Source: an uncultured virus (IMG/VR IMGVR_UViG_2667528152_000001) | Taxonomy: Duplodnaviria > Heunggongvirae > Uroviricota > Caudoviricetes | Length of the DNA stretch: 64,000 nt | Reading direction: 5' to 3' (one strand) | IMG/VR virus record: IMGVR_UViG_2667528152_000001 | Shown: positions 1 to 64,000 of the stretch, piece by piece | Layout of the letters: each line of letters starts with the position of its first letter | How positions within the stretch are numbered: the first letter of the stretch is position 1 | Program-made: the position numbers and the translations under genes | Notes under the pieces: model-generated | Seen by the model: only the letters and a program-made list of their open reading frames with translations | Database searches by the model: none | Told to the model about the DNA's origin: nothing

Positions 1-420
1 TGCTCTATTGAAAAAACTAGACTTAGGGTAGCGATGATAAACAATGAACTGATGTCTGGTTAAGGAAATAGTTATTAAGCAATACAGATTTTATGATGCA
101 TACTGGCTGTTTCAATAATCATCCCGTACTTGACAGTACCTATCTAATTTTACATAAGTTCACCTCCCAATTTAGCTTACAATAAATAGACATTTAACTC
201 TTAAAGCGAAGAATTACGTTTACTAGTAAAATTATCAATCTATAAGTTACTAGACACCAGTGACAAAATAGTGTTGCCTAAATACTAGATTACATACCTT
301 TTATGAAACGTTTATGAAATAAAATTTTTTCCATATTATATTAATTTTTTTATTTTCAAAAGAGCTATGCTAATTTCTTTTATCCCTTACTCTAATCCAT
401 TTATATGAAATTCAGTTGTA

Positions 421-632
421 AAAATAAAGTCTTATGCTAACATAGTAGTTTATGTTTTATTAACGTTCTTTTGGGCGGCATTGGAGCGCATAAATTTTAC
501 GCAGGAAAAATAGGCCAGGTTTTTTTATATATTATTTTTAGTATTACCTTTATTCCTGGAATTATCGACCTTATCGAAGCTTTGATGGCTCTCGGAAAAC
601 AAACTGATGAATATGGAAATATCATCGTTTAA
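421..632 (+). pseudogene. TM2/NINE-domain membrane protein, frameshifted
   Basis: 471-632 reads LGGIGAHKFYAGKIGQVFLYIIFSITFIPGII...GNIIV* (TM2 motif). Upstream hydrophobic VVYVLLTFF is in another frame, consistent with a 1-nt slip in a T run near 469-471. Confidence 0.7.
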
Positions 633-643
633 TGAAACAAAAA

Positions 644-681
644 GCCTCACGCTCAATTTTTGGTCGAGGAGAGCGTGAGGC
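644..681 (+). promoter_or_regulatory. Stem-loop in the integrase leader
   Basis: gcctcacgctc/gagcgtgaggc perfect 11-bp stem with a TTTGG-containing loop, upstream of SD agaaagg at 743-749. Confidence 0.5.
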
Positions 682-804
682 AAGACAGTATAAGAAATAA
701 GCATTAAATGGCTCGTTTTCTTGTAGCTATTTTAGCAAATTTAGAAAGGTTAAGCAATCTGAACGGCTCCCTGTCAAGTAGACAGTCAAATAATAAAAGA
801 TAAG

Positions 805-1622
805 TTATGCAACCTGATTCCTGAATTCTAGAGGAGTCAGGTTGTTTAATTTTGATTGATAACGTTGTGTGTTGTAGAATTCGATATAACGTGCCACATC
901 ATTGACCAACTCATCATAAGAGTTGTATTTCTTAAGGTGGTAAGACTCAGTCTTGAAAAACCCAAAGAAACTTTCAGTTGGTGCATTATCAATACATTTG
1001 CCAATCCGGGACATGGATAAGGTCAGACCAGCTTGTTGTATGATATAACGGTATTCTTTGGAAGTATATTGACTACCTCAATCGCTATGGATGATAGGTG
1101 TGGCTCCTGGATTGAGCTCTAGCCCCTTTTTAATGGTCTTCATAACAAGTGGATTTCATTGTTGTGACTAATCTCATAAGCGATAATAGAACCGTTATAC
1201 AGGTCTTTAATCGCACTGAGATAAGCTTTAGCTCCCAGACCGTATTGAAGATAGGTGACATCTGTGCACCATTTCTGGTTATGAGCTGTGGCTGTAAATT
1301 CACGATTAAGAATATTTTCTTCGTAAAATCTGTCACCAGCTTTTGTACAAGCATGGCTAACACGACGAATGACTGAACTAATCCCCAGAATGTTCATCAA
1401 TCAACGAATCCGTTTCTTGTTTTAAGTTGTCCCAAGTTGACGATTAATAAATGTTGTCATACGGCGATAACCTAAGATACCATTGTAGAGTCTATGAAGT
1501 TCCTTGATTTTAGCCATTAGCTTTGTATTTTTTGTCTCAAAATCTGTTTTTTGACGATTGAGCCACTTGTAATAGCCTGAACGAGACCCCTTCAAGAGTT
1601 GGCATAAGGCCTGAATAGGCAC
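805..1622 (-). pseudogene. IS3-family transposase OrfB, fragmented
   Basis: Fragments LGYRRMT, KWCTDVTY..YLSAIKDLY and SRIGKCIDNAPTESFFGFFKTE are split across frames and stops. Confidence 0.85.
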
Positions 1623-1783
1623 ATTAGATTCCTCATCGTAATAATTCTTGATTACTTGGAACTCCGCTAAATGCTTACCTAGTCTTACCGTCTGTTTCCT
1701 CGTTTGATGTCTTCTAACTTTTTTAGTAAACTAACCTCGATTTCTAAGAGACGATTACGTTCCTCCAATTGTTTAATCTTGAG

Positions 1784-2187
1784 TTAAAGTTGCTCAATCT
1801 CGGTTAAATCAGGCCTACTCTCCAACCCTTTCACACGTCTATCAACCAAACCTTGTGAGCCATTCTTCTCAAGCTTACGCACCCAAGAATAAATTTGTTG
1901 GTAGGAAACACCAAACTTCTCAATAGCTGCTTGATAGTCTTTCCCATGGGCAATGGTGTAGTTAACAATCTCTACACGTTCTTCAAATGTGGCTTGCCTT
2001 CCTTGTTTCATACGGCTATATCCTCTACTAGTGGCTTTCAAGTCTTCACCACTAGTATACCGTTTTATCCACTTTTGGAGAACAGAGCGACTTGAGATAT
2101 CATACCATTTACAAATATCTCTAAGAGAGCCTTTTCCATCAAGGTAGCCTTGAACACCCTGTTCTTTAGCTAATGTGGAGTATATCA
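1784..2187 (-). pseudogene. IS3-family OrfA (HTH), truncated
   Basis: Tandem HTH motifs SLRDICKWYDISSRSVLQKW and YQAAIEKFGVSYQQIYSW. Confidence 0.75.
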
Positions 2188-3071
2188 ATGGCGTATTTCC
2201 GTAAACGCGACAACGGGTGGGAATATCGAATATCGTATAAACATATAATAGGAAATATATTACTTTGCAATATTACTTCCACTAAATATCAACAAGTCAT
2301 AAATCATTATAGTCAAACGCATGTGCAAGATACAGTAAAGCGTTTTAACATACATGTAAAAGCCTGCGTATCCATGGCTGTTCACGAGGGATATATAGAA
2401 AAAAATTTTTGTTTATTCACTAAGGTTAAAGCAAAAAATAAGGGGCGTAAATAGAGATAAAATTTCTTGAAACCAATGAATACTTACGCTTGATAAAAAT
2501 TTGTAAAGAAAAATCACAACATCAATCGTATGCAGCGTTATACCTCATCGCTAAAACTGGCATGCGCTTCGCTGAATGTTTAGGTTTAACAGTTAATGAT
2601 ATTGATTACACTAACAAATATTTATCAATTAATAAAACTTGGGATTATCATTTCAACCAAAGATACCTGCCAACAAAAAACAAAAGTAGTATCAGAAATA
2701 TACCAATTGACAATGATACATTATTTTTTTTGCATGAATTTACAAAAAATAAAAACGACAGATTATTCGACAAACTTTCAAATAATGCAGTCAATAAAAC
2801 TATCCGAAAAATAACTGGTCGCGAGGTACGAGTGCACTCTCTCAGGCATACATTTGCAAGCTATCTAATTTCCATCTCTCAAGTTTTAGATCACGAGAAT
2901 TTAAATATCACTTTAGAAGTTTACGCACATCAATTACAAGAACAAAAAGATAGGAACGATAAACTTAATCAGAGAAATTTGGGGCGGATTTGGGGCAAAA
3001 TAGCTCTAAACCGCTATTTACATGCAATGAATATGTCCCCTGCCGGAATCTACTACTATTGTACACAATAG
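2188..3071 (+). pseudogene. Phage-type tyrosine integrase, broken
   Basis: N-terminus MAYFRKRDNGWEYRISYK, TGMRFAECLGL, HSLRHTFAS and LDHENLNITLEVYAH. Stop at 2452-2454, and the gene is short for the family, suggesting internal deletions. Confidence 0.85.
3033..3050 (-). other. att core: 3' end of a tRNA (probably Arg-CCU)
   Basis: Reverse complement GATTCCGGCAGGGGACAT is a T-arm 3' half plus acceptor strand. The rest of the tRNA is absent. Flanked by ggggc/gcccc arm-like motifs at 2981-3000 and 3148-3170. Confidence 0.7.
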
Positions 3072-3170
3072 TTCATAATAGTCCAAGCGTTGATTTAATG
3101 GTTGTTTATAATAGTAAAAAGTTCAATGTAGTTTCATTTTTAATCTATTTTGCCCCTTTTTTGCACCCTT

Positions 3171-3350
3171 TCACCTCAATTCTCTCATAACGTCTTCCAC
3201 TCTCTCAACTGTCACAACTTCATCATCTCTCACTTCCTCGTGCGGCAACACATAATCAAATATCTTTCCGTTTTTACGCACTATCGCTACTGTGTTCCCT
3301 GAAATATAGCCTTTATCAATCGCTTCTTTAAACTCATCTATATATAACAT
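3171..3350 (-). CDS. prx: Paratox (ComR inhibitor), 59 aa
   Basis: Own translation MLYIDEFKEAIDKGYISGNTVAIVRKNGKIFDYVLPHEEVRDDEVVTVERVEDVMRELR. SD aggagg; typical att-adjacent position. Confidence 0.9.
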   Translation of the reverse strand: MLYIDEFKEAIDKGYISGNTVAIVRKNGKIFDYVLPHEEVRDDEVVTVERVEDVMRELR

Positions 3351-3453
3351 ATTTTATCCTCCTATCTATCTATTCGATAAAAAATCCTAAAAATAGACAA
3401 TTTTAAATTTTTCTGTTCTGATAGACAAAAAGATAAATATTTTAAAAAAAGTA

Positions 3454-3482
3454 TTGACTTTATATAGTACATGTATTATAAT
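3454..3482 (+). promoter_or_regulatory. SigA promoter of the small-peptide cassette
   Basis: TTGACT-17bp-TATAAT, with a tacatgta palindrome in the spacer. Confidence 0.75.
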
Positions 3483-3504
3483 TATATATAGAAAGGAGGA
3501 AGAT

Positions 3505-3630
3505 ATGAGAATATCAGAAATTGCTGATTTGCTTACTTCAATCGGAACTCTGTTGGTTGGTATAGCAAGCATAATCACAGCAATAAAAAAAGAACCTAAA
3601 AAGAAAAACCGGCCACGGAGATTCAAATAA
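3505..3630 (+). CDS. 41-aa hydrophobic peptide with basic tail (type I toxin-like)
   Basis: MRISEIADLLTSIGTLLVGIASIITAIKKEPKKKNRPRRFK; strong SD aaaggagg. Confidence 0.7.
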   Translation: MRISEIADLLTSIGTLLVGIASIITAIKKEPKKKNRPRRFK

Positions 3631-3698
3631 GGTTCTAGTAGTAGTTTGGGGCTCAAGCCCCTTGCCACTACTGATAGTATATCATATCTAAGACAAAT

Positions 3699-3764
3699 AT
3701 GAAATATTTGATTATTTTCGCAATTTGTTTAGTTGTATTTTACTTTATTAACAAGGATGATTGA
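3699..3764 (+). CDS. 21-aa hydrophobic peptide
   Basis: MKYLIIFAICLVVFYFINKDD; weak SD; stop abuts the next ATG. Confidence 0.45.
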   Translation: MKYLIIFAICLVVFYFINKDD

Positions 3765-3765
3765 A

Positions 3766-3936
3766 ATGGATAAAGAATTAACACCTCAAGAAAAAGCAAA
3801 TAAAAAGTGGGCAGAAAACAATAGAGAACATAGAACCTATCTATCAAAACGATCTACTGCTCGTAGTTTTATTAACAAAAATGCTACAAAAGAAGACTTA
3901 TTAGAATTAAAACAATTAATTGAAAGCAAACTCTAG
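3766..3936 (+). CDS. 56-aa helical, probably DNA-binding protein
   Basis: MDKELTPQEKANKKWAENNREHRTYLSKRSTARSFINKNATKEDLLELKQLIESKL; followed by hairpin aaccgc...gcggtt. Confidence 0.7.
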   Translation: MDKELTPQEKANKKWAENNREHRTYLSKRSTARSFINKNATKEDLLELKQLIESKL

Positions 3937-3976
3937 ACACACAAAAAAACCGCCCTCAATAGAGAGCGGTTAATAT

Positions 3977-4177
3977 TTATTTCAGTTTTTCTTTGACAGC
4001 ATCTACTGCCTCTTCAACAGCATCTTTAGCATCATCTGCTAGTTCTTTGCCTTTAGCAATTGTTTTTTCGACAAATCCTTTTGCTTCTAACTCTTTATCA
4101 CCGGTTATTTTGCCAAAGCCTTCTTTAAGACTGCCTGACGCTTGTTCAACTTTTGCTTTTAGTTTTTCTTGTGACAT
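3977..4177 (-). CDS. CsbD-family protein
   Basis: [28 protein letters not shown] motif. Confidence 0.85.
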
Positions 4178-4286
4178 AATGTGGCTCCTTATTATTTTTA
4201 TTCTATGGTAACATTTTGATTATTTCTAGGCAAATAAAAAAGCAAGAACCGCTAGTGTCAGGCGATTCTTGCTAAATAATATGCAC

Positions 4287-4586
4287 CTATACTGTAATCT
4301 GCCTACTTACTTCAAAACTAAATCGTTGTTTTATTAAATCATTTATTTGTTTTGTTGAATTTACAATTTTTAGTTGACTTTTAATATGATTAAAATCATA
4401 GTAAGACAATAAATTGATAAAAGCAGAGTTTACAAAGGACGAACTTACTTCGCTAATTCCTGCGAACGAAACAGTCACGACTGTGTCTGTATAAAAATAA
4501 GATTTCAATTGTTCAAATAAAATCTCTCCCGCCTTGTTATCGTTAGAAAAATTCTTTGCTAGTTCTTTGACAGTTAACGTTACCAT
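4287..4586 (-). CDS. STAS-like (DUF4325-type) protein
   Basis: GEILFEQL...VTVSFAGISEVSSSFVNSAF pattern; overlaps the upstream ATPase gene. Confidence 0.75.
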   Translation of the reverse strand: MVTLTVKELAKNFSNDNKAGEILFEQLKSYFYTDTVVTVSFAGISEVSSSFVNSAFINLLSYYDFNHIKSQLKIVNSTKQINDLIKQRFSFEVSRQITV

Positions 4587-5485
4587 TCGAATTCTTCCTC
4601 CTCTTCTAAATCATATAAATTGTCATTCGATACATCTATTCGAATTTCAAAAAAAGTACCAGGATATGATTCCTCAGACGAATAACTTTGAGTAATTTTA
4701 TTATCTGATACCGAGACTATACCACAATTAGATATAATTGTAAAGTTCCCGACCTTGTTAGTAGTTAAAGTATTTACAATATTAGAAAGCCCTGCCCCTC
4801 TATTTTGAGGTATAGTTTCTGCAGAAACACCCTCTTGAAGAGCGAATTCTATTAACTTGTTGTCAGGCTCATCCTTTTTAAATTTTCGCTTTATAGACTG
4901 AGGGATTCCTATTCCGAAATCAGATACTGCTATTACAATCTCCTTGTTCTTGGGATAGTATTGCCCAAAAATACATCCCTTAGATTCCTTAGAATGATCT
5001 GCAATATTATTAAAAATTTCGTCAACCGCTACACAAATAGAACTAAACTCATTTGTTCTGCCAGTTTGCTTTTGTAACCAATTCTTAAAGTCTGTTACCT
5101 TCCATTGAGCTATTTGTTCAGTGTTAATAAATTTAATTTCAAAAGTAGTCGGGCGCAGTTCCGGCTCTTTATAAACCAATTTATCAAACACTTTAAAAAA
5201 GCCACAATCTACTAGATACAACATAGCTTGCCTTTGACGTTTATTTAAAGAGCTTTCTTCGCATATTAACCACTTGATGTTTGCATCTTTTCTTTTTGTA
5301 GCAAAAGTTAACATATTATATAACGAAATTACTCCACTAGGTTCCGCAAACTCAATGTTTCTCATATCTACTGTAAGTGTCCTGTTATCACTTAAAGCAA
5401 GTAATCTATTGAAATTGGTAACGATTTTCGTAATGTTATATTTGTTTAAATTCTGAGGAAGAACTAGATTATTCATTGATAACAA
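4580..5485 (-). CDS. STAS plus GHKL (histidine-kinase-like) ATPase
   Basis: N-box EIFNNIADHS, G1 DFGIGIP, G2 RGAGLS and GTFFEI; N-terminal VDMRNIEFAEPSG STAS-like strand. Confidence 0.8.
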   Translation of the reverse strand: MLSMNNLVLPQNLNKYNITKIVTNFNRLLALSDNRTLTVDMRNIEFAEPSGVISLYNMLTFATKRKDANIKWLICEESSLNKRQRQAMLYLVDCGFFKVFDKLVYKEPELRPTTFEIKFINTEQIAQWKVTDFKNWLQKQTGRTNEFSSICVAVDEIFNNIADHSKESKGCIFGQYYPKNKEIVIAVSDFGIGIPQSIKRKFKKDEPDNKLIEFALQEGVSAETIPQNRGAGLSNIVNTLTTNKVGNFTIISNCGIVSVSDNKITQSYSSEESYPGTFFEIRIDVSNDNLYDLEEEEEFEW

Positions 5486-5545
5486 CTTTCTTTATAATAG
5501 CGAAACTATTTTACTATTTTTATAAAGAGATTTCAATATTTCAAT

Positions 5546-5575
5546 AAAAATAGCCCTCGCTTTTGCGAGGGCATT
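5546..5575 (-). terminator. Intrinsic terminator after lysin
   Basis: gccctcgc-tttt-gcgagggc stem with a T-rich tail on the minus strand. Confidence 0.8.
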
Positions 5576-5582
5576 TGTCTTA

Positions 5583-5695
5583 TCTAAAGGAGCTTTACCT
5601 CCATAATTTTTTGCTACCGACATTGATGTCGGTTACACTAATTTAATTTGCCCCAAATACTGATACGGTTTCCGCTCTAAAGGAGTTTTACCTCC
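5583..5695. repeat. 20-bp direct repeat pair flanking a palindrome
   Basis: tctaaaggagctttacctcc (5583-5602) and tctaaaggagttttacctcc (5676-5695); accgacat-tg-atgtcggt at 5616-5633. Confidence 0.8.
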
Positions 5696-5699
5696 TAGT

Positions 5700-7043
5700 T
5701 TATACTTGTGTGGCATTAGCTAAATACTTATCTTCTACCCATTGGTCAGACTGAGAAGCATTAATGCGTGACCATCCATTCACTTTTTCGTAGACTCTTA
5801 CGCGAGTTCCTGCTTTGATAAATTCTTTATCAGCGCTACTTGCGTTTGGCTTAGACTCTACATAATAGTCTGTGCTAAGGGTTGCTTCGTAGTAAGGTAC
5901 ATTTGAGTTGTCTAATTTAGTGTTAGTATCTAGCTTTTGATTAAAAGTAAGCTGGCTTTGTGGTTCTTGTGGTTTGTCAATCTTAGGTATATCAACTTTG
6001 CTACTATCATCTGCTAATAATACAATATTTTTATCTAAACCACCTGCTACTCCTACACTTGTAAACTGCCACCAGCGCACACCATCCATTGAAGGGAAGA
6101 ACTCCCAAAGTGGGTCTTTTCGTACTTCATAATCTGGATAACCAGCTATCCAAATACTGTTTGGGTACTTAGCTATAATTTGTTGATAATCAATATTATT
6201 AAGCGTAAAAGGTTTGTAGCTGTAATAAATAGGCTTATATCCAGCGTTTGCAATTTTATCCATAAACACAATAACTGCATTAGTGTTAGCTTGTTTGTCA
6301 GCACTTGCAGAGTCTTCGTAGTCAATGACTAGGTAAGAAACTTTTTTACTTGGTAAATTGGACAAAAATAAATCTGCTTCTCGTTGTGCTAAGTTGATAT
6401 CTCCTCCAAATCGTCCGAAGTGATAATAACCAACAGGGTCACTAGTATTAGCTTGTTGCTGATGCCTGTCAGACAGCCAAGCGAGTGACTCAGATACTTT
6501 GATAATCGTTTTAGTAGTGCCCGCCTGCTGACAAGTCGTTGTTAAATCTGCTTGTTGATAAGCCGATACATCGATAAAGTAATCACCTTTATTTAAACCG
6601 GTATTATCAGTTACAGTAACAGCGTTTTTAAAGCTTTTTGGTCTAAAGGCTGTTGGATAAGTTGCTGAATATGGGATTTTTACAAGATTGTATGCACCGT
6701 TAGCACCCCCTTGATTTTGCCCCAAAAACCAGCCATATCCGCCTCCTGCATCGCTGTCAAAAATTGCTACATGACTGTAAGGCGTTACACCGTCAACAAC
6801 CATAAAAATAGCAACATCACCAGCTTGCATAACTTCCACTTCATCAAAATAGTTTAAGATACCATTTTCGTGACGTTGCTCCCATATATCCCTTGCGTAT
6901 CCTGTATTTGTACAGTTTGCGTATGGCAGTCCTAGATACTTACAGTAATCTGCGTAGCCATCCCAACATTGTGCACCGAAAGACCCATCAATATCATAAG
7001 CGTTACCATTTGACCTGCTTTTATATTCTTGATAAGTTGCCAT
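5700..7043 (-). CDS. Endolysin CHAP + GH25 + SH3 (B30/PlyGBS-like)
   Basis: AQCWD and SHVAIF CHAP motifs; IDVSAYQ and DYE GH25 motifs; C-terminal SH3b-like GWSRI. Confidence 0.95.
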   Translation of the reverse strand: MATYQEYKSRSNGNAYDIDGSFGAQCWDGYADYCKYLGLPYANCTNTGYARDIWEQRHENGILNYFDEVEVMQAGDVAIFMVVDGVTPYSHVAIFDSDAGGGYGWFLGQNQGGANGAYNLVKIPYSATYPTAFRPKSFKNAVTVTDNTGLNKGDYFIDVSAYQQADLTTTCQQAGTTKTIIKVSESLAWLSDRHQQQANTSDPVGYYHFGRFGGDINLAQREADLFLSNLPSKKVSYLVIDYEDSASADKQANTNAVIVFMDKIANAGYKPIYYSYKPFTLNNIDYQQIIAKYPNSIWIAGYPDYEVRKDPLWEFFPSMDGVRWWQFTSVGVAGGLDKNIVLLADDSSKVDIPKIDKPQEPQSQLTFNQKLDTNTKLDNSNVPYYEATLSTDYYVESKPNASSADKEFIKAGTRVRVYEKVNGWSRINASQSDQWVEDKYLANATQV

Positions 7044-7160
7044 TTACTCCTCCTTTCCAAAAAGTAAATAAATCGGATAACTAAAAAAAGCAACCACTGC
7101 AAGCGGTATGTACAGTATTGCTATTGCTAGTACCATTGCTATTTTAGTGATTGCACGCAT
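7044..7160 (-). CDS. 38-aa membrane peptide between holin and lysin
   Basis: MRAITKIAMVLAIAILYIPLAVVAFFSYPIYLLFGKEE; SD aggagg. Confidence 0.7.
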   Translation of the reverse strand: MRAITKIAMVLAIAILYIPLAVVAFFSYPIYLLFGKEE

Positions 7161-7168
7161 GTCCCCTC

Positions 7169-7396
7169 CTATTTTTTTGGCTCGTGGTAAGTCAATGCTT
7201 GCTCACTGTCTGAAAGACCTTCGGTTGTTGGGTCTGTAACAACTCCAAGTAATACCAAAAGCGTTACTGCTGTGTTTGCAATATCCGCAATATTTGACGG
7301 TAATTTAATACCTAATTGCTGCGCTAGCAAAAATATAGCTCCTAAAATAGCCATCAAAGTTACTTTGTTTTGTAGTCGTAATTTTAAATTAATCAT
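7169..7396 (-). CDS. Holin (phiLC3 family)
   Basis: INLKLRLQNK...LGVVTDPTTEGLSDS. Confidence 0.92.
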   Translation of the reverse strand: MINLKLRLQNKVTLMAILGAIFLLAQQLGIKLPSNIADIANTAVTLLVLLGVVTDPTTEGLSDSEQALTYHEPKK

Positions 7397-7691
7397 ATTT
7401 ATTTCTCCTATTAAATAATGTTTTTATTTGTTCCTTGTTGACAATGATGTCGTCTTCTGTTTTTCCGAGTCGTTGCTCGTGGATATCCAAGATTTTATGT
7501 ATCTTTTCCCTGTCACGCTGTGAGTCTTTTAGTTCGTAAGCCAGTTCTTTTATTGTGTCTTTAAGGGCGCTCATTGTATCTTCGTTTTTTTGCATCGCTG
7601 TTTTAAACGGATTAACAACAAACGCCCACAATCCAACTACCGATAAAATCGCCCCGCTTGCTGCGCCAATTTGTAGTATGTCAATGTTCAT
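7389..7691 (-). CDS. Lysis-module membrane/coiled-coil protein
   Basis: N-terminal TM segment plus coiled coil; upstream of holin. Confidence 0.7.
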   Translation of the reverse strand: MNIDILQIGAASGAILSVVGLWAFVVNPFKTAMQKNEDTMSALKDTIKELAYELKDSQRDREKIHKILDIHEQRLGKTEDDIIVNKEQIKTLFNRRNKYD

Positions 7692-7699
7692 TCATTGCC

Positions 7700-7828
7700 T
7701 CATTTTTCTTCTGTACCAACCGTTGAAACTTCGATTAGTTTGCGTACTCGCTCACGGCAAAACGCAGGAACATCATCAATAGTAATCCACCCAAGTTCAA
7801 TCTGCATTGCAAAGTAATTAATCATCAT
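7700..7828 (-). CDS. Small phage protein (XkdX-like)
   Basis: MMINYFAMQIELGWITIDDVP; SD aaaggag. Confidence 0.65.
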   Translation of the reverse strand: MMINYFAMQIELGWITIDDVPAFCRERVRKLIEVSTVGTEEK

Positions 7829-7850
7829 TGTTTTTTCTCCTTTTTTGTTT

Positions 7851-8267
7851 TTAAATATGTGTACTGCTATTTTCGCTAACGTTGTTAAGCGTTGTATCAT
7901 TTAATTTTCCTCCGTCAGCCATTGTCTTAATCAAATCGTTAACAGTTGCTGACATCAGTTTAATCATATTTTCCGCTTTATCTGATTGCGCCTTTGACTT
8001 AGCAATTGCGTCATTAATTTTTTCAAATTGTTCTGCTTCTGCTTTGTCTTTGTAAAGTTGCTCAAAGATAAGCTTTTCACACGTTTTTAAAGTTTCAGCA
8101 AACTTCTTGTCGTTTTCTTCCGCTGGTAGCGTCACTTCAAAATTTGCTTTGATTGTACTAGATGTAAAAGATAAAATCGCTTTAGTCTCTTTTACACTCT
8201 TGTCTTCCAGTAAAACTGGATACCTATTCAAAAAATCTAGCATAACTCCTCCTTTTATATTATCCAA
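7851..8267 (-). CDS. DUF1366-like phage protein
   Basis: Position after the tail fibre gene; true start probably MLDFLN near 8243. Confidence 0.6.
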   Translation of the reverse strand: MDNIKGGVMLDFLNRYPVLLEDKSVKETKAILSFTSSTIKANFEVTLPAEENDKKFAETLKTCEKLIFEQLYKDKAEAEQFEKINDAIAKSKAQSDKAENMIKLMSATVNDLIKTMADGGKLNDTTLNNVSENSSTHI

Positions 8268-10279
8268 TTGATTTGTCCTTTAACATTAACCGCCCATTTT
8301 GATGGGTTGAACCATAAAATACGACCATCTGCACTAACTTGTACATTTAATACATTTAATTGCACAGTCCACGCAGTAACCGCAAACATCATTTCGTTTG
8401 GAATTAAATTCGTTGGCATGGAACCGACCGTAAACTGGTTTATTCCATTTGTTGCAAAGTCATATTTAATAGTGACCATGCTACCAATTTTCCTGTAATT
8501 AAAACCGTTGCCGATGTATTGCCAACCAGTATCTTCTACCGCTGGTGCGGATTGCGGTAAGCTATCTTTTTTAGCGTACTCACTCCAACCGCTCCATGAC
8601 CCATTTTCCAAAACTCTTGTAAAAATGGTTTTGTTCGTGCGGTCATAAAATTGTTGATAAGCGTAATTGGCTGTCTCGTGTCTTACAACTGTTAAATAGC
8701 CCGGTCCAGCACCACTTGGTCTATTAGCACCTCTAAATACACAATAAAAACCTGTGTCTTGCAAGCTATTTAGGTCAGTGTCGTCATGTCTAAAAGAACC
8801 GCCGTTGTTAAGAGCGAGTTGTTTTTGTTGGATTGGCTTATCGCCACAATAAATATTACCATCAACATAAACATCGCCTTTGGCATCAATAATACCATGT
8901 TCCCAAATTTTCCCAAATGCAACACCAGAAGGTGCTTTAGTTACAAGTACAAACTCACTTGCAACTGGTTGGATTATTGGTGTTGCTGACATTAGGTTAT
9001 CACTCACCGAAATCTTAACAAGCCATGATTTTGACTTGTCATAAGTGCCGCCAAGATTTAAAGGGGCACCTGACATTTGGGAAATTGTTGACCAGGTATT
9101 TGTAGCTGCGCCACTATCAACTGCATAGATACCAGTATTGTATGGTGCAACAGATACCGACATTTTGAGTTGGTTTTTTTGTATTCCACCAACTATAATT
9201 GGTGCAATCTTAACAAATGGCAAGACTTGTAAAATATCAGGATTTTGCTGAGACCTGACTACTTTTGCACTTGTAACAATTGGTAAAAAATAATCAATAA
9301 CATTAATTTTTGTGTCAACTGGTTCTGATGTTAGACCTCTGCTATCAGTTACCGTAGCTCTGATTGTTGCTGTTCCAACAAAATCCAACATATCAAAAAC
9401 ACTACCATTTCCAAAAATAGCTTTGCCTTTTTCAACAATTTCAGCATTATATGAGCTAATAGTTGAACCATTAGCACCTGCCGAGTTACCAAAAGACACC
9501 TTTAATTTACTCATGTTCCTGACATAGTTATTGCCAGTTATCAAACTACCTGTCAGAGTGTTAGCATCAGATAAACTAATACTTGCCAATATTGGCTTAT
9601 ATGCAGCAATGTCTGGCACTGTTGCAGTAAAGGTATACTTGTTCTCACCGATTTTTTGACTATCACTTGTAAATGTTTCTACAATCAAAGTTCCTGTACC
9701 ACTTCGGTCATTTGGTATCAAGACAGACAGTGATGCAGGCAACGTCCATGAGTAAGATGTGTCAACTAAAGATGCAATCGTGCCTGTTAGACCTTTAAAA
9801 TCAAATTTCAATGTGTGTCTAAAAGTATCTGATTGTCTTTTGATAGTAATAGCAACTGCACTACCAATATTTCCGCTTGCTATTGTCGCTGTACTAGCAC
9901 GCTTTATTGTTGGTAAGCTAACTGAATTTGTTACTGATGCCGACCCATAGTTGCTAAAATTGATAGGCAGCGTTACCGTAACATTAAATTTTGGTTTTGA
10001 TCCATAAGAGTTATGATTTATACGGTAGCTATATGTACCTAATTCTTTTGTCTGACCATAATTAATGTCTACGTTGACACTCTCATTATAAGATTTGCCA
10101 TCAACAACTATTGTCATTGTACGTTCGCCAGGGTAGTCAATATAACCATAGGAGCTAATTTTTTCGTAGACTTTAACTGTGACCGTACTGTAATTACCAA
10201 CTAAATTTTGTGTATAGCTTGTTCGTACATCTAATGTTAGATTGTTACCCCAAGTTCCACTAAATGTTGATGTTCCCAT
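8255..10279 (-). CDS. Minor structural/tail fibre protein (DUF859-like)
   Basis: LPTIKRAS motif, GVAFGK and DLNSLQDTGFY...WSGWSEY fibre motifs. Confidence 0.8.
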   Translation of the reverse strand: MGTSTFSGTWGNNLTLDVRTSYTQNLVGNYSTVTVKVYEKISSYGYIDYPGERTMTIVVDGKSYNESVNVDINYGQTKELGTYSYRINHNSYGSKPKFNVTVTLPINFSNYGSASVTNSVSLPTIKRASTATIASGNIGSAVAITIKRQSDTFRHTLKFDFKGLTGTIASLVDTSYSWTLPASLSVLIPNDRSGTGTLIVETFTSDSQKIGENKYTFTATVPDIAAYKPILASISLSDANTLTGSLITGNNYVRNMSKLKVSFGNSAGANGSTISSYNAEIVEKGKAIFGNGSVFDMLDFVGTATIRATVTDSRGLTSEPVDTKINVIDYFLPIVTSAKVVRSQQNPDILQVLPFVKIAPIIVGGIQKNQLKMSVSVAPYNTGIYAVDSGAATNTWSTISQMSGAPLNLGGTYDKSKSWLVKISVSDNLMSATPIIQPVASEFVLVTKAPSGVAFGKIWEHGIIDAKGDVYVDGNIYCGDKPIQQKQLALNNGGSFRHDDTDLNSLQDTGFYCVFRGANRPSGAGPGYLTVVRHETANYAYQQFYDRTNKTIFTRVLENGSWSGWSEYAKKDSLPQSAPAVEDTGWQYIGNGFNYRKIGSMVTIKYDFATNGINQFTVGSMPTNLIPNEMMFAVTAWTVQLNVLNVQVSADGRILWFNPSKWAVNVKGQINWII

Positions 10280-10289
10280 TTCTCACCTC

Positions 10290-13200
10290 CTAACTATTCC
10301 TAATCGCTCTGATTACATTAAATAATGGATTTCTGTCATAGACTTCTTCAACAAAATTTCCAATCTGTATACGCTCTGTAAACAGACCATTCTTTATCGT
10401 TAAGGTATCACCTGTTAGTGTCATTTGAGCAACACCATTAGTAACAAAGGAGATGCTGTCATTTGATAGGAATAACTTAGCTTTGCCATCTTTGTCACCA
10501 ATGGCAATCCCCTCTTCACCAATCAATGTCTCGTTGTTGATAAAGCTAAATTTTGCACTTGCCTCACCTAAAAGTTGTTTAAACTCAGTTGTACGATCAA
10601 ACAATTGAGCAATGTCGTTTGCAACTTTTTGCTTTTCGTCTATCGTATTTAAGTCATACCAAAGCTTCCACTTAGTTTCAACTTCGCTGAGTGTATGCTG
10701 CATAGCCTCAGCAATTGCATTTTCTCTTGCTATAGCAGTTCTTTCTTCAAGAGCTAGAATTTGTGCTCGGGTTAATTCTTGATCAGCTTTTGAATCAAGA
10801 TTACTTGCTTTATCAGCTTCTGACTCTTGCCAATCTCCAGATTTATTACCTTTGACAAGCATATATCCACCAGTCATAAACCAACCTGCATCACTGGCAA
10901 GCATGGCAAAGCGTGGTTTTATTTTACCGTCTCTGAGCGGTACAAATGTAACTTTAAACATCTGGATATCTGTAGTGACATTTTCAATTATCGTCTCACG
11001 AGGTGTGTTACTTGTGATATGGTTTGCAAACAAGTCATACAAATAGAAGTACAATCTTCCAGCATTTTCTCTTGCTATAGCAGCTGTAAAAGTGTATGTT
11101 ACACCAGCTTTAACATCAAACTCGATAGTGTGACTAACCTTATTTCCAGACTTCCATTTCTTAAATTCAAATGGATATTCGCTGATTTTTGTAGTCTCAA
11201 ATATTGTACCTTCGGTAAACCAACTTCCAGAAAATGATTTTGTACCATCAAGTAAATTTTGAGTACCAATGACAACATTAGCAGACATATCAATCCACTT
11301 GTAGTCAAGATAATTTGTTGATTGCGTTAATCCAGTATAAGTACCGATAAATCTTCTATTTTTAGCTTCAGTAATACTAAAGTCAACTTTTCCATCTTTC
11401 GAATTGGCCCACGCTGTCCATGATGTAGCACCATCATCGCCTTTTTCTCCATCCTCAGTATCTGTAAAGGATATTTGCGTACTTGCTACAAGTTCCTCGT
11501 TAACATAAGCTTCGACTGTTATGTTTAAAACATGGTTAAAGTCACTTGCTTTAACTGTTAGCGAAGGACCTATCTCAATCAGTGAGTCGCCATTTTTATA
11601 AAAATAAATAGCATCGTAATCTTTCCCATTTTTTTGCAGGTTAGGCGTTAATACAGACTCACCAACCCCATTTTTAAAAGCAACTCCGTTTGAAGTCGCT
11701 AGTTGTATATCGTATGGAATTGACTCATCGTATAGACGCAACATATCACTAATTAAGTCGGAAGCTAACTGACTTTCTTTTTCGACAAAATTGCTGAATT
11801 TAGTTTTGTTAGAGCTGGGATTTGTTATTGATATTTCTTGCTCAATAACCCTCGCTGTGAGAATTAGCGGTGGCTCGTATCCGTCGTCCTGTATCCGCAC
11901 AACATCACCAAGTTCTAAGTCAACATAGCCATCAACTTCGTATGTAATTGCTGGATATGCGTGTGCTTTTAAGTCTTTTAGACCTGTTGACATCAAGACT
12001 TCTTGACTATCAGTCTCGACTTCCATGTCTTTTCGTATCCAGTTGTCTCGTGTCTCATTACCGGTTAAAACAGATGGATAGCGGTCTCTTGAAAGTGGTG
12101 CGTACAAAAATCCATTTTTGAGATAGTACTCTACTTTACCGTTTTCATCTTTCCACTCTTTGTAGATAGAGTTGTCAATATAGATGATTTGTTCTTCTTC
12201 ATATGTTTCTGTTTGCGCCTCTTGTACAACTTCTTCGTACGATATCTGTGTTCCACCAGTAACTTGCTGAGTAGTTGCACCATTGACAGACATACCTTGC
12301 GCTATTTCACGAGGGTAACATACTGTCTGCAATCCTCTAGCAAAAGCGTTAATCTCATACGAGTTTTCCATGACATACATGCGTCCAGCGTAATTCTGCT
12401 CTAAGACAGTGACTCTTGTTTTAGACACACTCTTGATAATCCCTGTGTGCCCCCATTGTGTTGTATAAAATGGAGCACCAAAATTTGCTTTAACATTATA
12501 GATACCGCCAGCTTGCAAGTTGCCAGCATTAGGCGACCTGTCTAGCTTCCAACCATAAGCACCCCAGTTATAATCAGTGCCGATTAAGGCAGCAGCCATA
12601 CCGCCTCCGATACGACCTCTAATACCACCAACCGAGCTGTCAATCCAAGCGCCGTCTAACTTCTTAGCGTACCAACCAGACAAAGCATAACACTGTCCTG
12701 AGCCGATTCTGCGACCTTTAAGTCTAGTAGCTTCATTTAGTGCTTGCATTGTCTTAGTAGCTCTTCTAGCTACGTTTACGGCTGTTATAGGCTGTACTGG
12801 TGTTTGCCACAGCTTATCAATCGTATTGAGGATATTTCCAGTTACTTTATTGATACCATTTCGGATATTAGTCATCAAATTTGTGTAGCTTTGATATCCT
12901 GCTGCTGCATAGTCATATTTAGCTCCACCAGCTCTAAAAAGCCCTTTTGTATAGTCTGCTATATTCTTTTTGCCGACGACATTATAAATCCCTTGTTTTG
13001 CTAAAAGATAAGTGTAATCTTTTAAAAAGTCATCTACACTTGCATAGTGCATGTATGTTCCACCCTCGTTTGCAGGACGAGCCATCCCAGTAGTGACTTT
13101 TACTCCACTTGGACGCGTCTGTGCTCCACCGCTCATACCTGCCCAGTTGTTGTCACGTTTACCAACTGTCGAATCACCCCAAAAACTCTCTAAATAAAGT

Positions 13201-14117
13201 TGCGTGATGATTCCACTTGGCAAAATATTATATTGCACTGCGTAGTTAATAATAGCTTGTACGTTAGCTTTTTTGATTGTATGACCATAATATTTAAGGT
13301 CTCCGCCTAAATATGTACGATTTGACCCAACTGTTTTAGTGACTTTGCGAGTTACAGGATTAGAAATAACGCGCTCGCCTTTGACTGTCTTTTTGCCATA
13401 CGGGCGTATGGCGTTGTAAATCTGGCGCTTGTCTAATTTTTTAGTGATACCAGTTACATTTTTTTGATATCTCAACACTATGTCGCTGCGGTCACGACCT
13501 ACGCCATAGGACACGCCCTCTTCGTATTCCTTGTACACATTTACAATAAACGCTTTAAACGTGTGATTGTTGTGTAATTGAGTTTCAAATTCAACTTCCG
13601 CATCAAAATTATTAGCAATCGATAACAAGCGAGCTAACTTAGTGTCTTGACCAGTCCATTCCAATGTCAGTTTTTTGTCCTTAACTTCGTTTGTGCCAAT
13701 TGTCAAAGCACCCCAATTTAAAATATCAAACTGCACAAGATACTCTTCAAATGACATTGCTTTAGTTGCTTTATATGCGTTGCAATACTCGTTTAGTAAC
13801 TCTAAATTAAGATTTTCGCAATAGCAATGTATTTTTGTCTCTGTTTCCTCGACTTGCATGATGTTAAACAATTGTACTTTACCTTTGTGTACAAAAGAGA
13901 CAAATGCTTGATCGTTTAGTGCGTGATATTTGTGATTAAGTGGATTGTCACCCAACAGCGTTTTTTTATAAACTGAAAACTCAAAGGCTGACGAACCAGT
14001 TGTGAGCTGTCTAGTCCACAAATCATCATAATAATTAAGTGCTCCTTGTTTATCATTGTCTAAAAGCAAAACTGGATGTAACTTAGAATCATGTATTACT
14101 AGCGTTATTATAACCAC
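10290..14117 (-). CDS. Tail-associated lysin/host-specificity protein
   Basis: Prophage tail endopeptidase N-terminus, glucosaminidase (QLYLESFWG, YAAAGY), CHAP (GQCYAL, GHTG, LEQN) and TWTAWANS-like anti-receptor region. Confidence 0.88.
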   Translation of the reverse strand: MVIITLVIHDSKLHPVLLLDNDKQGALNYYDDLWTRQLTTGSSAFEFSVYKKTLLGDNPLNHKYHALNDQAFVSFVHKGKVQLFNIMQVEETETKIHCYCENLNLELLNEYCNAYKATKAMSFEEYLVQFDILNWGALTIGTNEVKDKKLTLEWTGQDTKLARLLSIANNFDAEVEFETQLHNNHTFKAFIVNVYKEYEEGVSYGVGRDRSDIVLRYQKNVTGITKKLDKRQIYNAIRPYGKKTVKGERVISNPVTRKVTKTVGSNRTYLGGDLKYYGHTIKKANVQAIINYAVQYNILPSGIITQLYLESFWGDSTVGKRDNNWAGMSGGAQTRPSGVKVTTGMARPANEGGTYMHYASVDDFLKDYTYLLAKQGIYNVVGKKNIADYTKGLFRAGGAKYDYAAAGYQSYTNLMTNIRNGINKVTGNILNTIDKLWQTPVQPITAVNVARRATKTMQALNEATRLKGRRIGSGQCYALSGWYAKKLDGAWIDSSVGGIRGRIGGGMAAALIGTDYNWGAYGWKLDRSPNAGNLQAGGIYNVKANFGAPFYTTQWGHTGIIKSVSKTRVTVLEQNYAGRMYVMENSYEINAFARGLQTVCYPREIAQGMSVNGATTQQVTGGTQISYEEVVQEAQTETYEEEQIIYIDNSIYKEWKDENGKVEYYLKNGFLYAPLSRDRYPSVLTGNETRDNWIRKDMEVETDSQEVLMSTGLKDLKAHAYPAITYEVDGYVDLELGDVVRIQDDGYEPPLILTARVIEQEISITNPSSNKTKFSNFVEKESQLASDLISDMLRLYDESIPYDIQLATSNGVAFKNGVGESVLTPNLQKNGKDYDAIYFYKNGDSLIEIGPSLTVKASDFNHVLNITVEAYVNEELVASTQISFTDTEDGEKGDDGATSWTAWANSKDGKVDFSITEAKNRRFIGTYTGLTQSTNYLDYKWIDMSANVVIGTQNLLDGTKSFSGSWFTEGTIFETTKISEYPFEFKKWKSGNKVSHTIEFDVKAGVTYTFTAAIARENAGRLYFYLYDLFANHITSNTPRETIIENVTTDIQMFKVTFVPLRDGKIKPRFAMLASDAGWFMTGGYMLVKGNKSGDWQESEADKASNLDSKADQELTRAQILALEERTAIARENAIAEAMQHTLSEVETKWKLWYDLNTIDEKQKVANDIAQLFDRTTEFKQLLGEASAKFSFINNETLIGEEGIAIGDKDGKAKLFLSNDSISFVTNGVAQMTLTGDTLTIKNGLFTERIQIGNFVEEVYDRNPLFNVIRAIRNS

Positions 14118-15670
14118 CTCTCTTCCATCAATATCTCAACGTTTGGCGCAGATTGAGAAAACTTAGATACCTGCATTACTAATTCTGTTTTTCCGGGTGG
14201 GATAGATATAAGTTGCGAACCTAAAACCATGTCTTGAATAGAATCTAAGTCTTTTGTTTTGACTGTGTCGTTTTCAAAATTGATAACTACTTCATCTCCG
14301 GGCTGATACTTGTTAACAATGTTGTTATAGTGAGATACACCCATTTTTTCAAAGTTGACTTTTTCAAACAGGTTGTAGTTGATATATTTAGAGCTATCGC
14401 TACATGTCCCCATCGCAAGATGTATCTTGCGGGATTTTTTCCCTTTAAGGGACGGAACAGTTACATGATGATGCGCACCGTTAAAGTAAATACGAAACTT
14501 ATCTTCTTCTCTAAAAATCTCAACCGCTCTACTTCTATTCATTGAAAAAGGATTGTGATAATTCCTATCTGCTAGAAATGTAAACTGCTTATAAAAGCGC
14601 CAGCCAACTCCATCATCATCAAGAGCAAAAAAGTTATACTCTGTTTCAAAACCGTTTTTACGCTTGTAGGTTTCAACACCATATAAAAATTCATCGTTTT
14701 CGCCAGTTACACAAAGCTTTAAAAATCCTTTTTGGTCTTGCGCTGTTGCAATAAAAATCTGTTGCCACCACAGGTGCTCATTGAGAGTGTATTCTCCGTT
14801 TGAATCAGGATTGATAATAAACGTTCGAGTCCCAACATGCTCGCCGTAACCCGGTGTAGTTCCTCTAGCACCAATAGCTACATACTCTCCACCTTTGCCA
14901 GAGCCTAAAATATTATCAAGGCGCATGCGCTTTAATTCCGAGTCAAATGTTGGTGGCATATAGTTGAGTTTTGCGACGTTGGGCGCACCTTCTAAAGCTT
15001 GTGCAATAGCTTTTGAGTAATCAAAAAGGGATTCGTTGCGATGAACGATAGTCCCATCTTCTTCCTCCGATGATCCAAGTGCAAAAGCGCCCGTTTCATT
15101 TGCGATACCGATATAACCGTTTTCAGAGTTATGTTTAATTTTGATTATTGGATAAGCGTTAGTATTACCATCATTTTGCAAATTAAAAATAAGCTTGTTG
15201 CCTTCTTGCGTATAGTCCGAAAACTTTTTGTAAGTAGTTGAATGCGCAACGCCATCTGGGATGTAAAACTCAATAACCGTTTCATCGTACCAATCAGATA
15301 TTCCTTTTAAGTCAATATCACCTTTTGGAACAGCCATATAATATCTGTCAGGTTCATCTGGTAATGTAAGTTTAAAGGTCGTCTTACTGTGCAAAATACC
15401 AGCTATTTTTTCTCTTAATTTATTTAAGTTTTCGTAACTATAAGTCGACGGTTCTGTCGTGTCTACAAATTTACTTGCTCCTATTTCTTTAGTTTTAAAA
15501 CTAACAGTAACAAAAATAGTCTTAGCGCCAAAACTAACCGATTGAATGGCTTCTCCTAATTCATTTATTTTTCTGGTAGCAATAGACCTATTATTACCTA
15601 TAGTCCTCACTATGTTTAAACAATTCAAAAAAGGCGATAAATCAACGCCTTTATAACTAAAATTTGCCAA
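14108..15670 (-). CDS. Distal tail protein (Dit)
   Basis: PDEPDRYY, IPDGVAHS and terminal EERWL; follows the tape measure gene. Confidence 0.85.
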   Translation of the reverse strand: MANFSYKGVDLSPFLNCLNIVRTIGNNRSIATRKINELGEAIQSVSFGAKTIFVTVSFKTKEIGASKFVDTTEPSTYSYENLNKLREKIAGILHSKTTFKLTLPDEPDRYYMAVPKGDIDLKGISDWYDETVIEFYIPDGVAHSTTYKKFSDYTQEGNKLIFNLQNDGNTNAYPIIKIKHNSENGYIGIANETGAFALGSSEEEDGTIVHRNESLFDYSKAIAQALEGAPNVAKLNYMPPTFDSELKRMRLDNILGSGKGGEYVAIGARGTTPGYGEHVGTRTFIINPDSNGEYTLNEHLWWQQIFIATAQDQKGFLKLCVTGENDEFLYGVETYKRKNGFETEYNFFALDDDGVGWRFYKQFTFLADRNYHNPFSMNRSRAVEIFREEDKFRIYFNGAHHHVTVPSLKGKKSRKIHLAMGTCSDSSKYINYNLFEKVNFEKMGVSHYNNIVNKYQPGDEVVINFENDTVKTKDLDSIQDMVLGSQLISIPPGKTELVMQVSKFSQSAPNVEILMEERWL

Positions 15671-18319
15671 TTATATCAAACCTTTCATTCTATTATTCAT
15701 TATTTCTTTTTGTTTTTGGTATTCTGTGAAGTTGTCTCCAGCTGTTCGAGCTAATTCTTTACCATTCACAGTCACTACAACGTCTCTATTAGCAAAATCT
15801 CTAATAGCTAAAACCGCATCTTTCAATGCGACAAATCTATCATCTTCTAATTTTCTTGCTGAGTCATTTAGTCCGCCAAAACTTGCATAATGAGTCACGT
15901 CAAAACTACTTTGTAAACCTTCCGTAATTTCCGATATGTTGATATCTTTAAGTTTATTCAATCCGTTTTGAAACTCCTCAGAAATACGACTAGCCATACT
16001 AGAAACATTTTTCTTGACTGGTTCAAAGCTATCTGTAAGAGATTTATTAAAACCTCCCATTATAGCTCTACCCGCTGGAATAAGTAATGTTCTATCGTAA
16101 CTTATTGGCCCTTTATGCTCTTGAATCCATCCAGCGATACCACCGACAAAATTTTTGACTTTTTCAAAAGCTGAGGTCAATCCATTTAAAAATCCATCCA
16201 TTATAGCTCTACCAGCTGCTCCTAAGTTAATATTAGCAAGGGAATTAAGAATGTTTTTTATACGGTTAACTACACTAGAAACGACTTCTTTCGCAGCATT
16301 AATAGCTGTTGAAATACCGTTTTTCATCGCATTAAATGCTAGTATAGCGACACTTTTTGCTGTATTAATTTTAGATGATATCTCGTTTCCAATAGCACTC
16401 ATTCCAGCAGCTACTACGTTAACCAAAAATTTTAGCGTCACAGAAAATATACCTTTTATAGCACTCCATCCAGCAGAAAAAACTGATACGAAAACACCCA
16501 GCATACTTACAAATAAACTAACTAAAAACGTCAAACCTCCAATTATTATGTTTTTTATACCTTCCCAAATTGCTCCTACTCCAGATTTGATAGCGGTCCA
16601 TGCTGCATTCCAATCACCATTTATAATTGCTAATATCACTTTTATAGTTGTGTTGATGACAGACATGCCAACTTGTACCACGCCTGTTATAACCAGAAAC
16701 AAACCACTTAGAGCCTCAACAAGCGCACTCCAAGCTAACTTTAAACCGCCAATAAAAGTAGCGCTGTTAGCTTGTATGAAAGTGAAAATTGATAATATTA
16801 GTTGTTTCAATGTTTCGATTAGTGGGGTGACTGCATCAACCATTGATTTCCAACCAGAAATAATTGTATTTCTAAATGTCTCAGATGTGTTCCAAGCGAC
16901 TACAAGTGCAGCTATAAATGCTCCGATTGCTGCAACAACTAAAATTACAGGTCCTGAAATTATTGAAAAGATTCCTGCTATTGCCGTGAACGCTGTAGAA
17001 ACTCCTGCTAAAGAAGCAGTTACTTGACCAATAAAAATAATTACTGTTCCAAAAATGACCAAAAGAGGCCCAAGAGCTGCGCCAATACCTCCAATAATAA
17101 CTGCCAGCTTTTGCCCAGCAGGAGATAACTTGTTGAACCAATCTATGACTGCTTGGATTTTACCAATAACTCCTTGCAACAATGGATTTAATATACCACC
17201 GATTGTAATGCCGGCTGTTTCTAAAGAACCTTTGAGCTGTTCAATTGTTCCTTTAAGACCGCTATTCATAGTGTTTGCCATTTTGTCAGCAGCACCTTTT
17301 GAATTTTTCAACCCTTCGGTTAATTTAGATAACTCGCCTGGGGTAGCGTTAATTAAAGCAAGCATCCCTGACAGAGACTCTTTACCAAATAAAATTGATA
17401 AAGCTGCAGATTTTTGTTGATCTGTCAATCCAGACATTTTTTCTCTTAGTTGTCCTGTTATTTCTGTCAAAGAACGCATCTTCCCATTCGTATCAAAAAA
17501 AGACAATCCGAGACCATCAATAACAGCTTGCATTTGGTCTGTCGGTTTTGCTAATCTGGTGATAGCTGTTCTAAGAGTTGTACCAGCTTGAGAGCCTTTT
17601 ATACCAGCGTTTGACATAATACCTATTGCTGCTGCGGTTTCTTCCATAGAAATTCCCATAGCTCCTGCAACTGGTCCTGCGTATTTTAACGCTTCCGCCA
17701 TGTCTGCAACCTCTGAGTTTGTATCTGCTGCAGCTTTTGCGAACACATCGGCTACATGAGTGGCTTCACTTGCGTTCAAGCTAAACATATTTACCGCAGT
17801 CGCTGCCGCTTCTGAGGCAAGAGCTAGATCTCCACCAGATGCTGCAGCCAAAGACATTACTCCGGGTGAAGCTGCTAAGATTTGATTTGCGTTAAATCCT
17901 GCTGATGCCATCATTTCTTGACCTTGTGCAACTTCCTTAGCACTAAAAACAGACGATGCCCCAAGATCAATAGCTTGTTTTCTTAACTTTTCAAAATCTG
18001 CCCCGGTAGCTCCAGAGATTGCTTTTACTCTGTTCATTTGAGATTCAAAATCTCCAAATGTTTTTGCAGCAGCGACTCCTAACCCAACTATTGGAAGTGT
18101 GACGTATTTTGAAAGGCTACGCCCAACACTTTGCATCCCTTGACCTACCATAGTCGTATATTCGCCGATTTTCCCAAGCGTAGATATGTTGCTATCTTTT
18201 ATTGATTTTATTTTATCAATAGTAGCTTGTGCAGCAGATTGAACTTTGTTCATAGTGCTTGTAAAATTAGTATCTGTTGCTTTTAAAATCGCTTGTACTG
18301 TGTACGATCGATTAGACAT
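15671..18319 (-). CDS. Tail tape measure protein
   Basis: TP901-family TMP core (FESQMNRVKAISGATG, GIKGSQAGTTLR), 882 aa. Confidence 0.93.
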   Translation of the reverse strand: MSNRSYTVQAILKATDTNFTSTMNKVQSAAQATIDKIKSIKDSNISTLGKIGEYTTMVGQGMQSVGRSLSKYVTLPIVGLGVAAAKTFGDFESQMNRVKAISGATGADFEKLRKQAIDLGASSVFSAKEVAQGQEMMASAGFNANQILAASPGVMSLAAASGGDLALASEAAATAVNMFSLNASEATHVADVFAKAAADTNSEVADMAEALKYAGPVAGAMGISMEETAAAIGIMSNAGIKGSQAGTTLRTAITRLAKPTDQMQAVIDGLGLSFFDTNGKMRSLTEITGQLREKMSGLTDQQKSAALSILFGKESLSGMLALINATPGELSKLTEGLKNSKGAADKMANTMNSGLKGTIEQLKGSLETAGITIGGILNPLLQGVIGKIQAVIDWFNKLSPAGQKLAVIIGGIGAALGPLLVIFGTVIIFIGQVTASLAGVSTAFTAIAGIFSIISGPVILVVAAIGAFIAALVVAWNTSETFRNTIISGWKSMVDAVTPLIETLKQLILSIFTFIQANSATFIGGLKLAWSALVEALSGLFLVITGVVQVGMSVINTTIKVILAIINGDWNAAWTAIKSGVGAIWEGIKNIIIGGLTFLVSLFVSMLGVFVSVFSAGWSAIKGIFSVTLKFLVNVVAAGMSAIGNEISSKINTAKSVAILAFNAMKNGISTAINAAKEVVSSVVNRIKNILNSLANINLGAAGRAIMDGFLNGLTSAFEKVKNFVGGIAGWIQEHKGPISYDRTLLIPAGRAIMGGFNKSLTDSFEPVKKNVSSMASRISEEFQNGLNKLKDINISEITEGLQSSFDVTHYASFGGLNDSARKLEDDRFVALKDAVLAIRDFANRDVVVTVNGKELARTAGDNFTEYQKQKEIMNNRMKGLI

Positions 18320-18779
18320 TAATACCTCCTTTCTCTCTCAACTCTTTTACCCTTTTAGCTCTATTAACAATAGTTTTATCCAATTGTTTGGGTTTATCAC
18401 CTAACAATTTTCTCTTCCGCTCATCGTAATCATAAAAATCTTTAAAATCTTTATAAATATACTCACCACTTTGGTTGGTGGCTTCTGCGTTTCTTTTTAT
18501 AAAAGCGCTAAGATAGATATTTCTTTCGGTCTCTAAATGCTTGATTAAATACCCTTTCATCCTAAGATTGTATTCTCTGACAGTCATATTCCTAGCGACA
18601 TCATAGTCAGTTACATTCAGTAACCCGAAAATGTTAGCTATTATTTCGTTGTACGTTTCTAGAGAATTTTTTTCGTTCTCTTTGTTGCCGTTTGCAGACT
18701 CAATTTTTAGTTCATGCTTTTTAGTAATTGTTTCACTTGTGCTTTCGATAGTGGCGCTTTCTTCAAACTCGTTAAAAAA
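18312..18779 (-). CDS. Tail assembly chaperone gpT segment (reached by -1 frameshift)
   Basis: The -1 frame is open from the slippery heptamer T TTT TTA (18773-18779) to the stop at 18312. Confidence 0.8.
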   Translation of the reverse strand, partial: FFNEFEESATIESTSETITKKHELKIESANGNKENEKNSLETYNEIIANIFGLLNVTDYDVARNMTVREYNLRMKGYLIKHLETERNIYLSAFIKRNAEATNQSGEYIYKDFKDFYDYDERKRKLLGDKPKQLDKTIVNRAKRVKELREKGGINV

Positions 18780-19060
18780 CCTTCAAAAACCTCTTCAAGC
18801 TTATTGTCTTCCGCTTGTTTAATTGCCCATTTTTCGATTTCTTCCTTGCTTGGAATGCTATTCAAAGTGTGTGTTGCTGACAAGATAATATCTTCTAGAA
18901 TTAGGGGGTTTTTGATAGATAATTGTAATGTTGCTGTTTGGATACCTGTTCCAAATTTAAAACCGTTGTTTTCAACGAAATGCCTCTTGTCCATCTCACG
19001 GATGAAGTCAAACCCAAAGTTTAATGGGTAAGTTTTTCCTGCGATTGTAATTTCTTTCAT
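18707..19060 (-). CDS. Tail assembly chaperone gpG
   Basis: KTYPLNFGFDFIREMDK; lies between the major tail and TMP genes. Confidence 0.85.
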   Translation of the reverse strand: MKEITIAGKTYPLNFGFDFIREMDKRHFVENNGFKFGTGIQTATLQLSIKNPLILEDIILSATHTLNSIPSKEEIEKWAIKQAEDNKLEEVFEGFLTSLKKAPLSKAQVKQLLKSMN

Positions 19061-19134
19061 TTTTGATTTTCTCTCCTTAAAAAAATAACAAGGGTAAAAA
19101 CCCTTGTTTTAAAAATTAATTGCCTTGTGTTAGA

Positions 19135-19662
19135 TTAACTACTTGCTTCTACATGAGAAACAGTATCGCCGTTTGTTTCAGTGACGTCTTTAAACACATA
19201 TTGAATAGCCTTGATTTGCTCTTTGGTGAGGGTAGCTTTACCTTTGACAGGTTTTCCATCAATAGCCATTTCTGTGGAAATTTCAGATAATTCTTCAACA
19301 TTTGAAGGGACTTCCCACGAACCTAATCGACCTATTGCGTACTCTGCATCATATTTATTGTCTGAATTGTTGTTGCTATTTAAGTCAATATCCCAGACCT
19401 CAATCTGCTTGCCATCTAAAACGGCATTTTTTAATGTTGTGTTCAATTCGTCGCGACTAGCAACCCCTTTGATTTCTAAGGTGACTTCTAGTCCTTTGTC
19501 AGAATTTATAGCACCATCTTTTGTGATCTTAGCATCTGTTTTTCTACTAAATTTCCACTTATGTTCCGTCTGAAAAGATAATTTAGCCGCAGCCTTCTTT
19601 TCCCCCAAAACACGAAACATCAAAATATTATCTTTACCATAAACTGGTGAACTTGTTACCAT
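19135..19662 (-). CDS. Major tail protein (TP901-1 family)
   Basis: GKDNILMFR...LSFQTEH...TKDG. Confidence 0.9.
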   Translation of the reverse strand: MVTSSPVYGKDNILMFRVLGEKKAAAKLSFQTEHKWKFSRKTDAKITKDGAINSDKGLEVTLEIKGVASRDELNTTLKNAVLDGKQIEVWDIDLNSNNNSDNKYDAEYAIGRLGSWEVPSNVEELSEISTEMAIDGKPVKGKATLTKEQIKAIQYVFKDVTETNGDTVSHVEASS

Positions 19663-19670
19663 GCTTCCTC

Positions 19671-20060
19671 CTATATAAAACTAAAATACATGTTCAAAAT
19701 GCCACGATATAAATTCTCGTTAGTACTATTATCTTTTAAGATTTCGGTATCACTATCATCTATAATCATGGACCATCTTCTATTTTCTATTTGGTTTATT
19801 TCACTGACCGCCTGCATAATTCGAGCAACTATATCACTTATCAATTTTCTGTCCATGCCGTCTCCCCAGACGTTTATCGTTGTTGAGCACTTGCCGATTA
19901 ATTGGGTTTTTGTCGCTCTCGGCATTATATGAGTGTCTCCCATCACAACAAAAGGGTATTTTGTACCCAACGGTGGAAGGAAATCGTAAACAGTCAATCC
20001 TATATCAGTGAGTCTTTTAAAAATCTCATCAAACAATTGTTGATCCGGTTGTTTCATCAT
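19671..20060 (-). CDS. Tail terminator/completion protein
   Basis: PDQQLFD...VYDFLP...YPFVVMG; synteny. Confidence 0.75.
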   Translation of the reverse strand: MMKQPDQQLFDEIFKRLTDIGLTVYDFLPPLGTKYPFVVMGDTHIMPRATKTQLIGKCSTTINVWGDGMDRKLISDIVARIMQAVSEINQIENRRWSMIIDDSDTEILKDNSTNENLYRGILNMYFSFI

Positions 20061-20452
20061 TCAACCCTCGCTAAATCTTTAATGAAGTTGTCAATGACAC
20101 TATCAAGAGCTGGCTTCATAAACGGTTGCTCCTCCATTAATCGTGTACCTGTTTCCAAGTAACCGGAATAATTTGTCCCAGCCTTCACTTTAGCAACTGT
20201 ACTTTGATTACTAAACTCTAATTTAATAGACCTTCTAGTAGCTCCTGTAGGTTTAACAAAAACACGCCCTTTGCCTTTTTGCCACTCATAATGCCCATTA
20301 AATACAGCTTTATCAATAGCCTTTGAGTGCATTTTAGTTCCGTGTTTTCTGACAGCTTTGCGCTTGTTTTCAAAAGTAACTTCTTTTTTTAACGCAGATA
20401 GCAACTCATGTTCCCCTTCCAATGTTAAGTTAATCATTAACAATCTCCTCAA
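20057..20452 (-). CDS. HK97 gp10-family neck protein
   Basis: TGATRRSI, YSGYLETGTR and QPFMKPA. Confidence 0.85.
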   Translation of the reverse strand: MRRLLMINLTLEGEHELLSALKKEVTFENKRKAVRKHGTKMHSKAIDKAVFNGHYEWQKGKGRVFVKPTGATRRSIKLEFSNQSTVAKVKAGTNYSGYLETGTRLMEEQPFMKPALDSVIDNFIKDLARVE

Positions 20453-20729
20453 CGTATAAAGCTTTATTTCTGCTCGTTACAACACGATAAGCTTTATCTT
20501 TGATTAAAACCCTATCCACCTTCTTAACGCTGTGACGTAGCCTTACAATGCGTCTATCAAGGTCTAACTTCTCGTCTAACAGATTAGATAGTTCTATACC
20601 TTGCTCCGAGATGTTACACGGAACGACATCTTTTTTAACTTCTCCTCCAACACGTTTCCCAAGAGTTGGATCATATCGAGGTTCACCGTTAGCTTTAATT
20701 AAAAGAGTAACTCTATCGTTATATCTCAT
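20430..20729 (-). CDS. Head closure/head-tail adaptor
   Basis: MRYNDRVTL...YDPTLG; synteny. Confidence 0.7.
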   Translation of the reverse strand: MRYNDRVTLLIKANGEPRYDPTLGKRVGGEVKKDVVPCNISEQGIELSNLLDEKLDLDRRIVRLRHSVKKVDRVLIKDKAYRVVTSRNKALYVEEIVND

Positions 20730-21091
20730 AAAAAATAAAGTCCACCTTTTTTAGATTTTTGATTTGAAATATTAAGCTTACTTTTAATCATTAAATCATA
20801 CGGTTCAAACTCGTTTAAAAAGTCGTAATAAGTGATAGCTCTTCCTTCCACGGACTCAGACTTAGCCCGTTCAGCACCTCGCCTGTTATAGCGAGCAATC
20901 AAACAATCTTCAAGGACAAATGAAAAGGCACTATCTATCTCATTAGTGCCATACTCTGCTGAAAAGTGGTCAGTAATCCTTTTTAGCAACATTTCCAATA
21001 GTTTGTCTTGTAATGTATCGTTGATATCTAAATCAAGCTTTACATTATTAATGATTGTTTGCGTGTTTATCTTTTCCATAAACACCTCCAA
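20726..21091 (-). CDS. Head-tail connector protein
   Basis: RYNRRGAERAKSESVEGRAITY. Confidence 0.85.
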   Translation of the reverse strand: MEVFMEKINTQTIINNVKLDLDINDTLQDKLLEMLLKRITDHFSAEYGTNEIDSAFSFVLEDCLIARYNRRGAERAKSESVEGRAITYYDFLNEFEPYDLMIKSKLNISNQKSKKGGLYFL

Positions 21092-21094
21092 AAA

Positions 21095-21349
21095 TTAATC
21101 GGTGTGAGATTCTAAAAGCTCTAGCAATTCCGCTTTTTTAGCTTTAGAATCGTAATTAACACCTAGTTCATCAAGTTCACGCTTTAGCTCGTCAACTTTT
21201 AAATTGCTAAAGTTTGTTGACTGTGTGTCAGTAGCTTTTAAAACACCTTTCCCAGTCAAAAACTCAACTCTAGCACCGTTATACTCTTCACCGACTTTAT
21301 AAATAAAACCAGTCTCTTTATCTCTAAAAGCTTCAATTACTAGAGCCAC
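21095..21349 (-). CDS. HeH/LEM-domain phage protein
   Basis: LKVDELKRELDELGVNYDSKAKKAELLELL. Confidence 0.8.
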   Translation of the reverse strand: MALVIEAFRDKETGFIYKVGEEYNGARVEFLTGKGVLKATDTQSTNFSNLKVDELKRELDELGVNYDSKAKKAELLELLESHTD

Positions 21350-21361
21350 GATTACCTCCTT

Positions 21362-22414
21362 TTATAATGATACTTCCGAACTTGTTACAATCTGTACTTC
21401 ATCTAAGCGCTCGAATGATGGTAGAGCAATCATAGAAACCTTAGTCTGTACGTTAACAGGATCAGTAGTCTTAGTAGTTGTAACAGCAATACCTGTCTCT
21501 ACAAGAGATACCTGTGCATCTGTTGCTTGACCTCCCATGAGGTCAGACTGTTCAGGAGTTGTCCCAAATACTGTATAGCCAAGATTTCCGTTAGGTACAA
21601 GTGTAACTACGCCATCAGGGAAATACTTCTTGCTTTCACCTGCGTCGTTAACGAACACACCATCTTTAAGTAAGATGTTTAATCCCAATTCTTCAGAAAG
21701 ATAAGATTTTAATTCTGCTTTAGTAACAATTGAGCCTTCTGGTGCAAGTGGTTTAATTACTTTTACGGTTGCTTTTGCATTTTTGATATAGCCAAAAGTT
21801 TTTGAGTTTAAGACAATAGCTTCAGGAACGTGACCACGCTCTGTTACTGTTTCAATAGCTTTCTCAATGTCGGCAAGAGGGTTAGCAGTTTCTTTATTTG
21901 ACCATTCTTGTGAACTTTTAGTCGTTTGAGTTACAGCTAATCCATAATCGATATCTTTCATAACACCGTTTGAATTGATGTGGATTTTACCACTTGACAA
22001 CACTTCCATGCGCATAGCTTCAAGACGTGCTTTAGCACCAGCGATTAGAGTAGTTTCATCATTAAAGATTGTTGATAACACTGTGTCAATAAGTTCTTGA
22101 TTTTTAGTTTGTGCTAAAACGTTAAGTTGTTGACGGTCAGCCTCTTTTACAAACATACCTTCTTTGAAGTAAGGCATTTCTTCGTCTAACAAGTCTACAG
22201 ACATGCGGTCACGAAGTGGAACTTTAGTGTCAAACGCCGCCGCTTTGATACTAACTGGTTTGCCAGCTGCTCCTTTGATAAAGGATAACTTAAGACCAAG
22301 TTGTTGTTTAGATGGGAAAGCTTTTTCTCCCAAAGACAAGTCAACGTTTGCTTGTTGTTTATCATAAAATCCTTTGATGTTAGCAGATGTTACAACGTCA
22401 TAAATTAATGCCAT
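21362..22414 (-). CDS. Major capsid protein
   Basis: 350 aa, gpE-like motifs (FDTKVPLRDR, FGTTPEQSDL, SMIALPSF). Confidence 0.88.
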   Translation of the reverse strand: MALIYDVVTSANIKGFYDKQQANVDLSLGEKAFPSKQQLGLKLSFIKGAAGKPVSIKAAAFDTKVPLRDRMSVDLLDEEMPYFKEGMFVKEADRQQLNVLAQTKNQELIDTVLSTIFNDETTLIAGAKARLEAMRMEVLSSGKIHINSNGVMKDIDYGLAVTQTTKSSQEWSNKETANPLADIEKAIETVTERGHVPEAIVLNSKTFGYIKNAKATVKVIKPLAPEGSIVTKAELKSYLSEELGLNILLKDGVFVNDAGESKKYFPDGVVTLVPNGNLGYTVFGTTPEQSDLMGGQATDAQVSLVETGIAVTTTKTTDPVNVQTKVSMIALPSFERLDEVQIVTSSEVSL

Positions 22415-22797
22415 TATTTAGTTCCTCCTTTTACAAATACAATGTGTGGTAATTTAGTAGCTAATTTTGATGGATCTTTAGCCAAAGCAGAGTCTGCCAA
22501 CTTATCAGAATTTACTGTGCCACGATAAACAAGAGGACCCGCAGCATTGCCTTTAGATAAGTCAACATCTGTCAACAAAATGCCATCGATATGAGCTTCA
22601 CCATCTACTTCACTGTTTTGAACTGGTTTTACTTTTTTAGTACGATCTTTAAAAACAGACTCATCAATCCCTGCTAAAACTGTTCCAGCAGATGCCAGTC
22701 CATTACCAAATTTACTTGCATCTAAAGTCACAGAAATCGCTTCGTATGGCAAGTTATGTAAAATCTCTTTTGATGTTTTTACTGTACGTTTATTCAT
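22414..22797 (-). CDS. Head decoration-like protein
   Basis: AGTVL and DGILLTDVD; lies between scaffold and capsid genes. Confidence 0.7.
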   Translation of the reverse strand: MNKRTVKTSKEILHNLPYEAISVTLDASKFGNGLASAGTVLAGIDESVFKDRTKKVKPVQNSEVDGEAHIDGILLTDVDLSKGNAAGPLVYRGTVNSDKLADSALAKDPSKLATKLPHIVFVKGGTK

Positions 22798-22806
22798 TTT
22801 TTCCTC

Positions 22807-23385
22807 CTAAAATAGTTTGGTGTTAACTTTTCCAGCTCGTTCTGCTAAGCTTGCACCAAAATTTGATTGAGTTGTAATAGAGCCACTTCCGATTGAAGGG
22901 GTGGCTTGTCGTGCCAATGATTTGCGATCATCAGCGATTGCTTTAGCAAATGCGCTAGCTAGCTTAGTGACATTTGCTTTTGTTTGCTCTGCATCTAAAG
23001 TTACTGCAAGACTAAGAACATCATCATCAACATTAATATCAGCCTCTGAAAACATTTTACGAGCAACTGCTGTTAGTTCGTTGCGTGTCTTATCATCTTT
23101 TAGTTGTTGCAACTCTTCTAACAATTTCTGTGTTTCGTAGTTAGCTTTTTCTTCGCTGTTCATCTTTGCTAATTTTTTAGCTTCGTCTTGCTCTGCTTTA
23201 AATTGCTCCTGAGCGTCTTTGTGAGCTTTTGCAACTGCACGATTAACATTCTGTTGTATCATTTCAGTTACTTCCGCTTGTGTAAAAGTCTTCTCTGATG
23301 TAGCTTCCGCTTTAACTTCTTCTTGAGTTTCGACTTCCTCTTGTGTTGCTTCGTCTACTACACCATTGTTAACTAAATCTGCCAT
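22807..23385 (-). CDS. Capsid scaffolding protein (DUF4355-like)
   Basis: EKTFTQAEV and EAKKLAKMNSEEKANYE coiled coil. Confidence 0.85.
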   Translation of the reverse strand: MADLVNNGVVDEATQEEVETQEEVKAEATSEKTFTQAEVTEMIQQNVNRAVAKAHKDAQEQFKAEQDEAKKLAKMNSEEKANYETQKLLEELQQLKDDKTRNELTAVARKMFSEADINVDDDVLSLAVTLDAEQTKANVTKLASAFAKAIADDRKSLARQATPSIGSGSITTQSNFGASLAERAGKVNTKLF

Positions 23386-23491
23386 GAGGCGCCTCCTGTT
23401 TAAAGTCATGTCTGACTATTAAATCTTGCACAGTTTATAGCCGTAAGCACGTTTTGGGCATAATAAAAACCAGCCTCAACTGGATTTGTGA

Positions 23492-23697
23492 CTATTTATT
23501 TTTCCATTTTTTCTTTGAGTGTTTTTTGATACGACTAAGCTCGTTGTTAGTCGCTTGTGCGTTATGCTCTACAATTTTTTCAAGTTGTTCAATCCGTTCG
23601 TGTTGTTTGCTTAATTCTTTAAAAAAAATTCGTTTTCTACAATAAGTGAAGCTATGTAGCGTTCGATTTTGCGTTTTTTCTTAATGCGTTTGTTCAT
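23492..23697 (-). pseudogene. Small phage protein, frameshifted in a T8 run
   Basis: MNKRIKKKRK... stops early; one extra base at 23621-23628 restores a 68-aa ORF ending KKKWKNK. Confidence 0.65.
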
Positions 23698-24665
23698 TTT
23701 TTACCTTTCTTATGTTCGATATCTTCACCAATAACTGCACAACGACAATGTGGGTGAAATGGCGGTGCTGTATTGCCTGTATCCCATTTTTCCATAGGAT
23801 ACGGACCGTCACTTGCTATTCCTTTACAAATAGAACAGGCGGAGGGCTCTGGCAATATCTCAAAACCATTAAACCCGTTGTCTTCTATTGACATTTTGCT
23901 AACTTCCATTTGTACCCTTGCATGTTCTGTGATTGCTAGACGTCTAGCATAGCTATCTGATACCCCAAACTCTTTTTTTAGCTTATTAGACAACTTAATG
24001 GCGTTATCGCCTTTTGTTATAGCTTTATAAACTTCCTCTTTTACTATTTTTCTAAGGTCGTCTTGCCTTTGCCAAATATTTTCACTCCACGTTGCGCCTT
24101 TGAAATTTGTATTTATGGTTACTTTAGCTAGCTTTTTAATGTCATTTTGACTAGAAACAGATGTTCCAAGTAAGCCAGACTGAAATTTCAACTCTTCTTC
24201 AAAACCATCTTCAAGGAATTTTTTTGTCGCTTTGTATTCATCTTCCGATAAGCTTTGCATCGCTAAATCAATATTTAATTGCAAAAGCTCTAAAGCGTTA
24301 ACTTTCATCTTTAAATTATAAACAGCCATGTCTATATTTTCTTGATGCGTAAAATTAGCTTTAGTGACTTTAATTCCCTCTTTGCGCATTTCGTTAGCCC
24401 TTGCAACTAATTCTTTTGCCTTTTTCTGATAAGCGTTGATATCAACGTCAGAGACAGCTTTTTTAGCGAGCTTTAAGTCTATTGCCTCTTTATCTGCATA
24501 ACGCTGGTAAAAAGACTCGATTTCTTTTTCGATTTCACGAAAATGGTAATCGTGTATCTGTTTCATGGACTTTCCCAACTTGATATCTTTTTTGTCTTTG
24601 GCTTCCATCTCTTTTTTAACACGTTTACGCCAATAACTTTTACCTTCCTTAGTGTGCATGTCCAT
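23694..24665 (-). CDS. Minor capsid protein (SPP1 gp7/MuF-like)
   Basis: YWRKR, WSENIW, RLAITE and PPFHPHCRC. Confidence 0.9.
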   Translation of the reverse strand: MDMHTKEGKSYWRKRVKKEMEAKDKKDIKLGKSMKQIHDYHFREIEKEIESFYQRYADKEAIDLKLAKKAVSDVDINAYQKKAKELVARANEMRKEGIKVTKANFTHQENIDMAVYNLKMKVNALELLQLNIDLAMQSLSEDEYKATKKFLEDGFEEELKFQSGLLGTSVSSQNDIKKLAKVTINTNFKGATWSENIWQRQDDLRKIVKEEVYKAITKGDNAIKLSNKLKKEFGVSDSYARRLAITEHARVQMEVSKMSIEDNGFNGFEILPEPSACSICKGIASDGPYPMEKWDTGNTAPPFHPHCRCAVIGEDIEHKKGKK

Positions 24666-26142
24666 GAGCTAACTCCTTGTCTGACATACGTGTTTGAGCT
24701 TCTAGTTTTTGAGCTAACAAACTGCCCGACTGCGATTCTTGCATGATTTTATCTTCTTCTTCATCTGGATCATCAACAATACCAGTGACAAACATCTTAG
24801 TTTTGTTTGATAACTCTCCACCAAGTGCTTTAAAATCATTTATTTTTTCTTGGTCTGACTTAGGTAAGTTTGGAGTAAAGATTATTTTTAGCTTGCTGAT
24901 ATCAAAATCTTTAATTTCACTTAAAAACTCACCAACATGAGCGATAAGCTTATATCTACGTTTCAACGACTACTCAAATAACGCTTGTAAGTCCACACGT
25001 TCTTGGTCTAGTCCAAAAACTTTCCACTTGAGCGCTTCTCCGGACTGATTACCAGCAAATTTGTTGTCTGTCATATCTGGCGTATTAGTAAATCTGTGGA
25101 TATCCTCAGCGATTCTGTTTTTATACGCTTCAGTTCCTTGCACGTCATATTTTTTATACAAATACTTAGCGTCAACAGAACCTTCACGTCCTTCGCTATC
25201 AACAGGTGGTTCTAGATTTAACAATCTAGCTTTTCGCATAGCTCTCAAATATGTAATAGCTTTTTCCGGTGTATCTACGTATTCAGGAAACGACACACGA
25301 CCAATAATTGCTAGAATAGCGTCTGACAAGTCTTGCATGTAGTTAGCTGTGTCTGACTGCGCAGAGTCGTATAAATCAATCAAAGATAATTCTGTTTCGT
25401 AATCGCCTAAACCGTCATCTGTATTAAGATATTCCGTGATAGGGACAGCACCAAAAGCATGCGGTTGTCTACCTATCTCTGTTAATTCTCCGTCAAATTC
25501 AAAAAAGATAACTTCCGAACTTGTATAAACTTCTACTGTCTTGTCTGTTTTATCTATTTGACTTTTGTTGTAGTATCGCACACCAATAAGACTATCTTTA
25601 TCAACATCATTTTTATAGATAATAAAAGTCTCTCTCGGGTCTAGTCTTATCACTTTTGTTTTATTGTCTGCACTACGATAAGCGAGTTCGTAAGCACGAC
25701 CAACTTTAGACAAGTCTTTTATAAGTTGTCTATTTAATTGATGGAAGTTGTTCTTTTTTGCTAACTCTTTTAAAAGTTCGTTGTTAACTTCATCGTCATA
25801 CTCAACACGTATTGGATTACCAACAAGATATCCCTGTTTAAATGTTGATATATACTTGCCATAATTATGTATGGCACGAACATCAGCCATGTCCTCATCT
25901 TGCCTACGACCAGACTTAGATACCTCGTGATTGTTTCCTTCTGCATAATCTAACAACTCTTGTATACGTGGTTTTTGAATGTTCTCGTGGTGTTTTAAGT
26001 ATTCAAGTAATATTTTATAGTTGTCATCAAACAAAGCGCTTATATCGCTTATCTGATACCTCATTCTTGACTCACGATGAAAACGCAACTCTAAAAGTTT
26101 ATGTTCCCCAGTTGAGTCAATAAAATCTTCTATGTGTGCCAT
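24649..26142 (-). pseudogene. SPP1-type portal protein interrupted by in-frame TAG
   Basis: ORFs 24970-26142 and 24649-24966 are in the same frame: ...LQALFE*SLKRRY..., TAG at 24970-24972. Motif FAGNQSGEALKWK. Confidence 0.9.
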
Positions 26143-26154
26143 TGTTTCTCCTAT

Positions 26155-27390
26155 CTAGTTTTTAAGACCTTGATAAAGTACATTGAAATTGTTGGTTTTA
26201 CTTATGCTATCTTCTTTATGCTGTGAATAAAGAGCATATCTGATGGCATCTAGCACATCATCGTATTCTTTTTGTGGTTCGTCTTTTGTGCTGTTAGGTT
26301 TCCATTTGTATTGATATATCTCATCAAAAAAACGAGGTATCACGCCCCGTTTAATAAATAACCTGTTTTCTTTCAAAAGTTTGGCGATATGTTCAATTCC
26401 TGAAACAATCGACTTGTTAGCGTTCCTTGCTTTTAAACGTTCCCTTTGAAATCTCGTTACATGTTCAGGGCGAGCGCTATCTGACCAAAAAATAATATTG
26501 CCGTAATGCTCTTTAAACTCATTAGCTCTATCAACCCACCAATCTATTTCTTTATATTGCTCTGCAATACCGTCTAAAAGGTAATAGTTGCCTTTTTTGT
26601 CTTCTCCGACAATCACAATCGAACCATAATGGCTGTATCCCCAGTCAACTCCAGCGAAATATCTAAACATCTTAGGCAATTCAACCACTTCGTGGACGTT
26701 TTTATCATAATCAGAATAAATAGCACCCTCTGCGACCGTCCATTTACCTAAAATGTCACGGTCATAGAATTTTCCACTAGGCGTTGCAGCTTTTATAGAT
26801 TCGATGTATCGCTTAGACAAAAATGTGTTATCGTCTAATTTAAAGCTAAAATCAATAATCATATCATCGTCAGAGTCGATATAATCCGTTTTGAGCCAAT
26901 GATTAGGGTTATCTGGGTTACTATCCCAAACTATCCTTGCACCCTCACCAGAACACCTAGAAATGATTTCTTTGAACACTGTCTCGTTAGCAAGTGAAGC
27001 TTCGTTAACATATGCACCATAAGCCGTAAAACCACGAGCACGTTTAAGCCCCGATATAGAACCAGTATAGACCTGCACCACCTTGACTCCAGCTAGAACA
27101 AAAGCACCATGTTTATCATATTTAGGTTCAATATCAAAGGTATTGTACAGGTCTTGTAAAATGTTGTTGTGAATAGATGTTGACGAAGTCCCAGCCAAAA
27201 TATACATTGGTTCTTCAACGCCTAGTTTGTCAGCTATCCTACGCACCCTCACCAGCTCATTAAGAAAAGTAATATTGTTAACATAGGTTTTACCCGAACG
27301 CTTAGCGCCGTGAAGACCGCATATAAAGAAGTCGTTATGTCTGATTTGTTCAAGCACTTGCCATTGTTTAGGCGTAAAATCAACGATCAT
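26155..27390 (-). CDS. terL: Terminase large subunit (PBSX family)
   Basis: Walker A GAKRSGKT, YVNEAS, DSNPDNP, GVDWG and DDVLDAIRYA. Confidence 0.93.
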   Translation of the reverse strand: MIVDFTPKQWQVLEQIRHNDFFICGLHGAKRSGKTYVNNITFLNELVRVRRIADKLGVEEPMYILAGTSSTSIHNNILQDLYNTFDIEPKYDKHGAFVLAGVKVVQVYTGSISGLKRARGFTAYGAYVNEASLANETVFKEIISRCSGEGARIVWDSNPDNPNHWLKTDYIDSDDDMIIDFSFKLDDNTFLSKRYIESIKAATPSGKFYDRDILGKWTVAEGAIYSDYDKNVHEVVELPKMFRYFAGVDWGYSHYGSIVIVGEDKKGNYYLLDGIAEQYKEIDWWVDRANEFKEHYGNIIFWSDSARPEHVTRFQRERLKARNANKSIVSGIEHIAKLLKENRLFIKRGVIPRFFDEIYQYKWKPNSTKDEPQKEYDDVLDAIRYALYSQHKEDSISKTNNFNVLYQGLKN

Positions 27391-27871
27391 CTAAAACCTC
27401 TCCAAGCGCCTTAGTAAAGGCAACCAATTTATCTTCCTGTTCTTCATCACCAACAACTTGTGCTTTAAGTTTCTCAATTTCAAGTTTAAGTTTTTCAAGT
27501 TCCCATTTAGTCGGATAGCGTTTCATCAATTCGCTACCTGCTTTGATAACCTCAGCGATAGATGGCTTTTTCTCGATACTCACAAACTCACCAGTCACTG
27601 GATTTAATTCGGTCACTTCTTCGGTTAGTTCTTGTCTGAGAACCTTAGTAAAAACTCTTAAAATCTCATCTGCTTTTGCGATTGCTTGGTCTTCTAAAAT
27701 AGCCATACGATCATCTATCGCTTGTTTTATTTGAGGTTTTTTGAGGTTTTCTGCACCAGATTGATAGGCTGCTTTTTCAGCATATCCTGCCTTGATTGCA
27801 GCATCAGTTGCATTTCCCGAGATGATGTACTCATCTATAAATTTTTGTTGTTTCAGTGTTAATTTACCTAT
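27380..27871 (-). CDS. terS: Terminase small subunit, probable ATA start
   Basis: Frame open upstream of the track ORF: KLTLKQQKFIDEYIISGNATDAAIKAGY. SD GGAGGTG lies 7 nt before ATA. Confidence 0.85.
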   Translation of the reverse strand: MGKLTLKQQKFIDEYIISGNATDAAIKAGYAEKAAYQSGAENLKKPQIKQAIDDRMAILEDQAIAKADEILRVFTKVLRQELTEEVTELNPVTGEFVSIEKKPSIAEVIKAGSELMKRYPTKWELEKLKLEIEKLKAQVVGDEEQEDKLVAFTKALGEVLDDR

Positions 27872-27980
27872 TTTCCATCACCTCCTCCGTTTTTAAAAAA
27901 ATAAGTATTTTATGCGTATTTTACTTGACAAACATGTCTTTTATGTGTATAATATAAGTATAGAAAGTGAGGTAAGCAAT

Positions 27981-28166
27981 ATGCCAATGACCCCTAAGCA
28001 AATGATTAAATTGCTTAAAAAGAACGGGTTTTATGAAATTAGTCAAAACGGTAGTCATAAAAAACTTCGTGATGACTTAGGACACCAAACAATCGTTCCA
28101 ATGCACAATAAAGACCTTGGCAAGGGTCTTGAAGATACCATCTTAAAACAAGCGGGTTTGAAATAA
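27981..28166 (+). CDS. hicA: HicA toxin
   Basis: MIKLLKKNGF...NGSHKKL...TIVPMH..DLGKG...ILKQAGL; TTGACA-17-TATAAT at 27925-27953. Confidence 0.92.
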   Translation: MPMTPKQMIKLLKKNGFYEISQNGSHKKLRDDLGHQTIVPMHNKDLGKGLEDTILKQAGLK

Positions 28167-28218
28167 TCCGCTTAACAAGATGGCTTGCTTATCTCACAAT
28201 AATCAAAGGAGAATTATT

Positions 28219-28596
28219 ATGTTAGTTTATCCAGCTATATTCACACAAGACTCAGATTATATCATGGTTACATTTCCAGATGTCCCTGAAGCAATCACTC
28301 AAGGTGAAGGCTTTCAAGAAGCTTACGAAATGGCTGTCGAAGTCTTAGGTTTTGCCCTTGAAGATTATACTGACTATCCAAAGGCGAGCTCCGTTTCTGA
28401 TTTAAAAGAACAGTATCCTGGTTCTGATATTGCTTTAATTGGCATTGATATGATTGCCTACATGAAAAAATATCACTCTAAGAAGGTACGCAAAAACGTG
28501 ACTATTCCTGAATGGTTGAACAACGCAGCCGAAGATAAAAATCTCAACTTTTCCCAAGTACTTACTGAAGCACTTGAATTAAAATTACAAGCATAA
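28219..28596 (+). CDS. hicB: HicB antitoxin
   Basis: YPAIF...VTFPDVPEAITQG and C-terminal RHH VRKNVTIPEWL...NFSQVL. Confidence 0.92.
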   Translation: MLVYPAIFTQDSDYIMVTFPDVPEAITQGEGFQEAYEMAVEVLGFALEDYTDYPKASSVSDLKEQYPGSDIALIGIDMIAYMKKYHSKKVRKNVTIPEWLNNAAEDKNLNFSQVLTEALELKLQA

Positions 28597-28731
28597 GAGC
28601 CACCGTTGTGGTTCTTTTTGCATAATAAAAAGCCACCACAATTGGTGACTAATTGGTTAACCATAGATAAATAGCGAATGAATGCTAAGCTAATTGCCTA
28701 CCCCATTCTGGGACACTTCTATTTATCGAAC

Positions 28732-28831
28732 AGGAACAGTCGGAATCGAACCGACACATATAATCAGACCGTCGACAATCCAATTATCAAGGCGCTACCT
28801 CTACCGTTTTCCAATCACGGTTCATGTTCAT
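28732..28831 (-). ncRNA. tRNA-like element with expanded central region
   Basis: Acceptor ATGAACA/TGTTCCT, D-like ACCG-TGATTGGAAAA-CGGT, T-arm GTCGG-TTCGATT-CCGAC. Confidence 0.55.
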
Positions 28832-28900
28832 AACGGTTTAGTCTTACTTGGCGCAAAGGTCCCCGTAGAGATACCAGTGCTTATTTTTAAAGTAAGCCTA

Positions 28901-28943
28901 TAGACCCATCACGAATCGAACGTGATTAGTACCATAAGGTCTA
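28901..28943 (-). ncRNA. tRNA minihelix-like element (acceptor plus T-arm only)
   Basis: TAGACCT/GGGTCTA stem plus ATCACG-TTCGATT-CGTGAT. Confidence 0.5.
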
Positions 28944-29015
28944 CACAAAAACGGTTATAACTCCACTCCATGTCCCACGCCTGCTGTATTGCTCTAGTGG
29001 CTGAAATAACCACTA

Positions 29016-29094
29016 TTGAGACGGCAGGATTCGAACCTGCGTACGTTTCAGACCCTTTATAGTCATATCGCTCCCCCAACTGAGCTACGTCTCA
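29016..29094 (-). tRNA. tRNA-like gene with aberrant anticodon arm
   Basis: TGAGACG/CGTCTCA acceptor, TA-GCTC...GAGC D-arm, GCAGG-TTCGAAT-CCTGC T-arm; no canonical 5-bp stem/7-nt loop anticodon arm. Confidence 0.65.
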
Positions 29095-29259
29095 ACACCC
29101 TATCTCGCCTTTTAGCTACAAAATAACAAGTTTGATAGTAGTTAAAGTTGACGACTAAATAAATAGTCTGTTGGTAAATGATTATCTCTTCTTGCTATTT
29201 TGATAATACTATATTAACACATATTTTTATGTATAAACTATTGTATTACTGTATAAAAA

Positions 29260-29694
29260 CTAGTCAAAAACTCCTTGCTCTACAATCAAAGAGCCCTCCC
29301 TATAAAGCTCTGCAAAAGCCAATAATGCAGCATCTAGCGTGTCATAATAAAAACTCTCTGACATACATAATTCTGTATAAATAACCTTATCTGCATTCTT
29401 GTAAGGAGATAAGTATTTTTCATACAAAATCCTGCGCTTTTCTGGATCCAGTATCATACTAACTGATTGCTCAATTGCTTCTAATTCTTGTTCAGCTGAC
29501 ACACGGTTGAGTGCTAAGCGTTCAACTGGCTTACTAGGAGTTCCATGTGATTGTCTAGGCTCAAAGGAATAAGTGGCTGTCACTTTTTGAGTATCTACAT
29601 CATTAGCGATCCTACGCCAGCGTGGATACTCTCTTAGTTTTCGCTTAGCGTTTGATTTAGTCTTTTGTATATTAATTTCTGGAAAAAACGTCAT
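29260..29694 (-). CDS. ArpU-family late transcriptional regulator
   Basis: TKSNAKRKLREYPRWRRIA, QKVTATYS, RRILYEKYL and ALLAFAELY. Confidence 0.9.
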   Translation of the reverse strand: MTFFPEINIQKTKSNAKRKLREYPRWRRIANDVDTQKVTATYSFEPRQSHGTPSKPVERLALNRVSAEQELEAIEQSVSMILDPEKRRILYEKYLSPYKNADKVIYTELCMSESFYYDTLDAALLAFAELYREGSLIVEQGVFD

Positions 29695-30083
29695 GAAAGC
29701 TCCTCGTATGATATAATAGTTGTACGAATATATATCGAATGGCGCTTTCACGAGCGCTTTTTTATTGTTCTCCTTTCTTTTCTCTGCTGACTTATTTTTG
29801 TTGTTAAATTGTCGAGTATTAAATTTTTAGTTTTGCGTCAGCACTTTATTTGCAGCATTACGCTTGTATAATCATCTGTGAGCGATAACAGACTTTAGAT
29901 TTTTATGAAAAAAATGTCGGAGGATATTTCCCTTTCTAAAAAATTTCGCTCTATAACTAGCAGACTAATTATTCCAAATCTGCTAGCTGACTACTACAGA
30001 AAGTTTCTAAGCTGAGTTTAACGAGAATCCTAGCTCGTACACCCACAGAGCCATTGCAGGCTCTTAGGCGCTTGCGTGGGACT

Positions 30084-30323
30084 TTAATTTGCTTCTGTGT
30101 TTAATAGTTTAAAATGCCAAGTTTCATATTCACCATGATAAACGAAGCCTATAGAGTCTGCGTCAACGATTTTATCGCATACAACATATGCTAAATCAGT
30201 ATTTTTTAAATAATCTTTTTCACCATATTTAACAATAGCAATATCATGTTTTTCACCACTTCTAAAATAATAGCCAGAGGACAAATTATATTTGTCATTG
30301 TTAAAATCATTTGCATATTTTTT
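30084..30323 (-). pseudogene. 3' part of a phage gene split by Tn916 (5' part at 48362-48387)
   Basis: Frame open up to the Tn junction (KKYANDFNNDKYNLSSGYY...); SD plus ATG lie beyond the other Tn end. Confidence 0.75.
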
Positions 30324-30522
30324 AATTTAAAAATAGCATAAAAATCTAGTTATCCGCATAAAAACTGGACTTATCACACTTTATCAAGGTCAAAACCACT
30401 CAATTTACTACTAATTTACTACTTATGAATGAGCTTTGATACGACGATTTATCCTTGAAAAGTGAAGATATAAAGATACTTCCAATAAAATTTGAATATT
30501 TAATAGGTAGACACTTCAAAAA

Positions 30523-30642
30523 ATGAGGTGTCTATTTTTTTACCCGATTTTGAAAGGAAGTGAACTTATGAAAACAAAAAATCAAGAATCAAAAGGTCGT
30601 TCCCCACTCTTTAAGACCATCAAACATTCATTCAGCCAATAA
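30523..30642 (+). CDS. orf24: Tn916 Orf24
   Basis: 39 aa ending MKTKNQESKGRSPLFKTIKHSFSQ. Confidence 0.7.
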   Translation: MRCLFFYPILKGSELMKTKNQESKGRSPLFKTIKHSFSQ

Positions 30643-30664
30643 AAAAGAAAGGATAGGTAAAAAT

Positions 30665-30979
30665 ATGGAACTTAAATTTGTGATTCCCAACATGGAAAAA
30701 ACATTCGGCAATTTAGAATTTGCTGGCGAGGATAAAGTCGTTCAGCGAAGAATCAACGGACGGCTAACTGTCTTATCAAGAAGCTATAATCTCTATTCTG
30801 ATGTTCAAAGAGCAGATGATATTGTGGTGGTGCTTCCTGCTGAAGCTGGCGAAAAACATTTCGGCTTTGAGGAACGTGTGAAGTTAGTCAATCCACGTAT
30901 TACCGCAGAGGGCTACAAAATCGGCACTCGTGGTTTTACAAATTACCTTTTACATGCTGACGACATGATAAAAGAATAA
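30665..30979 (+). CDS. orf23: Tn916 Orf23 (YdcP/DUF961)
   Basis: MELKFVIPNMEKTFGNLEFAG. Confidence 0.93.
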   Translation: MELKFVIPNMEKTFGNLEFAGEDKVVQRRINGRLTVLSRSYNLYSDVQRADDIVVVLPAEAGEKHFGFEERVKLVNPRITAEGYKIGTRGFTNYLLHADDMIKE

Positions 30980-30994
30980 AGAAAGAGAGGAAAA

Positions 30995-31381
30995 ATGATG
31001 AGATTAGCAAATGGCATTGTATTAGATAAAGACACGACTTTTGGAGAATTGAAATTCTCTGCTCTACGTCGTGAAGTGAGAATCCAAAATGAAGACGGGT
31101 CGGTTTCAGATGAAATCAAGGAACGTACCTATGACTTAAAATCCAAAGGACAAGGACGCATGATTCAAGTAAGTATTCCTGCCAGCGTGCCTTTGAAAGA
31201 GTTTGATTATAACGCACGGGTGGAACTTATCAATCCCATTGCGGACACCGTTGCTACTGCCACCTATCAAAGAGCAGATGTTGACTGGTATATCAAGGCA
31301 GACGATATTGTGCTGACAAAGGATTCTAGTTCATTCAAAGCTCAACCACAAGCAAAGAAAGAACCGACACAAGACAAATAG
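30995..31381 (+). CDS. orf22: Tn916 Orf22 (helicase processivity factor-like)
   Basis: MRLANGIVLDKDTTFGELKFS. Confidence 0.93.
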   Translation: MMRLANGIVLDKDTTFGELKFSALRREVRIQNEDGSVSDEIKERTYDLKSKGQGRMIQVSIPASVPLKEFDYNARVELINPIADTVATATYQRADVDWYIKADDIVLTKDSSSFKAQPQAKKEPTQDK

Positions 31382-31409
31382 TCGCTAGGTAGAAAGGAGA
31401 CTTTTTCGC

Positions 31410-32795
31410 ATGAAACAGCGTGGTAAAAGGATTCGCCCATCTGGTAAAGATTTAGTCTTTCATTTTACGATAGCGTCACTCCTGCCTGTTTTCCTGCTGG
31501 TTGTCGGACTGTTTCATGTGAAGACAATCCAGCAGATCAACTGGCAGGATTTTAACCTATCACAAGCAGATAAGATTGACATTCCCTATTTAATTATCAG
31601 TTTCAGTGTCGCAATTCTTATCTGCTTGCTGGTAGCGTTTGTATTCAAACGGGTTCGCTATGATACGGTTAAACAACTTTACCACCGTCAAAAACTGGCA
31701 AAGATGATACTTGAAAACAAGTGGTATGAATCTGAACAGGTCAAAACAGAGGGTTTCTTTAAAGATAGTGCTGGTCGTACAAAGGAAAAGATAACCTACT
31801 TCCCTAAAATGTATTATCGACTTAAAAATGGCTTGATACAGATACGGGTGGAAATCACGCTGGGAAAATATCAAGACCAACTCTTACACTTGGAAAAGAA
31901 ATTAGAGAGTGGCTTGTACTGTGAGCTGACGGATAAAGAGTTAAAGGATTCCTATGTGGAATATACTTTGCTCTATGACACCATAGCCAGTCGTATTTCT
32001 ATTGATGAAGTAGAAGCTAAAGATGGTAAACTTCGCTTAATGAAAAACGTATGGTGGGAATATGATAAGCTCCCTCATATGTTGATTGCTGGTGGTACAG
32101 GTGGCGGTAAAACTTACTTTATACTGACACTGATTGAAGCCTTGCTTCATACAGATTCAAAACTGTATATTCTTGACCCGAAAAATGCTGATCTTGCGGA
32201 CTTAGGTTCTGTGATGGCAAATGTCTACTATAGAAAAGAAGACTTGCTTTCTTGCATTGAAACATTCTATGAAGAAATGATGAAACGTAGTGAGGAAATG
32301 AAGCAGATGAAGAACTATAAGACTGGCAAAAATTATGCTTACTTAGGTCTCCCGGCACACTTCTTAATCTTTGATGAATACGTCGCTTTCATGGAAATGC
32401 TGGGAACAAAAGAAAACACCGCAGTTATGAATAAGCTGAAACAGATTGTCATGTTAGGTCGTCAAGCTGGCTTCTTTCTAATACTGGCTTGTCAACGTCC
32501 AGACGCAAAATATTTAGGCGACGGAATCCGTGATCAGTTTAATTTCAGAGTGGCTTTAGGTCGTATGTCTGAAATGGGCTATGGCATGATGTTTGGCAGT
32601 GACGTACAAAAGGATTTCTTCTTAAAGCGAATCAAAGGTCGTGGCTATGTTGATGTAGGAACAAGTGTCATATCAGAGTTTTATACTCCCCTTGTACCAA
32701 AAGGATATGATTTCTTGGAGGAAATTAAAAAGTTATCCAACAGCAGACAGTCCACGCAGGCGACGTGCGAAGCGGAAGTCGCAGGTGTGGACTGA
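31410..32795 (+). CDS. orf21: Tn916 Orf21 FtsK/SpoIIIE coupling protein
   Basis: GGTGGGKT, LIFDE and LGRQAG. Confidence 0.95.
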   Translation: MKQRGKRIRPSGKDLVFHFTIASLLPVFLLVVGLFHVKTIQQINWQDFNLSQADKIDIPYLIISFSVAILICLLVAFVFKRVRYDTVKQLYHRQKLAKMILENKWYESEQVKTEGFFKDSAGRTKEKITYFPKMYYRLKNGLIQIRVEITLGKYQDQLLHLEKKLESGLYCELTDKELKDSYVEYTLLYDTIASRISIDEVEAKDGKLRLMKNVWWEYDKLPHMLIAGGTGGGKTYFILTLIEALLHTDSKLYILDPKNADLADLGSVMANVYYRKEDLLSCIETFYEEMMKRSEEMKQMKNYKTGKNYAYLGLPAHFLIFDEYVAFMEMLGTKENTAVMNKLKQIVMLGRQAGFFLILACQRPDAKYLGDGIRDQFNFRVALGRMSEMGYGMMFGSDVQKDFFLKRIKGRGYVDVGTSVISEFYTPLVPKGYDFLEEIKKLSNSRQSTQATCEAEVAGVD

Positions 32796-32799
32796 TCTT

Positions 32800-32860
32800 G
32801 CTGGCTGGTGTGGCAATAGCCACGCCAGCACTTAACCCCCCGTATCTAACAGGGGGGTAC
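32800..32860 (+). promoter_or_regulatory. Tn916 oriT/nic region
   Basis: gctggc...gccagc hairpin and ACCCCCC-GTATCTAACA-GGGGGGT (32835-32858) upstream of the relaxase gene. Confidence 0.85.
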
Positions 32861-32972
32861 AAATCGACAGGAAACAGTCAAAAAAACATTAGAAAATCCT
32901 TTGGTTACAAGGGATTTACAAAATTTCAGCGTATGTCAAATGGGCTTTAAAAGTTGACATACGCCTTTTTGA

Positions 32973-34178
32973 TTGGAGGGATTTTTACTGAATGAACAAA
33001 CTTGGTTACAGCATTTAAAAGAAAAACGCTTGGCTTATGGACTATCTCAAAACCGTTTAGCTGTTGCGACTGGTATTACAAGGCAGTATCTAAGCGATAT
33101 TGAAACAGGAAAAGTCAAGCCATCAGAGGATTTACAGCAGTCCCTTTGGGAAGCTCTGGAACGCTTCAATCCCGACGCTCCCCTTGAAATGCTGTTTGAT
33201 TATGTAAGAATTCGCTTTCCGACAACAGACGTACAGCAGGTGGTCGAAAACATCTTACAACTGAAACTGTCCTATTTTCTTCATGAGGACTATGGTTTCT
33301 ATTCTTATTCAGAGCATTATGCTTTAGGCGACATATTCGTCCTTTGCTCCCATGAACTGGACAAAGGAGTTCTGGTGGAATTGAAAGGTCGTGGGTGCAG
33401 ACAATTTGAAAGCTATCTTCTGGCACAACAAAGAAGCTGGTATGAGTTCTTTATGGACGTTTTGGTGGCTGGCGGTGTGATGAAACGCCTTGACCTTGCC
33501 ATTAACGATAAGACAGGGATTTTAAATATCCCTGTACTCACTGAAAAGTGCCAACAGGAAGAATGTATCTCCGTCTTCCGCAGTTTTAAAAGCTATCGCA
33601 GTGGCGAACTGGTACGCAAAGAGGAAAAGGAATGTATGGGAAACACCCTCTATATCGGTTCATTACAAAGTGAAGTTTATTTCTGTATCTATGAAAAGGA
33701 CTACGAGCAGTACAAGAAAAATGATATTCCCATTGAAGACGCAGAAGTAAAAAACCGTTTTGAGATTCGATTGAAAAATGAGCGTGCCTATTATGCAGTC
33801 CGTGATTTACTCGTCTATGACAATCCAGAGCATACCGCCTTTAAAATTATCAATCGGTATATCCGTTTTGTAGATAAAGACGATTCCAAACCTCGTTCTG
33901 ATTGGAAACTGAATGAAGAATGGGCTTGGTTTATTGGGAACAATCGTGAACGATTAAAACTAACCACAAAACCAGAGCCTTACTCCTTCCAAAGGACGCT
34001 GAACTGGCTATCTCATCAAGTTGCCCCGACCTTAAAGGTTGCGATTAAACTTGATGAAATCAACCAGACGCAGGTTGTAAAAGACATTCTCGACCATGCG
34101 AAACTGACAGACCGACACAAGCAGATTTTGAAGCAACAGTCAGTAAAAGAACAGGACGTGATAACAACAAAAAAATAA
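32973..34178 (+). CDS. orf20: Tn916 Orf20 MOBT relaxase
   Basis: N-terminal HTH, RLDLAIND, TLYIGS, IYEKDYEQ and RFEIRL. Confidence 0.95.
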   Translation: MEGFLLNEQTWLQHLKEKRLAYGLSQNRLAVATGITRQYLSDIETGKVKPSEDLQQSLWEALERFNPDAPLEMLFDYVRIRFPTTDVQQVVENILQLKLSYFLHEDYGFYSYSEHYALGDIFVLCSHELDKGVLVELKGRGCRQFESYLLAQQRSWYEFFMDVLVAGGVMKRLDLAINDKTGILNIPVLTEKCQQEECISVFRSFKSYRSGELVRKEEKECMGNTLYIGSLQSEVYFCIYEKDYEQYKKNDIPIEDAEVKNRFEIRLKNERAYYAVRDLLVYDNPEHTAFKIINRYIRFVDKDDSKPRSDWKLNEEWAWFIGNNRERLKLTTKPEPYSFQRTLNWLSHQVAPTLKVAIKLDEINQTQVVKDILDHAKLTDRHKQILKQQSVKEQDVITTKK

Positions 34179-34220
34179 CTCAAATACAAATTCATTGAAT
34201 ATAGAGAGGAGAACATTTTT

Positions 34221-34442
34221 ATGAATTTTGGACAAAACCTTTATAACTGGTTTCTATCAAACGCTCAATCACTGGTGCTTTTAGCAATCGTTGTGATTGG
34301 CTTGTATCTTGGCTTCAAGCGTGAGTTTAGCAAACTGATTGGCTTTTTAATTATTGCGATTATTGCGGTTGGCTTAGTCTTCAACGCTGCTGGAGTAAAA
34401 GACATTTTACTAGAGCTATTCAATCGCATTATTGGTGCTTAA
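34221..34442 (+). CDS. orf19: Tn916 Orf19
   Basis: 73-aa membrane protein MNFGQNLYNWF. Confidence 0.9.
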   Translation: MNFGQNLYNWFLSNAQSLVLLAIVVIGLYLGFKREFSKLIGFLIIAIIAVGLVFNAAGVKDILLELFNRIIGA

Positions 34443-34558
34443 ATAAAACCGTTCTTTTGTGGAATATAAGTGGTTTTCTTATGTTCCGCAAAGGAATGGT
34501 ACACCAAACGAAGTGCGGTAGGGATTTTTGAATCTCTACAAAGAAAGGACGTGAATAT

Positions 34559-35056
34559 ATGGACGATATGCAAGTCTATATTGCGAATTTAGGCAAATAC
34601 AATGAGGGCGAATTGGTCGGTGCGTGGTTTACCTTTCCCATTGACTTTGAGGAAGTCAAAGAGAAAATCGGCTTGAATGATGAATATGAGGAATACGCCA
34701 TTCATGACTACGAGTTACCCTTTACGGTTGACGAATACACTTCCATTGGCGAACTCAATCGACTATGGGAAATGGTATCGGAATTACCCGAAGAATTACA
34801 ATCGGAGCTATCTGCTCTGCTCACTCATTTTTCAAGCATTGAAGAACTAAGCGAACATCAAGAGGATATTATCATTCATTCCGATTGTGATGATATGTAT
34901 GACGTGGCACGCTACTACATTGAAGAAACGGGTGCTTTAGGCGAAGTACCAGCTAGTCTTCAAAACTATATTGATTATCAAGCCTATGGTCGGGATTTAG
35001 ACCTTTCAGGAACGTTTATCTCAACCAATCATGGGATTTTTGAAATCGTCTATTAA
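34559..35056 (+). CDS. ardA: ArdA antirestriction protein (Orf18)
   Basis: VYIANLGKYNEGELVGAW and YIDYQAYGRDL; highly acidic. Confidence 0.95.
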   Translation: MDDMQVYIANLGKYNEGELVGAWFTFPIDFEEVKEKIGLNDEYEEYAIHDYELPFTVDEYTSIGELNRLWEMVSELPEELQSELSALLTHFSSIEELSEHQEDIIIHSDCDDMYDVARYYIEETGALGEVPASLQNYIDYQAYGRDLDLSGTFISTNHGIFEIVY

Positions 35057-35144
35057 ATCTGTCGGTACATTACTACTGGCAGATTTTCTATTTTACGGGG
35101 TGGCTCAATCAGCTACCCCTATTTTTTATGAAAGGATTGATTAC

Positions 35145-35537
35145 ATGAAGAAAATACGAAGCTATACCAGTATCTGGTCTGTGGAAAAGGTACTGTATTC
35201 TATCAATGATTTTAGACTTCCGTTTCCCATAACCTTTACGCAAATGACATGGTTTGTCGTGTCACTCTTTGCAGTGATGATACTTGGCAACTTGCCCCCT
35301 CTTTCCATGATAGAGGGAGCATTTCTCAAATACTTTGGGATTCCTGTGGCTTTCACATGGTTTATGTCTACAAAAACTTTTGATGGTAAAAAGCCTTATG
35401 GATTTTTGAAGTCTGTCATTGCTTATGCACTGCGACCAAAGCTGACCTATGCAGGAAAAAAAGTAACGCTTGGCAGAAACCAGCCACAAGAAGCCATTAC
35501 AGCAGTTAGGAGTGAATTTTATGGCATATCCAATTAA
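35145..35537 (+). CDS. orf17: Tn916 Orf17 (TcpE-like)
   Basis: MKKIRSYTSIWSVEKVLY. Confidence 0.9.
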   Translation: MKKIRSYTSIWSVEKVLYSINDFRLPFPITFTQMTWFVVSLFAVMILGNLPPLSMIEGAFLKYFGIPVAFTWFMSTKTFDGKKPYGFLKSVIAYALRPKLTYAGKKVTLGRNQPQEAITAVRSEFYGISN

Positions 35538-37968
35538 ATACATTGAAAACAATCTCGTCTGGAATAAAGACGGGGAATGTTATGCTTACTATGAGCTTGT
35601 TCCTTACAATTACTCATTTCTAAGTCCAGAACAGAAAATACAAGTGCATGATTCTTTCAGACAGCTTATCGCACAAAATCGTGATGGCAAAATTCATGCT
35701 TTACAAATCAGTACAGAATCCAGCATACGTTCTGCACAAGAGCGTTCCAAAAATGAAGTCACTGGCAAGCTCAAAGCGGTTGCCTATGACAAAATCGACC
35801 AACAGACAGACGCTTTAATATCCATGATTGGCGAAAATCAAGTGAACTACCGTTTCTTTATCGGCTTTAAGTTGCTTCTCAACGATCAGGAGTTTTCTAT
35901 GAAAAGTCTTACCGTTGAAGCAAAAAATGCTTTGTCTGATTTTGTCTATGATGTGAACCATAAGCTGATGGGCGATTTTGTTAGTATGAGTAATGATGAA
36001 ATCCTGCGTTTTCAGAAGATGGAAAAGCTCTTAGAAAATAAAATCTCTCGTCGTTTCAAAATCCGCAGGTTAGATAAGGACGACTTCGGCTATCTGATTG
36101 AACACCTTTACGGACAGACAGGCACTGCCTATGAAGAGTATGAGTACCATCTATCAAAGAAAAAGCTGGATAATGAAACGCTGATTAAATACTATGACTT
36201 GATTAAGCCTACTCGCTGTTTGGTGGAAGAAAAACAGCGATATTTGAAAATCCAGCAGGAAGATGAAACCGTCTATGTAGCTTACTTTACCATTAACAGC
36301 ATTGTCGGAGAACTGGACTTCCCGTCCTCTGAAATCTTCTACTACCAGCAACAGCAATTTACATTCCCGATTGATACGTCAATGAATGTGGAAATTGTAG
36401 CGAATCGTAAAGCCCTATCTACTGTCCGCAATAAAAAGAAAGAACTGAAAGACTTGGATAACCACGCTTGGCAAAGTGATAATGAAACCAGCTCCAATGT
36501 GGCGGAAGCTCTGGAAAGTGTGAATGAGCTGGAAACCAATTTAGACCAAAGCAAGGAATCTATGTACAAGCTGTCTTATGTGGTAAGGGTATCAGCAAAT
36601 GATCTTGACGAACTCAAACGTCGTTGTAATGAAGTGAAAGATTTTTATGACGATTTAAGCGTAAAACTGGTACGACCATTTGGGGATATGCTCGGCTTAC
36701 ATGAAGAATTTTTACCTGCCAGCAAGCGTTATATGAATGATTATATTCAATACGTGACCTCTGATTTCCTCGCTGGTTTAGGTTTTGGTGCTACTCAAAT
36801 GCTGGGGGAAAATGAGGGGATTTATGTTGGCTACAGCTTAGATACTGGACGCAATGTCTATCTGAAACCTGCTCTTGCCAGTCAAGGGGTTAAGGGTTCA
36901 GTAACCAATGCGTTAGCGTCGGCTTTTGTTGGTTCGCTGGGTGGTGGTAAATCCTTTGCGAATAACCTTATCGTCTATTATGCGGTGCTTTATGGGGCAC
37001 AAGCAGTGATTGTAGACCCAAAAGCAGAACGTGGCAGATGGAAAGAAACCTTGCCAGAGATTTCCCATGAAATCAATATCGTCACTCTGACTTCTGATGA
37101 GAAAAACAAAGGCTTACTTGACCCTTATGTGATTATGAAAAATCCCAAAGATTCTGAATCACTGGCTATTGATATTCTGACATTCCTTACGGGGATTTCC
37201 TCTCGTGATGGGGAACGCTTCCCAATCCTTAGAAAAGCCATTCGTGCAGTAACCAATAGTGAAGTACGAGGGTTGATGAAAGTGATTGAGGAATTACGGG
37301 TTGAGAATACGCCACTAAGTACCAGTATAGCCGACCATATCGAAAGTTTTACAGACTATGACTTTGCACATTTATTATTCAGTAATGGTTATGTGGAGCA
37401 GTCTATCAGCTTAGAAAAACAACTGAACATTATACAGGTTGCGGACTTGGTACTTCCCGACAAGGAAACTTCCTTTGAGGAATATACCACTATGGAGCTT
37501 TTATCCGTTGCTATGCTGATTGTCATTAGTACCTTTGCTTTAGACTTTATCCATACAGACCGAAGCATTTTCAAGATTGTAGATTTAGACGAAGCATGGA
37601 GCTTTTTACAGGTAGCACAAGGAAAAACACTATCTATGAAGCTGGTTCGGGCTGGTCGTGCTATGAACGCTGGGGTATATTTCGTGACCCAAAATACAGA
37701 CGACCTCTTAGATGAAAAACTGAAAAATAACCTCGGCTTAAAATTTGCATTTCGTTCCACTGACCTTAACGAGATTAAAAAGACCTTAGCCTTTTTTGGT
37801 GTAGACCCAGAGGACGAAAACAATCAGAAGCGATTGCGTGATTTGGAAAACGGGCAATGCCTTATCAGTGATTTATATGGTCGTGTCGGTGTGATACAGT
37901 TCCACCCTGTATTTGAAGAACTGCTCCATGCCTTTGATACCAGACCACCTGTGCGAAAAGAGGTGTAA
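35521..37968 (+). CDS. orf16: Tn916 Orf16 VirB4-like ATPase
   Basis: GSLGGGKS and DLDEAW. Confidence 0.95.
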   Translation: MAYPIKYIENNLVWNKDGECYAYYELVPYNYSFLSPEQKIQVHDSFRQLIAQNRDGKIHALQISTESSIRSAQERSKNEVTGKLKAVAYDKIDQQTDALISMIGENQVNYRFFIGFKLLLNDQEFSMKSLTVEAKNALSDFVYDVNHKLMGDFVSMSNDEILRFQKMEKLLENKISRRFKIRRLDKDDFGYLIEHLYGQTGTAYEEYEYHLSKKKLDNETLIKYYDLIKPTRCLVEEKQRYLKIQQEDETVYVAYFTINSIVGELDFPSSEIFYYQQQQFTFPIDTSMNVEIVANRKALSTVRNKKKELKDLDNHAWQSDNETSSNVAEALESVNELETNLDQSKESMYKLSYVVRVSANDLDELKRRCNEVKDFYDDLSVKLVRPFGDMLGLHEEFLPASKRYMNDYIQYVTSDFLAGLGFGATQMLGENEGIYVGYSLDTGRNVYLKPALASQGVKGSVTNALASAFVGSLGGGKSFANNLIVYYAVLYGAQAVIVDPKAERGRWKETLPEISHEINIVTLTSDEKNKGLLDPYVIMKNPKDSESLAIDILTFLTGISSRDGERFPILRKAIRAVTNSEVRGLMKVIEELRVENTPLSTSIADHIESFTDYDFAHLLFSNGYVEQSISLEKQLNIIQVADLVLPDKETSFEEYTTMELLSVAMLIVISTFALDFIHTDRSIFKIVDLDEAWSFLQVAQGKTLSMKLVRAGRAMNAGVYFVTQNTDDLLDEKLKNNLGLKFAFRSTDLNEIKKTLAFFGVDPEDENNQKRLRDLENGQCLISDLYGRVGVIQFHPVFEELLHAFDTRPPVRKEV

Positions 37969-37970
37969 AT

Positions 37971-40148
37971 GTGAAACCATCAATAGTAAACAGAATAAAA
38001 TCAAACTGGACGCTGAAACGTCTAGGTAAAGTGGCAATGACAGTGGCTTTCACACTTGTGATTGCCATTTTTCTTTTAGCCATGCTGGGAACGGTGGTTC
38101 AAGCTGCGGGCTTGGTAGATGATACGGTCAATGTGGCAAATGAATACAGCCGATACCCACTTGAAAACTATCAACTGGATTTTTATGTGGATAATAGCTG
38201 GGGCTGGCTTCCGTGGAACTGGTCGGACGGGATTGGAAAACAGGTCATGTATGGACTATATGCCATTACCAATTTTATTTGGACAATCAGTTTGTATGTT
38301 TCCAATGCGACAGGTTACTTAGTACAGGAAGCCTATTCCTTAGACTTCATTTCCGCTACAGCAGATTCCATTGGTAAGAATATGCAGACCTTAGCTGGTG
38401 TGAGTGCAAACGGATTTTCAACAGAGGGTTTCTATGTTGGATTCCTCTTACTCTTGATTTTGGTTCTTGGGGTTTATGTTGCCTATACGGGACTGATAAA
38501 GAGAGAAACCACAAAGGCAATTCATGCCATTATGAATTTTGTGCTGGTGTTTATCCTATCGGCTTCCTTTATTGCCTACGCTCCCGACTACATTAAAAAA
38601 ATCAATGACTTTTCATCAGACATCAGTAATGCCAGTTTATCACTTGGCACGAAGATTGTCATGCCCCATTCCGATAGTCAAGGCAAGGACAGCGTGGACT
38701 TAATCAGAGATAGCCTGTTTTCCATACAGGTTCAGCAACCGTGGCTACTGCTTCAATACAACAGTTCAGACATTGAAAGTATCGGTATTGACCGTGTGGA
38801 AAGCCTGCTCTCCACCAGCCCAGATTCCAACAATGGCGAAGACAGAGAAAAAATTGTTGCGGAAGAAATTGAAGACAGAAGCAATACCAATCTAACCATT
38901 ACAAAGACCATTAACCGTTTAGGTACAGTCTTCTTCCTATTTGTCTTCAATATTGGGATTTCCATATTTGTATTCCTATTAACAGGAATCATGATTTTCT
39001 CGCAGGTACTTTTTATCATCTATGCTATGTTTCTGCCTGTGAGCTTTATTTTAAGCATGATTCCATCATTTGATGGTATGTCAAAACGAGCCATAACAAA
39101 GCTCTTTAATACCATTTTGACACGAGCTGGAATCACATTGATTATTACGACAGCATTTAGTATTTCAACCATGCTCTATACCTTATCGGCTGGTTATCCG
39201 TTCTTTTTGATTGCTTTTCTACAGATTGTGACCTTTGCAGGAATCTACTTCAAGCTGGGCGATTTAATGAGTATGTTTTCTCTACAGAGTAACGATTCTC
39301 AAAGTGTGGGAAGTCGTGTGATGAGAAAACCTCGTATGCTTATGCACGCTCACATGCACCGTCTACAGCGGAAACTTGGACGTTCCATGACTACTCTAGG
39401 GGCTGGGTCTGCCATTGTTACAGGTAAAAAAGGACAGTCGGGTTCGGGGAGTTCTGCAAGGACACAAGCAGATCACTCCCGACCAGACGGAAAGGAAAAA
39501 TCAACACTTGGAAAACGTATCGGTCAAACCATCGGTACAGTAGCTGATACCAAAGACAGAATGGTAGACACTGCTAGTGGTTTGAAAGAACAGGTTAAAG
39601 ATTTGCCGACCAATGCAAGATATGCAGTATATCAAGGAAAATCCAAAGTAAAAGAGAATGTCCGTGATTTAACCAGTAGTATTTCTCAAACCAAAGCGGA
39701 CAGAGCCAGTGGACGCAAGGAACAGCAGGAACAAAGGCGAAAAACCATTGCGAAGCGTCGCTCTGAAATGGAACAGGTCAAACAGAAAAAACAGCCTGCT
39801 TCTTCTGTTCATGAAAGACCGACTACAAGACAAGAACAATATCATGATGAACAGACCTCAAAACAGTCTAATATTCAGACTTCATATAAGGAATCTCAAC
39901 AAGCCAAACAAGAGCGTCCAGCAGTTAAGTCCGATTTTTCAAGTCCAAAAGTGGAACGCCAAGGCAATACCGTTCAAGAAAAAACCGTTCAAAAGCCAGC
40001 AACTTCAACCACTACAGCAGATAGAACTTCACAACGTCCAATCACAAAAGAACGTCCGTCTACTGTTCAAAGAGTACCACTACAAAATACAAGAAGTAGA
40101 CCACCAATCAAAACCGCCACCATTAAGAAAGTCGGTAAGAAACCATGA
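37971..40148 (+). CDS. orf15: Tn916 Orf15 VirB6-like membrane protein
   Basis: Multiple TM segments plus a polar tail. Confidence 0.93.
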   Translation: MKPSIVNRIKSNWTLKRLGKVAMTVAFTLVIAIFLLAMLGTVVQAAGLVDDTVNVANEYSRYPLENYQLDFYVDNSWGWLPWNWSDGIGKQVMYGLYAITNFIWTISLYVSNATGYLVQEAYSLDFISATADSIGKNMQTLAGVSANGFSTEGFYVGFLLLLILVLGVYVAYTGLIKRETTKAIHAIMNFVLVFILSASFIAYAPDYIKKINDFSSDISNASLSLGTKIVMPHSDSQGKDSVDLIRDSLFSIQVQQPWLLLQYNSSDIESIGIDRVESLLSTSPDSNNGEDREKIVAEEIEDRSNTNLTITKTINRLGTVFFLFVFNIGISIFVFLLTGIMIFSQVLFIIYAMFLPVSFILSMIPSFDGMSKRAITKLFNTILTRAGITLIITTAFSISTMLYTLSAGYPFFLIAFLQIVTFAGIYFKLGDLMSMFSLQSNDSQSVGSRVMRKPRMLMHAHMHRLQRKLGRSMTTLGAGSAIVTGKKGQSGSGSSARTQADHSRPDGKEKSTLGKRIGQTIGTVADTKDRMVDTASGLKEQVKDLPTNARYAVYQGKSKVKENVRDLTSSISQTKADRASGRKEQQEQRRKTIAKRRSEMEQVKQKKQPASSVHERPTTRQEQYHDEQTSKQSNIQTSYKESQQAKQERPAVKSDFSSPKVERQGNTVQEKTVQKPATSTTTADRTSQRPITKERPSTVQRVPLQNTRSRPPIKTATIKKVGKKP

Positions 40149-41146
40149 AGTTGAAAACTTTAGTGATTGGTGGTTCTGGATTATTCTTGATGGTCTTCTC
40201 ACTGCTTCTGTTTGTTGCCATTTTATTTTCAGATGAACAGGACAGCGGAATTTCCAATATTCATTATGGAGGTGTGAATGTTTCCGCAGAAGTGCTGGCT
40301 CATAAGCCTATGGTAGAAAAATATGCCAAAGAATATGGCGTTGAAGAATATGTCAACATACTTCTTGCGATTATACAGGTGGAATCGGGCGGTACTGCGG
40401 AAGATGTTATGCAGTCCTCGGAATCCCTCGGTCTTCCACCTAATTCATTGAGTACAGAAGAATCCATTAAGCAAGGTGTGAAGTATTTCAGTGAATTATT
40501 AGCCAGTAGCGAAAGGCTCAGTGTAGATTTAGAATCGGTTATCCAGTCCTACAATTATGGTGGTGGTTTCTTAGGGTATGTGGCTAATCGTGGAAATAAA
40601 TATACCTTTGAACTGGCTCAAAGTTTCTCAAAAGAGTATTCAGGTGGCGAAAAAGTGTCTTACCCCAATCCCATAGCCATACCTATCAATGGGGGCTGGC
40701 GATACAACTATGGCAATATGTTTTATGTGCAACTGGTAACGCAGTATCTTGTCACAACAGAGTTTGATGATGATACGGTACAAGCCATCATGGACGAAGC
40801 ACTGAAATATGAGGGCTGGCGATACGTTTACGGTGGAGCTTCCCCGACTACTTCTTTTGATTGTAGCGGACTGACACAATGGACGTATGGAAAAGCTGGA
40901 ATTAACTTACCACGAACCGCACAACAGCAATATGATGTGACCCAGCATATCCCACTATCGGAAGCACAAGCTGGCGATTTGGTTTTCTTTCATTCTACCT
41001 ATAACGCTGGCTCTTATATTACTCATGTTGGGATATACCTTGGCAATAACCGTATGTTTCATGCAGGCGACCCAATCGGTTATGCCGACTTAACAAGCCC
41101 CTACTGGCAACAGCATTTAGTGGGAGCAGGACGAATCAAACAATGA
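40145..41146 (+). CDS. orf14: Tn916 Orf14 lysozyme/NlpC-P60 hydrolase
   Basis: QVESGG, DVMQSSES and FDCSGL. Confidence 0.95.
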   Translation: MKLKTLVIGGSGLFLMVFSLLLFVAILFSDEQDSGISNIHYGGVNVSAEVLAHKPMVEKYAKEYGVEEYVNILLAIIQVESGGTAEDVMQSSESLGLPPNSLSTEESIKQGVKYFSELLASSERLSVDLESVIQSYNYGGGFLGYVANRGNKYTFELAQSFSKEYSGGEKVSYPNPIAIPINGGWRYNYGNMFYVQLVTQYLVTTEFDDDTVQAIMDEALKYEGWRYVYGGASPTTSFDCSGLTQWTYGKAGINLPRTAQQQYDVTQHIPLSEAQAGDLVFFHSTYNAGSYITHVGIYLGNNRMFHAGDPIGYADLTSPYWQQHLVGAGRIKQ

Positions 41147-42075
41147 GAAAGGAAGATTTAATGATGAAATTTAGAAAAAATCAGAATAAAGAAAAACAGA
41201 TACCAAAGGAAAAGAAACCTCGTGTCTATAAGGTCAATCCTCATAAAAAGGTTGTGATTGCCTTGTGGGTACTTTTAGGGCTTAGTTTCAGCTTTGCGAT
41301 ATTCAAGCACTTTACAGCTATAGATACTCATACTATTCACGAAACAACTATCATAGAAAAGGAATACGTTGATACTCATCATGTAGAAAATTTTGTAGAG
41401 AACTTTGCGAAAGTCTACTATTCATGGGAGCAATCCGATAAGTCCATTGATAATCGAATGGAAAGTCTAAAAGGCTATCTGACAGATGAACTTCAAGCTC
41501 TCAATGTTGATACAGTACGCAAAGATATTCCTGTATCGTCTTCTGTAAGAGGATTTCAGATATGGACGGTAGAGCCAACTGGCGACAATGAGTTTAATGT
41601 AACCTACAGTGTAGACCAGCTCATTACAGAGGGAGAAAATACAAAGACCGTCCACTCTGCTTATATAGTGAGTGTCTATGTAGATGGTTCTGGAAATATG
41701 GTACTGGTTAAGAATCCGACCATTACCAACATACCTAAGAAATCAAGTTATAAACCAAAAGCCATTGAAAGTGAGGGGACGGTTGATTCCATTACAACCA
41801 ATGAAATCAATGAGTTTTTAACGACGTTCTTCAAGCTCTATCCTACAGCGACAGCCAGTGAACTTTCCTACTATGTGAATGACGGGATATTAAAACCAAT
41901 CGGAAAAGAGTACATCTTTCAAGAACTGGTAAATCCTATTCACAATCGTAAGGATAATCAAGTCACGGTATCGCTGACAGTGGAGTATATCGACCAGCAG
42001 ACCAAAGCAACGCAGGTATCTCAATTTGATTTGGTACTTGAAAAGAACGGGAGTAATTGGAAGATTGTAAAATAA
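41143..42075 (+). CDS. orf13: Tn916 Orf13 (TcpC-like)
   Basis: Single TM segment; position before tet(M). Confidence 0.93.
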   Translation: MRKEDLMMKFRKNQNKEKQIPKEKKPRVYKVNPHKKVVIALWVLLGLSFSFAIFKHFTAIDTHTIHETTIIEKEYVDTHHVENFVENFAKVYYSWEQSDKSIDNRMESLKGYLTDELQALNVDTVRKDIPVSSSVRGFQIWTVEPTGDNEFNVTYSVDQLITEGENTKTVHSAYIVSVYVDGSGNMVLVKNPTITNIPKKSSYKPKAIESEGTVDSITTNEINEFLTTFFKLYPTATASELSYYVNDGILKPIGKEYIFQELVNPIHNRKDNQVTVSLTVEYIDQQTKATQVSQFDLVLEKNGSNWKIVK

Positions 42076-42349
42076 CAAATATTGGTACATGATTACAGAT
42101 ACTTTGTAATCATGTACTCTTTTTGATAAAAAATTGGAGATTCCTTTACAAATATGCTCTTACGTGCTATTATTTAAGTGACTATTTAAAAGGAGTTAAT
42201 AAATATGCGGCAAGGTATTCTTAAATAAACTGTCAATTTGATAGCGGGAACAAATAATTAGATGTCCTTTTTTAGGAGGGCTTAGTTTTTTGTACCCAGT
42301 TTAAGAATACCTTTATCATGTGATTCTAAAGTATCCAGAGAATATCTGT

Positions 42350-42436
42350 ATGCTTTGTATACCTATGGTTATGCATAAAAATCCCAGTGATAAAAGTATT
42401 TATCACTGGGATTTTTATGCCCTTTTGGGTTTTTGA
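42350..42436 (+). CDS. orf12: tet(M) leader peptide Orf12 with attenuator
   Basis: MLCIPMVMHKNPSDKSIYHWDFYALLGF; long hairpin gcataaaaatcccagtgataaa/tttatcactgggatttttatgc. Confidence 0.9.
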   Translation: MLCIPMVMHKNPSDKSIYHWDFYALLGF

Positions 42437-42451
42437 ATGGAGGAAAATCAC

Positions 42452-44371
42452 ATGAAAATTATTAATATTGGAGTTTTAGCTCATGTTGATGCAGGAAAAA
42501 CTACCTTAACAGAAAGCTTATTATATAACAGTGGAGCGATTACAGAATTAGGAAGCGTGGACAAAGGTACAACGAGGACGGATAATACGCTTTTAGAACG
42601 TCAGAGAGGAATTACAATTCAGACAGGAATAACCTCTTTTCAGTGGGAAAATACGAAGGTGAACATCATAGACACGCCAGGACATATGGATTTCTTAGCA
42701 GAAGTATATCGTTCATTATCAGTTTTAGATGGGGCAATTCTACTGATTTCTGCAAAAGATGGCGTACAAGCACAAACTCGTATATTATTTCATGCACTTA
42801 GGAAAATGGGGATTCCCACAATCTTTTTTATCAATAAGATTGACCAAAATGGAATTGATTTATCAACGGTTTATCAGGATATTAAAGAGAAACTTTCTGC
42901 CGAAATTGTAATCAAACAGAAGGTAGAACTGTATCCTAATATGTGTGTGACGAACTTTACCGAATCTGAACAATGGGATACGGTAATAGAGGGAAACGAT
43001 GACCTTTTAGAGAAATATATGTCCGGTAAATCATTAGAAGCATTGGAACTCGAACAAGAGGAAAGCATAAGATTTCATAATTGTTCCCTGTTCCCTGTTT
43101 ATCACGGAAGTGCAAAAAACAATATAGGGATTGATAACCTTATAGAAGTGATTACGAATAAATTTTATTCATCAACACATCGAGGTCCGTCTGAACTTTG
43201 CGGAAATGTTTTCAAAATTGAATATACAAAAAAAAGACAACGTCTTGCATATATACGCCTTTATAGTGGAGTACTACATTTACGAGATTCGGTTAGAGTA
43301 TCAGAAAAAGAAAAAATAAAAGTTACAGAAATGTATACTTCAATAAATGGTGAATTATGTAAGATTGATAGAGCTTATTCTGGAGAAATTGTTATTTTGC
43401 AAAATGAGTTTTTGAAGTTAAATAGTGTTCTTGGAGATACAAAACTATTGCCACAGAGAAAAAAGATTGAAAATCCGCACCCTCTACTACAAACAACTGT
43501 TGAACCGAGTAAACCTGAACAGAGAGAAATGTTGCTTGATGCCCTTTTGGAAATCTCAGATAGTGATCCGCTTCTACGATATTACGTGGATTCTACGACA
43601 CATGAAATTATACTTTCTTTCTTAGGGAAAGTACAAATGGAAGTGATTAGTGCACTGTTGCAAGAAAAGTATCATGTGGAGATAGAACTAAAAGAGCCTA
43701 CAGTCATTTATATGGAGAGACCGTTAAAAAATGCAGAATATACCATTCACATCGAAGTGCCGCCAAATCCTTTCTGGGCTTCCATTGGTTTATCTGTATC
43801 ACCGCTTCCGTTGGGAAGTGGAATGCAGTATGAGAGCTCGGTTTCTCTTGGATACTTAAATCAATCATTTCAAAATGCAGTTATGGAAGGGATACGCTAT
43901 GGTTGCGAACAAGGATTATATGGTTGGAATGTGACGGATTGTAAAATCTGTTTTAAGTATGGCTTATACTATAGCCCTGTTAGTACCCCAGCAGATTTTC
44001 GGATGCTTGCTCCTATTGTATTGGAACAAGTCTTAAAAAAAGCTGGAACAGAATTGTTAGAGCCATATCTTAGTTTTAAAATTTATGCGCCACAGGAATA
44101 TCTTTCACGAGCATACAACGATGCTCCTAAATATTGTGCGAACATCGTAGACACTCAATTGAAAAATAATGAGGTCATTCTTAGTGGAGAAATCCCTGCT
44201 CGGTGTATTCAAGAATATCGTAGTGATTTAACTTTCTTTACAAATGGACGTAGTGTTTGTTTAACAGAGTTAAAAGGGTACCATGTTACTACCGGTGAAC
44301 CTGTTTGCCAGCCCCGTCGTCCAAATAGTCGGATAGATAAAGTACGATATATGTTCAATAAAATAACTTAG
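42452..44371 (+). CDS. tet(M): Tetracycline ribosomal protection protein, 639 aa
   Basis: [26 protein letters not shown] and [12 protein letters not shown]. Confidence 0.99.
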
Positions 44372-44468
44372 TGTATTTTATGTTGTTATATAAATATGGT
44401 TTCTTGTTAAATAAGATGAAATATTTTTTAATAAAGATTTGAATTAAAGTGTAAAGGAGGAGATAGTT

Positions 44469-44657
44469 ATTATAAACTACAAGTGGATATTGTGTCCTGT
44501 ATGTGGAAATAAAACACGATTAAAGATAAGGGAAGATACTGAATTAAAAAAATTCCCCCTCTATTGTCCGAAATGCAGACAAGAAAATTTAATTGAAATA
44601 AAGCAGTTCAAAGTAACTGTGATTACAGAGCCAGACGCAAAGACGCAGAGCCGATAA
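44469..44657 (+). CDS. orf6: Tn916 Orf6 cysteine-rich KTR protein
   Basis: CPVCGNKTR...YCPKC; ATT start after SD. Confidence 0.75.
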   Translation: MINYKWILCPVCGNKTRLKIREDTELKKFPLYCPKCRQENLIEIKQFKVTVITEPDAKTQSR

Positions 44658-44716
44658 AATGAGATTAATACAATCTCATTTTATCGGCTCTTTCCGTTAT
44701 GTATGGATTCTTTTAA

Positions 44717-45070
44717 TTAGTCTTCGATGTTTCTTGCTTCGTTGATACCGCTGGCTAAAGATTCCATTAAGGATAGTTCTTTGTCTGTAAAGCTATCCAT
44801 GTATTTCTCTATCTGTAATCGTCGGGTGCTTTTTACCAAGTTATTAGCAGGTAAGAAAAATTCATCAACGGAAACATGAAGTAACGATACAAGGTCATAA
44901 AGAACTTGTATGCTGGGGTGTTGCCCTTTATTTTCAATATTAGTTAAGTACCGTGGGTCAATTTCAATCAATGCTCCCACTTGTTCACGAGTTAAACCTC
45001 GTTTCAATCGAGCTTCTTTAATGGCTAAACCAAAGGCTCTAAAATCATATTTATCTTCTTTTTTACGCAT
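44717..45070 (-). CDS. orf9: Tn916 Orf9 HTH repressor
   Basis: XRE HTH. Confidence 0.93.
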
Positions 45071-45574
45071 AGTAGACCACCTCTATACATTTTATTGTTC
45101 CTACTGAATTAAAAACAGGTATAGAAAAACGTGTTATATGGTTTATAGGTTTATATTTAATAAAAAGCACTACTAAACGCCAATAAAAAAAACCGTTATA
45201 TGGTAGTGCTATTTACGCTGTTAAAATATTGTATATTACTTCCAAATGGCGGTTTGTTGGAGGTCAACGTCGCCATGAAGTACATCATATACAATAAATT
45301 TCCTTACATTGGGTTCTTGTCAAAAAAAGTCGTCTATCTGCAATAGATAAGTACGTCCACCAATGTGGTTTTATAAATCATATAGATAGAATAACAGAAG
45401 CATGTAAACAGAGAAATAAATCTGTTTATATGCTTTTTTGGCTATTCAGAACTTTTTTACAAAGTTTATTTATCAGTAATGCAACAAATCCCCCTTTCAC
45501 ATTGGGACTAAGAGTGAAAGGAGATAAACGAGCAAGGCTCACTTCCTTTCCTAGACAGAAAGGGGGTGAGAAAC

Positions 45575-45997
45575 ATGAAACCATCTTCTTTTCAGACCAC
45601 AATAGAAAATCAGTTTGACTATATCTGTAAACGTGCTATGGAAGACGAGCGAAAGAATTATATGCTTTATCTTTCAAGGATTGCAAAGCGTGAGGTGTCC
45701 TTTTCGGATGTTGGCGATTATCTTGTTAGCCAGTTTGCGACAACAGATAACTATTCAACTGACTTTCAGATTTTTACACTCAATGGGTTATCAGTAGGCG
45801 TTGAAAATGATTTGTTGAGTGAAGCATTACGTGAGTTGCCAGACAAGAAACGTGAAATTCTACTGCTGTTTTACTTTATGGACATGAGCGATTCAGAAAT
45901 TGCAGACCTGTTGAAATTGAACCGTTCTACTGTCTATCGGCATAGAACCAGTGGACTAGCCTTAATTAAAAAGTTTATGGAGGAATTTGAAGAATGA
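45575..45997 (+). CDS. orf7: Tn916 Orf7 sigma-region-4-like regulator
   Basis: MSDSEIADLLKLNRSTVYRH. Confidence 0.93.
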   Translation: MKPSSFQTTIENQFDYICKRAMEDERKNYMLYLSRIAKREVSFSDVGDYLVSQFATTDNYSTDFQIFTLNGLSVGVENDLLSEALRELPDKKREILLLFYFMDMSDSEIADLLKLNRSTVYRHRTSGLALIKKFMEEFEE

Positions 45998-46224
45998 AAA
46001 CACAATATCCTATGATTCCCTTTCCTCTCATTGTAAAGGCAACAGATGGCGATACCGAAGCGATTAACCAGATTCTACATCATTACAGAGGGTACATAAC
46101 GAAGCGTTCCCTACGACTTATGAAAGATGAATATGGCAATCAAAGTATGGTCGTTGATGAAGTCTTACGTGGAAGAATGGAAACCAGACTGATTACAAAG
46201 ATTTTGTCATTTGAAATTAAGTAA
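45994..46224 (+). CDS. orf8: Tn916 Orf8
   Basis: IVKATDGDTEAINQILHHY. Confidence 0.92.
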   Translation: MKTQYPMIPFPLIVKATDGDTEAINQILHHYRGYITKRSLRLMKDEYGNQSMVVDEVLRGRMETRLITKILSFEIK

Positions 46225-46684
46225 TATCCTCTCTCCTTTCGTGGAAGCGTGCTAAACCATTCCACGCTTCCCGAACAGGGAGGTTTGTTATTCCACCAAA
46301 GCATATTGAGCTTTCAATGTGTTTTGATAGGCTAACGAGCCATTGTTCTTTGAAAACTGAATAAAAGTAATCGAATACGTTTCGATAAGAAAAGAGCCAA
46401 CGGAACTAACCGCCATGACCTATCTTATAAAGATAGCGAGCGATTCATGTTAGTGATCCGAGAAGCAATCTTTAGCAGGATTGCCTGCAACGACATTCTT
46501 ATCGTGATAATGATACTCCCATACAGTCAATAGTCCGAGCGTGATAAAACCGTCGCAGGCAATGAGTATGGCTACATGAGAACCATGCAGGGGTGGAACT
46601 CCCGTGAGCTTTGCTAAAGCTGTTCGATTGCTGGTAAAACAACTTTTATGAAATCCAAATAAGTGATTTGGAAAGGAGGATTTT

Positions 46685-46888
46685 ATGAAGCAGACTGACA
46701 TTCCTATTTGGGAACGTTATACCCTAACCATTGAAGAAGCGTCAAAATATTTTCGTATTGGCGAAAACAAGCTACGACGCTTGGCAGAGGAAAATAAAAA
46801 TGCAAATTGGCTGATTATGAATGGCAATCGTATTCAGATTAAACGAAAACAATTTGAAAAAATTATAGATACATTGGACGCAATCTAG
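46685..46888 (+). CDS. xis: Tn916 excisionase
   Basis: [31 protein letters not shown]. Confidence 0.97.
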
Positions 46889-46969
46889 CGTCGCCAAAGG
46901 GTCTTGTATATGATAAAATAGTATTAAGTCGTATCAAGGCTCTTTCCATAAAGGAAAGGAGCAAATGCC

Positions 46970-48187
46970 ATGTCAGAAAAAAGACGTGACAATAAAGGTC
47001 GAATCTTAAAGACTGGAGAGAGCCAACGAAAAGACGGAAGATACTTATACAAATATATAGATTCATTTGGAGAACCGCAATTTGTTTACTCGTGGAAACT
47101 TGTGGCTACAGACCGAGTACCAGCAGGAAAGCGTGATTGTATCTCACTTAGAGAGAAAATCGCAGAGTTACAGAAAGACATTCATGATGGTATTGATGTT
47201 GTAGGAAAGAAAATGACACTCTGCCAGCTTTACGCAAAACAGAACGCTCAAAGACCAAAGGTTAGAAAAAACACTGAAACTGGACGCAAATATCTTATGG
47301 ATATTTTGAAGAAAGACAAGTTAGGTGTAAGAAGTATTGACAGTATTAAGCCATCAGACGCTAAAGAATGGGCTATTAGAATGAGTGAAAATGGTTATGC
47401 TTATCAAACCATCAATAACTACAAACGTTCTTTAAAGGCTTCATTCTATATTGCTATACAAGATGATTGTGTTCGGAAGAATCCATTTGACTTTCAACTG
47501 AAAGCAGTTCTTGATGATGATACTGTCCCTAAGACCGTACTAACAGAAGAACAGGAAGAAAAACTGTTAGCCTTTGCAAAAGCTGATAAAACCTACAGCA
47601 AAAATTATGATGAAATTCTGATACTCTTAAAAACAGGTCTTCGTATTTCAGAGTTTGGTGGTTTGACACTTCCAGATTTAGATTTTGAGAATCGTCTTGT
47701 CAATATAGACCATCAGCTATTGAGAGATACTGAAATTGGGTACTACATTGAAACACCAAAGACCAAAAGTGGCGAACGTCAAGTTCCTATGGTTGAAGAA
47801 GCCTATCAAGCATTTAAGCGAGTGTTAGCGAATCGAAAGAATGATAAGCGTGTTGAGATTGATGGATATAGTGATTTCCTCTTTCTTAATAGAAAGAACT
47901 ATCCAAAAGTGGCAAGTGATTACAACGGCATGATGAAAGGTCTTGTTAAGAAATACAATAAGTATAACGAGGATAAATTGCCACACATCACTCCACATAG
48001 TTTGCGACATACATTCTGTACCAACTATGCAAATGCAGGAATGAATCCAAAGGCATTACAGTACATTATGGGACATGCTAATATAGCCATGACGCTGAAC
48101 TATTACGCACATGCAACATTCGATTCTGCAATGGCAGAAATGAAACGCTTGAATAAAGAGAAGCAACAGGAGCGTCTTGTTGCTTAG
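46970..48187 (+). CDS. int: Tn916 integrase
   Basis: MSEKRRDNKGRILKTGESQRKDGRY, TGLRISE, HSLRHT and GHANIAMTLNYY. Confidence 0.98.
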   Translation: MSEKRRDNKGRILKTGESQRKDGRYLYKYIDSFGEPQFVYSWKLVATDRVPAGKRDCISLREKIAELQKDIHDGIDVVGKKMTLCQLYAKQNAQRPKVRKNTETGRKYLMDILKKDKLGVRSIDSIKPSDAKEWAIRMSENGYAYQTINNYKRSLKASFYIAIQDDCVRKNPFDFQLKAVLDDDTVPKTVLTEEQEEKLLAFAKADKTYSKNYDEILILLKTGLRISEFGGLTLPDLDFENRLVNIDHQLLRDTEIGYYIETPKTKSGERQVPMVEEAYQAFKRVLANRKNDKRVEIDGYSDFLFLNRKNYPKVASDYNGMMKGLVKKYNKYNEDKLPHITPHSLRHTFCTNYANAGMNPKALQYIMGHANIAMTLNYYAHATFDSAMAEMKRLNKEKQQERLVA

Positions 48188-48404
48188 TAGTACAAATGAA
48201 TTTACTACTTATTTACCACTTCTGACAGCTAAGACATGAGGAAATATGCAAAGAAACGTGAAGTATCTTCCTACAGTAAAAATACTCGAAAGCACATAGA
48301 ATAAGGCTTTACGAGCATTTAAGAAAATATAAAAAGATAATTAGAAATTTATACTTTGTTTGGATATAAAAATTGTTTTTTTTTCATTCCGTCACCTCAA
48401 GATA

Positions 48405-48704
48405 TTACATAAACAAAGTCACTATCCAAAGCAATAACAATACGACTAGCGGAGAAATAAACGCTCTTGCAATCACTGTAGCAAAATCTTCATCTGTATT
48501 TTTTTTAGAAGCAAAAGGACTAATTAACACATTGATTACTACAGCTTGCGGTAAATTGATAGATGGTACGCCATCAATTGTTGATAAAATGTTATTCCAA
48601 CCGTATTTAATAACAAATCCAGATAATACTAAGCCGAACGGCAATAGAACTAAAAGTATAATAAAGTTCTTTTTAGCATCATTTTTATTTTTATCATAAT
48701 TCAT
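48405..48704 (-). CDS. Phage membrane protein
   Basis: Several hydrophobic segments. Confidence 0.65.
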   Translation of the reverse strand: MNYDKNKNDAKKNFIILLVLLPFGLVLSGFVIKYGWNNILSTIDGVPSINLPQAVVINVLISPFASKKNTDEDFATVIARAFISPLVVLLLLWIVTLFM

Positions 48705-48724
48705 AATTTTTATTTAACTCTCTT

Positions 48725-49225
48725 TCATTCATTTTCTACATCTTTTCTAAACTGCCAAGCCCAGTCAAAGTCTTTGCGGATTTCGGATTCGGTGACGTTT
48801 CTAATATTTTTGTATTCCTCTAATTGATCTTCATATGCTTCAATTAATTTTAGTTTCTTGTTTACCTTTACTAAAATTATTTTTAAATCACTATTCGGAT
48901 TTGGTATCTCAACTGTATAAAGCTTCTCTTTTTCAATTGTGATATTTGGATAAGCTAGCCAAGCTTCATAAAACTCACGTTCATTGTGAGTTAGCCACTC
49001 TCTAACTTCATCAGATTGTCGACTCATGTGTTGATGTAAATAATCTACATCATCATCAAAGCTTTTAATCACATCAAATATCATTTGTGGCACTTCTGGT
49101 TGAGGTTGATCGAGTTGGTCGAGTAATACTTTTACAATATGTGTTTTCACTACTGGAATGTCGCCGACACCACCTTTACCAATAGACTGTTTGTCTATCA
49201 ATTTCTTCGCTTCTTCAATATTCAT
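48725..49225 (-). CDS. DUF1642-like phage protein
   Basis: PEVPQ, EKEKLYTVEIPNPN and TESEIRKDFDWAWQF. Confidence 0.8.
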   Translation of the reverse strand: MNIEEAKKLIDKQSIGKGGVGDIPVVKTHIVKVLLDQLDQPQPEVPQMIFDVIKSFDDDVDYLHQHMSRQSDEVREWLTHNEREFYEAWLAYPNITIEKEKLYTVEIPNPNSDLKIILVKVNKKLKLIEAYEDQLEEYKNIRNVTESEIRKDFDWAWQFRKDVENE

Positions 49226-49365
49226 TTGCTACCTCGCTTAACTTCTTCAACAATTTCAATTGCTACACCTATTGCAGCCATATAACCAGCGTAGCTTTCT
49301 TGTCCGTAGTTATCCAGATCATTGTCAAATTCTTTATTAAGTCTTTTTAAAATTTCGTCAATCAT
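49222..49365 (-). CDS. Small phage protein, 47 aa
   Basis: MIDEILKRLNKEFDNDLDNYGQESYAGYMAAIGVAIEIV... Confidence 0.55.
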   Translation of the reverse strand: MIDEILKRLNKEFDNDLDNYGQESYAGYMAAIGVAIEIVEEVKRGSK

Positions 49366-49584
49366 ACCCTATCCCCCATTTCCAGTCAGCTCAGCAATCC
49401 GTTTTGTCTGTCTAGCTCTATCATCACTAGCACGTTTAAGCTGCTTTTGTGTCCTGCTTAACTGTGTCCGTAATTCTGTAATTTGCGACTTGTAGTGGTC
49501 TTGCAGTGCGACGTTTAAAATAGATATAGCCATCAATGCTATACATTTTTTTAGCTTTTTTGTTAAACACTCTAAATTTCGGTA

Positions 49585-49743
49585 TCATAACTCACCTCTC
49601 AAAAAATACTCTGCATCACTTTTAGCGATTAAGCTATCACGATAAGCAATAGCTTCGTCTTTAGTCTTAAACTCTTTGTCTTTATAAACAGTAGGCAACA
49701 CTCGTCCGCCGATGTGATCGTAAACCCTAACTACGTGTGTCAT
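49585..49743 (-). CDS. Small phage protein, 52 aa
   Basis: MTHVVRVYDHIGG...KEFKTKDEAIAY. Confidence 0.55.
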   Translation of the reverse strand: MTHVVRVYDHIGGRVLPTVYKDKEFKTKDEAIAYRDSLIAKSDAEYFLRGEL

Positions 49744-50023
49744 TTGCATTCTCCGTTTTCTCTAGCCAAATTGCTAGCATTGTGCAATAATTAGCCATGT
49801 CATTTAACGTGTCTGACAGGCTTTCTGAAACGTTTTTATCACTGCTTATAAGATTATATAGTCTATTGTATTTATCGCTTATACGTACGATACCAGCAAT
49901 AAATCCGAAGTCATTTAAAGACTTTTCGAACGAGTTCCCATAATCTGCATTTTTAGCTAAAAACATTTGATAATTTTCGTTGTATGCAGCTTGCATACTC
50001 TCTGCGTTTATTTTATCTGCCAT
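49727..50023 (-). CDS. DUF1599/nucleotide-modification-associated protein
   Basis: KNADYGNSF, RISDKYNRL and DTLNDMANY. Confidence 0.8.
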   Translation of the reverse strand: MADKINAESMQAAYNENYQMFLAKNADYGNSFEKSLNDFGFIAGIVRISDKYNRLYNLISSDKNVSESLSDTLNDMANYCTMLAIWLEKTENANDTRS

Positions 50024-50034
50024 ACTATACCTCC

Positions 50035-50379
50035 TCAGAAAGTCATTGCTGCGTACATCAATCGCTTAACTTTCTTGTAATGGTCTAACTTTGTACCTCT
50101 GTGCTTTTTGTTTAACTTTATAAAAATATCAGTTTCATGGCTGTTTGGGTTGTGATACTCTCTGTATGATTTAAGATACATCTGTACATAAGTGTCTTCG
50201 TCAAAATAATCTTTAAACGCCTCAATTACATAAGGGCGTGGCAATGTTTTTCTACGCTTGTTATTTGAGATATTTAATCTTAGGCGTTCTGATGTTTCAT
50301 CATCTAAATTTAACTCTTTGACACGTCTCAAAACACTGCCATTAAAGAGATTATAAAATTTATCCGTTAGTTCGTTCAT
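50035..50379 (-). CDS. Hypothetical phage protein
   Basis: Coupled ORF in the early operon. Confidence 0.65.
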   Translation of the reverse strand: MNELTDKFYNLFNGSVLRRVKELNLDDETSERLRLNISNNKRRKTLPRPYVIEAFKDYFDEDTYVQMYLKSYREYHNPNSHETDIFIKLNKKHRGTKLDHYKKVKRLMYAAMTF

Positions 50380-50857
50380 CTATTTCCTCAATTTTTACTT
50401 TTATTCTAGGGTTTGGACTATACTTTTTTGTTGCTCTTAAGTCACATACAATATTATCGTCTGACCAGACAATCCCCGATTTTTGTATTTTGTCATAACC
50501 CGCGTCTGAAATACTATCAAAAACAGCTTTAACTAGGTTATCAATATCAGGCTTCTTTACGTGCCATATAAGCTCGTTTATAAATTTTTGATATATTTGT
50601 ACGGTTTTACTTTTTGAGCGTGCCGTAGGCTCTTTTATTAGCGTTTGTGGCGCTCTCATGTAAAACGTGACATCTACTTTTACACAGTTATCAAAAAATG
50701 GCCCATTATAGTTTTTTTCAATCCAACCAGTGACTTGTTTTCTCCACTTTTTCATTTTAGGGTCTTCATACGTTCCCCACTTGCTAAATTTTGGTCTTGT
50801 TTGTGGTTTTGGCTCTACTGGTATCTCAAACTCTGTTTTAAAATTCAATTTCTTCAA
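50360..50857 (-). CDS. rusA: RusA Holliday junction resolvase
   Basis: KPQTRPKF, KPDIDNLVKAVFD and WSDDNIV. Confidence 0.9.
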   Translation of the reverse strand: MKKLNFKTEFEIPVEPKPQTRPKFSKWGTYEDPKMKKWRKQVTGWIEKNYNGPFFDNCVKVDVTFYMRAPQTLIKEPTARSKSKTVQIYQKFINELIWHVKKPDIDNLVKAVFDSISDAGYDKIQKSGIVWSDDNIVCDLRATKKYSPNPRIKVKIEEIDERTNG

Positions 50858-51038
50858 CTCCTACAAAAATAGCGATTCTTTTTGAGCTAGGTCTAGCTTG
50901 ATAAGATTTAGTCATGTACTGTTCTATGGTTGCTTTTTTGATACCAAGCCGTGCTGATAACTCTTCTTTTGTGCCAACGTCGACAAACTTGTCGTCGTCA
51001 TATATTGCATATATCCTTTGCTTCCGCGGCTTCGTCAT
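50838..51038 (-). CDS. Small HTH-like phage protein
   Basis: YAIYDDDKFVDVGTKEELSARLGIK. Confidence 0.7.
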   Translation of the reverse strand: MTKPRKQRIYAIYDDDKFVDVGTKEELSARLGIKKATIEQYMTKSYQARPSSKRIAIFVGVEEIEF

Positions 51039-51040
51039 AT

Positions 51041-51457
51041 TTAGAATGGTAAGTCATCATCTGAAATATCCATTTTGTTGGCATTGCCAAAATGAGAATT
51101 AGAACTATTGCCGCTTTGATTAGTCTGTTGTTGGCTATTGCGACTTTCTAATAATTGGAAATTTTCCGCAACAACTTCTGTTACATAGATACGTTGCCCT
51201 TGCTGATTTTCGTAATTGCGTGTCTGAATGTGCCCTGTGATACCGATTAAAGTCCCTTTTTTAGCCCAGTTTGCTAGATTTTCAGCAGATTGTCGCCAGA
51301 TAACACAATTAATGAAGTCCGTCTCTCGCTCTCCGTTTTGCTCTTTGAATCTGCGGTTAACTGCAAGTGTAAACGTAGCTACAGCTACTTGACTTGGCGT
51401 GTGACGAAGTTCGGCATCCTTGGTCATGCGACCTACAAGTACAATATTATTAATCAT
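51041..51457 (-). CDS. ssb: Single-stranded DNA-binding protein
   Basis: [16 protein letters not shown] and terminal DDDLPF. Confidence 0.95.
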
Positions 51458-52124
51458 TTTTTAGTCCTGCTTTCTTTTTGAGTTTATTGATTAATTCGTC
51501 TGCCGAAACAATGTGTTCCGTATGCAAATTTTCCAGTGTCCCCACTTTTAAAGTATCGGTTAGCCATTTTGTTAACTCTTCAACGTTTTGGTTTGTGGCT
51601 TTCGCAATATCATTTAAATCAGACTTGTAAGTCTCGACTTGGATATTGCTTATTTTAGGAGTTTTAGAGGTTGTCGGTCGGGAGGTTTTTTGTTCTTTGC
51701 GTTGCGTATCTTCTGTAACAATCGCATCTACATCTTCCTCACCAATTCCAAACAGCCCTTGCAAGGCATACTTACCTGCGTACGAACTCACTGCACCAGT
51801 CCATTGCGGAACTTGCATTTGTTGTATTTGTTTAGGTTCTCCTGTTTTATAGTCTTTAGTATTTAAAACAGGCACACTGTCCAACTCAGCATATCTTGTC
51901 GCTTGGTGTTGTTCATCACCAAGTCTAGCTGTTGCTGTTGCTTTGATAAAAATTCTGCCGATCAATTCCACCAATTCGTCAGATACCGTTAACTCCCACC
52001 CGCTATTTAGTGTTTTAAAGTGTGTAAAAATATCTTCTGCATTGCGAAATGTATATTTAACGCCTTGTTTTGTTGTTTTTGTTATTTGCATTTTTGTCTG
52101 CAATTCTGCAAAAGTCATGCTCAT
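51450..52124 (-). CDS. ERF-family ssDNA annealing protein
   Basis: YTFRNAEDI and [21 protein letters not shown]. Confidence 0.85.
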
Positions 52125-52607
52125 CTACTTCACCTGTAAACTTTCTGTTTCGATTAGTTGAACTCCAGATATATCAATTCCAGATTTTAAAACTTTTGAG
52201 ATTTCATCTTTTTTTGGTTTGTATTCAACTTTTTCTTGCATGTATTCAAAAGGTATTTTTGTTTCGTCCAAAACCTCAACCTTCTTACTTTTTCGCAAAG
52301 ATACTTTAAACATTCCAGCATCAACTTTTTTCTTTTGACTTAAGTCCATTGCTAGCCTAATTGTATCTTTGTATTTTTCCGCTTTGGCTTCTGCTTGCTT
52401 TTGCTTTTTGTAAAAAGTTTCTTTTTCGTTTTTGTACATTTCAATATCAGCTTGTGTATTTTTTAACATCTTTACAAAATATTCAATATTATTCTCTAAA
52501 TCTGATTGAAAATCGATGCTATCCAAAGTGTCTTGAAATGTTTCATCATCAAGATCCATAGCTGATAATTGCGCATAAATACCCTGTAACTCGTATAAAT
52601 AAGCCAT
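52125..52607 (-). CDS. Siphovirus Gp157 family protein
   Basis: LYEL...DTLDSI, FKVSLRKS and terminal ESLQVK. Confidence 0.85.
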   Translation of the reverse strand: MAYLYELQGIYAQLSAMDLDDETFQDTLDSIDFQSDLENNIEYFVKMLKNTQADIEMYKNEKETFYKKQKQAEAKAEKYKDTIRLAMDLSQKKKVDAGMFKVSLRKSKKVEVLDETKIPFEYMQEKVEYKPKKDEISKVLKSGIDISGVQLIETESLQVK

Positions 52608-52856
52608 TTATTTCCTCTTTCTATGTTTCAATTGCCAATTTTCGGCTTTTAATCTCTTCAACTGTTTCTTTAACTCTATATTTTCTTCAGCTACTAATTT
52701 CAAATCTGGTCTATTTTCCAAAGTCAATCCTCCCTCTGCGCAGTCTTAACTGCCTGTATTCTTCAATTTTTTTATTTCGACTAGTTTCATCTAGAGCCAT
52801 AATTCTTGCTACATGCTCTTCTGATAAGCCAAAAAATGTTGTTAATGTTAGTTCCA

Positions 52857-53699
52857 TCAGAACCTCTTACTTTCTGCATTATCTGGATATTTAAAAATAT
52901 TGTTTTTTGCACCTTTGATTATGCGATCGACAAAAGCAGCATCGTAGATTTTCATAAGCTCAGCTCTACTAAAATTTGTATTAATGATAGTATTTGTCCG
53001 ATTATCCAAAATATTAAATAAAAACGTATATGTCCAACCGCTAGCAGATTTAATGGTGTTACCTGTGGTTGACTCCTTGCCTAAGTCATCAAGTATCAGA
53101 TAATCACAATTGATGAGAAGCTTTGACATTCTTTCTTGCGAATATTTGCTATTTTTTTTATCGTCATAATCGAATGTATCTTTGACTAGTCCGGACAACA
53201 AAGGTACCGAAACAAATATCACACTCTTTGATTGATTGTAAGATTTAAACATCTCGTTAATATTTTTAGCAATACTCATAGACAAGTGGCTCTTGCCAAC
53301 CCCTGGAGGTCCTTGTAAGAGGGAGTTACCTTCCATTCCTTTAACATAATCTCTGGTGATTCGTTTGGCATAGTTTAGCGCTTTTGTATCTACAGCACTA
53401 TGTTCCTTGTAGTTTTTCAACGTAGCACTAGCAATTTCCTTTGATAAAACGCTCTCTTTATAAAACACTTTATAACCCTTAGCTAGCAACGACTGGTTGT
53501 TGTACGCAATGTCAACCGCATTACTTTTCGTTTGGATATACTCTGTTGTACATTGCCAACAAAATTCTGTTTCTCTATTGCCATGATTTGGCATTTTCCT
53601 AGCATAAATTGGCATCTCGTGCTTTTCGCATATTTTCCCAGTATCTCTAATAATGCCATTCTCGAGCATGCTCTCTCTTGTCATTAACCCAAAAGCCAT
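52857..53699 (-). CDS. DnaC/IstB-like helicase loader ATPase
   Basis: CEKH/CWQC zinc motif, GPPGVGKS, LILDDLG and TIINTN. Confidence 0.9.
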   Translation of the reverse strand: MAFGLMTRESMLENGIIRDTGKICEKHEMPIYARKMPNHGNRETEFCWQCTTEYIQTKSNAVDIAYNNQSLLAKGYKVFYKESVLSKEIASATLKNYKEHSAVDTKALNYAKRITRDYVKGMEGNSLLQGPPGVGKSHLSMSIAKNINEMFKSYNQSKSVIFVSVPLLSGLVKDTFDYDDKKNSKYSQERMSKLLINCDYLILDDLGKESTTGNTIKSASGWTYTFLFNILDNRTNTIINTNFSRAELMKIYDAAFVDRIIKGAKNNIFKYPDNAESKRF

Positions 53700-53708
53700 A
53701 GATACCTC

Positions 53709-54623
53709 CTAAAATCCATATTTCGGATCTGGTTTCTTAAGCTCATCTAACTCAGCTTGCGAAAATCGTTGGCCTTGTTGCTTCTGGTAATAATCACTTT
53801 TAGCAACTTCTGGCTGATTGAGATAGCTCTCAAACTTGCTAGCATTAAACAAGGTTGATGGCCTGAGATATTTTTCCATGTCAGAATTTACCCACTCGCT
53901 GCATTTTTTATCTATGACAGCTTTGAAATCTTCTAAAGTATAACTATCTTTTAGTCTCGCTTTGACTAAATCTGTGTTTGTTTTTACAAACTTATAGTTA
54001 GAGTTCATTTTTTGGTTGAGATAAGCTATTGGGATACGATAATCAAAATTTTTGGGATTACCTTTTTTGACTTGTTCGACATATTTCTCTTCTAACCAGT
54101 CTGGAAAGAGATATTCAGTCGGGCTCTGCTCGACAATATATTCTTTCTCTTTATCTAACTCTCTCTCTTTATCTTTCTTTTTCTCTATATCTATCTCTAT
54201 CTCTGTTGGACATTGGTTGGACATTGGTTGGACATCGGTTGGAATTTGTCCAATTTTTCTAGTTTCTCGTTTATATTTTGCCCAGTTCGTCTCGCTTTCC
54301 AGCATAGCTTTAGCTTGGGGCATTTGTGCGTTACCGCTACCGTCTATCTGGATTAGACCGCATTTTGTGAAGTAAGCTAATGTCATATTGATATCGTCTT
54401 CAGACACCTCTAACTTGATGGCAAGCTCTTCTACCAAATTATCAAAGTATCCTTCGTAATATAAAATGCAGTCTGTTTCTAAACTTTCTAGCATCAAACG
54501 AATATACAAGACTGTCATAGTGTCTCCGCCAGCCATCTTTTTTAAACGTTTGATAAAAATATTTTCAAAAAACTTCTTGTCGAACTTTAGCCAAAAGTAG
54601 ATTTTAGTTTTTTCTTTACCCAA
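53709..54623 (-). CDS. Phage replisome organizer/initiator
   Basis: YFWLKFDKKFF N-terminus and YLRPSTLFNASKFESYLNQ C-terminus. Confidence 0.9.
   Translation of the reverse strand: MGKEKTKIYFWLKFDKKFFENIFIKRLKKMAGGDTMTVLYIRLMLESLETDCILYYEGYFDNLVEELAIKLEVSEDDINMTLAYFTKCGLIQIDGSGNAQMPQAKAMLESETNWAKYKRETRKIGQIPTDVQPMSNQCPTEIEIDIEKKKDKERELDKEKEYIVEQSPTEYLFPDWLEEKYVEQVKKGNPKNFDYRIPIAYLNQKMNSNYKFVKTNTDLVKARLKDSYTLEDFKAVIDKKCSEWVNSDMEKYLRPSTLFNASKFESYLNQPEVAKSDYYQKQQGQRFSQAELDELKKPDPKYGF
54204..54253. repeat. Iteron-like repeats (probable phage ori) inside the initiator gene
   Basis: Tandem gttggacattg-like repeats ending in an inverted tgtccaa, next to a purine/pyrimidine-skewed tract. Confidence 0.7.
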
Positions 54624-54739
54624 TTTATCCTCCTAACTTGCAGTCCACTAGTGTGATAAAGTAGTTCAACTTCGCTTTATCTCTTGTTTCTAGTTTGCTT
54701 TTGTCAATCTGTTTTAGTAAGTAGTTAACGCATATTTTT

Positions 54740-55180
54740 TTAATCATCTTCTAGTACCAATCCCTCTAATCGCTTATCATAGCTAGACACAAACCACTCT
54801 TTTAATTGATTGTAAAGTTCTATTGCTTGGTCGTATTCCTCAGGCAATACTTCCTTATTTTGACTTTTACCAAAGACATTTAAGACAAGCAAACGAATAT
54901 GGTTGTGCACGTCATGTGTTGTAATTTTGCTATAACTAATCTCGTTGTCCACACCAAAAACTTTTGGTGTCTGATTGAAGACGTGTTTTTCTGGTTTATA
55001 AGCACGTTCACGATTTAATTTCTTGAGTACTTTTGGGTATTTATTGTTGATCGGAATTAACTCATCATCAAAGCCGACATCTTTAAATAGCCCCTGTGGT
55101 GTGCGTTTTTCTTTCGCTTGTTTCATGCGCTCGGCTACTAATTCATTCAATTCTTCTTCAGTTAATGTGTAAGTTTTCAT
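54740..55180 (-). CDS. Hypothetical phage protein
   Basis: MKTYTLTEEEL...; SD aggagg. Confidence 0.7.
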   Translation of the reverse strand: MKTYTLTEEELNELVAERMKQAKEKRTPQGLFKDVGFDDELIPINNKYPKVLKKLNRERAYKPEKHVFNQTPKVFGVDNEISYSKITTHDVHNHIRLLVLNVFGKSQNKEVLPEEYDQAIELYNQLKEWFVSSYDKRLEGLVLEDD

Positions 55181-55356
55181 ACAGTCCTCCTGCGAATTTG
55201 AGGCACACAAAAAGCGTACCTATAAATTTGAGTTGCACAAATACAGGTACGCTGTTATAATATAAGCGTATCCTGTATTCTTCTTGAATATGGGTGCGTT
55301 TGGCACTGCGTAACTAATCGGATTGGCGTTTGAGTAGTTACGTGGTGTTTTTTTGT

Positions 55357-55527
55357 TTACCCTTTTAGCTCATTATAGACTTTTTCGAGCCCTTCCATGA
55401 GGATATCGGTTTTGCTTTTTCCAGTCTTTTCGGTACAAAAATCAAGCATTTCTACCTCATTTTTTGAAGCTCTGACACCGATATACTTATCCCTTGGATT
55501 GCTAGTAGGTCGCCCCATTTTTGCCAA
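55357..55527 (-). CDS. Ribbon-helix-helix (CopG-like) regulator, 56 aa
   Basis: MAKMGRPTSNPRDKYIGVRASKNEVEMLDFCTEKTGKSKTDILMEGLEKVY. Confidence 0.75.
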   Translation of the reverse strand: MAKMGRPTSNPRDKYIGVRASKNEVEMLDFCTEKTGKSKTDILMEGLEKVYNELKG

Positions 55528-55536
55528 ATCTGTCAC

Positions 55537-55620
55537 CTATCGAAAACTCAAGGCAAGATTTAACAATTGCAAGACAATTAAAATCCCTAACAAAATTTCA
55601 GTTCTTTTTTCGTGCTTCAT
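55537..55620 (-). CDS. 27-aa hydrophobic peptide
   Basis: MKHEKRTEILLGILIVLQLLNLALSFR. Confidence 0.5.
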   Translation of the reverse strand: MKHEKRTEILLGILIVLQLLNLALSFR

Positions 55621-55698
55621 TTGCTAGCCTGTAGGAGCTATGTTATAATCGAAGTACACGAAACCACCGAGGGCTTTCGCCCTCTGGTTTCGTTGCTT

Positions 55699-55806
55699 TT
55701 AGAGAAGTTCTCGTATGAATCTGATTATTTCTATGATTATGCCGATAATCACAAATTTATCAGTCAGCGAGAGCTTTTCTTTTTGCTTAGTTTTTCGACT
55801 TCGCAT
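55699..55806 (-). CDS. 35-aa basic/hydrophobic peptide (type I toxin-like)
   Basis: MRSRKTKQKEKLSLTDKFVIIGIIIEIIRFIRELL. Confidence 0.65.
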   Translation of the reverse strand: MRSRKTKQKEKLSLTDKFVIIGIIIEIIRFIRELL

Positions 55807-55856
55807 AGCTCCGTTTCCTTTCCGTTGGATTTAGTTAATTCCTTAACCATGATTTA

Positions 55857-55901
55857 ATTATAACTTATGTTTAAACAAATGTCAATGGTTTTGTTTAAAC
55901 A
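55857..55901 (-). promoter_or_regulatory. SigA promoter with two palindromic operators
   Basis: TTGACA-17-TATAAT; TGTTTAAACA at 55868-55877 and 55892-55901. Confidence 0.8.
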
Positions 55902-56091
55902 TTTTTAAATATTTTTCTTTCTCTCAAAACAGCCCTAAAATCACTTCTGAGACAGTCTGTTATCTAGACATACATTTTACCGTTCTTGTCATCAGAAGCT
56001 ATCAGGATTGAAATCTCGTAGCTTTTAGAAGCTTTAAATGCTATAATACTACTCGGCACTACTACACCGCCTTAGATTGGAGGTGAGAACC

Positions 56092-56184
56092 ATGTGCGAA
56101 ATATTCTTCACAACAATCATCGCACCATTATTGGTCGGCATCGTCTTGTTGCTAGTCCAAAAGTGGCTAGACAACGATGATTAG
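56092..56184 (+). CDS. fst: Fst-family type I toxin, 30 aa
   Basis: MCEIFFTTIIAPLLVGIVLLLVQKWLDNDD (APxxVG...W motif); TGcTATAAT promoter upstream. Confidence 0.9.
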   Translation: MCEIFFTTIIAPLLVGIVLLLVQKWLDNDD

Positions 56185-56199
56185 TGTCTTCTAGGAAAC

Positions 56200-56275
56200 T
56201 AGAAAAATCCCCTAGTATTTGCGGTACTAGGGGATTTCTTTTTGGCACTAAATGTGCTAAATATTCTTCACTTCC
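56200..56275 (-). ncRNA. RNAII-like antitoxin of the Fst locus
   Basis: Convergent TTGATA-17-TATACT promoter (56281-56309); shared bidirectional terminator atcccctagta/tactaggggat; ggcacta repeated at 56055 and 56243. Confidence 0.7.
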
Positions 56276-56461
56276 CCTAAAGTATACTACGAAAAAAACG
56301 AAATATCAAGAAAAAATACACTTTAACCGTATTAAAACGGAAATTTGTAAAATATATTTTACTCCAACGCACCCATATTCAGTTGTCAAAGGACTATGTA
56401 TTTCCTACCAAACCTGCTTACCAGGCAAACCATCTAGTTCCTAATTAAAATTGGATTCCAT

Positions 56462-56608
56462 TCATCCATGTTTCAAACCTTTCATATAATTATGAAAATC
56501 ATCATAAGCTTTCGCACCAACTTCCCAGCCGTGTGTTTCAATTGTCCTTTTTGGTTTTGGTTCTTCTTTTTTTGGTTTTGTAAAAATAAAGTTAAATAAT
56601 TTTTTCAT
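56462..56608 (-). CDS. Small phage protein
   Basis: MKKLFNFIFTKPKKEEPK. Confidence 0.55.
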   Translation of the reverse strand: MKKLFNFIFTKPKKEEPKPKRTIETHGWEVGAKAYDDFHNYMKGLKHG

Positions 56609-56822
56609 TTTGTAATTTTCTCCATTCTTCAAATTTTTTAACTTTTGTTGAACGACCGCCAACCTTGTCAATGTATTTGCGATAATTTCTGTCTTTGTAC
56701 ATCTTTCTTAGTAATCGCTGCGTTTGGTCAAATGACTTTCCAATAAATTCGGATAAGTCGTTATCATTAAGCCAAAGCTCTTCGTAAGGTACTTCGATAC
56801 CGCTTTTAAGTTTTGCTAGCAT
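56592..56822 (-). CDS. Excisionase-like small DNA-binding protein
   Basis: wHTH-like pattern ending KKFEEWR; early operon position. Confidence 0.5.
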   Translation of the reverse strand: MLAKLKSGIEVPYEELWLNDNDLSEFIGKSFDQTQRLLRKMYKDRNYRKYIDKVGGRSTKVKKFEEWRKLQNEKII

Positions 56823-56927
56823 ATTGTTTCCTTTCTGTGATATAATTAAGTAAATTAAGTTTGTTTTGAGTCCGATTCCCGTCGGACTTTTTTAGTGGTA
56901 TAATCATCTCGAAAGGAGGTGATTATA

Positions 56928-57236
56928 ATGAACGACGTTTTAAAAACTAATCTTATTGCAGATGTCGCTATTTTTTCGGAAAAAAGCAATTGTAAGCTTA
57001 ATGTGATTACAGCGAGTGGAATATTCACTGGAACTTTATTACCTGAAAATCCTGATAAAGCCAAGTATGCTCATGTCCTTGAATTCTTGGAATATCGTAA
57101 AGAAAATAAAGATGACAACGAAAGATTTATGTTGCTTGTTGATGCTACTTTGTCAACATCAAAAGAATCTACTTTGAACCTTCCATTTGTTGTTCTGTTT
57201 ATTGACCAGATAATCGGCGTATCTTCTGTTCAGTAG
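56928..57236 (+). CDS. Hypothetical moron (possible Sm/Hfq-like fold)
   Basis: Own TGgTATAAT plus SD; VITASGIFTGTL...VVLFIDQIIGVS. Confidence 0.6.
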   Translation: MNDVLKTNLIADVAIFSEKSNCKLNVITASGIFTGTLLPENPDKAKYAHVLEFLEYRKENKDDNERFMLLVDATLSTSKESTLNLPFVVLFIDQIIGVSSVQ

Positions 57237-57471
57237 TTAGCGTATTACTTAACTTTTCAGAATCTACTGTTACCACAGTAGGTTCTTTTAATTCTGCTAG
57301 GATTTCTTTTAGTGTTTGGTTTATTTCTTTTAAAATAGTAATCATGTTCTTTCTCCTTAGTGATATACACTTTGATTTTGTATGAACGCTCCATAGTATG
57401 GATTTCGTTCTTGCTGTTCAGCAAATGATGGCAACTCATTTAAAACAAGCTTTCGAACAGCAGCGCAAAAA

Positions 57472-57630
57472 TTAACTATCATGACCGATATCCTCTTCTG
57501 AAGGTGTCGGTATTTGTTTGGCAATAATCTCAACGGCAATTTTTATGCCGGTTAAGAAACCTTTTCCATAGTCAGAACCTAAAAATTCTAAGATATTTTC
57601 AGTGATCAACTGCTTGATGTCTTCTTCCAT
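57472..57630 (-). CDS. Small phage protein, 52 aa
   Basis: MEEDIKQLITENILEFLGSDYGKGFLTGIKIAVEII. Confidence 0.55.
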   Translation of the reverse strand: MEEDIKQLITENILEFLGSDYGKGFLTGIKIAVEIIAKQIPTPSEEDIGHDS

Positions 57631-57662
57631 TCTTTTCTCCCTTCGTTAGTTTTGTTCCTTTC

Positions 57663-58118
57663 TTACCCAATCAGTTCAAGTTCAGTCTGTTTGTTCAACA
57701 GATTAATTTTTCGTTTAGTATTCGTGCACGGTTCCCACATAGCGATATATTCAAGCGCCTCTTCTTTCTTAGATTTAGACAATTCAGCGTAGCTATTGAG
57801 ATCAAATTCTGCTTTGAAATCAAGTTCCATTTCTCGGAATACTTCACTTGAAAAACGATGCTTTCTGCCTTCCTCGTCTACTTTAAAGGTTTTATAAGCT
57901 TTTGCAGATTTTCCGCCCATACAATCAATGACACGTTTACGACGTTTTTTAGTAATCATATTAATAATTCCAGGATGTAAATAAGATGTATCCATGATTT
58001 CTTGAATATCATTCTGCGCTTGCAATAATCCTTTTTCTAAGTTATCAACCTTTTCTAAAGTCACTGTCTGCATTTTTGACATTTCAATCAGTTGTTGAGT
58101 TGTTGTTAGTTCATTCAT
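57663..58118 (-). CDS. ORF6C-domain protein
   Basis: KRVIDCMGGK, FKAEFDLNSYAEL and ALEYIAMWEP. Confidence 0.8.
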   Translation of the reverse strand: MNELTTTQQLIEMSKMQTVTLEKVDNLEKGLLQAQNDIQEIMDTSYLHPGIINMITKKRRKRVIDCMGGKSAKAYKTFKVDEEGRKHRFSSEVFREMELDFKAEFDLNSYAELSKSKKEEALEYIAMWEPCTNTKRKINLLNKQTELELIG

Positions 58119-59038
58119 AAGACTTCTCCTTCTAAAATTTCAGTGTTCTTACGCTTCATATCAAGGTCATTAAAGAGCTTTAGACCTCTATCGACCAAGC
58201 TATCGAACTCTTGCTTAATAAGCCCGTCACGCTGGATATAGTGCGTTTCATCAGCATAGATAAGTCCGCTCATTTCAAGTAATAGCAAATCGCCTTTTTT
58301 GAGTAGTTCAGTGATATTCTTGTATGATGCAATCTTCTTTTGATAGCTATTGAGTTTACCTTCTGACTGTTTAATCGCTTCTGTTAGCTCATCATACTTA
58401 GCTGATTTATGATTGACCTCATCACGCTTAGCATAGAATTCTTTAAGTTGACTTTTTAAATACTCCTCGTGCTGCAAGGCATCATCAACCATCTTACTTA
58501 GTTCTTTATTCTTGCCAAGCAAAGTCTGATTAAGTTGCTTAGTGCTTTCATAATCATCTGGAATAACTTCTTTGATAACTTCTTTTTCAACGATTTTAGC
58601 ACTCAAGGCTTGCTCTGCTAAATTCTCTTTTTGTTGCTCTAAACGGGCATTTTCTGATTTTAAGCGGTTGTTTTCTCGCTTGATTTCTTGCAACTCTCTG
58701 ACAGTTGGGTTATCGCCACTTTCAATCCGTTCAATCTGTTCCTGCTTTTGCTCGTCTGGTAGGGTGGCTATGAGGTAGAGGGCTGACATCCCTAAATCGT
58801 TCAACGTTGAACGATTTGAAGTTAGTTCTTCTGCAATTGCCATCATTTTTCTAGCGCTACTTGGTTCAATCCTAATACTGTCTAACCATTTTTCAAATTG
58901 TCCATGAGATAAATCATTTTCTTTTACATGCTTTATCCTCATTCCTATTTCAAAAATTGATTGTCCTGCAAGTCTTTTAAAGCCGATTATCTCGCTTGAT
59001 ATAACTTGCAAATCATTTGATAATGCTGGTTCCTTCAT
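58115..59038 (-). CDS. DUF3102-domain protein
   Basis: AGQSIFEIGMRIKHVKENDLSHGQFEKWL and PTVRELQE. Confidence 0.8.
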   Translation of the reverse strand: MKEPALSNDLQVISSEIIGFKRLAGQSIFEIGMRIKHVKENDLSHGQFEKWLDSIRIEPSSARKMMAIAEELTSNRSTLNDLGMSALYLIATLPDEQKQEQIERIESGDNPTVRELQEIKRENNRLKSENARLEQQKENLAEQALSAKIVEKEVIKEVIPDDYESTKQLNQTLLGKNKELSKMVDDALQHEEYLKSQLKEFYAKRDEVNHKSAKYDELTEAIKQSEGKLNSYQKKIASYKNITELLKKGDLLLLEMSGLIYADETHYIQRDGLIKQEFDSLVDRGLKLFNDLDMKRKNTEILEGEVL

Positions 59039-59077
59039 GTCGTCCTTTCTAGTATTGTGTTATTTTTGTCAACTTTT

Positions 59078-59284
59078 CTATGAAATTAAAATGGCTTCTA
59101 GGACTTTTCCGGGGTCTACCCCTAAAATATCCGCTAGCATTGCCACTTCTGACGCATCAAATGATTTTTTTGGTTTTTTACGTTTCTGATAAAATCCAGA
59201 GCGTGTAAAACCCATTTTAGTCGCGATAACTTTCTTTTTAATTCCGCTATCATCAATCAATTGCTCGAAAGCATTTTCCTGCAT
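59078..59284 (-). CDS. Cro/Mor-like HTH protein
   Basis: SGIKKKVIATKMGFTRSGFYQK...F...E...LADILGV. Confidence 0.8.
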   Translation of the reverse strand: MQENAFEQLIDDSGIKKKVIATKMGFTRSGFYQKRKKPKKSFDASEVAMLADILGVDPGKVLEAILIS

Positions 59285-59353
59285 TCCCCCACCCCCTTTC
59301 TATCTGTTTTTAGTACCTCTAATCTGCTATAATGTGAGCAGAAAGGAGGTGAA

Positions 59354-59527
59354 TGTAAAGATATTACTTTCTATTTTTTCGATGGCGTAACAACAACTGG
59401 TTACTTATATCTTCAAAGTCTTAAAGATAATAATTTTTCGAGCCGTTTAAAGAATGTCCTTAAAGAAGAAGGTATCCCTCTTACACCAACTTCTATCACA
59501 AGGACTATCGCCAAACTAACCTTGTGA
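59354..59527 (+). pseudogene. C-terminal remnant of a DUF2513-like moron
   Basis: GVTTTGYLYLQSLKDNNFSSRLK has no in-frame start behind the promoter and SD. Confidence 0.4.
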
Positions 59528-59725
59528 TTTTGTAAAACTCTTGGCAATTATGGAAAGTGTTACTTCAACATAGCCATCGCCAAGGGTTTTTGTCTTTACA
59601 GAATCTTCAATAACATAATGAATCCTTTTATCATCTATCAAGAAATGATTATCGGTTTCAATGATGTTATGAAGCTTCGGCGCTGGATAGTTTTTTTGGC
59701 TATACGGATATTTTTTGGGGCGCAT
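59516..59725 (-). CDS. Small phage protein
   Basis: MRPKKYPYS N-terminus. Confidence 0.6.
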   Translation of the reverse strand: MRPKKYPYSQKNYPAPKLHNIIETDNHFLIDDKRIHYVIEDSVKTKTLGDGYVEVTLSIIAKSFTKSQG

Positions 59726-59779
59726 CTATTCCACCTTCTTTCTGTGGTATAATTTAAATAAAAATTGTGAGGTATTATT

Positions 59780-60475
59780 ATGAGTAAAAAATCTTGTTTC
59801 GTAGTATCTGCTATCGGTGAGGAAAGTAGCGAAATTCGGAACCACTCAGACAGTGTTTTAAATTATATAATTAAACCTGCATTGATCGAAAAGTATCAAG
59901 TGACCAGAGCTGACGAACTGTATCATTCAGATAGGATTGACGATAAAATATTTGATGCTTTATCCACAGCAGACTTGGTAATTGTTGATATAACAGGAAA
60001 TAACCCGAATGTCTTTTTAGAACTTGGGTTTAGAAAAGCGTTGAACTTACCTACTATTTTCCTTAGACAAAAGACTGATGAAGATATCCCTTTTGATATT
60101 AGAACTATAAATACCATTCATTACGATCTCAAAAACTCTGAAAGTAAGGTTGTGCTTGATTCTGTCCAAGAAACAATTAGACGAATTCAAAAAACAGAAG
60201 AAAACATTGATTTTTCTATAATCCATGAACCAAACGACCAAAGTGCTTCAGTGCAAGATATTATCCAATTAAAAACTTCAATTAACAACATCTATGATGC
60301 AATTGAAAATTTATCTGATAAAATAGAAAATAATTCTACTCAAAAAAGACCAATGACTCAGGAAGACTTAATTATGATGGCTTTTCAAGAGCCAGAAAAG
60401 TTAGAAAAGATTTTTGAGTTACAAACAAAATACCCTAATGCCTTTAACAGCCCTTCGAACGCTCTAAACGACTAA
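59780..60475 (+). CDS. Nucleoside 2-deoxyribosyltransferase/TIR-like fold protein
   Basis: CFVVSAIG, RADE, ADLVIVDITGNNPNVFLELG and IPFDI; own TGgTATAAT promoter. Confidence 0.8.
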   Translation: MSKKSCFVVSAIGEESSEIRNHSDSVLNYIIKPALIEKYQVTRADELYHSDRIDDKIFDALSTADLVIVDITGNNPNVFLELGFRKALNLPTIFLRQKTDEDIPFDIRTINTIHYDLKNSESKVVLDSVQETIRRIQKTEENIDFSIIHEPNDQSASVQDIIQLKTSINNIYDAIENLSDKIENNSTQKRPMTQEDLIMMAFQEPEKLEKIFELQTKYPNAFNSPSNALND

Positions 60476-60621
60476 TTCGCTCCTCAAGGCCTTTGATATA
60501 ACCTCTTAAGAATGAGATTGAGGTTGTATTTTCTTCTTCGTTCTGTTCTATTTTTTGAACTTTTTCTTCAAGATTAATCATTTTTCTGACCCCTCTCCTT
60601 TCCACTCCCACTTGGGAGTTT

Positions 60622-60780
60622 TTATTTTGTAATAAACCAAGCGATCAGCCAAGTGATACCACCTAGCACTAACAGTGCTGGCAATACGCCACCTTCAAAT
60701 TCAATACTTGTTTTTTCTTTGCCATTACGACTAGTAAACGTGTGTTCTAGATCGCCAAACATTAGTTTTTTCCAATTCAT
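60622..60780 (-). CDS. Small membrane phage protein
   Basis: MNWKKLMFG...GGVLPALLVLGGITWLIAWFITK. Confidence 0.6.
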   Translation of the reverse strand: MNWKKLMFGDLEHTFTSRNGKEKTSIEFEGGVLPALLVLGGITWLIAWFITK

Positions 60781-60837
60781 TTTGTACCTCCTAAAAATGT
60801 TATAATCAACTTATCCTAGCAGAAAGGAGGATAAGCT

Positions 60838-61020
60838 ATGTATTTTGTGATTAGAAAATCTTCTAATAACCAGTTTTATTTTGTAATAAAAGCTGATAAT
60901 CATGAAGTTGTGGCAACTAGTGAGACTTACTATTTTAAAGATTCTGCCATTCGAACAATAAAATCTATTAAAAAAGGTATCTCTACTGACTCTAATGTCG
61001 TTGATATGACAAGCGATTAA
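60838..61020 (+). CDS. YegP/DUF1508-family protein
   Basis: FYFVIKADNHEVVATSETY...IKSIK. Confidence 0.85.
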   Translation: MYFVIRKSSNNQFYFVIKADNHEVVATSETYYFKDSAIRTIKSIKKGISTDSNVVDMTSD

Positions 61021-61139
61021 ACAAACTTGTTAATTCAGCAGAACACTCAAGTAAGATGGCTTTATTAAACTCTGGGTCGCTATTTGCTTCTTGGAGTTTT
61101 TTTATAATGTTTTCTAATTCCTCCATACAATTCCTTTCC

Positions 61140-61283
61140 TCATAGAAGTTCATTTCTTGGGTGGAACTCTTTTGTTTCCACCAGCTGAATACCATCCACC
61201 GTGATAATAATCTTGCTATGTAAACATGTCTTCGCTAGAAATTTTGAACCAGCTTCTAGTTGTTTGATTAAATCCTCTGGCAT
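61140..61283 (-). CDS. Small phage protein, 47 aa
   Basis: MPEDLIKQLEAGSKFL...IIITVDGIQLVETKEF; SD aaaggag. Confidence 0.6.
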   Translation of the reverse strand: MPEDLIKQLEAGSKFLAKTCLHSKIIITVDGIQLVETKEFHPRNELL

Positions 61284-61373
61284 AATCTCTCCTTTCATTC
61301 TTGCAGAGATACAGCCGATGTGCTAAACTAAACTTACCCCGTTAGGGGTGGGGGAATTTCACCCCCTATCCGA

Positions 61374-61475
61374 TTACCTCGTAATCAGATATTTGATTTT
61401 GAGCTTAAACCAAAGAATCTTGATTTCGACTTCTAGTTCTTTGTGTTTAGGCTTTTTGTTTAGCCTAGATTTCAT
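61374..61475 (-). CDS. 33-aa leader peptide, first ORF of the lytic operon
   Basis: MKSRLNKKPKHKELEVEIKILWFKLKIKYLITR; SD aaaggaggt. Confidence 0.65.
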   Translation of the reverse strand: MKSRLNKKPKHKELEVEIKILWFKLKIKYLITR

Positions 61476-61521
61476 CAGCTGTACCTCCTTTCGTTTTGCT
61501 TAATTCCTTAAGCTTGATTAT

Positions 61522-61633
61522 AGTTTAACATCGTGTTTCCTTTTTGTCAACTATTTTGTGTTAAAAAAGTCAACTTTTTTGAATTTGATTTTTTGCCATT
61601 TTTGTTGACATTTTGTAAACATGTAATTATAAT
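61522..61633. promoter_or_regulatory. Genetic switch: divergent promoters plus three operators
   Basis: Minus strand TTGACA-17-TAAACT (61522-61550); plus strand TTGACA-17-TATAAT (61605-61633); 17-bp operators at 61535, 61558 and 61604. Confidence 0.8.
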
Positions 61634-61666
61634 GTAGATAATTAAGCTATAAAAAGGAGAATTTAT

Positions 61667-62416
61667 ATGGCTTCCACTATCGCATTTCCGGCAATGGTCA
61701 AAGAACTTAGACTTAGTAAGAATTTGACTATGGAACAGTTAGCAGAAGAACTTGGAAAAACAAAGTCGACAATATCAAAATGGGAAAAAGGGACGCGTTC
61801 TCCTAAAATATATGAGATTGAAGAGATAGCAAAATTCTTCGGTGTAGCGCCTAAGAAAATGATGTTTGGAGATAATCCCACTTCGATTAATCCCCAAGTC
61901 GAACTTATCCCATCAATCCTACAAAAAATAACCACAACATCATCACAGCTTGAACACAAGCGACAACTAAACGTGCTTGATTATGCCGAAACACAATTAG
62001 AACAACAAAACACAGTAGAAGATAGTAAGAATACAGTAGTAGAATTATTCTCTTACAACTACTACGACCATGCTGCTTCTGCTGGTACAGGGCAGTATCT
62101 AAATGATGTACAAGTAGAAACAATTGAATTGCCAGTCGATTATGACGCTGATTTTGTTATTCCAGTCTATGGTGATTCTATGGAACCCGAATATCACTCT
62201 GGGGACTACGTATTTGTAAAATTATCTGTAGAGCTCGTAGATGGCGATATAGGCGTTTTTGAATATTACGGTGACGCTTATATCAAACAGCTACTTATAC
62301 ACGCAGAGGGGGCATTTCTGCATAGTCTGAACGACAAGTATAACGATATACTCATAGATAGAGATAGTGATTTCCGTATTATCGGAAAAGTTGTCGGCAG
62401 TTACAGGGAGAGTTAA
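61667..62416 (+). CDS. CI-like repressor (HTH plus S24 peptidase)
   Basis: XRE HTH, cleavage site ASAGTG, GDSMEP and YIKQL. Confidence 0.93.
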   Translation: MASTIAFPAMVKELRLSKNLTMEQLAEELGKTKSTISKWEKGTRSPKIYEIEEIAKFFGVAPKKMMFGDNPTSINPQVELIPSILQKITTTSSQLEHKRQLNVLDYAETQLEQQNTVEDSKNTVVELFSYNYYDHAASAGTGQYLNDVQVETIELPVDYDADFVIPVYGDSMEPEYHSGDYVFVKLSVELVDGDIGVFEYYGDAYIKQLLIHAEGAFLHSLNDKYNDILIDRDSDFRIIGKVVGSYRES

Positions 62417-62417
62417 T

Positions 62418-62975
62418 ATGCTGGAAAAAGTTGAACGCTTAATCTCGGAAATTAATAGAATACACCTTGTTTATTCGCAAGATTATTTTGAAACTGGGAA
62501 AGTTGAAAAGATTAATCTAAAACATACCTTTTCAAAAGTACCTGTCAAGGCTATCCTAGACTATCGTTTAAATCTACACGAATCCATCAATGATTATTTG
62601 ATGAAAGCCGATGTCAAAGATATCCCTTACGTCTATCGTGTCAAAACATCAGAAAGCATCTTAGACAAAATTGAGCGTTTTTCCAAAAGACAAGATGGTT
62701 ATCCTGTGAATTCTATTCTTAATGATATTTTTGGCGCTCGTATCATTTTATCTTCTGAGGATATTTCACAAGTGATGGAGCAACTTGATGAATGGAAAGA
62801 TAAGTTTGACTTAAAAAACTGGTATTTACGAGATAAAGATAATTACACAGGAATACACGTTTATTTCAAGAATAAGAGCAATCACTACTATCCTTGGGAG
62901 TTGCAAATTTGGGATGAGAAAGATGTTGATCAGAACATTGAAAGCCATAAATTATTTAAACGTCATTTTGTATAA
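62418..62975 (+). CDS. Small alarmone synthetase-like (RelA/SpoT synthetase domain only)
   Basis: RVKTSESILDK, LNDIFGARII, YTGIHVYF and WELQIW. Confidence 0.8.
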   Translation: MLEKVERLISEINRIHLVYSQDYFETGKVEKINLKHTFSKVPVKAILDYRLNLHESINDYLMKADVKDIPYVYRVKTSESILDKIERFSKRQDGYPVNSILNDIFGARIILSSEDISQVMEQLDEWKDKFDLKNWYLRDKDNYTGIHVYFKNKSNHYYPWELQIWDEKDVDQNIESHKLFKRHFV

Positions 62976-63043
62976 CGTGCCATTTTACCCCAGTCGAAAC
63001 GTAAATAGGAAAATTAATAACTATGTGTAATATCTGAACCACG

Positions 63044-63157
63044 TTAGACGACGTTAAAGACTTTAACGTTTACAGATTTATGAAAGTTTACAAATTAAAA
63101 ACAATAGCGAACGAAGCTATGGTTGTCAATGAGTTTAGGAGAAAATATGGAAAATGA
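63044..63157 (+). pseudogene. Possible C-terminal remnant of an ImmA/IrrE-type gene
   Basis: LDDVKDFNVYRFMKVYKLKTIANEAMVVNEF resembles, from memory, streptococcal phage ImmA tails. Confidence 0.4.
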
Positions 63158-64000
63158 AGTTTTACATGCAACTCACGAGGGTAAATTAGTCTTAGATAAT
63201 ACAACTATTGATGTAGCAGTTTTAAATAACGGTCAGCGAATCATCACCCAAGCTGGTGTTTTTAAAGCATTGGACAGACCTAGTAGAGGCAATACCCGTG
63301 TGATCGGAATACCTACTTTTATGGATGCAAAAAACCTTCAACCATTGATATCAAAGGATTTAAGGGGTGTGATCAACAAAATTGAATATAGGGATTTAAA
63401 TGGTAGGATTCAATTAGGTTTTGATGCTAACATTTTACCGCTAGTATCAGATTTATATTTAAAAGCTAGAGAAATTGGAGCTATCAAATCAGAAGCTCAG
63501 ATGAGAACTGCACAAAAAGCGGAAATGTTAGTTCGCTCACTTGCGAAAGTTGGTGTTACTGCTTTAGTAGATGAAGCTACTGGTTATCAATATGAGAGAG
63601 AACGTTTTGAGCTTCAAAAAATATTTAAAGCATATATTAGTGAAGAATTACTAAAATGGCAAAAGATGTTTCCAGATGATTTTTATATGGAAATTTTTAG
63701 ATTGAACGGGTGGAGCTACGATGTTCAATCAATTAAAAGGCGTCCAGGTGTTGTTGGTAAATGGACAAACGAATTGATTTATAAAAGACTGCCTGATGGA
63801 GTGTTAGAAGAATTAAAAAGAAGAACTCCAAAAACAAAGAAAGGTCAATATAAAGCTAGATTTTTCCAAACTTTAACACCAGATATAGGACATCCTGATT
63901 TAAACGCTCAAATTTATAAAGTTCTTGGGATTATGAGAATTTCATCTAACTGGAAAGATTTCAAAGAGAAATTTAATGTTATGACATCTAGAGAAGACGG
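63147..64000 (+). CDS. P63C-domain protein (runs off window)
   Basis: ATHEGKL, LAKVGVTALVDEATGYQ, WQKMFPDDFY and RPGVVGKWTNELIY. Confidence 0.85.
   Translation, partial: MENEVLHATHEGKLVLDNTTIDVAVLNNGQRIITQAGVFKALDRPSRGNTRVIGIPTFMDAKNLQPLISKDLRGVINKIEYRDLNGRIQLGFDANILPLVSDLYLKAREIGAIKSEAQMRTAQKAEMLVRSLAKVGVTALVDEATGYQYERERFELQKIFKAYISEELLKWQKMFPDDFYMEIFRLNGWSYDVQSIKRRPGVVGKWTNELIYKRLPDGVLEELKRRTPKTKKGQYKARFFQTLTPDIGHPDLNAQIYKVLGIMRISSNWKDFKEKFNVMTSRED

Follow-up and report, generated by a model that had tools for sequence, protein, structure and literature searches.

In hok/sok and in par/Fst of pAD1, a long-range 5'-3' helix or a 5' structure masks the ribosome-binding site of the toxin ORF, and a small RNA is transcribed convergently. 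The type I toxin-antitoxin loci of Bacillus subtilis prophages, in which RNase III plays a role, include txpA/RatA, bsrG/SR4 and yonT-yoyJ/SR6, which combine, as the three loci described here would, a small peptide gene with a convergent antisense RNA over its 3' part. In the last of these, yonT and yoyJ are two tandem small ORFs carried by a single mRNA (PMC5848175). The resemblance of our loci to type I systems, already drawn in an earlier note on this DNA, is apt: the ribosome-binding site of a small ORF would be hidden and a convergent small RNA is predicted, as in hok/sok and par/Fst. The pairing geometry differs, however, since pairing by Sok and RNA II involves the 5' region, and in our loci one strand of the helix, the 3' one, also serves as antisense promoter; unlike par/Fst, they contain no Fst/Ldr-type peptide. 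They have no sequence membership in the B. subtilis loci and differ from them in three further respects: the predicted antisense RNA spans nearly the whole ORF in loci 2 and 3, the cassettes precede co-directional regulator genes, and the locus 3 peptide is not hydrophobic, toxicity being here only putative.

The window, i.e. the whole 64,000-nucleotide stretch that was analysed, is a Streptococcus agalactiae-type, Javan52-like prophage interrupted by a Tn916-type element. The earlier note had described an architecture recurring three times with unrelated sequence (peptide ORF, hairpin, fold-back onto the start region, antisense promoter). All the elements that it listed are real and lie at the positions given for loci 1 to 3, the fold-back of locus 1 being weak. 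The sequences, on the other hand, are not unrelated, as their comparison reveals a 5' hairpin common to loci 2 and 3 and a hairpin/-10 block common to loci 1 and 2. At each of the three loci, the TG of the antisense extended -10 is part of the start codon read on the opposite strand. The codons for the basic tracts of the peptides are, in turn, complementary to the U-runs in the antisense terminators.

Locus 3 (61305-61550, minus strand) is the best documented. Its sense promoter (61550-61522, 10/12 consensus positions, with TG; start site 61515) is followed by a 5' hairpin with a GGAA loop (61498-61513), whose 6 pairs are invariant in 28 distinct rows, and by a 33-aa ORF (61475-61374, phrog_31919). 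The 5' strand of the fold-back (61488-61473, extension 61468-61458) faces a reverse-complement copy of the start region located 54 nt past the stop (61320-61305, 16 bp including G-U pairs). Between them, three 3' hairpins lie over the stop codon (61390-61368) and at 61366-61350 and 61349-61336, the latter two forming the GC hairpin region (61366-61336). The antisense promoter TTGCAG-17-TGcTAAACT (61301-61336, plus strand; extended -10 at 61321-61329) overlaps the fold-back 3' strand (61333-61323, 61320-61305); with 8/12 consensus positions, it was missed by the promoter scan. The antisense RNA predicted from 61336 to 61460 (about 125 nt, fold z -5.9) would end at a terminator whose stem, 61403-61452, lies within the ORF and whose U-run, 61453-61465, is the complement of lysine codons.

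These RNAs have direct homologues in a prophage of S. pyogenes S119, with the same promoter strings and the same prophage location. SP119_SR069 is a 137-nt antisense RNA whose start, pyotss0486, was mapped by dRNA-seq (264 reads with TAP against 108 without), and SP119_SR070 is a sense RNA of 50 and 304 nt starting at pyotss0487 (173 against 4) (PMC6431027 supplements). Because the promoter string is the same, position 61336 of the window is the homologue of the pyotss0486 start, and the antisense start anticipated near this position is thus an exact match to a mapped one. The terminator of SP119_SR069 is likewise built from ORF-internal sequence. The 50-nt sense species ends (1058769) without a predicted terminator, at a distance of 4 nt from the 3' end of the antisense RNA (1058773). 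Three raw RNA runs yielded 0 reads from the stretch itself. In the passages and supplementary table rows of PMC6431027 on them, both RNAs are entered only as 'IG sRNA', and the ORF, the fold-back and a function are not mentioned. Part of what the earlier note did not recognise as a named system is thus already documented: locus-3-type RNAs have been listed, and locus 1 closes with a homologue of Aca13.

The locus 3 cassette, of about 245 nt, is present in 45 of 118 IMG/VR loci that were retrieved with the 5'-hairpin motif, which with the window gives 46 sequences (32 unique); 93 phage records match it, all of Streptococcus. The conserved block extends from the transcription start to the Shine-Dalgarno (SD) of the gene that follows; the phages differ in promoter spacer and in downstream genes. 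Among 31 locus-3-type sequences (28 distinct), 97.9% of the cells of 42 pairs are paired, a share that falls to 27-54% with slid partners, and the covariation score is reached by 0/500 shuffles. In the 16-pair fold-back, nine pairs vary on one side only and still pair, and a tenth varies on both; the close similarity of the sequences (mean column identity 85%) keeps this covariation modest. The divergent variants L074/L097, L046 and L092 retain the helix with changed letters, and the antisense -35, spacing and TGn-10 are retained in three diverged variants. The pneumococcal-type relatives, referred to as group C, also keep these three promoter features and possess a perfect 11-bp fold-back (-22 kcal/mol; 0/500 shuffles as good).

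Locus 2 (55357-55901, minus strand) has a sense promoter with 12/12 consensus positions (55885-55857), at which the palindrome TGTTTAAACA occurs in two copies (55901-55892 and 55877-55868); these operator-like repeats differ from variant to variant. The 5' hairpin with its GGAA loop (55833-55848), the 35-aa ORF1 (55806-55699) and a GC hairpin with a GAAA loop (55658-55693, terminator-like on the plus strand too) follow. The fold-back 5' strand (55812-55798) faces a 9-nt copy of the start region 57 nt past the stop (55642-55634). The antisense promoter TTGCTA-17-TGtTATAAT (55621-55649, plus strand, 10/12 with TG; extended -10 at 55641-55649) overlaps the fold-back 3' strand (55655-55650, 55642-55634), and its predicted RNA would start at about 55656 and end at about 55700 or 55790. 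TGnTATAAT is found in 3/3 variants, -35 and spacing being likewise kept, and two fold-back pairs are changed on both sides, in a compensatory manner, in one divergent phage, MissE1. Downstream lie ORF2, encoding a 27-aa hydrophobic peptide (55537-55620), a small ribbon-helix-helix-like repressor gene (55357-55536; phrog_876, E 4.4e-15) and an antirepressor gene (55210-54740; phrog_847, E 3.2e-50). In the immI region of P22, arc and ant are accompanied by the sar antisense RNA. Locus 2 similarly heads a repressor-antirepressor operon and holds the promoter of a small antisense RNA, but this promoter is upstream of the repressor gene and directed away from the antirepressor, so that its RNA cannot pair with the antirepressor ribosome-binding site.

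Locus 1 (3454-3936, plus strand) lies beyond the lysin, at the prophage end. Its sense promoter TTGACT-17-TATAAT (3454-3482, 11/12) contains between -35 and -10 a near-palindrome of 18 bp (3463-3480). ORF1 (3505-3630, 41 aa, phrog_3399), with a hydrophobic core and a Lys/Arg tail, is followed by a GC-rich hairpin (3637-3672), whose lower stem covaries among relatives, by ORF2 (3699-3764, 21-aa hydrophobic peptide) and by a stand-alone homologue of the anti-CRISPR-associated repressor Aca13 (3766-3936, 56 aa, phrog_2277); both small ORFs are conserved. The weak fold-back pairs 3501-3508 with an 8-nt copy 52 nt past the ORF1 stop (3682-3689), and cannot covary because it is invariant among relatives. 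The antisense promoter TTCATA-16-TGaTATACT (3676-3703, minus strand, 9/12 with TG; extended -10 at 3684-3676) overlaps the fold-back 3' strand and would produce an RNA from about 3669 down to about 3590; its -10 is kept in 5 diverged variants, as are -35, spacing and TGn-10. Antisense promoters are thus conserved in diverged relatives of all three loci and in group C. Strain A909 carries locus 1; an exhaustive search reported 0 type I loci in this strain (PMC2887945), which counts against a type I assignment.

The Aca13 homologue matches the Aca13 domain of AcrIIA32 (PDB 8ye6_B residues 90-140, E 2.4e-17; W99, R107 and S111 retained), known from the acr-aca13 operons of Streptococcus prophages (PMC8934645, PMC12282945), whose Aca13 operators also lie between -35 and -10 (PMC12282945). 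The promoter repeat and the position past the lysin, both as in these operons, could suggest that the peptides, placed where an acr would stand at locus 1 or first in early operons, act against host defence or superinfecting phages, the RNA lock merely preventing harmful expression in the lysogen. We regard this as very improbable: the genes preceding aca13 encode no recognisable Acr but two tiny hydrophobic peptides, separated by an antisense promoter; known Acr proteins do not resemble peptides of 21-41 aa with hydrophobic cores; and the supplement of the acr-aca13 promoter paper contains no match to the locus peptides.

In all three sense RNAs, both the minimum-energy and the centroid fold are closed by the fold-back (z of -9.68, -8.31 and -5.32 for loci 3, 2 and 1; 0/200 shuffles as good). 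As a bare duplex, it is better than 500/500 shuffles of its 3' region in locus 3 and than 490/500 in locus 2, and is at chance level in locus 1 (215/500 equal or better). Among the 91 SD-preceded small ORFs of the window, 7 reach -14 kcal/mol, of which only loci 3 (-26.9) and 2 (-16.2) also have the antisense motif; four unrelated ORFs, at -15 to -17.4, match the locus 2 energy. The locus 3 fold-back is therefore clearly non-random, locus 2 relies on comparative evidence, and the start lock claimed for all three loci does not stand out from chance in locus 1. The chance-level duplex of locus 1, the four unrelated ORFs and a number of promoter-like sites that exceeds the shuffled expectation no more than about 1.5-2 times in the three stretches could be taken to mean that these are small phage genes, each with a bidirectional terminator hairpin behind it, without a common mechanism, -10-like hexamers and short complementarities being by-products of AT-rich sequence and strong SD/start motifs. 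Such an explanation appears improbable, as the homologous site gives rise to a mapped antisense RNA, antisense promoters survive sequence change and an indel, the folds of loci 2 and 3 have z-scores of -8 to -10, and sequence blocks are common to the loci.

All the small ORFs are under coding-type selection (pN/pS 0.08-0.46). The locus-3-type ORF has an in-frame pN/pS of 0.25 (n=18) against 1.75 and 2.48 off-frame, ORF1 of locus 1 has 0.11-0.22, ORF2 of locus 1 0.41 against 0.92 and 1.27 off-frame, ORF1 of locus 2 0.46, and the group-C ORFs 0.08 and 0.25. Uncharged hydrophobic cores of 16-19 residues are found in both locus 1 peptides (longest stretch in ORF1, 19 residues), in the locus 2 ORF2 peptide and in both group-C peptides; in the locus 3 peptide, hydropathy averages at most 0.91 over 15 aa and uncharged runs do not exceed 4 residues. 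The peptides gave 0 matches to Pfam (up to E 10) or NCBIfam families, which, like the lack of hydrophobicity of the locus 3 peptide, counts against a toxin-antitoxin reading.

Our reading, which we hold to be somewhat probable, is that all three loci are members of a single, loosely related family of cassettes from streptococcal prophages, in which an antisense RNA would gate peptides in a type I toxin-antitoxin-like manner. A strong sigma-A promoter with operator-like palindromes would drive a sense RNA, bearing a putatively protective 5' hairpin in loci 2 and 3 and encoding a basic peptide of 33-41 aa, to which loci 1 and 2 add a hydrophobic one of 21-27 aa. The SD and start codon of the first ORF would pair with the segment immediately 3' of the GC hairpin, so that the finished RNA would be closed and poorly translatable. 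On the opposite strand, the same segment would serve as the extended -10 promoter of a convergent small RNA that spans the hairpins as well as some or most of the ORF. Its predicted terminator has a U-run complementary to the lysine codons of the peptide. This anatomy, its conservation and the selection on the ORFs are established and, for the locus-3 type, both RNA 5' ends and the antisense 3' end are mapped in S. pyogenes. In the lysogen, this RNA would pair with its sense partner, RNase III probably cleaving the duplex afterwards, and together with the fold-back would prevent the production of the peptides, presumably membrane-active or otherwise harmful payloads, until a burst of sense transcription at infection or induction overrides the lock. 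Gating may extend to the downstream genes (the Aca13 homologue, the ribbon-helix-helix gene with the antirepressor, small early genes), though with lower likelihood.

Were this gating the main role, the small ORFs would be leader peptides opening or closing the RNA, and the cassettes a second, post-transcriptional lock on repressor-controlled promoters, acting on early genes beside a cI-type repressor, on the ribbon-helix-helix gene and antirepressor, and on aca13. Each cassette does have an operator-bearing promoter in front and co-directional genes behind, without an intervening promoter, the conserved locus 3 block includes the SD of the gene that follows, the region 58900-61300 contains no predicted minus-strand terminator, and locus-3-type and group-C promoters stand back to back with a repressor gene. 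Moreover, the sense promoter is active in the S. pyogenes lysogen, yet the 50-nt species stops opposite the antisense 3' end, and four phages (L034, L044, L102, L107) have the same promoter and 5' hairpin without the cassette. We nevertheless consider this role rather unlikely, since conservative replacements and low pN/pS over the full peptide length exceed the needs of a leader and the downstream SD is outside the reach of the antisense RNA. Control of the lytic operon by locus 3, as formerly suggested, is unproven: the genes behind locus-3-type cassettes encode 41-59 aa proteins without recognisable function, not known as switch regulators, and in the window convergent genes come next, which also counts against the leader role. 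Within these cassettes, the stop-codon hairpin is swapped wholesale between variants, and in 3 of the 32 unique sequences a 2-nt deletion rewrites the C-terminus of the peptide, a further point against the toxin-antitoxin-like reading.

We favour, at somewhat better than even confidence, the reading that the loci are type I toxin-antitoxin-like cassettes, in which synthesis of a small, probably harmful peptide is blocked in the lysogen by a fold-back of the Shine-Dalgarno (SD)/start region together with an antisense RNA. The elements listed in the earlier note, that is promoters, ORFs, hairpins, reverse-complement copies and opposite-strand -10 boxes, are all found in the window at locus 1 (3454-3936, +), locus 2 (55357-55901, -) and locus 3 (cassette 61305-61550, -). 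The window represents a prophage of Streptococcus agalactiae type, encoded on the minus strand, with Javan52 and the phiGBSVK phages as its closest records; at about 30.6-48.2 kb it is interrupted by a conjugative element of Tn916 type that carries a Tet(M)-like GTPase. Locus 3 stands back to back with the LexA-like repressor gene (61667-62416, +), and locus 2 sits ahead of a ribbon-helix-helix-like gene (55357-55536) and an antirepressor; the replication genes occupy 52857-54623, the genes from terminase to lysin run from 27706 down to 5700, and locus 1 lies at the far prophage end, past the lysin.

The TG of the opposite-strand extended -10 is the complement of the start codon's complement, and the -10 is more than adjacent to the reverse-complement copy. 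Since this TG is built from the start codon's copy, the 3' strand of the fold-back and the antisense promoter, whose -10 lies outside the ORF, occupy a single DNA segment. At all three loci the minimum-energy and centroid folds of the sense RNA are closed by the fold-back, with z-scores of -9.68 (locus 3), -8.31 (locus 2) and -5.32 (locus 1), as good in 0 of 200 shuffles. At locus 3 the helix has 16 bp with an 11-bp extension. When the bare duplex was compared with 500 shuffles of the 3' region, its energy was reached by none at locus 3 (-26.9 kcal/mol), by 10 at locus 2 (-16.2 kcal/mol) and by 215 at locus 1 (-9.2 kcal/mol). Of the 91 ORFs of 20-60 aa in the window that follow an SD, all of which were scanned, seven gave a duplex of -14 or better, and among these only loci 3 and 2 have the antisense motif too; four unrelated window ORFs have duplexes of -15 to -17.4. 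The ribosome-binding site is thus hidden by mRNA structure at loci 2 and 3 and, weakly, at locus 1. That the loci are assemblies of unrelated ordinary features, to which the four unrelated ORFs and the duplex of locus 1 are pertinent on one side and the fold z-scores of loci 3 and 2 on the other, is in our judgement improbable.

When IMG/VR was scanned for the 5'-hairpin motif of locus 3, at least 118 loci were obtained; among the matches listed, 45 have the cassette and seven further loci share the promoter and 5' end alone. With the window this makes 46 locus-3-type sequences, 32 of them unique, and in the phage collection 93 records match the type, all from Streptococcus. Conservation extends from the transcription start to the SD of the next gene, the palindromes in the promoter spacers and the downstream genes being variable, and these boundaries define the locus-3-type cassette as a discrete module. 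In four loci (L034, L044, L102, L107) the promoter, 5' hairpin and SD are unchanged and a 65-71-aa ORF takes the place of the cassette, so that the 5' hairpin is a separate, widely shared leader element. An operator-bearing promoter with a GGAA-loop 5' hairpin stands without the cassette directly before a 65-91-aa ORF in these four and in L272 (2668-2747), and the cassette-less sites include one beside the repressor gene of the pneumococcal phage phiARI0031.

For covariation, 28 distinct locus-3-type rows, three locus-2 variants and five locus-1 variants were available. Over 31 locus-3-type sequences (28 distinct) and 42 pairs, 97.9% of the alignment cells show pairing, a share that drops to 27-54% on sliding the 3' partner; the covariation score is 0.079 versus 0.062 in shuffles, 0 of 500 shuffles reaching the observed score. 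Among the 16 fold-back pairs one changes on both sides, two are invariant, nine change on one side with pairing kept, and the remaining four break only in two rows (L074, L097) that were mis-registered by MAFFT. In these two and in L046 and L092 the helix is retained with altered letters (-18 to -21 kcal/mol). The signal is moderate rather than strong because the sequences are close (85% column identity). The stop-codon hairpin is swapped wholesale between two variants, in which the C-terminus of the peptide also differs.

The antisense start that the earlier note predicted at 61336 in locus 3 coincides with a transcription start mapped in a homologue. The dRNA-seq supplements of S. pyogenes S119 list pyotss0486, the start of the prophage 'IG sRNA' SP119_SR069, with 264 reads with TAP and 108 without (FDR 0.02) (PMC6431027). 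Upstream of it lies the locus-3 antisense promoter string (extended -10 tgctaaact, -35 ttgcgg, spacing 17), and pyotss0486 therefore corresponds to window position 61336. SP119_SR069 is 137 nt long, and the terminator listed for it consists of sequence from within the ORF with a U-run behind it (PMC6431027). The sense start of the locus-3-type cassette is pyotss0487 (SP119_SR070), with 173 reads with TAP and four without and species of 50 and 304 nt; the 50-nt end (1058769) has no predicted terminator, and the 3' end of the antisense RNA (1058773) is 4 nt away (PMC6431027). We take this position, opposite the antisense end, to suggest an interaction of the two RNAs in the cell. The strings of loci 1 and 2 have no match in the S119 tables (PMC6431027), and those of S. 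agalactiae NEM316 (PMC4448216) contain no homologous locus by the strings searched, the single match being an unrelated promoter. Three raw-read RNA runs of the species label gave 0 reads for 3380-3990, and their strains thus lack locus 1; one RNA-library contig (2165 nt, depth 799) spans this region and gives neither strand nor ends. Supplement file 17 of the S119 study also lists short prophage sRNAs, SR068 (45 nt), SR080 (30 nt) and SR081 (36 nt), which start at extended -10 promoters and comprise little beyond a terminator hairpin (PMC6431027); they may be antisense partners of further such cassettes.

The loci had been described as unrelated in sequence, a description contradicted by the blocks that they share. 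The 5' hairpin just after the -10 is common to loci 2 and 3, the GC hairpin and its adjoining block to loci 1 and 2 (Javan110 and MissE1 agree at 17/21 positions, counted by hand on the alignment), and the antisense-promoter block to locus 3 and a pneumococcal-type group. The five loci of this group have the same 5' hairpin, a 37-aa peptide with a basic head and a hydrophobic tail, a GNRA-capped hairpin, an 11-bp perfect fold-back, antisense TGCTAAACT and a second, hydrophobic ORF of 27 aa. Locus 2 comes in three forms, the window type, that of Javan616 and that of MissE1, and a further motif scan that gave 15 locus-2-type IMG/VR loci added none. The opposite-strand TGnTATAAT is kept in all three, and in MissE1 two fold-back pairs are altered on both sides, the start codon included (ATG to GTG). 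The operator-like repeats around the -35 of the locus-2 promoter (55892-55901 and 55868-55877, -) vary among cassette variants (L257, L259), as would fit autoregulation by the downstream ribbon-helix-helix protein. Five diverged variants of locus 1 have a covarying lower stem of the hairpin, a 7-8-bp fold-back invariant on both strands, a retained antisense -10 and an ORF2 conserved as protein.

Coding was assessed by comparing pN/pS in frame with that in the other two frames. For the locus-3-type ORF (61475-61374) it is 0.25 against 1.75 and 2.48 off-frame, computed from 18 unique 33-codon ORFs; left out were five unique sequences whose ORF has another length (three with a 2-nt deletion, two with a 32-codon ORF). 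The values are 0.11-0.22 for locus-1 ORF1 (3505-3630), 0.41 against 0.92 and 1.27 for locus-1 ORF2 (3699-3764), 0.08 and 0.25 for ORF1 and ORF2 of the pneumococcal group, and 0.46 against 1.5 and 1.15, from three sequences only, for locus-2 ORF1 (55806-55699). The 2-nt deletion, which rewrites the peptide tail in 3 of the 32 unique locus-3-type sequences, speaks against coding. The lysine-rich tract of the first peptides is the complement of the U-run in the real or predicted antisense terminator, which is why all the peptides are basic. A hydrophobic core of 16-19 uncharged residues is present in locus-1 ORF1 and ORF2, locus-2 ORF2 (55537-55620) and both pneumococcal-group peptides; locus-2 ORF1 is borderline for a hydrophobic, membrane-type toxin, and the locus-3 peptide is without such a core. 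Searches with the peptides reached unnamed or near-identical 'hypothetical' protein clusters only, and the 33-aa locus-3 ORF is missing from the Javan52 annotation.

Type I toxins are hydrophobic, membrane-type proteins of less than about 60 aa with a toxic effect on over-expression, and their antitoxin is an antisense RNA that base-pairs with the toxin mRNA. The ORFs of 21-41 aa, under coding-type selection, fall within this size; hydrophobicity is matched by locus-1 ORF1 and ORF2 and locus-2 ORF2 but not by the locus-3 peptide. The antisense RNA is documented for the locus-3 type through its S. pyogenes homologue (PMC6431027) and represented at loci 1 and 2 by conserved predicted promoters only. 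In Pfam and NCBIfam the peptides had 0 family matches, Fst/Ldr, TxpA and the other known type I toxin families included, Rfam gave none at gathering score in the three loci, the best permissive matches being far below threshold, and the literature search found no description of such a cassette. The cassettes fit neither a known toxin family nor an Rfam family or named system; unannotated sRNAs and an aca13 locus, which cover part of the cassettes, are already on record. A TxpA-like protein is listed for GBS strain 2603V/R, strain A909 having scored 0 type I loci (PMC2887945); locus-1 ORF1 is a different peptide. The locus-1 RNA is not a phage-encoded guide RNA either, having no tracrRNA-like match and not resembling the element as described (bioRxiv 2026.06.01.729453).

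The 'DNA-binding protein' assigned downstream of two of the loci is borne out at locus 1 by an Aca13 match and at locus 2 by a PHROG match only. The 56-aa product of 3766-3936 matches residues 90-140 of PDB 8ye6 chain B ('A32', AcrIIA32; E 2.4e-17), a part defined as the repressor Aca13, which is not of HTH type and has inverted repeats between the -35 and -10 of acr promoters as its binding sites (PMC12282945). Of four residues reported as essential (PMC12282945), W99, R107 and S111 are conserved and K92 is replaced by Q. Like the acr-aca13 operon, locus 1 has an Aca13 repressor gene and an inverted repeat between -35 and -10 (putative operator 3463-3480, palindromic at 16/18), and its relative L220 has a perfect 20-bp palindrome, a candidate operator, in the promoter. 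The acr-aca13 operon carries an anti-CRISPR gene under that promoter; under the locus-1 promoter stand ORF1 and ORF2 only, and the supplement of that study has no match to the locus-1 peptides; that the peptides are an anti-defence payload, as their place before aca13 might suggest, we regard as very unlikely.

The cassettes might instead be a regulatory leader for the downstream genes, which seems to us rather unlikely. Read-through from locus 3 into early genes is possible, and no minus-strand terminator is predicted from locus 3 down to 58900; the genes after locus-3-type cassettes are small proteins without recognisable function, and in the window they run into convergent genes. The first of them is not a Cro-like regulator, the proteins having 41-59 aa and no such features. 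In P22 immI (arc-ant-sar), an antisense RNA is complementary to the antirepressor's ribosome-binding site; the locus-2 antisense promoter (55621-55649, +) differs in facing away from the repressor and antirepressor genes.

Beyond the toxin-antitoxin-like reading, we propose, tentatively and with more doubt than confidence, a mobile, exchangeable RNA cassette that, inserted directly behind promoters under repressor control in streptococcal prophages, would serve as a general second lock. Its unit would combine the peptide ORF, the 5'-3' lock and a convergent sRNA, with the complement of the ORF's start region supplying the promoter of this sRNA. Three kinds of site are observed: beside a cI-type repressor, before an antirepressor operon and within an aca13 (anti-CRISPR-associated) operon. 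Leaky transcripts would be destroyed by the resident antisense RNA, and the peptides, a harmful or anti-host payload, would be freed solely by a burst of transcription. Early transcripts of incoming heteroimmune phages could be silenced likewise; such an RNA-based cross-immunity is conceivable given that phages with different operators share the conserved cassette. Toxin and virulence genes are carried by the prophages of group A, group B and pneumococcal-type streptococci; the lysis-lysogeny control of these prophages is, to our knowledge, poorly known. If the proposal is true, an RNA layer would be added to prophage switches through cassettes at the repressor, the antirepressor operon and the anti-CRISPR-associated operon; SP119_SR069 and SP119_SR070, so far merely catalogued, would gain a function, several small proteins absent from annotation would be supplied, and a single segment acting as translational lock and antisense promoter would be a compact natural design.

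Several other features of the prophage were observed. The Tn916-type element (30665-48187), flanked by the terminase side and a DUF1642 gene, contains two DUF961 genes, FtsK-like, Rep_trans, AAA_10, lysozyme/NlpC-P60 and TcpC genes, the Tet(M)-like EF-G-family GTPase (42437-44371), a Tn916-type integrase (46970-48187) and Rfam matches to sRNA_0030, SQ2397 and pemK RNA. A HicA/HicB toxin-antitoxin pair (27912-28596, +) adjoins the small terminase gene, and between it and the conjugative element lies a tRNA-like gene (29015-29095, -; Rfam tRNA, 43.9 bits) with an anticodon unassigned by ARAGORN. The repressor gene overlaps at its end with a 202-aa ORF (62367-62975, +) that has a RelA_SpoT nucleotidyltransferase domain and precedes a P63C-domain ORF; this 202-aa ORF may be a toxin or defence gene of the small alarmone-synthetase type within the lysogeny module. 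Between lysin and locus 1, a HATPase_c-like protein (301 aa) and an overlapping STAS-like DUF4325 protein (99 aa) form a moron-like pair (4287-5485, -). Just outside locus 1, at 1784-3071, the truncated ORF of a tyrosine integrase (2490-3071, +) and the ORF of an IS-type HTH transposase (1784-2188, -) suggest a decayed element at the prophage border.
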